From positions 43,338,001-43,402,000 of the forward strand of contig OZ024744.1 in assembly GCA_964016885.1 (NCBI GenBank): a DNA stretch of 64,000 nucleotides. The letters are read 5' to 3'. The notes under the pieces are model-generated. The model was not told where the DNA came from, searched no databases, and saw only the letters and a program-made list of their open reading frames with translations. Within the stretch, counting starts at the first letter, position 1; each line of letters starts with the position of its first letter. A program made the translations under genes and the position numbers. This stretch comes from Eledone cirrhosa. Taxonomy: Eukaryota. Shown here one piece after another: positions 1 through 64,000 of this stretch.

Positions 1-244
1 TGGATTAAATGCTCTGAAATAGCGATATATATGTGAAGATAGACATGATATGTGAAGATTTCTAATGAGAATGAAACGCGTAGGTTACTTCCCTTGCTTT
101 TATCGAGAATCTAATTGTAATACGTGACGTATTCTATTCTATAGCGATTAGGTCTTCAAAATGTTTATTTAAACATACAGAATATTTTCGAATATTCTAT
201 GTCTATCTTCACATATATATCGCTATTTCAGAGCATTTAATCCA
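1..244 (-). mobile_element. Partial copy (cut by window edge) of the ~520 bp fold-back hammerhead element
   Basis: Matches 9483-9726; followed by (TA)n and the monomer start. Confidence 0.9.
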
Positions 245-328
245 TTATATATATATATATATTTATATTTAGAGAGAATGGATAAATTACTGAATAACTT
301 ATTAGATGATGTTCAAACTATAACTTAC

Positions 329-388
329 TCTTTTTAGTTGATTTTGGCTCCATTGAAGCAATGCGAGGGGACTGTGTAATATGGTCAC
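329..388 (-). CDS. Exon type A (60 nt, phase 1-1), first copy: xDHITQSPRIASMEPKSTKK
   Basis: Minus strand tatatattctag|GTGACCATATTACACAGTCCCCTCGCATTGCTTCAATGGAGCCAAAATCAACTAAAAAGA|gtaagtt. Confidence 0.8.
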
Positions 389-2009
389 CTAGAATATATA
401 AACAAAACATAGTAAACCTACATGTATATATACAAATAACATTACAAATACAGGAAACAGTTATTAGATTCATTATCTCTGATATATACATATATACACC
501 AGGTCCAAACATATATGGACCAAACTCCCACTGCCACTGTCATTTATATATATATATTTATATATAGTGAAAGGATTCAGGACGCCAACTACTTAGATCC
601 GTAAATATACATTTACTACTAAATTTTCTATAATCATGGCAACAGTCCTAATAAAGCAAATTCATTCTTACATACACACGCACAGAGATTGCACACACAC
701 AAACTCACACTCACACAAACACAAACAGAGCTCACACACACTCAAAAAAGCATCACCGGTGAAACACACCCAAACAGGTACACAATGAATTAATATACAA
801 CCCAATATACCTATATGTATACATCAACATACACATAATACCAACATCACTTCACTTATATATGTACATACAATTTTATTCAATAGGTCCACCTAACACA
901 TTACATAAACTTAGAATGTATACAAATATACAATATAACGTCAATTTGATATTAATGTTGAAACACGTGTAATAGTTTTCTGTACTAACTGGTAGGAATG
1001 GGTTTGAAATACAACTTACTTTCTTTTGATCCACCTCTTATGTGTGTGCCTGAGTCAGAGACAAGGATCTCTACAGGAGTCACACCTGGAAAAAATATAC
1101 AGAAGAAAAGAATAATAAAAGCTAGAAGGCTTTCTTGAGAAGAGTTTGTTGTCAAGTTGAAGAAAGGGTAGAATGAGTTGTCATTTGTTTAATCAACTAG
1201 ATCAAATTATACGGTTTGATCTCTCAAGGACATGCTTACTTTTCCCACAAATCTAAAACTTCCAAAAAGAGTAAAGTGTGGTTAGTCATATTTGGGATGT
1301 CTTGAATTATGAGAGAAACATTCTACAGTTTCCTACTGGTCCTTAAAATCAGATTTATATAGTGGTTTACCAAATATTTAGGGTACTGGCAGATATAGTG
1401 GAGAAGAGGATGTAGCATATGAACAATGAAGGGTGACAAGAAATTGTGAAGAACTGTAGGATAAAATCTTGATAAAGAACAGAATACTGATCTCTGAAAT
1501 AATTCAATCTAACTCAATGAATCTAGTGTAACATTTATCTTCTCATTTGAATCACATGTAATGTCATTCTTTCTCAGTTATCTCTGATAATGCCCTAAAA
1601 AAGTCTAGCTATACTTTTGTCATCATTAAAAGGTCTTTGAGGAAGTCAATAAAATGTTTATTCTGGATTATTTTATGGAGGTTGTAATAGAGAGTTTGAT
1701 ATTGTTGACTGAATTAAGTAGTTATAAATTTACTGTTGAAAACCTAAATAAGTTACTGAATAACTTATTACATGATGTTTAAATTATAACTTACGCTTTT
1801 GAGAAGTTTCAGGCTTCATTGCAGCACTGGGAGGGTACACGGTAATATGGTCACCTAGAATATATAAACAACATCATAGTAAACCTACATGTATATATAT
1901 AAAAAACATTACAAATACATGGAATCAGTTATTAGATTGATTATCTCTGATATATAGATATATACACCAGGTGCAAAGACATATGGACCAAACTCCCACT
2001 GTCCCTCGC

Positions 2010-2074
<65 letters not shown>

Positions 2075-3810
2075 GAGAGAATGGATAAATTACTGAATAA
2101 CTTATTAGGTGATGTTCAAACTATAACTTACTCTTTTTAGTTGATTTTGGCTCCATTGAAGCAATGCGAGGGGACTGTGTAATATGGTCACCTAGAATAT
2201 ATAAACAAAATCATAGTAAACCTACATGTATATATACAAATAACATTACAAATACAGGAAACAGTTATTAGATTCATTATCTCTGATATATACATATATA
2301 CACCAGGTCCAAACATATATGGACCAAACTCCCACTGCCACTGCCATTTATATATATATATTTATATATAGTGAAAGGATTCAGGACGCCAACTACTTAG
2401 ATCCGTAAATATACATTTACTACTAAATTTTCTATAATCATGGCAACAGTCCTAATAAAGCAAATTCATTCTTACATACACACGCACAGAGATTGCACAC
2501 ACACAAACACACACTCACACAAACACAAACAGAGCTCACACACACTCAAAAAAGCATCACCGGTGAAACACACCCAAACAGGTACACAATGAATTAATAT
2601 ACAACCCAATATACCTATATGTATACATCAACATACACATAATACCAACATCACTTCACTTATATATGTACATACAATTTTATTCAATAGGCCCACCTAA
2701 CACATTACATAAACTTAGAATGTATACAAATATACAATATAACGTCAATTTGATATTAATGTTGAAACACGTGTAATAGTTTTCTGTACTAACTGGTAGG
2801 AATGGGTTTGAAATACAACTTACTTTCTTTTGATCCACCTCTTATGTGTGTGCCTGAGTCAGAGACACGGATCTCTACAGGAGTCACACCTGGAAAAAAT
2901 ATACAGAAGAAAAGAATAATAAAAGCTAGAAGGCTTTCTTGAGAAGAGTTTGTTGTCAAGTTGAAGAAAGGGTAGAATGAGTTGTCATTTGTTTAATCAA
3001 CTAGATCAAATTATACGGTTTGATCTCTCAAGGACATGCTTACTTTTCCCACAAATCTAAAACTTCCAAAAAGAGTAAAGTGTGGTTAGTCATATTTGGG
3101 ATGTCTTGAATTATGAGAGAAACATTCTACAGTTTCCTACTGGTCCTTAAAATCAGATTTATATAGTGGTTTACCAAATATTTAGGGTACTGGCAGATAT
3201 AGTGGAGAAGAGGATGCAGCATATGAACAATGAAGGGTGACAAGAAATTGTGAAGAACTGTAGGATAAAATCTTGATAAAGAAGAGAATACTGATCTCTG
3301 AAATAATTCAATCTAACTCAATGAATCTAGTGTAACATTTATCTTCTCATTTGAATCACATGTAATGTCATTCTTTCTCAGTTATCTCTGATAATGCCCT
3401 AAAAAAGTCTAGCTATACTTTTGTCATCATTAAAAGGTCTTTGAGGAAGTCAATAAAATGTTTATTCTGGATTATTTTATGGAGGTTGTAATAGAGAGTT
3501 TGATATTGTTGACTGAATTAAGTAGTTATAAATTTACTGTTGAAAACCTAAATAAGTTACTGAATAACTTATTACATGATGTTTAAATTATAACTTACGC
3601 TTTTGAGAAGTTTCAGGCTTCATTGCAGCACTGGGAGGGTACACGGTAATATGGTCACCTAGAATATATAAACAACATCATAGTAAACCTACATGTATAT
3701 ATATAAAAAACATTACAAATACATGGAATCAGTTATTAGATTGATTATCTCTGATATATAGATATATACACCAGGTGCAAAGACATATGGACCAAACTCC
3801 CACTGTCCCT

Positions 3811-3870
<60 letters not shown>

Positions 3871-5596
3871 GAGAGAATGGATAAATTACTGAATAACTTA
3901 TTAGGTGATGTTCAAACTATAACTTACCCTTTTTAGTTGATTTTGCCTCCATTGAAGCAATGCGAGGGGACTGTGTAATATGGTCACCTAGAATATATAA
4001 ACAAAATCATAGTAAACCTACATGTATATATACAAATAACATTACAAATACAGGAAACAGTTATTAGATTTATTATCTCTGATATATACATATATACACC
4101 AGGTCCAAACATATATGGACCAAACTCCTACTGCCACTGCCATTTATATATATATATTTATATATAGTGAAAGGATTCAGGACGCCAACTACTTAGATCC
4201 GTAAATATACATTTACTACTAAATTTTCTATAATCATGGCAACAGTCCTAACAAAGCAAATATATTCTTACCTACTTGCACACTCACAAACTCACACTCA
4301 CACAAACACAAACAGGGCTCACACACACTCAAAAAAGCATCACCGGTGAAACACACCCAAACAGGTACACAATGAATTAATATACAACCCAATATACCTA
4401 TATGTATACATCAACATACACATAATACCAACATCACTTCACTTATATATGTACACACAATTTTATTCAATAGGTTCACCATACACATTACATAAACTTC
4501 CATGTATACAAATATACAATATAACGTAAATTTGATATTAATGTTGAAACATGTGTAATAGTTTTCTGTACTAACTGGTAGGAATGGGTTTGAAATACAA
4601 CTTACTTTCTTTTGATCCACCTGTTATGTATGTGCCTGAGTCAGAGACAAGGATCTCTACAGGAGTCACACCTGGAAAAAAATATACAGAAGAAAAGAAT
4701 AATAAAAGCTAGAAGGCTTTCTTGAGAAGAGTTTGTTGTCAAGTTGAAGAAAGGGTAGAATGAGTTGTCATTTGTTTAATCAACTAGATCAAATTATACG
4801 GTTTGATCTCTCAAGGACATGCTTACTTTTCCCACAAATCTAAAACTTCCAAAAAGAGTAAAGTGTGGTTAGTCATATTTGGGATGTCTTGAATTATGAG
4901 AGAAACATTCTACAGTTTCCTACTGGTCCTTAAAATCAGATTTATATAGTGGTTTACCAAATATTTAGGGTACTGGCAGATATAGTGGAGAAGAGGATGT
5001 AGCATATGAACAATGAAGGGTGACAAGAAATTGTGAAGAACTGTAGGATAAAATCTTGATAAAGAACAGAATACTGATCTCTGAAATAATTCAATCTAAC
5101 TCAATGAATCTAGTGTAACATTTATCTTCTCATTTGAATCACATGTAATGTCATTCTTTCTCAGTTATCTCTGATAATGCCCTAAAAAAGTCTAGCTATA
5201 CTTTTGTCATCATTAAAAGGTCTTTGAGGAAGTCAATAAAATGTTTATTCTGGATTATTTTATGGAGGTTGTAATAGAGAGTTTGATATTGTTGACTGAA
5301 TTAAGTAGTTATAAATTTACTGTTGAAAACCTAAATAAGTTACTGAATAACTTATTACATGATGTTTAAATTATAACTTACGCTTTTGAGAAGTTTCAGG
5401 CTTCATTGCAGCACTGGGAGGGTACACGGTAATATGGTCACCTAGAATATATAAACAACATCATAGTAAACCTACATGTATATATATAAAAAACATTACA
5501 AATACATGGAATCAGTTATTAGATTGATTATCTCTGATATATAGATATATACACCAGGTGCAAAGACATATGGACCAAACTCCCACTGTCCCTCGC

Positions 5597-5661
<65 letters not shown>

Positions 5662-7397
5662 GAGAGAATGGATAAATTACTGAATAACTTATTAGGTGAT
5701 GTTCAAACTATAACTTACTCTTTTTAGTTGATTTTGGCTCCATTGAAGCAATGCGAGGGGACTGTGTAATATGGTCACCTAGAATATATAAACAAAATCA
5801 TAGTAAACCTACATGTATATATACAAATAACATTACAAATACAGGAAACAGTTATTAGATTCATTATCTCTGATATATACATATATACACCAGGTCCAAA
5901 CATATATGGACCAAACTCCCACTGCCACTGCCATTTATATATATATATTTATATATAGTGAAAGGATTCAGGACGCCAACTACTTAGATCCGTAAATATA
6001 CATTTACTACTAAATTTTCTATAATCATGGCAACAGTCCTAATAAAGCAAATTCATTCTTACATACACACGCACAGAGATTGCACACACACAAACTCACA
6101 CTCACACAAACACAAACAGAGCTCACACACACTCAAAAAAGCATCACCGGTGAAACACACCCAAACAGGTACACAATGAATTAATATACAACCCAATATA
6201 CCTATATGTATACATCAACATACACATAATACCAACATCACTTCACTTATATATGTACATACAATTTTATTCAATAGGCCCACCTAACACATTACATAAA
6301 CTTAGAATGTATACAAATATACAATATAACGTCAATTTGATATTAATGTTGAAACACGTGTAATAGTTTTCTGTACTAACTGGTAGGAATGGGTTTGAAA
6401 TACAACTTACTTTCTTTTGATCCACCTCTTATGTGTGTGCCTGAGTCAGAGACACGGATCTCTACAGGAGTCACACCTGGAAAAAATATACAGAAGAAAA
6501 GAATAATAAAAGCTAGAAGGCTTTCTTGAGAAGAGTTTGTTGTCAAGTTGAAGAAAGGGTAGAATGAGTTGTCATTTGTTTAATCAACTAGATCAAATTA
6601 TACGGTTTGATCTCTCAAGGACATGCTTACTTTTCCCACAAATCTAAAACTTCCAAAAAGAGTAAAGTGTGGTTAGTCATATTTGGGATGTCTTGAATTA
6701 TGAGAGAAACATTCTACAGTTTCCTACTGGTCCTTAAAATCAGATTTATATAGTGGTTTACCAAATATTTAGGGTACTGGCAGATATAGTGGAGAAGAGG
6801 ATGCAGCATATGAACAATGAAGGGTGACAAGAAATTGTGAAGAACTGTAGGATAAAATCTTGATAAAGAAGAGAATACTGATCTCTGAAATAATTCAATC
6901 TAACTCAATGAATCTAGTGTAACATTTATCTTCTCATTTGAATCACATGTAATGTCATTCTTTCTCAGTTATCTCTGATAATGCCCTAAAAAAGTCTAGC
7001 TATACTTTTGTCATCATTAAAAGGTCTTTGAGGAAGTCAATAAAATGTTTATTCTGGATTATTTTATGGAGGTTGTAATAGAGAGTTTGATATTGTTGAC
7101 TGAATTAAGTAGTTATAAATTTACTGTTGAAAACCTAAATAAGTTACTGAATAACTTATTACATGATGTTTAAATTATAACTTACGCTTTTGAGAAGTTT
7201 CAGGCTTCATTGCAGCACTGGGAGGGTACACGGTAATATGGTCACCTAGAATATATAAACAACATCATAGTAAACCTACATGTATATATATAAAAAACAT
7301 TACAAATACATGGAATCAGTTATTAGATTGATTATCTCTGATATATAGATATATACACCAGGTGCAAAGACATATGGACCAAACTCCCACTGTCCCT

Positions 7398-7457
<60 letters not shown>

Positions 7458-10400
7458 GAGAGAATGGATAAATTACTGAATAACTTATTAGGTGATGTTC
7501 AAACTATAACTTACCCTTTTTAGTTGATTTTGCCTCCATTGAAGCAATGCGAGGGGACTGTGTAATATGGTCACCTAGAATATATAAACAAAATCATAGT
7601 AAACCTACATGTATATATACAAATAACATTACAAATACAGGAAACAGTTATTAGATTTATTATCTCTGATATATACATATATACACCAGGTCCAAACATA
7701 TATGGACCAAACTCCTACTGCCACTGCCATTTATATATATATATTTATATATAGTGAAAGGATTCAGGACGCCAACTACTTAGATCCGTAAATATACATT
7801 TACTACTAAATTTTCTATAATCATGGCAACAGTCCTAACAAAGCAAATATATTCTTACCTACTTGCACACTCACAAACTCACACTCACACAAACACAAAC
7901 AGGGCTCACACACACTCAAAAAAGCATCACCGGTGAAACACACCCAAACAGGTACACAATGAATTAATATACAACCCAATATACCTATATGTATACATCA
8001 ACATACACATAATACCAACATCACTTCACTTATATATGTACACACAATTTTATTCAATAGGTTCACCATACACATTACATAAACTTCCATGTATACAAAT
8101 ATACAATATAACGTAAATTTGATATTAATGTTGAAACATGTGTAATAGTTTTCTGTACTAACTGGTAGGAATGGGTTTGAAATACAACTTACTTTCTTTT
8201 GATCCACCTGTTATGTATGTGCCTGAGTCAGAGACAAGGATCTCTACAGGAGTCACACCTGGAAAAAAATATACAGAAGAAAAGAATAATAAAAGCTAGA
8301 AGGCTTTCTTGAGAAGAGTTTGTTGTCAAGTTGAAGAAAGGGTAGAATGAGTTGTCATTTGTTTAATCAACTAGATCAAATTATACGGTTTGTTCTCTCA
8401 AGGACATGCTTACTTTTCCCACAAATCTAAAACTTCCAAAAGGAGTAAAGTGTGGTTAGTCATATGTGGGCTGTCTTGAATTATGAGAGAAACATTCTAC
8501 AGTTTCCTACTGGTCCTTAAAATCAGATTTATATAGTGGTTTACCAAATATTTAGGGTACTGGCAGATGTAGTGGAGAAGAGGATGCAGCGTATGAACAA
8601 TGAAGGGTGACAAGAAATTGGGAAGAAATGTAGGACAAAGTTTTGATAAAGAAGAGAATACTGATCTCTGAAATAATTCAAACTACCTCAATGAATCTTG
8701 TGCAACATTTATCTTCTCATTTGAATCACATGTAATGTCATTCTTTCTCAGCTATCTCTGATAATGCCCTAAAAAAGTCTAGCTATACTTTTGTCATCAT
8801 TACAAGGTCTTTGAGGAAGTCAATAAAATGTTTATTCTGGATTATTTTATGGAGGTTGTAATACAGAGTTTGATATTGTTGACTGAATTAAGTAGTTATG
8901 AATTTACTGTTGAAAACCTAAATAAGTTACTGAATAACTTATTACATGATGTTTAAATTATAACTTACTCTTTTGAGTAGTTTCAGGCTTCATTGCAACA
9001 CTGGGAGGGTACACGGTAATATGGTCACCTAGAATATATAAACAACATCATAGTAAACCTACATGTATATATACAAATAACATTACAAATACATGGAATC
9101 AGTTATTAGATTGATTATCTCTGATAAATACATATATACAACAGGTGCAAACACATAGGGACCAAAGTCCCACTGTCCCTCGCATATATATATATATATA
9201 TATATATGAAGATAGACATAGAATATTCGAAAATATTCTGTATGTTTAAATAAACATTTTGAAGACCTAATCGCTATAGAATAGAATACGTCACGTATTA
9301 CAATTAGATTCTCGATAAAAGCAAGGGAAGTAACCTACGCGTTTCATTCTCATTAGAAATCTTCAGGATTACATATCCAGTGCTTTTATCGAGAATGACA
9401 CAGCTAGAGACTTATAGAATACTTAGCTGTGTACAGGAACTGGTTTGAAAGAGCGGTTGCCGGTCCGGCAGAAATTAGAAATTGGATTAAATGCTCTGAA
9501 ATAGCGATATATATGTGAAGATAGACATGATATGTGAAGATTTCTAATGAGAATGAAACGCGTAGGTTACTTCCCTTGCTTTTATCGAGAATCTAATTGT
9601 AATACGTGACGTATTCTATTCTATAGCGATTAGGTCTTCAAAATGTTTATTTAAACATACAGAATATTTTCGAATATTCTATGTCTATCTTCACATATAT
9701 ATCGCTATTTCAGAGCATTTAATCCATTATATATATATATATATTTATATATAGAGAGAATGGATAAATTACTGAATAACTTATTAGATGATGTTCAAAC
9801 TATAACTTACTCTTTTTAGTTGATTTTGGCTCCATTGAAGCAATGCGAGGGGACTGTGTAATATGGTCACCTAGAATATATAAACAAAATCATAGTAAAC
9901 CTACATGTATATATACAAATAACATTACAAATACAGGAAACAGTTATTAGATTCATTATCTCTGATATATACATATATACACCAGGTCCAAACATATATG
10001 GACCAAACTCCCACTGCCACTGCCATTTATATATATATATTTATATATAGTGAAAGGATTCAGGACGCCAACTACTTAGATCCGTAAATATACATTTACT
10101 ACTAAATTTTCTATAATCATGGCAACAGTCCTAATAAAGCAAATTCATTCTTACATACACACGCACAGAGATTGCACACACACAAACTCACACTCACACA
10201 AACACAAACAGAGCTCACACACACTCAAAAAAGCATCACCGGTGAAACACACCCAAACAGGTACACAATGAATTAATATACAACCCAATATACCTATATG
10301 TATACATCAACATACACATAATACCAACATCACTTCACTTATATATGTACATACAATTTTATTCAATAGGCCCACCTAACACATTACATAAACTTAGAAT

Positions 10401-11490
10401 GTATACAAATATACAATATAACGTCAATTTGATATTAATGTTGAAACACGTGTAATAGTTTTCTGTACTAACTGGTAGGAATGGGTTTGAAATACAACTT
10501 ACTTTCTTTTGATCCACCTCTTATGTGTGTGCCTGAGTCAGAGACAAGGATCTCTACAGGAGTCACACCTGGAAAAAAATATACAGAAGAAAAGAATAAT
10601 AAAAGCTAGAAGGCTTTCTTGAGAAGAGTTTGTTGTCAAGTTGAAGAAAGGGTAGAATGAGTTGTCATTTGTTTAATCAACTAGATCAAATTATACGGTT
10701 TGATCTCTCAAGGACATGCTTACTTTTCCCACAAATCTAAAACTTCCAAAAAGAGTAAAGTGTGGTTAGTCATATTTGGGATGTCTTGAATTATGAGAGA
10801 AACATTCTACAGTTTCCTACTGGTCCTTAAAATCAGATTTATATAGTGGTTTACCAAATATTTAGGGTACTGGCAGATATAGCGGAGAAGAGGATGCAGC
10901 ATATGAACAATGAAGGGTGACAAGAAATTGTGAAGAACTGTAGGATAAAATCTTGATAAAGAAGAGAATACTGATCTCTGAAATAATTCAATCTAACTCA
11001 ATGAATCTAGTGTAACATTTATCTTCTCATTTGAATCACATGTAATGTCATTCTTTCTCAGTTATCTCTGATAATGCCCTAAAAAAGTCTAGCTATACTT
11101 TTGTCATCATTAAAAGGTCTTTGAGGAAGTCAATAAAATGTTTATTCTGGATTATTTTATGGAGGTTGTAATAGAGAGTTTGATATTGTTGACTGAATTA
11201 AGTAGTTATAAATTTACTGTTGAAAACCTAAATAAGTTACTGAATAACTTATTACATGATGTTTAAATTATAACTTACGCTTTTGAGAAGTTTCAGGCTT
11301 CATTGCAGCACTGGGAGGGTACACGGTAATATGGTCACCTAGAATATATAAACAACATCATAGTAAACCTACATGTATATATATAAAAAACATTACAAAT
11401 ACATGGAATCAGTTATTAGATTGATTATCTCTGATATATAGATATATACACCAGGTGCAAAGACATATGGACCAAACTCCCACTGTCCCT

Positions 11491-11550
<60 letters not shown>

Positions 11551-13274
11551 GAGAGAATGGATAAATTACTGAATAACTTATTAGGTGATGTTCAAACTAT
11601 AACTTACCCTTTTTAGTTGATTTTGCCTCCATTGAAGCAATGCGAGGGGACTGTGTAATATGGTCACCTAGAATATATAAACAAAATCATAGTAAACCTA
11701 CATGTATATATACAAATAACATTACAAATACAGGAAACAGTTATTAGATTTATTATCTCTGATATATACATATATACACCAGGTCCAAACATATATGGAC
11801 CAAACTCCTACTGCCACTGCCATTTATATATATATATTTATATATAGTGAAAGGATTCAGGACGCCAACTACTTAGATCCGTAAATATACATTTACTACT
11901 AAATTTTCTATAATCATGGCAACAGTCCTAACAAAGCAAATATATTCTTACCTACTTGCACACTCACAAACTCACACTCACACAAACACAAACAGGGCTC
12001 ACACACACTCAAAAAAGCATCACCGGTGAAACACACCCAAACAGGTACACAATGAATTAATATACAACCCAATATACCTATATGTATACATCAACATACA
12101 CATAATACCAACATCACTTCACTTATATATGTACACACAATTTTATTCAATAGGTCCACCATACACATTACATAAACTTAGAATGTATACAAATATACAA
12201 TATAACGTAAATTTGATATTAATGTTGAAACATGTGTAATAGTTTTCTGTACTAACTGGTAGGAATGGGTTTGAAATACAACTTACTTTCTTTTGATCCA
12301 CCTGTTATGTATGTGCCTGAGTCAGAGACAAGGATCTCTACAGGAGTCACACCTGGAAAAAAATATACAGAAGAAAAGAATAATAAAAGCTAGAAGGCTT
12401 TCTTGAGAAGAGTTTGTTGTCAAGTTGAAGAAAGGGTAGAATGAGTTGTCATTTGTTTAATCAACTAGATCAAATTATACGGTTTGTTCTCTCAAGGACA
12501 TGCTTACTTTTCCCACAAATCTAAAACTTCCAAAAGGAGTAAAGTGTGGTTAGTCATATGTGGGCTGTCTTGAATTATGAGAGAAACATTCTACAGTTTC
12601 CTACTGGTCCTTAAAATCAGATTTATATAGTGGTTTACCAAATATTTAGGGTACTGGCAGATGTAGTGGAGAAGAGGATGCAGCGTATGAACAATGAAGG
12701 GTGACAAGAAATTGGGAAGAAATGTAGGACAAAGTTTTGATAAAGAAGAGAATACTGATCTCTGAAATAATTCAAACTACCTCAATGAATCTTGTGCAAC
12801 ATTTATCTTCTCATTTGAATCACATGTAATGTCATTCTTTCTCAGCTATCTCTGATAATGCCCTAAAAAAGTCTAGCTATACTTTTGTCATCATTACAAG
12901 GTCTTTGAGGAAGTCAATAAAATGTTTATTCTGGATTATTTTATGGAGGTTGTAATACAGAGTTTGATATTGTTGACTGAATTAAGTAGTTATGAATTTA
13001 CTGTTGAAAACCTAAATAAGTTACTGAATAACTTATTACATGATGTTTAAATTATAACTTACTCTTTTGAGTAGTTTCAGGCTTCATTGCAGCACTGGGA
13101 GGGTACACGGTAATATGGTCACCTAGAATATATAAACAACATCATAGTAAACCTACATGTATATATACAAATAACATTACAAATACATGGAATCAGTTAT
13201 TAGATTGATTATCTCTGATAAATACATATATACAACAGGTGCAAACACATAGGGACCAAAGTCCCACTGTCCCT

Positions 13275-13314
<40 letters not shown>

Positions 13315-15578
13315 GATAGACATAGAATATTCGAAAATATTCTGTATGTTTAAATAAACATTTTGAAGACCTAATCGCTATAGAATAGAATACGTCACGT
13401 ATTACAATTAAATTCTCGATAAAAGCAAGGGAAGTAACCTACGCGTTTCATTCTCATTAGAAATCTTCAGGATTACATATCCAGTGCTTTTATCGAGAAT
13501 GACACAGCTAGAGACTTATAGAATACTTAGCTGTGTACAGGAACTGGTTTGAAAGAGCGGTTGCCGGTCCGGCAGAAATTAGAAATTGAATTAAATGCTC
13601 TGAAATAGCGATATATATGTGAAGATAGACATGATATGTGAAGATTTCTAATGAGAATGAAACGCGTAGGTTACTTCCCTTGCTTTTATCGAGAATCTAA
13701 TTGTAATGCGTGACGTATTCTATTCTATAGCGATTAGGTCTTCAAAATGTTTATTTAAACATACAGAATATTTTCGAATATTCTATGTCTATCTTCACAT
13801 ATATATCGCTATTTCAGAGCATTTAATCCAATATATATATATATATATTTATATATAGAGAGAATGGATAAATTACTGAATAACTTATTAGATGATGTTC
13901 AAACTATAACTTACCCTTTTTAGTTGATTTTGGCTCCATTGAAGCAATGCGAGGGGACTGTGTAATATGGTCACCTAGAATATATAAACAAAATCATAGT
14001 AAACCTACATGTATATATACAAATAACATTACAAATACAGGAAACAGTTATTAGATTCATTATCTCTGATATATACATATATACACCAGGTCCAAACATA
14101 TATGGACCAAACTCCCACTGCCACTGCCATTTATATATAGTGAAAGGATTCAGGACGCCAACTACTTAGATCCGTAAATATACATTTACTACTAAATTTT
14201 CTATAATCATGGCAACAGTCCTAATAAAGCAAATTCATTCTTACATACACACACACAGAGATTGCACACTCACAAACTCACACTCACACAAACACAAACA
14301 GAGCTCACACACACTCAAAAAAGCATCACCGGTGAAACACACCCAAACAGGTACACAATGAATTAATATACAACCCAATATACCTATATGTATACATCAA
14401 CATACACATAATACCAACATCACTTCACTTATATATGTACACACAATTTTATTCAATAGGTCCACCATACACATTACATAAACTTAGAATGTATACAAAT
14501 ATACAATATAACGTCAATTTGATATAATGTTGAAATATGTGTAATAGTTTTCTGTACTAACTGGTAGGAATGGGTTTGAAATACAACTTACTTTCTTTTG
14601 ATCCACCTCTTATGTGTGTGCCTGATTCAGAGACAAGGATCTCTACAGGAGTCACACCTGGAAAAAATATACAGAAGAAAAGAATAATAAAAGCTAGAAG
14701 GCTTTCTTGAGAAGAGTTTGTTGTCAAGTTGAAGAAAGGGTAGAATGAGTTGTCATTTGTTTAATCAACTAGATCAAATTATACGGTTTGATCTCTCAAG
14801 GACATGCTTACTTTTCCCACAAATCTAAAACTTCCAAAAAGAGTAAAGTGTGGTTAGTCATATTTGGGATGTCTTGAATTATGAGAGAAACATTCTACAG
14901 TTTCCTACTGGTCCTTAAAATCAGATTTATATAGTGGTTTACCAAATATTTAGGGTACTGGCAGATATAGCGGAGAAGAGGATGCAGCATATGAACAATG
15001 AAGGGTGACAAGAAATTGTGAAGAACTGTAGGATAAAATCTTGATAAAGAAGAGAATACTGATCTCTGAAATAATTCAATCTAACTCAATGAATCTAGTG
15101 TAACATTTATCTTCTCATTTGAATCACATGTAATGTCATTCTTTCTCAGTTATCTCTGATAATGCCCTAAAAAAGTCTAGCTATACTTTTGTCATCATTA
15201 AAAGGTCTTTGAGGAAGTCAATAAAATGTTTATTCTGGATTATTTTATGGAGGTTGTAATAGAGAGTTTGATATTGTTGACTGAATTAAGTAGTTATAAA
15301 TTTACTGTTGAAAACCTAAATAAGTTACTGAATAACTTATTACATGATGTTTAAATTATAACTTACGCTTTTGAGAAGTTTCAGGCTTCATTGCAGCACT
15401 GGGAGGGTACACGGTAATATGGTCACCTAGAATATATAAACAACATCATAGTAAACCTACATGTATATATATAAAAAACATTACAAATACATGGAATCAG
15501 TTATTAGATTGATTATCTCTGATATATAGATATATACACCAGGTGCAAAGACATATGGACCAAACTCCCACTGTCCCT

Positions 15579-15638
<60 letters not shown>

Positions 15639-17362
15639 GAGAGAATGGATAAATTACTGAATAACTTATTAGGTGATGTTCAAACTATAACTTACCCTTT
15701 TTAGTTGATTTTGCCTCCATTGAAGCAATGCGAGGGGACTGTGTAATATGGTCACCTAGAATATATAAACAAAATCATAGTAAACCTACATGTATATATA
15801 CAAATAACATTACAAATACAGGAAACAGTTATTAGATTTATTATCTCTGATATATACATATATACACCAGGTCCAAACATATATGGACCAAACTCCTACT
15901 GCCACTGCCATTTATATATATATATTTATATATAGTGAAAGGATTCAGGACGCCAACTACTTAGATCCGTAAATATACATTTACTACTAAATTTTCTATA
16001 ATCATGGCAACAGTCCTAACAAAGCAAATATATTCTTACCTACTTGCACACTCACAAACTCACACTCACACAAACACAAACAGGGCTCACACACACTCAA
16101 AAAAGCATCACCGGTGAAACACACCCAAACAGGTACACAATGAATTAATATACAACCCAATATACCTATATGTATACATCAACATACACATAATACCAAC
16201 ATCACTTCACTTATATATGTACACACAATTTTATTCAATAGGTCCACCATACACATTACATAAACTTAGAATGTATACAAATATACAATATAACGTAAAT
16301 TTGATATTAATGTTGAAACATGTGTAATAGTTTTCTGTACTAACTGGTAGGAATGGGTTTGAAATACAACTTACTTTCTTTTGATCCACCTGTTATGTAT
16401 GTGCCTGAGTCAGAGACAAGGATCTCTACAGGAGTCACACCTGGAAAAAAATATACAGAAGAAAAGAATAATAAAAGCTAGAAGGCTTTCTTGAGAAGAG
16501 TTTGTTGTCAAGTTGAAGAAAGGGTAGAATGAGTTGTCATTTGTTTAATCAACTAGATCAAATTATACGGTTTGTTCTCTCAAGGACATGCTTACTTTTC
16601 CCACAAATCTAAAACTTCCAAAAGGAGTAAAGTGTGGTTAGTCATATGTGGGCTGTCTTGAATTATGAGAGAAACATTCTACAGTTTCCTACTGGTCCTT
16701 AAAATCAGATTTATATAGTGGTTTACCAAATATTTAGGGTACTGGCAGATGTAGTGGAGAAGAGGATGCAGCGTATGAACAATGAAGGGTGACAAGAAAT
16801 TGGGAAGAAATGTAGGACAAAGTTTTGATAAAGAAGAGAATACTGATCTCTGAAATAATTCAAACTACCTCAATGAATCTTGTGCAACATTTATCTTCTC
16901 ATTTGAATCACATGTAATGTCATTCTTTCTCAGCTATCTCTGATAATGCCCTAAAAAAGTCTAGCTATACTTTTGTCATCATTACAAGGTCTTTGAGGAA
17001 GTCAATAAAATGTTTATTCTGGATTATTTTATGGAGGTTGTAATACAGAGTTTGATATTGTTGACTGAATTAAGTAGTTATGAATTTACTGTTGAAAACC
17101 TAAATAAGTTACTGAATAACTTATTACATGATGTTTAAATTATAACTTACTCTTTTGAGTAGTTTCAGGCTTCATTGCAGCACTGGGAGGGTACACGGTA
17201 ATATGGTCACCTAGAATATATAAACAACATCATAGTAAACCTACATGTATATATACAAATAACATTACAAATACATGGAATCAGTTATTAGATTGATTAT
17301 CTCTGATAAATACATATATACAACAGGTGCAAACACATAGGGACCAAAGTCCCACTGTCCCT

Positions 17363-17402
<40 letters not shown>

Positions 17403-19669
17403 GATAGACATAGAATATTCGAAAATATTCTGTATGTTTAAATAAACATTTTGAAGACCTAATCGCTATAGAATAGAATACGTCACGTATTACAATTAAA
17501 TTCTCGATAAAAGCAAGGGAAGTAACCTACGCGTTTCATTCTCATTAGAAATCTTCAGGATTACATATCCAGTGCTTTTATCGAGAATGACACAGCTAGA
17601 GACTTATAGAATACTTAGCTGTGTACAGGAACTGGTTTGAAAGAGCGGTTGCCGGTCCGGCAGAAATTAGAAATTGAATTAAATGCTCTGAAATAGCGAT
17701 ATATATGTGAAGATAGACATGATATGTGAAGATTTCTAATGAGAATGAAACGCGTAGGTTACTTCCCTTGCTTTTATCGAGAATCTAATTGTAATGCGTG
17801 ACGTATTCTATTCTATAGCGATTAGGTCTTCAAAATGTTTATTTAAACATACAGAATATTTTCGAATATTCTATGTCTATCTTCACATATATATCGCTAT
17901 TTCAGAGCATTTAATCCAATATATATATATATATATTTATATATAGAGAGAATGGATAAATTACTGAATAACTTATTAGATGATGTTCAAACTATAACTT
18001 ACCCTTTTTAGTTGATTTTGGCTCCATTGAAGCAATGCGAGGGGACTGTGTAATATGGTCACCTAGAATATATAAACAAAATCATAGTAAACCTACATGT
18101 ATATATACAAATAACATTACAAATACAGGAAACAGTTATTAGATTCATTATCTCTGATATATACATATATACACCAGGTCCAAACATATATGGACCAAAC
18201 TCCCACTGCCACTGCCATTTATATATAGTGAAAGGATTCAGGACGCCAACTACTTAGATCCGTAAATATACATTTACTACTAAATTTTCTATAATCATGG
18301 CAACAGTCCTAATAAAGCAAATTCATTCTTACATACACACACACAGAGATTGCACACTCACAAACTCACACTCACACAAACACAAACAGAGCTCACACAC
18401 ACTCAAAAAAGCATCACCGGTGAAACACACCCAAACAGGTACACAATGAATTAATATACAACCCAATATACCTATATGTATACATCAACATACACATAAT
18501 ACCAACATCACTTCACTTATATATGTACACACAATTTTATTCAATAGGTCCACCATACACATTACATAAACTTAGAATGTATACAAATATACAATATAAC
18601 GTCAATTTGATATAATGTTGAAATATGTGTAATAGTTTTCTGTACTAACTGGTAGGAATGGGTTTGAAATACAACTTACTTTCTTTTGATCCACCTCTTA
18701 TGTGTGTGCCTGATTCAGAGACAAGGATCTCTACAGGAGTCACACCTGGAAAAAATATACAGAAGAAAAGAATAATAAAAGCTAGAAGGCTTTCTTGAGA
18801 AGAGTTTGTTGTCAAGTTGAAGAAAGGGTAGAATGAGTTGTCATTTGTTTAATCAACTAGATCAAATTATACGGTTTGATCTCTCAAGGACATGCTTACT
18901 TTTCCCACAAATCTAAAACTTCCAAAAAGAGTAAAGTGTGGTTAGTCATATTTGGGATGTCTTGAATTATGAGAGAAACATTCTACAGTTTCCTACTGGT
19001 CCTTAAAATCAGATTTATATAGTGGTTTACCAAATATTTAGGGTACTGGCAGATGTAGTGGAGAAGAGGATGCAGCATATGAACAATGAAGGGTGACAAG
19101 AAATTGTGAAGAACTGTAGGATAAAATCTTGATAAAGAAGAGAATACTGATCTCTGAAATAATTCAATCTAACTCAATGAATCTAGTGTAACATTTATCT
19201 TCTCATTTGAATCACATGTAATGTCATTCTTTCTCAGTTATCTCTGATAATGCCCTAAAAAAGTCTAGCTAAACTTTTGTCATTATTAAAAGGTCTTTGA
19301 GGAAGTCAATAAAATGTTTATTCTGGATTATTTTATGGAGGTTGTAATAGAGAGTTTGATATTGTTGACTGAATTAAGTAGTTATAAATTTACTGTTGAA
19401 AACCTAAATAAGTTACTGAATAACTTATTACATGATGTTTAAATTATAACTTACGCTTTTGAGAAGTTTCAGGCTTCATTGCAGCACTGGGAGGGTACAC
19501 GGTAATATGGTCACCTAGAATATATAAACAACATCATAGTAAACCTACATGTATATATATAAAAAACATTACAAATACATGGAATCAGTTATTAGATTGA
19601 TTATCTCTGATATATAGATATATACACCAGGTGCAAAGACATATGGACCAAACTCCCACTGTCCCTCGC

Positions 19670-19705
<36 letters not shown>

Positions 19706-21449
19706 ATATATATATTTTTATATATAGAGAGAATGGATAAATTACTGAATAACTTATTAGATGATGTTCAAACTATAACTTACCCTTTTTAGTTGATTTT
19801 GCCTCCATTGAAGCAATGCGAGGGGACTGTGTAATATGGTCACCTAGAATATATAAACAAAATCATAGTAAACCTACATGTATATATACAAATAACATTA
19901 CAAATACAGGAAACAGTTATTAGATTTATTATCTCTGATATATACATATATACACCAGGTCCAAACATATATGGACCAAACTCCTACTGCCACTGCCATT
20001 TATATATATATATTTATATATAGTGAAAGGATTCAGGACGCCAACTACTTAGATCCGTAAATATACATTTACTACTAAATTTTCTATAATCATGGCAACA
20101 GTCCTAACAAAGCAAATATATTCTTACCTACTTGCACACTCACAAACTCACACTCACACAAACACAAACAGGGCTCACACACACTCAAAAAAGCATCACC
20201 GGTGAAACACACCCAAACAGGTACACAATGAATTAATATACAACCCAATATACCTATATGTATACATCAACATACACATAATACCAACATCACTTCACTT
20301 ATATATGTACACACAATTTTATTCAATAGGTCCACCATACACATTACATAAACTTCCATGTATACAAATATACAATATAACGTCAATTTGATATTAATGT
20401 TGAAACATGTGTAATAGTTTTCTGTACTAACTGGTAGGAATGGGTTTGAAATACAACTTACTTTCTTTTGATCCACCTGTTATGTATGTGCCTGAGTCAG
20501 AGACAAGGATCTCTACAGGAGTCACACCTGGAAAAAAATATACAGAAGAAAAGAATAATAAAAGCTAGAAGGCTTTCTTGAGAAGAGTTTGTTGTCAAGT
20601 TGAAGAAAGGGTAGAATGAGTTGTCATTTGTTTAATCAACTAGATCAAATTATACGGTTTGTTCTCTCAAGGACATGCTTACTTTTCCCACAAATCTAAA
20701 ACTTCCAAAAGGAGTAAAGTGTGGTTAGTCATATGTGGGCTGTCTTGAATTATGAGAGAAACATTCTACAGTTTCCTACTGGTCCTTAAAATCAGATTTA
20801 TATAGTGGTTTACCAAATATTTAGGGTACTGGCAGATGTAGTGGAGAAGAGGATGCAGCGTATGAACAATGAAGGGTGACAAGAAATTGGGAAGAAATGT
20901 AGGACAAAGTTTTGATAAAGAAGAGAATACTGATCTCTGAAATAATTCAAACTACCTCAATGAATCTTGTGCAACATTTATCTTCTCATTTGAATCACAT
21001 GTAATGTCATTCTTTCTCAGCTATCTCTGATAATGCCCTAAAAAAGTCTAGCTATACTTTTGTCATCATTACAAGGTCTTTGAGGAAGTCAATAAAATGT
21101 TTATTCTGGATTATTTTATGGAGGTTGTAATACAGAGTTTGATATTGTTGACTGAATTAAGTAGTTATGAATTTACTGTTGAAAACCTAAATAAGTTACT
21201 GAATAACTTATTACATGATGTTTAAATTATAACTTACTCTTTTGAGTAGTTTCAGGCTTCATTGCAGCACTGGGAGGGTACACGGTAATATGGTCACCTA
21301 GAATATATAAACAACATCATAGTAAACCTACATGTATATATACAAATAACATTACAAATACATGGAATCAGTTATTAGATTGATTATCTCTGATAAATAC
21401 ATATATACAACAGGTGCAAACACATAGGGACCAAAGTCCCACTGTCCCT

Positions 21450-21492
<43 letters not shown>

Positions 21493-23760
21493 AGATAGAC
21501 ATAGAATATTCGAAAATATTCTGTATGTTTAAATAAACATTTTGAAGACCTAATCGCTATAGAATAGAATACGTCACGTATTACAATTAAATTCTCGATA
21601 AAAGCAAGGGAAGTAACCTACGCGTTTCATTCTCATTAGAAATCTTCAGGATTACATATCCAGTGCTTTTATCGAGAATGACACAGCTAGAGACTTATAG
21701 AATACTTAGCTGTGTACAGGAACTGGTTTGAAAGAGCGGTTGCCGGTCCGGCAGAAATTAGAAATTGAATTAAATGCTCTGAAATAGCGATATATATGTG
21801 AAGATAGACATGATATGTGAAGATTTCTAATGAGAATGAAACGCGTAGGTTACTTCCCTTGCTTTTATCGAGAATCTAATTGTAATGCGTGACGTATTCT
21901 ATTCTATAGCGATTAGGTCTTCAAAATGTTTATTTAAACATACAGAATATTTTCGAATATTCTATGTCTATCTTCACATATATATCGCTATTTCAGAGCA
22001 TTTAATCCAATATATATATATATATATTTATATATAGAGAGAATGGATAAATTACTGAATAACTTATTAGATGATGTTCAAACTATAACTTACCCTTTTT
22101 AGTTGATTTTGGCTCCATTGAAGCAATGCGAGGGGACTGTGTAATATGGTCACCTAGAATATATAAACAAAATCATAGTAAACCTACATGTATATATACA
22201 AATAACATTACAAATACAGGAAACAGTTATTAGATTCATTATCTCTGATATATACATATATACACCAGGTCCAAACATATATGGACCAAACTCCCACTGC
22301 CACTGCCATTTATATATAGTGAAAGGATTCAGGACGCCAACTACTTAGATCCGTAAATATACATTTACTACTAAATTTTCTATAATCATGGCAACAGTCC
22401 TAATAAAGCAAATTCATTCTTACATACACACACACAGAGATTGCACACTCACAAACTCACACTCACACAAACACAAACAGAGCTCACACACACTCAAAAA
22501 AGCATCACCGGTGAAACACACCCAAACAGGTACACAATGAATTAATATACAACCCAATATACCTATATGTATACATCAACATACACATAATACCAACATC
22601 ACTTCACTTATATATGTACACACAATTTTATTCAATAGGTCCACCATACACATTACATAAACTTAGAATGTATACAAATATACAATATAACGTCAATTTG
22701 ATATAATGTTGAAATATGTGTAATAGTTTTCTGTACTAACTGGTAGGAATGGGTTTGAAATACAACTTACTTTCTTTTGATCCACCTCTTATGTGTGTGC
22801 CTGATTCAGAGACAAGGATCTCTACAGGAGTCACACCTGGAAAAAATATACAGAAGAAAAGAATAATAAAAGCTAGAAGGCTTTCTTGAGAAGAGTTTGT
22901 TGTCAAGTTGAAGAAAGGGTAGAATGAGTTGTCATTTGTTTAATCAACTAGATCAAATTATACGGTTTGATCTCTCAAGGACATGCTTACTTTTCCCACA
23001 AATCTAAAACTTCCAAAAAGAGTAAAGTGTGGTTAGTCATATTTGGGATGTCTTGAATTATGAGAGAAACATTCTACAGTTTCCTACTGGTCCTTAAAAT
23101 CAGATTTATATAGTGGTTTACCAAATATTTAGGGTACTGGCAGATGTAGTGGAGAAGAGGATGCAGCATATGAACAATGAAGGGTGACAAGAAATTGTGA
23201 AGAACTGTAGGATAAAATCTTGATAAAGAAGAGAATACTGATCTCTGAAATAATTCAATCTAACTCAATGAATCTAGTGTAACATTTATCTTCTCATTTG
23301 AATCACATGTAATGTCATTCTTTCTCAGTTATCTCTGACAATGCCCTAAAAAAGTCTAGCTAAACTTTTGTCATTATTAAAAGGTCTTTGAGGAAGTCAA
23401 TAAAATGTTTATTCTGGATTATTTTATGGAGGTTGTAATAGAGAGTTTGATATTGTTGACTGAATTAAGTAGTTATAAATTTACTGTTGAAAACCTAAAT
23501 AAGTTACTGAATAACTTATTACATGATGTTTAAATTATAACTTACGCTTTTGAGAAGTTTCAGGCTTCATTGCAGCACTGGGAGGGTACACGGTAATATG
23601 GTCACCTAGAATATATAAACAACATCATAGTAAACCTACATGTATATATATAAAAAACATTACAAATACATGGAATCAGTTATTAGATTGATTATCTCTG
23701 ATATATAGATATATACACCAGGTGCAAAGACATATGGACCAAACTCCCACTGTCCCTCGC

Positions 23761-23811
<51 letters not shown>

Positions 23812-25544
23812 TTTATATATAGAGAGAATAGATAAATTACTGAATAACTTATTAGATGATGTTCAAACTATAACTTACCCTTTTTAGTTGATTTTGCCTC
23901 CATTGAAGCAATGCGAGGGGACTGTAATATGGTCACCTAGAATATATAAACAAAATCATAGTAAACCTACATGTATATATACAAATAACATTACAAATAC
24001 AGGAAACAGTTATTAGATTCATTATCTCTGATATATACATATATACACCAGGTCCAAACATATATGGACCAAACTCCCACTGCCACTGCCATTTATATAT
24101 ATATATTTATATATAGTGAAAGGATTCAGGACGCCAACTACTTAGATCCGTAAATATACATTAACTACTAAATTTTCTATAATCATGGCAACAGTCCTAA
24201 TAAAGCAAATATATTCTTACCTACTTGCACACTCACAAACTCACACTCACACAAACACAAACAGGGCTCACACACACTCAAAAAAGCATCACCGGTGAAA
24301 CACACCCAAACAGGTACACAATGAATTAATATACAACCCAATATACCTATATGTATACATCAACATACACATAATACCAACATCACTTCACTTATATATG
24401 TACACACAATTTTATTCAATAGGTCCACCATACACATTACATAAACTTAGAATGTATACAAATATACAATATAACGTCAATTTGATATTAATGTTGAAAC
24501 TTGTGTAATAGTTTTCTGTACTAACTGGTAGGAATGGGTTTGAAATACAACTTACTTTCTTTTGATCCACCTCTTATGTATGTGCCTGAGTCAGAGACAA
24601 GGATCTCTACAGGAGTCACACCTGGAAAAAAATATACAGAAGAAAAGAATAATAAAAGCTAGAAGGCTTTCTTGAGAAGAGTTTGTTGTCAAGTTGAAGA
24701 AAGGGTAGAATGAGTTGTCATTTGTTTAATCAACTAGATCAAATTATACGGTTTGTTCTCTCAAGGACATGCTTACTTTTCCCACAAATCTAAAACTTCC
24801 AAAAGGAGTAAAGTGTGGTTAGTCATATGTGGGATGTCTTGAATTATGAGAGAAACATTCTACAGTTTCCTACTGGTCCTTAAAATCAGATTTATATAGT
24901 GGTTTACCAAATATTTAGGGTACTGGCAGATGTAGTGGAGAAGAGGATGCAGCGTATGAACAATGAAGGGTGACAAGAAATTTGGGAAGAAATGTAGGAC
25001 AAAGTTTTGATAAAGAAGAGAATACTGATCTCTGAAATAATTGAAACTACCTCAATGAATCTTGTGCAACATTTATCTTCTCATTTGAATCACATGTAAT
25101 GTCATTCTTTCTCAGCTATCTCTGATAATGCCCTAAAAAAGTCTAGCTATACTTTTGTCATCATTACAAGGTCTTTGAGGAAGTCAATAAAATGTTTATT
25201 CTGGATTATTTTATGGAGGTTGTAATAGAGAGTTTGATATTGTTGACTGAATTAAGTAGTTATAAATTTACTGTTGAAAACCTAAATAAGTTACTGAATA
25301 ACTTATTACATGATGTTTAAATTATAACTTACTCTTTTGAGAAGTTTCAGGCTTCATTGCAGCACTGGGAGGGTACACGGTAATATGGTCACCTAGAATA
25401 TATAAACAACATCATAGTAAACCTACATGTATATATATAAAAAACATTACAAATACATGGAATCAGTTATTAGATTGATTATCTCTGATATATAGATATA
25501 TACACCAGGTGCAAAGACATATGGACCAAACTCCCACTGTCCCT

Positions 25545-25602
<58 letters not shown>

Positions 25603-27340
25603 GAGAGAATGGATAAATTACTGAATAACTTATTAGATGATGTTCAAACTATAACTTACCCTTTTTAGTTGATTTTGCCTCCATTGAAGCAATGCGAGGG
25701 GACTGTGTAATATGGTCACCTAGAACATATAAACAAAATCATAGTAAACCTACATGCATATATACAAATAACATTACAAATACAGGAAACAGTTATTAGA
25801 TTTATTATCTCTGATATATACATATATACACCAGGTCCAAACATATATGGACCAAACTCCCACTGCCACTGCCATTTATATATATATATTTATATATACT
25901 GAAAGGATTCAGGACGCCAACTACTTAGATCCGTAAATATATATTTACTACTAAATTTTCTATAATCATGGCAACAGTCCTAATAAAGCAAATTTATTCT
26001 TACATACACACACACAGAGATTGCACACTCACAAACTCACACTCACACAAACACAAACAGAGCTCACACACACTCAAAAAAGCATCACTGGTGAAACACA
26101 CCCAAACAGGTACACAATGAATTAATATACAACCCAATATACCTATATGTATACATCAACATACACATAATACCAACATCACTTCACTTATATATGTACA
26201 TACAATTTTATTCAATGGGTCCACCTAACACATTACATAAACTTAGGATGTATACAGATTTACAATATAACGTCAATTTGATATTAATGTTGAAACACGT
26301 GTAATAGTTTTCTGTACTAACTGGTAGGAATCGGTTTGAAATACAACTTACTTTCTTTTGATCCACCTCTTATGTGTGTGCCTGAGTCAGAGACAAGGAT
26401 CTCTACAGGAGTCACACCTGGAAAAATATACAGAAGAAAAGAATAATAAAAGCTAGAAGGCTTTCTTGAGAAGAGTTTGTTGTCAAGTTGAAGAAAGAGT
26501 AGAATGAGTTGTCATTTGTTTAATCAACTAGATCAAATTATACGGTTTGATCTCTCAAGGACATGCTTACTTTTCCCACAAATCTAAAACTTCCAAAAAG
26601 AGTAAAGTGTGGTTAGTCATATTTGGGATGTCTTGAATTATGAGAGAAACATTCTACAGTTTCCTACTGGTCCTTAAAATCAGATTTATATAGTGGTTTA
26701 CCAAATATTTAGGGTACTGGCAGATGCAGTGGAGAAGAGGATGCAGCATATGAACAATGAAGGGTGACAAGAAATTGTGAAGAACTGTAGGATAAAATCT
26801 TGATAAAGAAGAGAATACTGATCTCTGAAATAATTCAATCTAACTCAATGAATCTAGTGTAACATTTATCTTCTCATTTGAATCACATGTAATGTCATTC
26901 TTTCTCAGTTATCTCTGATAATGCCCTAAAAAAGTCTAGCTAAACTTTTGTCATTATTAAAAGGTCTTTGAGGAAGTCAATAAAATGTTTATTCTGGATT
27001 ATTTTATGGAGGTTGTAATAGAGAGTTTGATATTGTTGACTGAATTAAGTAGTTATAAATTTACTGTTGAAAACCTAAATAAGTTACTGAATAACTTATT
27101 ACATGATGTTTAAATTATAACTTACGCTTTTGAGAAGTTTCAGGCTTCATTGCAGCACTGGGAGGGTACACGGTAATATGGTCACCTAGAATATATAAAC
27201 AACATCATAGTAAACCTACATGTATATATATAAAAAACATTACAAATACATGGAATCAGTTATTAGATTGATTATCTCTGATATATAGATATATACACCA
27301 GGTGCAAAGACATATGGACCAAACTCCCACTGTCCCTCGC

Positions 27341-27376
<36 letters not shown>

Positions 27377-29118
27377 ATATATATATATTTTTATATATAG
27401 AGAGAATGGATAAATTACTGAATAACTTATTAGATGATGTTCAAACTATAACTTACCCTTTTTAGTTGATTTTGCCTCCATTGAAGCAATGCGAGGGGAC
27501 TGTAATATGGTCACCTAGAATATATAAACAAAATCATAGTAAACCTACATGTATATATACAAATAACATTACAAATACAGGAAACAGTTATTAGATTCAT
27601 TATCTCTGATATATACATATATACACCAGGTCCAAACATATATGGACCAAACTCCCACTGCCACTGCCATTTATATATATATATTTATATATAGTGAAAG
27701 GATTCAGGACGCCAACTACTTAGATCCGTAAATATACATTAACTACTAGATTTTCTATAATCATGGCAACAGTCCTAATAAAGCAAATATATTCTTACCT
27801 ACTTGCACACTCACAAACTCACACTCACACAAACACAAACAGGGCTCACACACACTCAAAAAAGCATCACCGGTGAAACACACCCAAACAGGTACACAAT
27901 GAATTAATATACAACCCAATATACCTATATACATCAACATACACATAATACCAACATCACTTCACTTATATATGTACACACAATTTTATTCAATAGGTCC
28001 ACCATACACATTACATAAACTTAGAATGTATACAAATATACAATATAACGTCAATTTGATATTAATGTTGAAACTTGTGTAATAGTTTTCTGTACTAACT
28101 GGTAGGAATGGGTTTGAAATACAACTTACTTTCTTTTGATCCACCTCTTATGTATGTGCCTGAGTCAGAGACAAGGATCTCTACAGGAGTCACACCTGGA
28201 AAAAAATATACAGAAGAAAAGAATAATAAAAGCTAGAAGGCTTTCTTGAGAAGAGTTTGTTGTCAAGTTGAAGAAAGGGTAGAATGAGTTGTCATTTGTT
28301 TAATCAACTAGATCAAATTATACGGTTTGTTCTCTCAAGGACATGCTTACTTTTCCCACAAATCTAAAACTTCCAAAAGGAGTAAAGTGTGGTTAGTCAT
28401 ATGTGGGATGTCTTGAATTATGAGAGAAACATTCTACAGTTTCCTACTGGTCCTTAAAATCAGATTTATATAGTGGTTTACCAAATATTTAGGGTACTGG
28501 CAGATGTAGTGGAGAAGAGGATGCAGCGTATGAACAATGAAGGGTGACAAGAAATTTGGGAAGAAATGTAGGACAAAGTTTTGATAAAGAAGAGAATACT
28601 GATCTCTGAAATAATTGAAACTACCTCAATGAATCTTGTGCAACATTTATCTTCTCATTGGAATCACATGTAATGTCATTCTTTCTCAGCTATCTCTGAT
28701 AATGCCCTAAAAAAGTCTAGCTATACTTTTGTCATCATTACAAGGTCTTTGAGGAAGTCAATAAAATGTTTATTCTGGATTATTTTATGGAGGTTGTAAT
28801 AGAGAGTTTGATATTGTTGACTGAATTAAGTAGTTATAAATTTACTGTTGAAAACCTAAATAAGTTACTGAATAACTTATTACATGATGTTTAAATTATA
28901 ACTTACGCTTTTGAGAAGTTTCAGGCTTCATTGCAGCACTGGGAGGGTACACGGTAATATGGTCACCTAGAATATATAAACAACATCATAGTAAACCTAC
29001 ATGTATATATATAAAAAACATTACAAATACATGGAATCAGTTATTAGATTGATTATCTCTGATATATAGATATATACACCAGGTGCAAAGACATATGGAC
29101 CAAACTCCCACTGTCCCT

Positions 29119-29176
<58 letters not shown>

Positions 29177-30914
29177 GAGAGAATGGATAAATTACTGAAT
29201 AACTTATTAGATGATGTTCAAACTATAACTTACCCTTTTTAGTTGATTTTGCCTCCATTGAAGCAATGCGAGGGGACTGTGTAATATGGTCACCTAGAAC
29301 ATATAAACAAAATCATAGTAAACCTACATGTATATATACAAATAACATTACAAATACAGGAAACAGTTATTAGATTTATTATCTCTGATATATACATATA
29401 TACACCAGGTCCAAACATATATGGACCAAACTCCCACTGCCACTGCCATTTATATATATATATTTATATATACTGAAAGGATTCAGGACGCCAACTACTT
29501 AGATCCGTAAATATACATTTACTACTAAATTTTCTATAATCATGGCAACAGTCCTAATAAAGCAAATTTATTCTTACATACACACACACAGAGATTGCAC
29601 ACTCACAAACTCACACTCACACAAACACAAACAGAGCTCACACACACTCAAAAAAGCATCACTGGTGAAACACACCCAAACAGGTACACAATGAATTAAT
29701 ATACAACCCAATATACCTATATGTATACATCAACATACACATAATACCAACATCACTTCACTTATATATGTACATACAATTTTATTCAATGGGTCCACCT
29801 AACACATTACATAAACTTAGGATGTATACAGATTTACAATATAACGTCAATTTGATATTAATGTTGAAACACGTGTAATAGTTTTCTGTACTAACTGGTA
29901 GGAATGGGTTTGAAATACAACTTACTTTCTTTTGATCCACCTCTTATGTGTGTGCCTGAGTCAGAGACAAGGATCTCTACAGGAGTCACACCTGGAAAAA
30001 TATACAGAAGAAAAGAATAATAAAAGCTAGAAGGCTTTCTTGAGAAGAGTTTGTTGTCAAGTTGAAGAAAGAGTAGAATGAGTTGTCATTTGTTTAATCA
30101 ACTAGATCAAATTATACGGTTTGATCTCTCAAGGACATGCTTACTTTTCCCACAAATCTAAAACTTCCAAAAAGAGTAAAGTGTGGTTAGTCATATTTGG
30201 GATGTCTTGAATTATGAGAGAAACATTCTACAGTTTCCTACTGGTCCTTAAAATCAGATTTATATAGTGGTTTACCAAATATTTAGGGTACTGGCAGATG
30301 CAGTGGAGAAGAGGATGCAGCATATGAACAATGAAGGGTGACAAGAAATTGTGAAGAACTGTAGGATAAAATCTTGATAAAGAAGAGAATACTGATCTCT
30401 GAAATAATTCAATCTAACTCAATGAATCTAGTGTAATATTTATCTTCTCATTTGAATCACATGTAATGTCATTCTTTCTCAGTTATCTCTGATAATGCCC
30501 TAAAAAAGTCTAGCTATACTTTTGTCATCATTAAAAGGTCTTTGAGGAAGTCAATAAAATGTTTATTCTGGATTATTTTATAGAGGTTGTAATAGAGAGT
30601 TTGATATTGTTGACTGAATTAAGTAGTTATAAATTTACTGTTGAAAACCTAAATAAGTTACTGAATAACTTATTACATGATGTTTAAATTATAACTTACG
30701 CTTTTGAGAAGTTTCAGGCTTCATTGCAGCACTGGGAGGGTACACGGTAATATGGTCACCTAGAATATATAAACAACATCATAGTAAACCTACATGTATA
30801 TATATAAAAAACATTACAAATACATGGAATCAGTTATTAGATTGATTATCTCTGATATATAGATATATACACCAGGTGCAAAGACATATGGACCAAACTC
30901 CCACTGTCCCTCAC

Positions 30915-30952
<38 letters not shown>

Positions 30953-33900
30953 ATATATATATACAATATTAAATAAATGGAAACTATATTTATAAAACCA
31001 TATATTTCATTATATATATTTCGGGGATATCATATTAACAATATGCTATGCCTTCCTCAGACAAAATACAATATAAACAGTTTTATAGATAAATAGATTC
31101 GACATACCGTTATAACACCGACTTCCATTTGAAGAGGTTTAAGCTGGCAGTGAAAAAATTTTACACAGAGAGAAAGAAAGAGAGAAAAAAGAAAGAAAGA
31201 CAGAAAACGAAGAAAAGGAAGAAAAAGAAGAAATGCATGGAACAAAAAAGAGAGATGGAAAGATAGATAGAGCGAAGAACTTCATGTAAAGAAACAGAAA
31301 GAGATATATATATAGAGAGAGAGAGGAAATAGAGATAGATACATATATATATAGAAAATTAGGTAGTGGGAGGTCATTTTGAGTAAATGTATCAATGATA
31401 CATTTATTTATTTATTTATTTATTTATTTAGCTCAAGTATTAATGTAAGGAAGATATATAGAGAGAGAAAAAATATAGAGAGAGGAAAAAATAGCGAGAG
31501 AAAAAAATTTAAAAATTAGCCAGATATATTCGAGGCGTAAAACCCTATGTTTTAATGTATTAGTATTTATAAAATTTACACTATATTGTAAATATCAGTA
31601 TTCCTGAATGAGACAAGTATCCATAGTGTGTGAAAATTAATTATCTTATGTTTTGTTTTAAAAAATTCATATGTTTATGTGACAGCTACAAACATCCATG
31701 CGAATCCACATGATTCACTCTGCAAACTCTAAGTTCACGGAAAACAATTTCAATGTGGTATAAAAATTTGAGCATACAAATATGTGTATTATTATTCCTG
31801 TCTTTACTCTACAAGATTATCTATCAAGCAGAAATAGAGAGCAGATTTCAATATACTAATAAAAATATATATCAGAAACAAAACTAAAAAAATAAAAATA
31901 TAAAAAGATAACAATAATAATAATAAATAAAATAAGTAATAATAAAATAGAAAACTAAAAAAAAAAATATTACGAAAGAATATTACATAATAAAAATATT
32001 ACATATTAAAAATATTACGTATTAAAAAATATTACGTATTAAAAATTTACATATTAAAGATATTAAAAATAAAAATAAAAAATAAAAAATAATTATAAAA
32101 TACTACAATAATAAAAAATAAAAATAAAAATAAACCACAAAGATCAACCCTTCAAAGTTAATTGACAATATATTGCCAAGTTCATTACAAGACAAAGCCA
32201 AAAAATTATCTATCAAATCACATCTAGCAAAGATCATTTCAAAAAGTTTATGATGTCCAAATTGGTCTACATATGTTCTTATATTTAATATAGAAGTTTA
32301 TCTAGTGTAAGGTTTATTCAAAAAATTTGGAGCATCAGCTTTTAGGGTAGCTTAATTTTTCATGAGGAATGTTTAAATAAAAATAAAATAAAAATAAACA
32401 ATAAAAAAGAATAAAAAGAAGGAATCAAAAATTTAGGAATCAAAAATTTATCGGCTAGTTTCCCATATAAATATAAATCAAACTAAATATACTACATTTT
32501 AAATTTAAATTTATATTTAAACGTTGAGTTTAATCTATGTTTGCAACAACTGAATAAATTTGTCCGTAGGTTAAGGGAATTTTTAGATTTTAGTATAAAG
32601 AATATCTCCTCTGCGCAGAGGTCACATGTCTCAGAGGATGAATTAAAAGGAATCCCTCTTGAGACTATATTCCAAGCCATCGAATATCTAACGTTATCTA
32701 GCTTAAGTTGCCAGAGTACGCCTGATAGTGCCGTTGAAGATTTTTTACTTGGATCTGTGAAAGAATTCTTGTGGTTATTATAGCGAAGTTTAAATTCCGT
32801 CGATGTGGAACCGACGTAGTTAAAAGAATTAGAGTCAGTATTAACATTACAATTGTATACTACATTTTTAACTAAGCAGTTGTTATTTAACGGACATTTA
32901 GATCTATCTCTACAGTTACATTTGTTAACTTGTATATTATTTATGCTATTATCACTAGGTTTTAAGTTCCTATTATTTATTCTATTAATATTTTGTGCTA
33001 AATTTTTGGTGGATGAGTAGGTTAATTTAATTGTATGCCTATTGAAAATTGAGTGATACCTATGTGTTCTAGGGAAGCGATTATCAAGAGCTTTGAAAAA
33101 TAATTTAGCGATGTGGGTTTTAATGTTTAGTGATAAAGGGGGGGGCAAACCAAATTATGTTCCTAGTTCTATTTCTTTTTTGGCCTTTGGAATTATTGTA
33201 ATGCTTTCTATTATAGTTGTTAATGTTGTTGCCGTAATTAAAAAAGTTGTTACTTTGTTTAGTTTGTCTATCATTATCTATGTACACAATCTTATCAGCA
33301 TATCCTGCCCTAGCTAATGCTTCATTATAGTATTGGGCCTTTTCGTCGAAAATCTTTCTATTCGACGAGATCCTAGATATACGTTTTTGAACTGAGTTTA
33401 CTATAGTGTTTTTGACAGATCTGGGGTGGTTAGAGTTAAAGTTGACATAGTTTAAGTTTTCATTCAACTTGTGAAAAGGATAGTGGAGACATGTGTTGAG
33501 ATTTAATGTTATATCTAGGAAATTGACTATTCTATGGTTGTTCTCAATTTCTATTTTAAGGTTAAAGTAATTAAAAAATTTTGTAATTTGTTTACATTTT
33601 CTATTTAGTTCAGGGTTATTATTATTAATAAGTAAAAGCATGTCATCCCTATATAAACCTCCGGTAGTACCAGGTATTTTCCTATGTAGCGAATTGATTA
33701 AAAATAAGCCCACAAGGTCAGTTACCTGAGCTGAGTCGGAAGATCCCATAGTTATGTCAAAATTGCTATCTCTATCTGCTCTGGTCCATAATTTGTCATT
33801 AAATTCTATCAAAGTTTTCCTAGCCGATAATATAATATGCATTTCTTTGCTAGTTAGGTCAGTATGTTTGAATGCGTAATTTAGTGCCTTATTTAGTAGA

Positions 33901-36900
33901 CTAGGGGTAATAGAAGAATAATAGTTAGCTATATCAAGTTGAATAAACCTATTATTATTGTTATATTTAATTTGCCTAAACCACTCAACAACCTCTCCAG
34001 TTCCCTTCCACAAGCTCAGGTTAGATACACAATCCAAGTTCTTAATTTGCTGTATCACCCTGTCAAGAATGTTTTTGCTTAATTTGCCCAGGTCCGATTT
34101 TGAAGGTGCGATCAATCTAACTGGCAGGTCATTTTCAAAATTCCTCTTGTGGTCCTTCATATTGATCTTCGGTTTCCTGGGCATGAAAGGTTGTGTTCTG
34201 TTCTCAATTTCCAACTCGTGCATTATACAAGATGCTTCGACATTCATTTTCTCAAGTTCGGCCTTATCTGCTACCTTGTACTTTTTCCTCAGCTCTTTCA
34301 GTATGAGGCCATTATACATGTCTTTCCGCACTCCATAGAGGTTGTTGGTCTTGTCAGATTTCACCAAGATCTTCTCAGTTTTCTCTAAGCTCTCAATGTT
34401 ATCCTTAATGCCTTTCAGATATTCCTGGCCTTTGAAGTTTCTCTTGAATTTGACCCCTTGTATGATAGAAATTATATCGTTTTCAAAGTCAGATAAAAGT
34501 TTGTTAGGGGGTGGATTTCTTTTAGATTTGAAAACTTTGTTTAAGTCCGAGACATTTTCGTCTGCATTAGATTTATCAAAGTGGAATGCACGCCACCTGA
34601 TTCTCCTTATAAAAGAGTCAGATTTATCTATTAATTGTTTTATAAAGTCTTTGTTTCTAGGTAGAGGTATGTCTTTTAGAGAGGAAGTAATCTTAAAGAA
34701 TTCCATTTTTCCAGTTATAATATAAAGCGCTCAACAGTATTGGAGCAAGATACATGGAAAGTTATATTTAAAATTGTTGGGTTACAACTAGTAAATATTT
34801 ATAACTGATATAAAAGCACTCGACAAATATTTGGAGTATATTTACAATATTAGATAAATGGAAACTATATTTATAAAACCATATTTATTTCATTATATAT
34901 ATTTCGGGGATATCATATTAACAATATGCTATGCCTTCCTCAGACAAAATACAATATAAACAGTTTTATAGATAAATAGATTCGACATACCGTTATAACA
35001 CCGACTTCCATTTGAAGAGGTTTAAGCTGGCAGTGAAAAAATTTTACACAGAGAGAAAGAAAGAGAGAAAAAAGAAAGAAAGACAGAAAACGAAGAAAAG
35101 GAAGAAAAAGAAGAAATGCATGGAACAAAAAAGAGAGATGGAAAGATAGATAGAGCGAAGAACTTCATGTAAAGAAACAGAAAGAGATATATATATATAT
35201 AGAGAGAGAGGAAATAGAGATAGATACATATATATATAGAAAATTAGGTAGTGGGAGGTCATTTTGAGTAAATGTATCAATGATACATTTATTTATTTAT
35301 TTATTTATTTAGCTCAAGTATTAATGTAAGAGAGATATATAGAGAGAGAAAAAATATAGAGAGAGGAAAAAATAGCGAGAGAAAAAAATTTAAAAAATAG
35401 CCAGATATATTCGAGGCGTAAAACCCTATGTTTTAATGTATTAGTATTTATAAAACTTACACTATATTGTAAATATCAGTATTCCTGAATGAGACAAGTA
35501 TCCATAGTGTGTGAAAATTTTTTCACTGCCAGCTTAAACCTCTTCAAATGGAAGTCGGTGTTATAACGGTATGTCGAATCTATTTATCTATAAAACTGTT
35601 TATATTGTATTTTGTCTGAGGAAGGCATAGCATATTGTTAATATGATATCCCCGAAATATATATAATGAAATAAATATGGTTTTATAAATATAGTTTCCA
35701 TTTATTTAATATTGTAAATATACTCCAAATATTTGTCGAGTGCTTTTATATCAGTTATAAATATTTACTAGTTGTAACCCAACAATTTTAAATATAACTT
35801 TCCATATATATATTTATATATAGAGAGAATGGATAAATTACTGAATAACTTATTAGATGATGTTCAAACTATAACTTACCCTTTTTAGTTGATTTTGCCT
35901 CCATTGAAGCAATGCGAGGGGACTGTGTAATATGGTCACCTAGAATATATAAACAAAATCATAGTAAACCTACATGTATATATACAAATAACATTACAAA
36001 TACAGGAAACAGTTATTAGATTTATTATCTCTGATATATACATATATACACCAGGTCCAAACATATATGGACCAAACTCCCACTGCCACTGCCATTTATA
36101 TATATATATTTATATATAGTGAAAGGATTCAGGACGCCAACTACTTAGATCCGTAAATATACATTTACTACTAAATTTTCTATAATCATGGCAACAGTCC
36201 TAATAAAGCAAATATATTCTTACCTACTTGCACACTCACAAACTCACACTCACACAAACACAAACAGGGCTCACACACACTCAAAAAAGCATCACCGGTG
36301 AAACACACCCAAACAGGTACACAATGAATTAATATACAACCCAATATACCTATATGTATACATCAACATACACATAATACCAACATCACTTCACTTATAT
36401 ATGTACACACAATTTTATTCAATAGGTCCACCATACACATTACATAAACTTAGAATGTATACAAATATACAATATAACGTCAATTTGATATTAATGTTGA
36501 AACATGTGTAATAGTTTTCTGTACTAACTGGTAGGAATGGGTTTGAAATACAACTTACTTTCTTTTGATCCACCTCTTATGTGTGTGCCTGAGTCAGAGA
36601 CAAGGATCTCTACAGGAGTCACACCTGGAAAAAAATATACAGAAGAAAAGAATAATAAAAGCTAGAAGGCTTTCTTGAGAAGAGTTTGTTGTCAAGTTGA
36701 AGAAAGGGTAGAATGAGTTGTCATTTGTTTAATCAACTAGATCAAATTATACGGTTTGTTCTCTCAAGGACATGCTTACTTTTCCCACAAATCTAAAACT
36801 TCCAAAAGGAGTAAAGTGTGGTTAGTCATATGTGGGATGTCTTGAATTATGAGAGAAACATTCTACAGTTTCCTACTGGTCCTTAAAATCAGATTTATAT

Positions 36901-37545
36901 AGTGGTTTACCAAATATTTAGGGTAGTGGCAGATGTAGTGGAGAAGAGGATGCAGCGTATGAACAATGAAGGGTGACAAGAAATTGGGAAGAAATGTAGG
37001 ACAAAGTTTTGATAAAGAAGAAAATACTGATCTCTGAAATAATTCAAACTACCTCAATGAATCTTGTGCAACATTTATTTCTCATTTGAATCACATGTAA
37101 TGTCATTCTTTCTCAGCTATCTCTGATAATGCCCTAAAAAAGTCTAGCTATACTTTTGTCATCATTACAAGGTCTTTGAGGAAGTCAATAAAATGTTTAT
37201 TCTGGATTATTTTATGGAGGTTGTAATACAGAGTTTGATATTGTTGACTGAATTAAGTAGTTATAAATTTACTGTTGAAAACCTAAATAAGTTACTGAAT
37301 AACTTATTACATGATGTTTAAATTATAACTTACTCTTTTGAGTAGTTTCAGGCTTCATTGCAGCACTGGGAAGGTACACGGTAATATGGTCACCTAGAAT
37401 ATATAAACAACATCATAGTAAACCTACATGTATATATACAAATAACATTACAAATACATGGAATCAGTTATTAGATTGATTATCTCTGATAAATACATAT
37501 ATACAACAGGTGCAAACACATAGGGACCAAAGTCCCACTGTCCCT

Positions 37546-37598
<53 letters not shown>

Positions 37599-39350
37599 AT
37601 ATATTTATATATAGAGAGAATGGATAAATTACTGAATAACTTATTAGATGATGTTCAAACTATAACTTACCCTTTTTAGTTGATTTTGCCTCCATTGAAG
37701 CAATGCGAGGGGACTGTGTAATATGGTCACCTAGAATATATAAACAAAATCATAGTAAACCTACATGTATATATACAAATAACATTACAAATACAGGAAA
37801 CAGATATTAGATTCATTATCTCTGATATATACATATATACACCAGGTCCAAACATATATGGACCAAACTCCCACTGCCACTGCCATTTATATATATATAT
37901 TTATATATAGTGAAAGGATTCAGGACGCCAACTGCTTAGATCTGTAAATATACATTTACTACTAAATTTTCTATAATCATGGCAACAGTCCTAATAAAGC
38001 AAATTTATTCTTACATACACACACACAGAGATTGCACACTCACAAACTCACACTCACACAAACACAAACAAGGCGCACACACACTCAAAAAAGCATCACC
38101 GGTGAAACACACCCAAACAGGTACACAATGAATTAATATACAACCCAATATACCTATATGTATACATCAACATACACATAATACCAACATCACTTCACTT
38201 ATATATGTACACACAATTTTATTCAATGGGTCCACCTAACACATTACATAAACTTAGGATGTATACAGATTTACAATATAACGTCAATTTGATATTAATG
38301 TTGAAACACGTGTAATAGTTTTCTGTACTAACTGGTAGGAATCGGTTTGAAATACAACTTACTTTCTTTTGATCCACCTCTTATGTGTGTGCCTGAGTCA
38401 GAGACAAGGATCTCTACAGGAGTCACACCTGGAAAAATATACAGAAGAAAAGAATAATAAAAGCTAGAAGGCTTTCTTGAGAAGAGTTTGTTGTCAAGTT
38501 GAAGAAAGGGTAGAATGAGTTGTCATTTGTTTAATCAACTAGATCAAATTATACGGTTTGATCTCTCAAGGACATGCTTACTTTTCCCACAAATCTAAAA
38601 CTTCCAAAAAGAGTAAAGTGTGGTTAGTCATATTTGGGATGTCTTGAATTATGAGAGAAACATTCTACAGTTTCCTACTGGTCCTTAAAATCAGATTTAT
38701 ATAGTGGTTTACCAAATATTTAGGGTACTGGCAGATGTAGTGGAGAAGAGGATGCAGCATATGAACAATGAAGTGTGACAAGAAATTGTGAAGAACTGTA
38801 GGATAAAATCTTGATAAAGAAGAGAATACTGATCTCTGAAATAATTCAATCTAACTCAATGAATCTAGTGTAACATTTATCTTCTCATTTGAATCACATG
38901 TAATGTCATTCTTTCTCAGTTATCTCTGATAATGCCCTAAAAAAGTCTAGCTATACTTTTGTCATCATTAAAAGGTCTTTGAGGAAGTCAATAAAATGTT
39001 TATTCTGGATTATTTTATGGAGGTTGTAATAGAGAGTTTGATATTGTTGACTGAATTAAGTAGTTATAAATTTACTGTTGAAAACCTAAATAAGTTACTG
39101 AATAACTTATTACATGATGTTTAAATTATAACTTCCGCTTTTGAGAAGTTTCAGGCTTCATTGCAGCACTGGGAGGGTACACGGTAATATGGTCACCTAG
39201 AATATATAAACAACATCATAGTAAACCTACATGTATATATATAAAAAACATTACAAATACATGGAATCAGTTATTAGATTGATTATCTCTGATATATAGA
39301 TATATACACCAGGTGCAAAGACATATGGACCAAACTCCCACTGTCCCTCG

Positions 39351-39412
<62 letters not shown>

Positions 39413-41139
39413 GAGAGAATGGATAAATTACTGAATAACTTATTAGATGATGTTCAAACTATAACTTACCCTTTTTAGTTGATTTTTGCCTCCATTGAAG
39501 CAATGCGAGGGGACTGTGTAATATGGTCACCTAGAATATATAAACAAAATCATAGTAAACCTACATGTATATATACAAATAACATTACAAATACAGGAAA
39601 CAGTTATTAGATTTATTATCTCTGATATATACATATATACACCAGGTCCAAACATATATGGACCAAACTCCCACTGCCACTGCCATTTATATATATATAT
39701 TTATATATAGTGAAAGGATTCAGGACGCCAACTACTTAGATCCGTAAATATACATTTACTACTAAATTTTCTATAATCATGGCAACAGTCCTAATAAAGC
39801 AAATATATTCTTACCTACTTGCACACTCACAAACTCACACTCACACAAACACAAACAGGGCTCACACACACTAAAAAAAGCATCACCGGTGAAACACACC
39901 GAGACAGGTACACAATGAATTAATATAAACCCAATATACATATATGTATACATCAACATACACATAATACCAACATCACTTCACTTATATATGTACACAC
40001 AATTTTATTCAATAGGTCCACCATACACATTACATAAACTTAGAATGTATACAAATATACAATATAACGTCAATTTGATATTAATGTTGAAACATGTGTA
40101 ATAGTTTTCTGTACTAACTGGTAGGAATGGGTTTGAAATACAACTTACTTTCTTTTGATCCACCTCTTATGTGTGTGCCCGAGTCAGAGACAAGGATCTC
40201 TACAGGAGTCACACCTGGAAAAAAATATACAGAAGAAAAGAATAATAAAAGCTAGAAGGCTTTCTTGAGAAGAGTTTGTTGTCAAGTTGAAGAAAGGGTA
40301 GAATGAGTTGTCATTTGTTTAATCAACTAGATCAAATTATACGGTTTGTTCTCTCAAGGACATGCTTACTTTTCCCACAAATCTAAAACTTCCAAAAGGA
40401 GTAAAGTGTGGTTAGTCATATGTGGGATGTCTTGAATTATGAGAGAAACATTCTACATTATCCTAATGGTCCTTAAAATCAGATTTATATAGTGGTTTAC
40501 CAAATATTTAGGGTACTGGCAGATGTAGTGGAGAAGAGGATGCAGCATATGAACAATGAAGGGTGACAAGAAATTGTGAAGAACTGTAGGTTAAAATTTT
40601 GATAATGAAGAGAAGACTGATCTCTGAAATAATTCAATCTTACTCAATGAATCTAATGTAACATTTATCTTCTCATTTGAATCACATGTAATGTCATTCT
40701 TTCTCAGCTATCTCTGATAATGCCCTAAAAAAGTCTAACTATACTTTTAACATCATTACAAGGTCTTTGAGGAAGTCAATAAAATGTTTATTCTGGATTA
40801 TTTTATGGAGGTTGTAATACAGAGTTTGATATTGTTGACTGAATTAAGTAGTTATGAATTTACTGTTGAAAACCTAAATAAGTTACTGAATAACTTATTA
40901 CATGATGTTTAAATTATAACTTACGCTTTTGAGAAGTTTCAGGCTTCATTGCAGCACTGGGAGGGTACATGGTAATATGGTCACCTAGAATATATAAACA
41001 ACATCATAGTAAACCTACATGTATATATACAAATAACATTACAAATACATGGAATCAGTTATTAGATTGATTATCTCTGATAAATACATATCTACAACAG
41101 GTGCAAACACATATGGACCAAACTCCCACTGTCCCTCGC

Positions 41140-41174
<35 letters not shown>

Positions 41175-42913
41175 GAGAGAATGGATAAATTACTGAATAA
41201 CTTATTAGATGATGTTCAAACTATAACTTACCCTTTTTAGTTGATTTTGCCTCCATTGAAGCAATGCGAGGGGACTGTGTAATATGGTCACCTAGAATAT
41301 ATAAACAAAATCATAGTAAACCTACATGTATATATACAAATAACATTACAAATACAGGAAACAGTTATTAGATTCATTATCTCTGATATATACATATATA
41401 CACCAGGTCCAAACATATATGGACCAAACTCCTACTGCCACTGCCATTTATATATATATATTTATATATAGTGAAAGGATTCAGGACGCCAACTACTTAG
41501 ATCTGTAAATATACATTTACTACTAAATTTTCTATAATCATGGCAACAGTCCTAATAAAGCAAATTTATTCTTACATACACACACACAGAGATTGCACAC
41601 TCACAAACTCACACTCACACAAACACAAACAGGGCTCACACACACTCAAAAAAGCATCACCGGTGAAACACACCCAAACAGGTACACAATGAATTAATAT
41701 ACAACCCAATATACCTATATGTATACATCAACATACACATAATACCAACATCACTTCACTTATATATGTACACACAATTTTATTCAATGGGTCCACCTAA
41801 CACATTACATAAACTTAGGATGTATACAGATTTACAATATAACGTCAATTTGATATTAATGTTGAAACACGTGTAATAGTTTTCTGTACTAACTGGTAGG
41901 AATGGGTTTGAAATACAACTTACTTTCTTTTGATCCACCTCTTATGTGTGTGCCTGAGTCAGAGACAAGGATCTCTACAGGAGTCACACCTGGAAAAAAT
42001 ATACAGAAGAAAAGAATAATAAAAGCTAGAAGGCTTTCTTGAGAAGAGTTTGTTGTCAAGTTGAAGAAAGGGTAGAATGAGTTGTCATTTGTTTAATCAA
42101 CTAGATCAAATTATACGGTTTGATCTCTCAAGGACATGCTTACTTTTCCCACAAATCTAAAACTTCCAAAAAGAGTAAAGTGTGGTTAGTCATATTTGGG
42201 ATGTCTTGAATTATGAGAGAAACATTCTACAGTTTCCTACTGGTCCTTAAAATCGCATTTATATAGTGGTTTACCAAATATTTAGGGTACTGGCAGATGT
42301 AGTGGAGAAGAGGATGCAGCATATGAACAATGAACGGTGACAAGAAATTGTGAAGAACTGTAAGATAAAATCTTGATAAAGAAGAGAATACTGATCTCTG
42401 AAATAATTCAATCTAACTCAATGAATCTAGTGTAACATTTATCTTCTCATTTGAATCAGATGTAATGTCATTCTTTCTCAGTTATCTCTGATAATGCCCT
42501 AAAAAAGTCTAGCTATACTTTTGTCATCATTAAAAGGTCTTTGAGGAAGTCAATAAAATGTTTATTCTGGATTATTTTATGGAGGTTGTAATAGAGAGTT
42601 TGATATTGTTGACTGAATTAAGTAGTTATAAATTTACTGTTGAAAACCTAAATAAGTTACTGAATAACTTATTACATGATGTTTAAATTATAACTTACGC
42701 TTTTGAGAAGTTTCAGGATTCATTGCAGCACTGGGAGGGTACACGGTAATATGGTCACCTAGAATATATAAACAACATCATAGTAAACCTACATGTATAT
42801 ATATAAAAAACATTACAAATACATGGAATCAGTTATTAGATTGATTATCTCTGATATATAGATATATACACTAGGTGCAAAGACATATGGACCAAACTCC
42901 CACTGTCCCTCGC

Positions 42914-42946
<33 letters not shown>

Positions 42947-44670
42947 GAGAGAATGGATAAATTACTGAATAACTTATTAGATGATGTTCAAACTATAACT
43001 TACCCTTTTTAGTTGATTTTGCCTCCATTGAAGCAATGCGAGGGGACTGTGTAATATGGTCACCTAGAATATATAAACAAAATCATAGTAAACCTACATG
43101 TATATATACAAATAACATTACAAATACAGGAAACAGTTATTAGATTTATTATCTCTGATATATACATATATACACCAGGTCCAAACATATATGGACCAAA
43201 CTCCCACTGCCACTGCCATTTATATATATATATTTATATATAGTGAAAGGATTCAGGACGCCAACTACTTAGATCCGTAAATATACATTTACTACTAAAT
43301 TTTCTATAATCATGGCAACAGTCCTAATAAAGCAAATATATTCTTACCTACTTGCACACTCACAAACTCACACTCACACAAACACAAACAGGGCTCACAC
43401 ACACTAAAAAAAGCATCACCGGTGAAACACACCCAAACAGGTACACAATGAATTAATATACAACCCAATATACCTATATGTATACATCAACATACACATA
43501 ATACCAACATCACTTCACTTATATATGTACACACAATTTTATTCAATAGGTCCACCATACACATTACATAAACTTAGAATGTATACAAATATACAATATA
43601 ACGTCAATTTGATATTAATGTTGAAACATGTGTAATAGTTTTCTGTACTAACTGGTAGGAATGGGTTTGAAATACAACTTACTTTCTTTTGATCCACCTC
43701 TTATGTATGTGCCTGAGTCAGAGACAAGGATCTCTACAGGAGTCACACCTGGAAAAAATATACAGAAGAAAAGAATAATAAAAGCTAGAAGGCTTTCTTG
43801 AGAAGAGTTTGTTGTCAAGTTGAAGAAAGGGTAGAATGAGTTGTCATTTGTTTAATCAACTAGATCAAATTATACGGTTTGTTCTCTCAAGGACATGCTT
43901 ACTTTTCCCACAAATCTAAAACTTCCAAAAGGAGTAAAGTGTCGTTAGTCATATGTGGGATGTCTTGAATTATGAGAGAAACATTCTAGTTTCCTACTGG
44001 TCCTTAAAATCAGATTTATATAGTGGTTTACCAAATATTTAGGGTACTGGCAGATGTAGTGGAGAAGAGGATGCAGCGTATGAACAATGAAGGGTGACAA
44101 GAAATTGGGAAGAAATGTAGGACAAAGTTTTGATAAAGAAGAGAATACTGATCTCTGAAATAATTCAAACTACCTCAATGAATCTTGTGCAACATTTATC
44201 TTCTCATTTGAATCACATGTAATGTCATTCGTTCTCAGCTATCTCTGATAATGCCCTAAAAAAGTCTAGCTATACTTTTGTCATCATTACAAGGTCTTTG
44301 AGGAAGTCAATAAAATGTTTATTCTGGATTATTTTATGGAGGTTGTAATACAGAGTTTGATATTGTTGACTGAATTAAGTAGTTATGAATTTACTGTTGA
44401 AAACCTAAATAAGTTACTGAATAACTTATTACATGATGTTTAAATTATAACTTACTCTTTTGAGTAGTTTCAGGCTTCATTGCAGCACTGGGAGGGTACA
44501 CGGTAATATTGTCACCTAGAATATATAAACAACATCATAGTAAACCGACATGTATATATACAAATAACATTACAAATACATGGAATCAGTTATTAGATTG
44601 ATTATCTCTGATAAATACATATATACAACAGGTGCAAACACATATGGAACAAACTTCCACTGTCCCTCGC

Positions 44671-44701
<31 letters not shown>

Positions 44702-46447
44702 TTTATATATAGAGAGAATGGATAAATTACTGAATAACTTATTAGATGATGTTCAAACTATAACTTACCCTTTTTAGTTGATTTTGCCTCCATTGAAGCA
44801 ATGCGAGGGGACTGTGTAATATGGTCACCTAGAATATATAAACAAAATCATAGTAAACCTACATGTATATATACAAATAACATTACAAATACAGGAAACA
44901 GTTATTAGATTCATTATCTCTGATATATACATATATACACCAGGTCCAAACATATATGGACCAAACTCCTACTGCCACTGCCATTTATATATATATATTT
45001 ATATATAGTGAAAGGATTCAGGACGCCAACTACTTAGATCTGTAAATATACATTTACTACTAAATTTTCTATAATCATGGCAACAGTCCTAATAAAGCAA
45101 ATTTATTCTTACATACACACACACAGAGATTGCACACTCACAAACTCACACTCACACAAACACAAACAGGGCTCACACACACTCAAAAAAGCATCACCGG
45201 TGAAACACACCCAAACAGGTACACAATGAATTAATATACAACCCAATATACCTATATGTATACATCAACATACACATAATACCAACATCACTTCACTTAT
45301 ATATGTACACACAATTTTATTCAATGGGTCCACCTAACACATTACATAAACTTAGGATGTATACAGATTTACAATATAATGTCAATTTGATATTAATGTT
45401 GAAACACGTGTAATAGTTTTCTGTACTAACTGGAAGGAATGGGTTTGAAATACAACTTACTTTCTTTTGATCCACCTCTTATGTGTGTGCCTGAGTCAGA
45501 GACAAGGATCTCTACAGGAGTCACACCTGGAAAAAATATACAGAAGAAAAGAATAATAAAAGCTAGAAGGCTTTCTTGAGAAGAGTTTGTTGTCAAGTTG
45601 AAGAAAGGGTAGAATGAGTTGTCATTTATTTAATCAACTAGATCAAATTATACGGTTTGATCTCTCAAGGACATGCTTACTTTTCCCACAAATCTAAAAC
45701 TTCCAAAAAGAGTAAAGTGTGGTTAGTCATATTTGGGATGTCTTGAATTATGAGAGAAACATTCTACAGTTTCCTACTGGTCCTTAAAATCGCATTTATA
45801 TAGTGGTTTACCAAATATTTAGGGTACTGGCAGATGTAGTGGAGAAAAGGATGCAGCATATGAACAATGAAGGGTGACAAGAAATTGTGAAGAACTGTAA
45901 GATAAAATCTTGATAAAGAAGAGAATACTGATCTCTGAAATAATTCAATCTAACTCAATGAATCTAGTGTAACATTTATCTTCTCATTTGAATCACATGT
46001 AATGTCATTCTTTCTCAGTTATCTCTGATAATGCCCTAAAAAAGTCTAGCTATACTTTTGTCATCATTAAAAGGTCTTTGAGGAAGTCAATAAAATTTTT
46101 ATTCTGGATTATTTTATGGAGGTTGTAATAGAGAGTTTGATATTGTTGACTGAATTAAGTAGTTATAAATTTACTGTTGAAAACCTAAATAAGTTACTGA
46201 ATAACTTATTACATGATGTTTAAATTATAACTTACGCTTTTGAGAAGTTTCAGGCTTCATTGCAGCACTGGGAGGGTACACGGTAATATGGTCACCTAGA
46301 ATATATAAACAACATCATAGTAAACCTACATGTATATATATAAAAAACATTACAAATACATGGAATCAGTTATTAGATTGATTATCTCTGATATATAGAT
46401 ATATACACTAGGTGCAAAGACATATGGACCAAACTCCCACTGTCCCT

Positions 46448-46493
<46 letters not shown>

Positions 46494-48229
46494 GCGAGAA
46501 TGGATAAATTACTGAATAACTTATTAGATGATGTTCAAACTATAACTTACCCTTTTTAGTTGATTTTGCCTCCATTGAAGCAATGCGAGGGGACTGTGTA
46601 ATATGGTCACCTAGAATATATAAACAAAATCATAGTAAACCTACATGTATATATACAAATAACATTACAAATACAGGAAACAGTTATTAGATTCATTATC
46701 TCTGATATATACATATATACACCAGGTCCAAACATATATGGACCAAACTCCTACTGCCACTGCCATTTATATATATATATTTATATATAGTGAAAGGATT
46801 CAGGACGCCAACTACTTAGATCTGTAAATATACATTTACTACTAAATTTTCTATAATCATGGCAACAGTCCTAATAAAGCAAATTTATTCTTACATACAC
46901 ACACACAGAGATTGCACACTCACAAACTCACACTCACACAAACACAAACAGGGCTCACACACACTCAAAAAAGCATCACCGGTGAAACACACCCAAACAG
47001 GTACACAATGAATTAATATACAACCCAATATACCTATATGTATACATCAACATACACATAATACCAACATCACTTCACTTATATATGTACACACAATTTT
47101 ATTCAATAGGTCCACCATACACATTACATAAACTTAGAATGTATACAAATATACAATATAACGTCAATTTGATATTAATGTTGAAACACGTGTAATAGTT
47201 TTCTGTACTAACTGGTAGGAATGGGTTTGAAATACAACTTACTTTCTTTTGATCCACCTCTTATGTGTGTGCCTGAGTCAGAGACAAGGATCTCTACAGG
47301 AGTCACACCTGGAAAAAATATACAGAAGAAAAGAATAATAAAAGCTAGAAGGCTTTCTTGAGAAGAGTTTGTTGTCAAGTTGAAGAAAGGGTAGAATGAG
47401 TTGTCATTTATTTAATCAACTAGATCAAATTATACGGTTTGATCTCTCAAGGACATGCTTACTTTTCCCACAAATCTAAAACTTCCAAAAAGAGTAAAGT
47501 GTGGTTAGTCATATTTGGGATGTCTTGAATTATGAGAGAAACATTCTACAGTTTCCTACTGGTCCTTAAAATCGCATTTATATAGTGGTTTACCAAATAT
47601 TTAGGGTACTGGCAGATGTAGTGGAGAAGAGGATGCAGCATATGAACAATGAACGGTGACAAGAAATTGTGAAGAACTGTAAGATAAAATCTTGATAAAG
47701 AAGAGAATACTGATCTCTGAAATAATTCAATCTAACTCAATGAATCTAGTGTAACATTTATCTTCTCATTTGAATCAGATGTAATGTCATTCTTTCTCAG
47801 TTATCTCTGATAATGCCCTAAAAAAGTCTAGCTATACTTTTGTCATCATTAAAAGGTCTTTGAGGAAGTCAATAAAATGTTTATTCTGGATTATTTTATG
47901 GAGGTTGTAATAGAGAGTTTGATATTGTTGACTGAATTAAGTAGTTATAAATTTACTGTTGAAAACCTAAATAAGTTACTGAATAACTTATTACATGATG
48001 TTTAAATTATAACTTACGCTTTTGAGAAGTTTCAGGATTCATTGCAGCACTGGGAGGGTACACGGTAATATGGTCACCTAGAATATATAAACAACATCAT
48101 AGTAAACCTACATGTATATATATAAAAAACATTACAAATACATGGAATCAGTTATTAGATTGATTATCTCTGATATATAGATATATACACTAGGTGCAAA
48201 GACATATGGACCAAACTCCCACTGTCCCT

Positions 48230-48279
<50 letters not shown>

Positions 48280-50003
48280 GAGAGAATGGATAAATTACTG
48301 AATAACTTATTAGATGATGTTCAAACTATAACTTACCCTTTTTAGTTGATTTTGCCTCCATTGAAGCAATGCGAGGGGACTGTGTAATATGGTCACCTAG
48401 AATATATAAACAAAATCATAGTAAACCTACATGTATATATACAAATAACATTACAAATACAGGAAACAGTTATTAGATTTATTATCTCTGATATATACAT
48501 ATATACACCAGGTCCAAACATATATGGACCAAACTCCCACTGCCACTGCCATTTATATATATATATTTATATATAGTGAAAGGATTCAGGACGCCAACTA
48601 CTTAGATCCGTAAATATACATTTACTACTAAATTTTCTATAATCATGGCAACAGTCCTAATAAAGCAAATATATTCTTACCTACTTGCACACTCACAAAC
48701 TCACACTCACACAAACACAAACAGGGCTCACACACACTAAAAAAAGCATCACCGGTGAAACACACCCAAACAGGTACACAATGAATTAATATACAACCCA
48801 ATATACCTATATGTATACATCAACATACACATAATACCAACATCACTTCACTTATATATGTACACACAATTTTATTCAATAGGTCCACCATACACATTAC
48901 ATAAACTTAGAATGTATACAAATATACAATATAACGTCAATTTGATATTAATGTTGAAACATGTGTAATAGTTTTCTGTACTAACTGGTAGGAATGGGTT
49001 TGAAATACAACTTACTTTCTTTTGATCCACCTCTTATGTATGTGCCTGAGTCAGAGACAAGGATCTCTACAGGAGTCACACCTGGAAAAAATATACAGAA
49101 GAAAAGAATAATAAAAGCTAGAAGGCTTTCTTGAGAAGAGTTTGTTGTCAAGTTGAAGAAAGGGTAGAATGAGTTGTCATTTGTTTAATCAACTAGATCA
49201 AATTATACGGTTTGTTCTCTCAAGGACATGCTTACTTTTCCCACAAATCTAAAACTTCCAAAAGGAGTAAAGTGTCGTTAGTCATATGTGGGATGTCTTG
49301 AATTATGAGAGAAACATTCTAGTTTCCTACTGGTCCTTAAAATCAGATTTATATAGTGGTTTACCAAATATTTAGGGTACTGGCAGATGTAGTGGAGAAG
49401 AGGATGCAGCGTATGAACAATGAAGGGTGACAAGAAATTGGGAAGAAATGTAGGACAAAGTTTTGATAAAGAAGAGAATACTGATCTCTGAAATAATTCA
49501 AACTACCTCAATGAATCTTGTGCAACATTTATCTTCTCATTTGAATCACATGTAATGTCATTCGTTCTCAGCTATCTCTGATAATGCCCTAAAAAAGTCT
49601 AGCTATACTTTTGTCATCATTACAAGGTCTTTGAGGAAGTCAATAAAATGTTTATTCTGGATTATTTTATGGAGGTTGTAATACAGAGTTTGATATTGTT
49701 GACTGAATTAAGTAGTTATGAATTTACTGTTGAAAACCTAAATAAGTTACTGAATAACTTATTACATGATGTTTAAATTATAACTTACTCTTTTGAGTAG
49801 TTTCAGGCTTCATTGCAGCACTGGGAGGGTACACGGTAATATTGTCACCTAGAATATATAAACAACATCATAGTAAACCGACATGTATATATACAAATAA
49901 CATTACAAATACATGGAATCAGTTATTAGATTGATTATCTCTGATAAATACATATATACAACAGGTGCAAACACATATGGAACAAACTTCCACTGTCCCT
50001 CGC

Positions 50004-50034
<31 letters not shown>

Positions 50035-51780
50035 TTTATATATAGAGAGAATGGATAAATTACTGAATAACTTATTAGATGATGTTCAAACTATAACTTA
50101 CCCTTTTTAGTTGATTTTGCCTCCATTGAAGCAATGCGAGGGGACTGTGTAATATGGTCACCTAGAATATATAAACAAAATCATAGTAAACCTACATGTA
50201 TATATACAAATAACATTACAAATACAGGAAACAGTTATTAGATTCATTATCTCTGATATATACATATATACACCAGGTCCAAACATATATGGACCAAACT
50301 CCTACTGCCACTGCCATTTATATATATATATTTATATATAGTGAAAGGATTCAGGACGCCAACTACTTAGATCTGTAAATATACATTTACTACTAAATTT
50401 TCTATAATCATGGCAACAGTCCTAATAAAGCAAATTTATTCTTACATACACACACACAGAGATTGCACACTCACAAACTCACACTCACACAAACACAAAC
50501 AGGGCTCACACACACTCAAAAAAGCATCACCGGTGAAACACACCCAAACAGGTACACAATGAATTAATATACAACCCAATATACCTATATGTATACATCA
50601 ACATACACATAATACCAACATCACTTCACTTATATATGTACACACAATTTTATTCAATGGGTCCACCTAACACATTACATAAACTTAGGATGTATACAGA
50701 TTTACAATATAATGTCAATTTGATATTAATGTTGAAACACGTGTAATAGTTTTCTGTACTAACTGGAAGGAATGGGTTTGAAATACAACTTACTTTCTTT
50801 TGATCCACCTCTTATGTGTGTGCCTGAGTCAGAGACAAGGATCTCTACAGGAGTCACACCTGGAAAAAATATACAGAAGAAAAGAATAATAAAAGCTAGA
50901 AGGCTTTCTTGAGAAGAGTTTGTTGTCAAGTTGAAGAAAGGGTAGAATGAGTTGTCATTTATTTAATCAACTAGATCAAATTATACGGTTTGATCTCTCA
51001 AGGACATGCTTACTTTTCCCACAAATCTAAAACTTCCAAAAAGAGTAAAGTGTGGTTAGTCATATTTGGGATGTCTTGAATTATGAGAGAAACATTCTAC
51101 AGTTTCCTACTGGTCCTTAAAATCGCATTTATATAGTGGTTTACCAAATATTTAGGGTACTGGCAGATGTAGTGGAGAAAAGGATGCAGCATATGAACAA
51201 TGAAGGGTGACAAGAAATTGTGAAGAACTGTAAGATAAAATCTTGATAAAGAAGAGAATACTGATCTCTGAAATAATTCAATCTAACTCAATGAATCTAG
51301 TGTAACATTTATCTTCTCATTTGAATCACATGTAATGTCATTCTTTCTCAGTTATCTCTGATAATGCCCTAAAAAAGTCTAGCTATACTTTTGTCATCAT
51401 TAAAAGGTCTTTGAGGAAGTCAATAAAATTTTTATTCTGGATTATTTTATGGAGGTTGTAATAGAGAGTTTGATATTGTTGACTGAATTAAGTAGTTATA
51501 AATTTACTGTTGAAAACCTAAATAAGTTACTGAATAACTTATTACATGATGTTTAAATTATAACTTACGCTTTTGAGAAGTTTCAGGCTTCATTGCAGCA
51601 CTGGGAGGGTACACGGTAATATGGTCACCTAGAATATATAAACAACATCATAGTAAACCTACATGTATATATATAAAAAACATTACAAATACATGGAATC
51701 AGTTATTAGATTGATTATCTCTGATATATAGATATATACACTAGGTGCAAAGACATATGGACCAAACTCCCACTGTCCCT

Positions 51781-51826
<46 letters not shown>

Positions 51827-53562
51827 GCGAGAATGGATAAATTACTGAATAACTTATTAGATGATGTTCAAACTATAACTTACCCTTTTTAGTTGATTTT
51901 GCCTCCATTGAAGCAATGCGAGGGGACTGTGTAATATGGTCACCTAGAATATATAAACAAAATCATAGTAAACCTACATGTATATATACAAATAACATTA
52001 CAAATACAGGAAACAGTTATTAGATTCATTATCTCTGATATATACATATATACACCAGGTCCAAACATATATGGACCAAACTCCTACTGCCACTGCCATT
52101 TATATATATATATTTATATATAGTGAAAGGATTCAGGACGCCAACTACTTAGATCTGTAAATATACATTTACTACTAAATTTTCTATAATCATGGCAACA
52201 GTCCTAATAAAGCAAATTTATTCTTACATACACACACACAGAGATTGCACACTCACAAACTCACACTCACACAAACACAAACAGGGCTCACACACACTCA
52301 AAAAAGCATCACCGGTGAAACACACCCAAACAGGTACACAATGAATTAATATACAACCCAATATACCTATATGTATACATCAACATACACATAATACCAA
52401 CATCACTTCACTTATATATGTACACACAATTTTATTCAATAGGTCCACCATACACATTACATAAACTTAGAATGTATACAAATATACAATATAACGTCAA
52501 TTTGATATTAATGTTGAAACACGTGTAATAGTTTTCTGTACTAACTGGTAGGAATGGGTTTGAAATACAACTTACTTTCTTTTGATCCACCTCTTATGTG
52601 TGTGCCTGAGTCAGAGACAAGGATCTCTACAGGAGTCACACCTGGAAAAAATATACAGAAGAAAAGAATAATAAAAGCTAGAAGGCTTTCTTGAGAAGAG
52701 TTTGTTGTCAAGTTGAAGAAAGGGTAGAATGAGTTGTCATTTATTTAATCAACTAGATCAAATTATACGGTTTGATCTCTCAAGGACATGCTTACTTTTC
52801 CCACAAATCTAAAACTTCCAAAAAGAGTAAAGTGTGGTTAGTCATATTTGGGATGTCTTGAATTATGAGAGAAACATTCTACAGTTTCCTACTGGTCCTT
52901 AAAATCGCATTTATATAGTGGTTTACCAAATATTTAGGGTACTGGCAGATGTAGTGGAGAAGAGGATGCAGCATATGAACAATGAAGGGTGACAAGAAAT
53001 TGTGAAGAACTATAGGATAAAATCTTGATAAAGAAGAGAATACTGATCTCTGAAATAATTCAATCTAACTCAATGAATCTAGTGTAACATTTATCTTCTC
53101 ATTTGAATCACATGTAATGTCATTCTTTCTCAGTTATCTCTGATAATGCCCTAAAAAAGTCTAGCTATACTTTTGTCATCATTAAAAGGTCTTTGAGGAA
53201 GTCAATAAAATGTTTATTCTGGATTATTTAATGGAGGTTGTAATAGAGAGTTTGATATTGTTGACTGAATTAAGTAGTTATAAATTTACTGTTGAAAACC
53301 TAAATAAGTTACTGAATAACTTATTACATGATGTTTAAATTATAACTTACGCTTTTGAGAAGTTTCAGGCTTCATTGCAGCACTGGGAGGGTACACGGTA
53401 ATATGGTCACCTAGAATATATAAACAACATCATAGTAAACCTACATGTATATATATAAAAAACATTACAAATACATGGAATCAGTTATTAGATTGATTAT
53501 CTCTGATATATAGATATATACACTAGGTGCAAAGACATATGGACCAAACTCCCACTGTCCCT

Positions 53563-53610
<48 letters not shown>

Positions 53611-55314
53611 GAGAGAATGGATAAATTACTGAATAACTTATTAGACGATGTTCAAACTATAACTTACCCTTTTTAGTTGATTTTGCCTCCATTGAAGCAA
53701 TGCGAGGGGACTGTGTAATATGGTCACCTAGAATATATAAACAAAATCATAGTAAACCTACATGTATATATACAAATAACATTACAAATACAGGAAACAG
53801 TTATTAGATTTATTATCTCTGATATATACATATATACACCAGGTCCAAACATATATGGACCAAACTCCCACTGCCATTTATATATATATATTTATATATA
53901 GTGAAAGGATTCAGGACGCCAACTACTTAGATCCGTAAATATACATTTACTACTAACTTTTCTATAATCATGGCAACAGTCCTAACAAAGCAAATATATT
54001 CTTACCTACTTGCACACTCACAAACTCACACTCACACAAACACAAACAGGGCTCACACACACTCAAAAAAGCATCACCGGTGAAACACACCCAAACAGGT
54101 ACACAATGAATTAATATACAACCCAATATACCTATATGTATACTTCAACATACACATAATACCAACATCACTTCACTTATATATGTACACACAATTTTAT
54201 TCAATAGGTCCACCATACACATTACATAAACTTAGAATGTATACAAATATACAATATAACGTAAATTTGATATTAATGTTGAAACATGTGTAATAGTTTT
54301 CTGTACTAACTGGTAGGAATGGGTTTGAAATACAACTTACTTTCTTTTGATCCACCTCTTATGTGTGTGCCCGAGTCAGAGACAAGGATCTCTACAGGAG
54401 TCACACCTGGAAAAAAATATACAGAAGAATAGAATAATAAAAGCTAGAAGGCTTTCTTGAGAAGAGTTTGTTGTCAAGTTGAAGAAAGGGTAGAATGAGT
54501 TGTCATTTGTTTAATCAACTAGATCAAATTATACGGTTTGTTCTCTCAAGGACATGCTTACTTTTCCCACAAATCTAAAACTTCCAAAAGGAGTAAAGTG
54601 TGGTTAGTCTTGAATTATGAGAGAAACATTCTACAGTTTCCTACTGGTCCTTAAAATCAGATTTATATAGTGGTTTACCAAATATTTAGGGTACTTGCAG
54701 ATGTAGTGGAGAAGAGGATGCAGCATATGAACAATGAAGAGTGACAAGAAATTGTGAAGAACTGTAGGATAAAATTTTGATAATGAAGAGAATACTGATC
54801 TCTGAAATAATCCAATCTTACTCAATGAATCTAATGTAACATTTATCTTCTCATTTGAATCACATGTAATGTCATTCTTTCTCAGCTATCTCTGATAATG
54901 CCCTAAAAAAGTCTAGCTATACTTTTATCATCATTACAAGGTCTTTGAGAAAGTCAACAAAATGTTTATTCTGGATTATTTTATGGAGTTTGTAATAGAG
55001 AGTTTGATATTGTTGACTGAATTAAGTAGTTATAAATTTACTGTTGAAAACCTAAATAAGTTACTGAATAACTTATTACATGATGTTTAAATTATAACTT
55101 ACGCTTTTGAGAAGTTTCAGGCTTCATTGCAGCACTGGGAGGGTACACGGTAATATGGTCACCTAGAATATATAAACAACATCATAGTAAACCTACATGT
55201 ATATATATAAAAAACATTACAAATACATGGAATCAGTTATTAGATTGATTATCTCTGATATATAGATATATACACCAGGTGCAAAGACATATGGACCAAA
55301 CTCCCACTGTCCCT

Positions 55315-55372
<58 letters not shown>

Positions 55373-58300
55373 GAGAGAATGGATAAATTACTGAATAACT
55401 TATTAGATGATGTTCAAACTATAACTTACCCTTTTTAGTTGATTTTGCCTCCATTGAAGCAATGCGAGGGGACTGTGTAATATGGTCACCTAGAATATAT
55501 AAACAAAATCATAGTAAACCTACATGTATATATACAAATAACATTACAAATACAGGAAACAGTTATTAGATTTATTATCTCTGATATATACATATATACA
55601 CCAGGTCCAAACATATATGGACCAAACTCCCACTGCCACTGCCATTTATATATATATATTTATATATAGTGAAAGGATTCAGGACGCCAACTACTTAGAT
55701 CCGTAAATATACATTTACTACTAAATTTTCTATAATCATGGCAACAGTCCTAATAAAGCAAATATATTCTTACCTACTTGCACACTCACAAACTCACACT
55801 AACACAAACACAAACAGGGCTCACACACACTCAAAAAAGCATCACCGGTGAAACACACCGAGACAGGTACACAAATTAATATACAACCCAATATACCTAT
55901 ATGTATACATCAACATACACATAATACCAACATCACTTCACTTATATATGTACACACAATTTTATTTCAATAGGTCCACCATACACATTACATAAACTTA
56001 GAATGTATACAAATATACAATATAACGTTAATTTGATATTAATGTTGAAACACTTGTAATAGTTTTCTGTACTAACTGGTAGGAATGGGTTTGAAATACA
56101 ACTTACTTTCTTTTGATCCACCTCTTATGTGTGTGCCTGAGTCAGAGACAAGGATCTCTACAGGAGTCACACCTGGAAAAAATATACAGAAGAAAAGAAT
56201 AATAAAAGCTAGAAGGCTTTCTTGAGAAGAGTTTGTTGTCAAGTTGAAGAAAGGGTAGAATGAGTTGTCATTTGTTTAATCAACTAGATCAAATTATACG
56301 GTTTGTTCTCTCAAGGACATGCTTACTTTTCCCACAAATCTAAAACTTCCAAAAGGAGTAAAGTGTGGTTAGTCTTGAATTATGAGAGAAACATTCTACA
56401 GTTTCCTACTGGTCCTTAAAATCAGATTTATATAGTGGTTTACCAAATATTTAGGGTACTTGCAGATGTAGTGGAGAAGAGGATGCAGCATATGAACAAT
56501 GAAGAGTGACAAGAAATTGTGAAGAACTGTAGGATAAAATTTTGATAATGAAGAGAATACTGATCTCTGAAATAATCCAATCTTACTCAATGAATCTAAT
56601 GTAACATTTATCTTCTCATTTGAATCACATGTAATGTCATTCTTTCTCAGCTATCTCTGATAATGCCCTAAAAAAGTCTAGCTATACTTTTATCATCATT
56701 ACAAGGTCTTTGAGAAAGTCAACAAAATGTTTATTCTGGATTATGTTATGGAGTTTGTAATAGAGAGTTTGATATTGTTGACTGAATTAAGTAGTTATAA
56801 ATTTACTGTTGAAAACCTAAATAAGTTACTGAATAACTTATTACATGATGTTTAAATTATAACTTACGCTTTTGAGAAGTTTCAGGCTTCATTGCAGCAC
56901 TGGGAGGGTACACGGTAATATGGTCACCTAGAATATATAAACAACATCATAGTAAACCTACATGTATATATACAAAAAACATTACAAATACATGGAATCA
57001 GTTATTAGATTGATTATCTCTGATATATAGATATATACACCAGGTGCAAACTTATACGGGCCAAACTCCCACTGTCCCTCGCATATATATATATATATAT
57101 ATATACATATATTTATATATAGAGAGAATGGATAAATTACTGAATAACTTATTAGATGATGTTCAAACTATAACTTACCCTTTTTAGTTGATTTTGCCTC
57201 CATTGAAGCAATGCGAGGGGACTGTGTAATATGGTCACCTAGAATATATAAACAAAATCATAGTAAACCTACATGTATATATACAAATAACATTACAAAT
57301 ACAGGAAACAGTTATTAGATTCATTATCTCTGATATATACATATATACACCAGGTCCAAACACATATGGACCGAACTCCCACTGCCACTGCCATTTATAT
57401 ATATATATTTATATATAGTGAAAGGATTCAGGATGCCAACTGCTTAGATCCGTAAATATACATTTACTACTAAATTTTCTCCAGTCATGGCAACAGTCCC
57501 AATAAAGCAAATTTATTCTTACATACACACGCACAGAGATTGCACACTCACAAACTCACACCCACACAAACACAAACAGGGCTCACACACACTCAAAAAA
57601 GCATCACCGGTGAAACACACCCAAACAGGTACACAATGAATTAATATACAACCCAATATACCTATATGTATACATCAACATACACATAATACCAACATCA
57701 CTTCACTTATATATGTACACACAATTTTATTCAATGGGTCCACCTAACACATTACATAAACTTAGAATGTATACAGATATACAATATAACGTTAATTTGA
57801 TATTAATGTTGAAACACGTGTAATAGTTTTCTGTACTAACTGGTAGGAATCGGTTTGAAATACAACTTACTTTCTTTTGATCCACCTCTTATGTGTGTGC
57901 CTGAGTCAGAGACAAGGATCTCTACAGGAGTCACACCTGGAAAAAATATACAGAAGAAAAGAATAATAAAAGCTAGAAGGCTTTCTTGAGAAGAGTTTGT
58001 TGTCAAGTTGAAGAAAGGGTAGAATGAGTTGTCATTTGTTTAATCAACTAGATCAAATTATACGGTTTGTTCTCTCAAGTACATGCTTACTTTTCCCACA
58101 AATCTAAAATTTCCAAAAGGAGTAAAGTGTGGTTAGTCTTGAATTATGAGAGAAACACTCTACAGTTTCCTACTGGTCCTTAAAATCAGATTTATATAGT
58201 GGTTTACCAAATATTTAGGGTACTGGCAGATGTAGTGGAGAAGAGGATGAAGCATATGAACAATGAAGGGGGACAAGAAATTGTGAAGAACTGTAGGATA

Positions 58301-60606
58301 AAATTTTGATAAAGAAGAGAATACTGATCTCTGAAATAATTCAATCTAACTCAATGAATCTAGTGTAACATTTATCTTCTCATTTGAATCACATGTAATG
58401 TCATTCTTTCTCAGTTATCTCTGATAATGCCCTAAAAAAGTCTAGCTATACTTTTGTCATCATTAAAAGGTCTTTGAGGAAGTCAATAAAATGTTTATTC
58501 TGGATTATTTTATGGAGGTTGCAATAGAAAGTTTGATATTGTTGACTGAATTAAGTAGTTATAAATTTACTGTTGAAAACCTAAATAAGTTACTGAATAA
58601 CTTATTACATGATGTTTAAATTATAACTTACGCTTTTGAGAAGTTTCAGGCTTCATTGCAGCACTGGGAGGGTACACGGTAACATGGTCACCTAGAATAT
58701 ATAAACAACATCATAGTAAACCTACATGTATATATACAAAAAACATTACAAATACATGGAATCAGTTATTACATTGATTATCTCTGATATATAGATATAT
58801 ACACCAGGTACAAACTCATACGGGCCAAACTCCCACTGTCCCTCGCATATATATATATATATATATACATATATTTATATATAGAGAGAATGGATAAATT
58901 GCTGAATAACTTATTAGATGATGTTCAAACTATAACATACCCTTATTAGTTGATTTTGCCTCCATTGAAGCAATGCAAGGGGACTGTGTAATATGGTCAC
59001 CTGGAATATATAAACAAAATCATAGTAAACCTACATGTATATATACAAATAACATTACAAATACAGGAAACAGTTATTAGATTCATTATCTCTGATATAT
59101 ACATATATACACCAGGTCCAAACATATATGGACCAAACTCCCACTGCCACTGCCATTTATATATATATATTTATATATAGTGAAAGGATTCAGGACGCCA
59201 ACTACTTAGATCCGTAAATATACATTTACTACTAAATTTTCTATAATCATGGCAACAGTCCTAATAAAGCAAATTTATTCTTACATACACACACACAGAG
59301 ATTGCACACTCACAAACTCACACTCACACAAACACAAACAAGGCTCACACACACTCAAAAAAGCATCACCGGTGAAACACACCCAAACAGGTACACAATG
59401 AATTAATATACAACCCAATATACCTATATGTATACATCAACATACACATAATACCAACATCACTTCACTTATATATGTACACACAATTTTATTCAATGGG
59501 TCCACCTAACACATTACATAAACTTAGAATGTATACAGATATACAATATAACGTCAATTTGATATTAATGTTGAAACACGTGTAATAGTTTCCTGTACTA
59601 ACTGGTAGGAATGGGTTTGAAATACAACTTACTTTCTTTTGATCCACCTCTTATGTGTGTGCCTGAGTCAGAGACAAGGATCTCTACAGGAGTCACACCT
59701 GGAAAAGATATACAGAAGAAAAGAATAATAAAAGCTAGAAGGCTTTCTTGAGAAGAGTTTGTTGTCAAGTTGAAGAAAGGGTAGAATGAGTTGTCATTTG
59801 TTTAATCAACTAGATCAAATTATACGGTTTGTTCTCTCAAGGACATGCTTACTTTTCCCACAAATCTAAAACTTCCAAAAAGAGTAAAGTGTGGTTAGTC
59901 TTGAATTATGAGAGAAACATTCTATAGTTTCCTACTGGTCCTTAAAATCAGATTTATATAGTCGTTTACCAAATATTTAGGGTACTGGCAGATGTAGTGG
60001 AGAAGACGATGCAGCATATGAACAATGAAGGGTGACAAGAAATTGTGAAGAACTGTAGGATAAAATTTTGATAAAGAAGAGAATACTGATCTCTGAAATA
60101 ATCCAATCTTACTCAATGAATCTAGTGTAACATTTATCTTCTCATTTGAATCACATGTAATGTCATTCTTTCTCAGTTATCTCTGATAATGCCCTAAAAA
60201 AGTCTAGCTATACTTTTGTCATCATTAAAAGGGCTTTGAGGAAGTCAATAAAATGTTTATTCTGGATTATTTTATGGAGGTTGTAATAGAGAGTTTGATA
60301 TTGTTGACTGAATTAAGTAGTTATAAATTTACTGTTGAAAACCTAAATAAGTTACTGAATAACTTATTACATGATGTTTAAATTATAACTTACGCTTTTG
60401 AGAAGTTTCAGGCTTCATTGCAGCACTGGGAGGGTACACGGTAATATGGTCACCTAGAATATATAAACAACATCATAGTAAACCTACATGTATATATATA
60501 AAAAAACATTACAAATATATGGAATCAGTTATTAGATTGATTATCTCTGATATATAGATATATACACCAGGTGCAAACACACATGGACCAAGCTCCCACT
60601 GTCCCT

Positions 60607-60654
<48 letters not shown>

Positions 60655-62371
60655 GAGAGAGAATGGATAAATTACTGAATAACTTATTAGATGATGTTGA
60701 AACTATAACTTACCCTTATTAGTTGATTTTGCCTCCATTGAAGCAATGCAAGGGGACTGTGTAATATGGTCACCTAGAATATATAAACAAAATCATAGTA
60801 AACCTACATGTATATATACAAATAACATTACAAATACAGGAAACAGTTATTAGATTTATTATCTCTGATATATACATATATACACCAGGTCCAAACATAT
60901 ATGGACCAAACTCCTACTGCCACTGCCATTTATATATATATATTTATATATAGTGAAAGGATTCAGGACGCCAACTACTTAGAACCGTAAATATACATTT
61001 ACTACTAAATTTTCTATAATCATGGCAACAGTCCTAATAAAGCAAATTTATTCTTACATACACACATACAGAGATTGCACACTCACAAACTCACACAAAC
61101 ACAAACAGGGCTCACACACACTCAAAAAAGCATCACCAGTGAAACACACCCAAACAGGTACACATTTAATTAATATACAACCCAATATACCTATATGTAT
61201 ACATCAACATACACATAATACCAACATCACTTCACTTATATATGTACACACAATTTTATTCAATGGGTCCACCTAACATATTACATAAACTTAGAATGTA
61301 TACAGATATACAATATAACGTCAATTTGATATTAATGTTGAAACACGTGTAATAGTTTTCTGCACTAACTGGTAGGAATCGGTTTGAAATACAACTTACT
61401 TTCTTTTGATCCACCTCTTATGTGTGTGCCTGAGTCAGAGACAAGGATCTCTACAGGAGTCACACCTGGAAAAAATATACAGAAGAAAAGAATAATAAAA
61501 GCTAGAAGGCTTTCTTGAGAAGAGTTTGTTGTCAAGTTGAAGAAAGGGTAGAATGAGTTGTCATTTGTTTAATCAACTAGATCAAATTATACGGTTTGTT
61601 CTCTCAAGGACATGCTTACTTTTCCCACAAATCTAAAACTTCCAAAAGGAGTAAAGTGTGGTTAGTCTTGAATTATGAGAGAAACATTCTACAGTTTCCT
61701 ACTGGTCCTTAAAATCAGATTTATATAGTGGTTTACCAAATATTTAGGGTACTGGCAGATGTAGTGGAGAGGTGGATGCAGCATATGAACAATGAAGGGT
61801 GACAAGAAATTGTGAAGAACTGTAGGATAAAATTTTGATAAAGAAGAGAATACTGATCTCTGAAATAATTCAATCTAACTCAATGAATCTAGTGTAACAT
61901 TTATATTCTCATTTGAATCACATGTAATGTCATTCTTTCTCAGCTATCTTTGATAATGCCCTAAAAAAGTCTAGCTATACTTTTGTCATCATTAAAAGGT
62001 CTTTGAGAAAGTCAATAAAATGTTTATTCTGGATTATTTTATGGAGGTTGTAATAGAGAGTTTGATATTGTTGACTGAATTAAGTAGTTATAAATTTACT
62101 GTTGAAAACCTAAATAAGTTACTGAATAACTTATTACATGATGTTTAAATTATAACTTACGCTTTTGAGAAGTTTCAGGCTTCATTGCAGCACTGGGAGG
62201 GTACACGGTAATATGGTCACCTAGAATATATAAACAACATCATAGTAAACCTACATGTATATATATAAAAAACATTACAAATAATGGAATCAGTTATTAG
62301 ATTGATTATCTCTGATATATAGATATATACACCAGGTGCAAACACATATGGACCAAACTCCCACTGTCCCT

Positions 62372-62413
<42 letters not shown>

Positions 62414-63997
62414 GAGAGAATGGATAAATTACTGAATAACTTATTATATGATGTTCAAATTATAACTTACCCTTTTTAGTTGATTTTGCCTCCATTGAAG
62501 CAATGCGAGGGGACTGTGTAATATGGCCACCTAGAATATATAAACAAAATCATAGTAAACCTACATGTATATATACAAATAACATTTTAAATACAGGAAA
62601 CAGTTATTAGATTCATTATCTCTGATATATACATATATACACCAGGTCCAAACATATATGGACCAAACTCCTACTGCCACTGCCATTTATATATATATAT
62701 TTATATATAGTGAAAGGATTCAGGACGCCAACTACTTAGATCCGTAAATATACATTTACTACTAAATTTTCTATAATCATGGCAACAGTCCTAATAAAGC
62801 AAATTTATTCTTACATACACACATACAGAGATTGCACACTCACAAACTCACACTCACACAAACACAAACAGGGCTCACACACACTCAAAAAAGCATCACC
62901 GGTGAAACACACCCAAACAGGTACACATTGAATTAATATACAACCCAATATACCTATATGTATACATCAACATACACATAATACCAACATCACTTCACTT
63001 ATATATGTACACACAATTTTATTCAATGGGTCCACCTAACACATTACATAAACTTAGAATGTATACAGATATACAATATAACGTCAATTTGATATTAATG
63101 TTGAAACACGTGTAATAGTTTTCTGCACTAACTGGTAGGAATCGGTTTGAAATACAACTTACTTTCTTTTGATCCACCTCTTATGTGTGTGCCTGAGTCA
63201 GAGACAAGGATCTCTACAGGAGTCACACCTGGAAAAAATATACAGAAGAAAAGAATAATAAAAGCTAGAAGGCTTTCTTGAGAAGAGTTTGTTGTCAAGT
63301 TGAAGAAAGGGTAGAATGAGTTGTCATTTGTTTAATCAACTAGATCAAATTATACGGTTTGTTCTCTCAAGGACATGCATAATTTTCCCACAAATCTAAA
63401 ACTTCCAAAAGGAGTAAAGTGTGGTTAGTCATATGTGGGATGTCTTGAATTATGAGAGAAACATTCTACATTATCCTAATGGTCCTTAAAATCAGATTTA
63501 TATAGTGGTTTACCAAATATTTAGGGTACTGGCAGATGTAGTGGAGAAGAGGATGCAGCATATGAACAATGAAGGGTGACAAGAAATTGTGAAGAACTGT
63601 AGGATAAAATTTTGATAAAGAAGAGAATACTGATCTCTGAAATAATCCAATCTTACTCAATGAATCTAATGTAACATTTATCTTCTCATTTGAATCACAT
63701 GTAATGTCATTCTTTCTCAGCTATCTCTGATAATGCCCTAAAAAAGTCTAGCTATACTTTTGTCATCATTACAAGGTCTTTGAGAAAGTCAATAAAATGT
63801 TTATTCTGGATTATTTTATGGAGGTTGTAATAGAGAGTTTGATATTGTTGACTGAATTAAGTAGTTATGAATTTACTGTTGAAAACCTAAATAAGTTACT
63901 GAATAACTTATTACATGATGTTTAAATTATAACTTACGCTTTTGAGAAGTTTCAGGCTTCATTGCAGCACTGGGAGGGTACACGGTAATATGGTCAC
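329..63997 (-). CDS. Internal part of a putative multi-exon gene encoding a 62-aa tandem-repeat Ser/Thr/Pro-rich protein (3 exons per monomer, 96 exon copies in window; start and stop outside window)
   Basis: Each monomer has three minus-strand segments of 60/66/60 nt between a pyrimidine-rich ...TAG/CAG acceptor and a GTAAGT donor. All are open in phase 1. Joined A-C-B they read SDHITQSPRIASME(A/P)KSTKK-(G/S)DHITVYPPSAAMKPET(S/T)QK-(R/S)VTPVEILVSDSGTHIRGGSKE. There is no transcript evidence; the call rests on splice signals and frame symmetry. Confidence 0.8.
1020..1085 (-). CDS. Exon type B (66 nt, phase 1-1), first copy: xVTPVEILVSDSGTHIRGGSKE
   Basis: Minus strand gtatattttttccag|GTGTGACTCCTGTAGAGATCCTTGTCTCTGACTCAGGCACACACATAAGAGGTGGATCAAAAGAAA|gtaagtt. 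Confidence 0.8.
1795..1854 (-). CDS. Exon type C (60 nt, phase 1-1; paralogue of exon A), first copy: xDHITVYPPSAAMKPETSQK
   Basis: Minus strand tatatattctag|GTGACCATATTACCGTGTACCCTCCCAGTGCTGCAATGAAGCCTGAAACTTCTCAAAAGC|gtaagtt. Phase 0 and phase 2 readings contain TGA, which fixes the frame. Confidence 0.8.
2010..2073. repeat. Variable-length (TA)n microsatellite, one per monomer (representative copy); target of both retroelements
   Basis: Lies between CCCACTGTCCCTCGC and GAGAGAATGG in every monomer; length varies roughly 30-65 bp. Confidence 0.95.
9207..9726 (-). mobile_element. ~520 bp non-autonomous, non-coding PLE-type/retrozyme-like insertion with 5' inversion, in (TA)n
   Basis: Absent from most monomers and flanked by (TA)n. 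9207-9365 is the reverse complement of 9535-9693, and 9483-9515 of 9694-9726. TGAAGATAGACAT recurs at 9207 and 9516 (309-nt period). Contains a hammerhead core. Confidence 0.85.
9330..9372 (-). ncRNA. Minimal type I hammerhead ribozyme
   Basis: Minus strand GTAATC-CTGAAGA-TTTCTAATGAGAAT-GAAA-CGCG-TA^GGTTAC. It has the CUGANGA and GAAA boxes, stem I GUAAUC/GGUUAC, stem II UUCU-AAUG-AGAA and a palindromic CGCG stem III typical of PLE minimal hammerheads. It is enclosed by a 16-bp perfect stem (9308-9323/9381-9396). Confidence 0.88.
13311..13830 (-). mobile_element. Copy of the ~520 bp fold-back hammerhead element (hammerhead at 13434-13476)
   Basis: Same sequence and junctions as 9207-9726 apart from a few SNPs. 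Confidence 0.88.
17399..17918 (-). mobile_element. Copy of the ~520 bp fold-back hammerhead element (hammerhead at 17522-17564)
   Basis: Same sequence and junctions as 13311-13830. Confidence 0.88.
21490..22009 (-). mobile_element. Copy of the ~520 bp fold-back hammerhead element (hammerhead at 21613-21655)
   Basis: Same sequence and junctions; G>C at 21491. Confidence 0.88.
30962..31638 (-). repeat. 3' pseudo-LTR of the PLE
   Basis: Near-identical direct repeat of 34843-35519. Confidence 0.92.
31000..31074 (-). ncRNA. Type I hammerhead ribozyme motif in 3' pseudo-LTR
   Basis: Minus strand ...TATTTTGT-CTGAGGA-(AGGCATAGCATATTGTTAATATGATATCCCC)-GAAA-TATATA-TA^ATGAAATA. Confidence 0.7.
31855..32135. 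repeat. A-rich low-complexity tract with short (AAAATATTACRTATT)-like repeats in the PLE 3' UTR
   Basis: Runs of AAAAAT/AATAA and about five degenerate AAAATATTAC(G/A)TATT copies at ~31965-32065. Confidence 0.75.
32492..33148 (-). CDS. PLE linker + GIY-YIG endonuclease (C-terminal part of the same ORF, after the frameshift)
   Basis: CNCRDRSKCPLNNNCL Cys linker, VVY...YVGST (GIY-YIG variant), FKLRYNNH, CDLCAEE, LN, CCKH. The annotated start is a TTG beside the C8 run, not a real start. Confidence 0.92.
   Translation of the reverse strand: MPPPLSLNIKTHIAKLFFKALDNRFPRTHRYHSIFNRHTIKLTYSSTKNLAQNINRINNRNLKPSDNSINNIQVNKCNCRDRSKCPLNNNCLVKNVVYNCNVNTDSNSFNYVGSTSTEFKLRYNNHKNSFTDPSKKSSTALSGVLWQLKLDNVRYSMAWNIVSRGIPFNSSSETCDLCAEEIFFILKSKNSLNLRTNLFSCCKHRLNSTFKYKFKFKM
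33120..34706 (-). CDS. PLE reverse transcriptase (N-terminal 528 aa of a frameshifted single ORF)
   Basis: Motif A FIQLDIANYYSSIT, motif B' FDITMGSSDSAQVTDLVG, catalytic GLYRDDML, VNFLDITLNL, thumb YVNFNSNHP. Ends at IIWFAPP, where the frame breaks. Confidence 0.95.
   Translation of the reverse strand: MEFFKITSSLKDIPLPRNKDFIKQLIDKSDSFIRRIRWRAFHFDKSNADENVSDLNKVFKSKRNPPPNKLLSDFENDIISIIQGVKFKRNFKGQEYLKGIKDNIESLEKTEKILVKSDKTNNLYGVRKDMYNGLILKELRKKYKVADKAELEKMNVEASCIMHELEIENRTQPFMPRKPKINMKDHKRNFENDLPVRLIAPSKSDLGKLSKNILDRVIQQIKNLDCVSNLSLWKGTGEVVEWFRQIKYNNNNRFIQLDIANYYSSITPSLLNKALNYAFKHTDLTSKEMHIILSARKTLIEFNDKLWTRADRDSNFDITMGSSDSAQVTDLVGLFLINSLHRKIPGTTGGLYRDDMLLLINNNNPELNRKCKQITKFFNYFNLKIEIENNHRIVNFLDITLNLNTCLHYPFHKLNENLNYVNFNSNHPRSVKNTIVNSVQKRISRISSNRKIFDEKAQYYNEALARAGYADKIVYIDNDRQTKQSNNFFNYGNNINNYNRKHYNNSKGQKRNRTRNIIWFAPPFITKH
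34843..35519 (-). repeat. 5' pseudo-LTR of the PLE
   Basis: Direct repeat of 30962-31638, upstream of the RT ATG at 34706. Confidence 0.92.
34881..34957 (-). ncRNA. Type I hammerhead ribozyme motif in 5' pseudo-LTR
   Basis: Same core. Stem I AUAUU(G)UAUUUUGU pairs with AUGAAAUAAAUAU; stem II contains the CATATT-GTT-AATATG hairpin; palindromic AUAU loop III. Confidence 0.72.
35514..35805 (+). repeat. Inverted 5' segment of the PLE (reverse complement of 34754-35045)
   Basis: AAAATTTTTTCACTGCCAGC...ATAACTTTCCAT is the reverse complement of ATGGAAAGTTAT...GCTGGCAGTGAAAAAATTTT. AAAATT microhomology at the junction. Confidence 0.93.
35602..35678 (+). ncRNA. Type I hammerhead ribozyme motif in the inverted PLE segment
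   Basis: CTGAGGA at 35616-35622, GAAA at 35654-35657, predicted cleavage after A35665. Confidence 0.7.
63938..63997 (-). CDS. Exon type C, most 5' exon copy visible in the window
   Basis: Same 60-nt sequence with tag| acceptor at 63998-64000 and gtaagt donor at 63932-63937. Confidence 0.75.
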
Positions 63998-64000
63998 CTA

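Follow-up and report, generated by a model that had tools for sequence, protein, structure and literature searches.

A 64,000-nt stretch of Eledone cirrhosa DNA (the window) looks like a satellite, and it raises the question of whether such a tandem array can form the inner part of a very large gene, as an earlier note had proposed. An ungapped scan of the window found 96 mini-exon copies on the minus strand (32 each of types A, B and C) and none on the plus strand, arranged in strict B-C-A order. Exons A and B are 60 nt long and exon C is 66 nt, and each type is preceded by AG and followed by GTAAGT. Phase 1 is the sole reading open in A, B and C together; the other two frames are both closed in C and in B, and one of the two is closed in A. 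Joined through their junction codons, the three exons give a 62-residue repeat with 20 Ser, Thr or Pro residues (32%, by hand count) and a composition rich in P, K, E, S and T. This agrees with the earlier note in the count of tandem 60/66/60-nt segments, the positions of the first copies (Table 1), the shared open phase with exon C closed in phases 0 and 2, and the 62-aa repeat with its 20 S/T/P residues, while the claim that every segment has an AG acceptor, a GTAAGT donor and a length divisible by three holds except for 4 of the 96 copies, which are not intact. Since chance alone would give ~0.6 GTAAGT per strand of a 1.8-kb monomer (from base counts) and the A, B and C exon types are mutually related, three donors per monomer are by themselves only modest evidence.

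Both ends of the gene model were located outside the window. The start exon lies 9.3 kb upstream of the array and a tiny stop exon lies downstream, with 224 kb from start to stop; both are unique, intact and in phase with the array. Symmetric mini-exons carry 17,214 of the ~17,440 coding nt, and 278 of the 286 array copies are exon-plus-intron units with the same phase on both sides and an exon length that is a multiple of 3. These findings support the view that the window lies inside a very large gene built from amplified exon-plus-intron modules, for which unequal crossing-over is the probable route. Of the flanking exons that had been suggested as a check, unique 5' and 3' terminal exons were found and signal-peptide and transmembrane exons were not. 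The earlier note had held that a lack of both spliced reads and unique flanking exons would speak against a gene; because unique 5' and 3' exons exist, half of that objection is removed. It had missed the ~16 paralogous loci and the splice-intact frameshifted exons in the window copy. Ab initio prediction of splice sites in the flanks gave too much noise to be usable, and the end introns may hold further unique exons. The entries listed from the 1,020 flank ORFs looked like retroelement and simple-repeat frames.

Table 1. Positions of the array, its terminal exons and its irregular copies (plain numbers are window positions)
Feature	Position	Strand	Description
Whole exon array	C28:43,195,437-43,408,604	-	213 kb, 286 copies, 278 intact
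Start exon	C28:43,417,911-43,418,130	-	220 nt from the ATG to a donor in phase 1; 73 residues, Cys14 and Cys28; outside window
Last exon	acceptor at C28:43,194,172	-	phase-1 stop after two codons; AATAAA ~200 nt on; outside window
Window part of array	329..63997	-	32 modules of ~1.8 kb, each holding B, C and A exons of 60, 66 and 60 nt; phase 1-1 throughout
Exon type A, example copy	329..388	-	ungapped scan
Exon type C, example copy	1020..1085	-	ungapped scan
Exon type B, example copy	1795..1854	-	duplicate of A type; upstream intron near-identical
A copy, 61 nt	39470..39530	-	splice sites intact; first frame-breaking exon from 5' end; 47th array copy
B copy without GT donor	39137..39196	-	GT lost; not intact
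A copy, 58 nt	27457..27514	-	frame-breaking, splice sites intact
A copy, 58 nt	23879..23936	-	same lesion as copy at 27457
Long A-to-B intron, 5,120 nt	30760..35879	-	retroelement inside; 687-nt direct repeats; ORFs of 536 and 220 aa

The genome holds 17 copies of the start exon and 18 stop-exon loci. On two chromosomes, C28 and C18, these pair up on the same strand 16 times, with 51-224 kb between start and stop, and mini-exons were detected between 14 of the 16 pairs. With loci of this size the family totals well over 1 megabase, and such loci would be lost to repeat masking and ORF finders. Subfamily 2 exons keep the 60/66-nt lengths, the phase and the splice sites despite 48% and 37% base differences, and the start exons of the subfamilies differ by an in-frame 6-nt indel. 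Among the eight completely covered loci, four have no splice-intact frame-breaker among their detected exons.

Selection on the reading frame is evident. Among 223 distinct splice-intact 60-nt exons of the family, we found 3 stop-changing steps against 15.8 +/- 3.7 under neutrality (0 of 200 simulations gave as few); the other two frames gave 27 and 41. The 47 distinct 66-nt exons had 0 against 3.8 expected (3 of 200 simulations). The start exon is constrained at the residue level as well, with pN 0.11-0.13 and pS 0.21-0.26 between subfamilies and pN 0.025 and pS 0.16 within subfamily 2. Residues of the repeat exons are not conserved (pN/pS 1.15 and 1.46); the first ratio exceeds all 40 neutral runs (maximum 1.06) and the second lies within them (maximum 1.58). 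Exon divergence (0.48 and 0.37) is about twofold that of the nearest intron flanks (0.18-0.25). Since synonymous divergence is high as well (pS 0.55 and 0.29) and only one ratio goes beyond neutral, we do not read this excess as positive selection, and intron homogenisation or constraint on splice signals explains it equally well. Together, these findings make a real protein-coding gene family very likely, because stops are purged while residues change freely, although unconserved repeat residues also fit a weak function.

The predicted protein has a structured head and a long tail. Structure prediction placed helices at residues 3-25 and 29-43 (pLDDT 87-94), with low confidence after about residue 50. 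Residues 1-43 carry a net charge of +11 to +13 in two arginine/lysine clusters, and the head has two or three cysteines and a hydrophobic moment of 2.0-2.2 that was matched by 0-1 of 1000 shuffles. The head is thus modelled as a basic amphipathic helix with cysteines; a helix of this kind would fit a coiled coil, a calmodulin site or a nuclear signal just as well. The start exon shows no signal peptide by hydropathy (best 9-residue value 0.8-0.9) and by its strongly basic charge, and we found no membrane span or folded domain in the gene model. Nor was a conserved C-terminal domain found, as the last exon adds only 2 to ~21 residues. The tail is likely disordered, judging from its composition as counted by hand.

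Searches for relatives returned little. The A/B exon profile found no animal protein among 1.84 billion protein representatives, and its sole match, a bacterial-looking repeat protein, shares one short word with it, which we attribute to chance. The start exon had no match in the ESM Atlas or in a 5.8-billion sequence set, where searching of long proteins is weak and limited to 2,000 residues, and nothing in Pfam above the cut-off (best E 0.027). Contigs from three runs of one sample, of unstated kind, cover introns and exons alike at window positions 300-1900 with no joint at an exon edge; they therefore behave as DNA and may be the source of the assembly itself.

We tentatively favor, without rating it as high as even, a non-secreted protein that would dock by its head on a membrane's inner face, with a very long, likely disordered repeat tail that would act as a spacer or brush. 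About 280 frame-neutral mini-exons between the start and stop exons would be spliced into one long message, in an array probably enlarged by crossing-over between misaligned modules; as all modules are phase 1-1, the reading frame survives when modules are gained or lost or a splice site dies. Selection would act on frame, length and bulk composition and would spare the exact residues. The cysteine-bearing basic head is predicted to be S-acylated and to dock on the membrane, and the tail would be a length-variable, phosphorylatable spacer with ~185 Ser/Thr-Pro sites predicted to be phosphorylated. A basic amphipathic helix with a nearby cysteine, as predicted here, is what a membrane anchor would be expected to have, and according to an extract of 10.1101/2021.05.19.444897, ANKRD26 has been shown to be anchored in the membrane by an amphipathic helix with basic residues at its N-terminus. 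This explanation is weakened because the window copy holds broken exons with intact splice sites, 2 of the 9 start-exon copies inspected are broken, and no homologue was found. As the mode of action of the family, a membrane-anchored spacer is a plausible but tentative proposal, and that the window copy itself makes a protein of several thousand residues is, if anything, slightly more doubtful.

It is somewhat unlikely, though worth weighing, that the family is real and that the window copy is decaying, its 1.8-kb module being a runaway neutral satellite with no giant protein. Across the 286 copies, AG and GT are kept in three frameshifted exons and one stop-bearing exon, four further copies have dead splice sites, and duplication has spread the 58-nt lesion to a second copy. 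A retroelement, presumably Penelope-like from its motifs, sits inside the array, start exons at the neighboring loci at 46.47 and 28.78 Mb are broken, and orphan array fragments lie at 45.47-45.58 Mb. If the broken exons were always included, the product of the window locus would end near residue 1,020 of ~5,800 and its mRNA would be liable to decay. On the other hand, the start exon, the last exon and all but 8 of the 286 copies are intact, skipping could in principle bypass broken cassette exons, and the loci at 54.2-54.4 and 126.7 Mb have 113 and 71 intact exons with no frame-breaker detected.

About as unlikely is a nuclear role for the same family, with the head as a segment for nuclear import and nucleic-acid binding and the mildly basic tail with its Ser/Thr-Pro sites as a phospho-regulated scaffold of chromatin or germ cells, similar to sperm basic proteins. 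The two arginine/lysine clusters and the high charge of the head fit this role, germline genes typically show rapid change of repeats and recent duplication, and subfamily 2 repeats look more basic. However, import does not need a strong, conserved hydrophobic face bearing cysteine, and the subfamily 1 repeat has a charge of only +2 per 62 residues (hand count).

A bolder form of the membrane-tethered proposal is an octopod family of giant intracellular repeat proteins, with hundreds of cassette exons under positive selection and combinatorial splicing, that would serve as a cytoplasm-facing, MEG-like generator of diversity and be masked as satellite in annotations. We consider this rather improbable; if true, sperm or haemocytes are possible sites.

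Less probable again is that the head is a coiled-coil or calmodulin-type helix for binding a partner and that the tail serves as a cytoskeletal linker, elastic or multivalent, comparable to titin PEVK or neurofilament tails. The long amphipathic helix, the one-exon-per-repeat design with skippable units and a tail rich in P, K, E, S and T would suit a linker, but a spring requires a second, C-terminal anchor, and 2-21 residues hardly offer one. The PEVK region of titin is flanked by Ig and fibronectin domains, whereas the ends of our gene model were found without Ig, fibronectin or rod exons in a non-exhaustive domain check.

The mucin-like product toward which the earlier note leaned is not borne out in the secreted sense, and a secreted or cell-surface mucin is now very improbable. 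Its S/T/P-rich tandem repeat, at 20 of 62 residues, is modest for a mucin, although the gene design is that of SmPoMuc in Schistosoma mansoni as far as described in an extract of PMC2576457. Against a mucin, the start exon lacks a hydrophobic signal stretch, the last exon has almost no residues, no membrane span or conserved C-terminal domain was found, and one subfamily (the C18/126.7-Mb type) has an in-frame stop four codons upstream of the ATG. Scarcely credible, too, is a non-coding satellite or transposon-derived repeat with splice-like signals by chance, which would fit the missing homologue and the single donor per monomer that chance predicts but not the frame-specific purge of stops, the exon lengths kept at 37-48% divergence or the start and stop exons paired at 16 loci.

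The architecture itself is already known from SmPoMuc, NBPF and Tetrahymena LRR arrays, while the family and its scale look new. As described in parts of PMC2576457, SmPoMuc shares a clustered multigene family, a ~1-kb repeated unit of exon and introns with microsatellites, and concerted evolution; it differs in that its genes encode a signal peptide of 22 residues and carry, besides a 27-nt exon present in at most ~20 repeats, 13 further exons. In our family a signal peptide is lacking, each unit has two or three exons, as many as 286 copies occur and there is hardly any C-terminal part. The same extract describes spider silk genes whose introns are homogenised more than their exons, as in the array family. 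A mucin-like gene design and a non-secreted, anchor-like head are thus combined in one family. NBPF/Olduvai (DUF1220) genes are, from portions of 10.1101/2021.07.06.450945 and PMC2588610, likewise lineage-specific, spread by segmental duplication and open-ended addition of ~1.5-kb exon-bearing units, with a disordered, phosphorylatable product; in Olduvai, a doublet of one small and one large exon encodes 65 residues, compared to 20-22 residues per exon here, and no sequence likeness was found by Pfam on the start exon alone or by the A/B profile among animal proteins. Schistosome MEGs share small symmetric exons as most of the coding sequence and a dN/dS that is lower in the leader than in the variable part, where it is close to 1 or higher; in the available part of PMC4350168, all have signal peptides and they are short, flatworm-confined and shown to be alternatively spliced, whereas the array genome has a molluscan haemocyanin. 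With ANKRD26/POTE the likeness is a functional analogy only, in the basic amphipathic N-terminal helix (membrane insertion shown for ANKRD26) and the cysteine-rich N-terminus of POTE (10.1101/2021.05.19.444897, in extract), since our family has neither ankyrin repeats nor homology to them.

The family is not described in the octopus and cephalopod literature on repeats, exons and novel families that was searched, in which subscription journals were little covered; an extract of PMC9068888 points to squid gene arrays without names in its Supplementary Table 4. The unique start and last exons offer primers or probes for expression, tissue, exon skipping, copy number and other cephalopods. Tetrahymena LRR arrays, in the source material at hand, also consist of exons of one length and one phase, which repeat masking hides and whose number differs between paralogues through ectopic recombination; their exons are in phase 2, number 1-51 per gene and encode folded leucine-rich repeats with conserved leucines, whereas the array family is in phase 1 and has no conserved hydrophobic core. 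Among the systems compared, the 286 repeat exons of the window locus exceed the ~20 of SmPoMuc and the at most 51 of Tetrahymena LRR genes.

An ungapped scan of the window with the three first copies as queries recovered the 96 tandem minus-strand mini-exons that the earlier note had described (32 A, 32 B and 32 C), in strictly B-C-A order within a tandem array of a ~1.8-kb unit that makes up the window, and it returned no plus-strand copies of A, B or C there. The lengths proposed for these exons (60, 66 and 60 nt), the AG before them and the GTAAGT after them held up as well, and phase 1 is the only reading open in all three types. Damage affects 4 of the 96 copies: one A copy is 61 nt long, two others are 58 nt, and a B copy has no GT. 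Since GTAAGT is expected by chance about 0.6 times per monomer strand (arithmetic from base composition), this exon-like pattern by itself is suggestive and not proof of coding. A higher-order repeat of ~4.09 kb runs between window positions 8969 and 23938. It comprises two modules, the A-to-B intron of one being longer by ~520 nt, and variant exons recur in register across it, which shows block duplication. One A-to-B intron holds a retroelement (window 30760-35879), presumably Penelope-like; it has direct repeats of 687 nt, an inverted copy of 302 nt and two ORFs, of 536 and 220 aa.

The window occupies C28:43,338,001-43,402,000. We traced the array limits in 200 kb on either side of it, and the unique 5' and 3' exons that the earlier note had suggested seeking in the flanks were both present, as an ATG start exon and a short last exon.

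Features of the gene model containing the window's array, on contig C28
Feature	Coordinates	Strand	Details
Start exon	C28:43,417,911-43,418,130	minus	220 nt, ATG to phase-1 donor, 9.3 kb upstream of array
Whole array	C28:43,408,604 to 43,195,437	minus	286 copies
Last exon	acceptor C28:43,194,172	minus	A-type-like acceptor; phase-1 stop after two codons

Intact copies number 278 of 286, the rest being frameshifted (3), interrupted by a stop (1) or without AG or GT (4). Both array edges include older copies that have diverged, one of them having lost 6 nt in frame. The intact exons total 17,214 nt, and the product would be ~5,800 residues if every one is used. Two reverse CCAAT-like boxes (L002:6230-6200 of a C28 piece, minus strand), ~75-100 nt upstream of the start-exon ATG, are possibly promoter elements. 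About 100 nt of the last exon's 3' part (L035:5990-5890 of another C28 piece) recur inverted 2.8 kb downstream (L035:3110-3010). A 200-base N run lies at C28:43,466,437, ~48 kb beyond the start exon on its upstream side, and the gene itself contains none.

Across the 3.0-Gb genome, we found 17 copies of the start exon (nine inspected: seven intact, one with a stop, one with a frameshift) and 18 last-exon loci plus one fragment; in each of the 11 last exons read, the phase-1 frame runs for 2 to about 21 codons before a stop. A same-strand last exon lies 51-224 kb from 16 of the 17 start exons, in pairs on C28 and C18; two last exons and one start exon, the latter on a small contig, have no partner. 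Mini-exons lie between the two ends in 14 of the 16 pairs, these 14 being the pairs examined. Besides paralogues of the window's type (subfamily 1), subfamily 2 has two-exon modules whose 60- and 66-nt exons are very unlike those of the window. Its loci at C18 8.28-8.35 Mb, C28 126.7-126.8 Mb and C28 4.67 Mb carry one more phase-1 exon, divergent and 63 or 51 nt long, which belongs to none of the A, B and C types. Locus flanks are ~95% identical and collinear for tens of kb. At C28:45,141,000-45,298,000, two near-identical paralogues stand head to head with ~37 kb between them, forming an inverted duplication; at C28:44,197,000-44,234,500, an array has a last exon, with no start exon found; and at C28:45,469,000-45,577,000, pieces of array run in both directions, neither a start nor a last exon turned up close by, and the locus is probably an orphan copy that has been rearranged. 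Three sequencing runs compared with the array behave as DNA. The 47th exon of the window's array is frameshifted with intact splice sites, and the protein would stop near residue 1,020 if this exon were always included. Among the eight loci read end to end, which hold 24 to 281 exon copies each (motif-based counts, with C undercounted), four lack any splice-intact frame-breaking lesion among detected exons, and the family therefore looks healthier than the copy at the window locus.

Judged from sequence, the array is real and very probably coding. We compared stop changes along a minimum-spanning tree of distinct splice-intact exons, a rough proxy for history that ignores gene conversion, with 200 neutral simulations. 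The 223 distinct 60-nt exons showed 3 stop-gain or stop-loss steps vs 15.8 ± 3.7 under neutrality (minimum 6), with 27 and 41 in the other two frames, and the 47 distinct 66-nt exons showed 0 vs 3.8; by this test, stop depletion is large and frame-specific. Residues vary freely, with mini-exon pN/pS of 1.15 and 1.46 vs neutral means of 0.86 and 0.98. Between the two subfamilies, 48% and 37% of exon sites differ, against 18-25% in the adjacent intron flanks, and 20 diverged A/B copies show an identity of 0.81 within the exon and 0.89 over the preceding 60 nt. We do not claim positive selection, because synonymous sites are elevated too and concerted evolution is known to leave introns more uniform than exons (PMC2576457, in the part available). 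The accessible part of PMC3906575 reports exons changing faster than introns in primate segmental duplications. For the start exon, pN/pS of about 0.4-0.6 between subfamilies and 0.16 within subfamily 2 indicates purifying selection.

The earlier note had pictured satellite-style amplification of a gene for a probably disordered or mucin-like protein. A coding array growing by whole exon-plus-intron modules is the most likely reading; a mucin-like, secreted product is not supported, as a signal peptide is absent from the 73-residue head encoded by the start exon, where hydropathy over 9 residues reaches 0.8-0.9 at best. Unequal crossing-over would duplicate the modules and segmental duplication would spread whole genes; because every module is phase 1-1, the frame survives when modules are gained or lost or a splice site dies, and selection would remove stops while tolerating residue change. 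Such a protein would pair an anchor with a long flexible tail. Head residues 1-43 carry a net charge of +11 to +13, followed by an acidic linker, and AlphaFold models of eight paralogues place helices at 3-25 and 29-43, with the rest at low confidence. A strongly amphipathic face spans residues 9-27, matched by 0-1 of 1000 shuffles; Cys14 and Cys28 are invariant, and subfamily 2 has Cys26. The 62-residue repeat (counted by hand) has 20 S/T/P, 9 K/R, 7 D/E, one aromatic and two Ser/Thr-Pro sites and lacks Cys, a composition of the disordered type. We tentatively favor a head predicted to dock at the cytosolic membrane face through a basic, acylated amphipathic helix and to bear a phosphorylatable spacer; a basic amphipathic helix serves as membrane anchor in the ANKRD26 N-terminus (10.1101/2021.05.19.444897, as far as its available part goes). 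The head may instead have a nuclear role or may bind a partner. Searches with the start exon and with an A/B exon profile found no relatives in large protein sets, nor did the start exon in the ESM Atlas or, above the cut-offs, in Pfam.

The titin PEVK region is one further comparison case. According to the available portions of the sources, the gene design of the window's array is already known from SmPoMuc (PMC2576457), NBPF (10.1101/2021.07.06.450945, PMC2588610), Tetrahymena 90-bp LRR arrays (PMC6564038) and MEGs (PMC4350168); what was accessible of PMC2812944 adds little. The mini-exon family belongs to none of these systems, titin PEVK included. Unnamed tandem families exist in cephalopod genomes, as excerpts of PMC9068888 report, and we found no description of the mini-exon family in the literature searched, the supplement of that paper lying outside the search. 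The family looks new, its likely growth mechanism is a known one, its scale is unusual and its non-secreted head unexpected. Molluscan haemocyanin, with about seven units per cluster, a SINE and the microsatellites suggest an octopus genome. Several haemocyanin gene copies lie elsewhere, at C1:173.74-173.91 Mb, C26:21.93-22.02 Mb and C27:61-68 kb; they mostly have seven units, and two carry an extra decayed unit.
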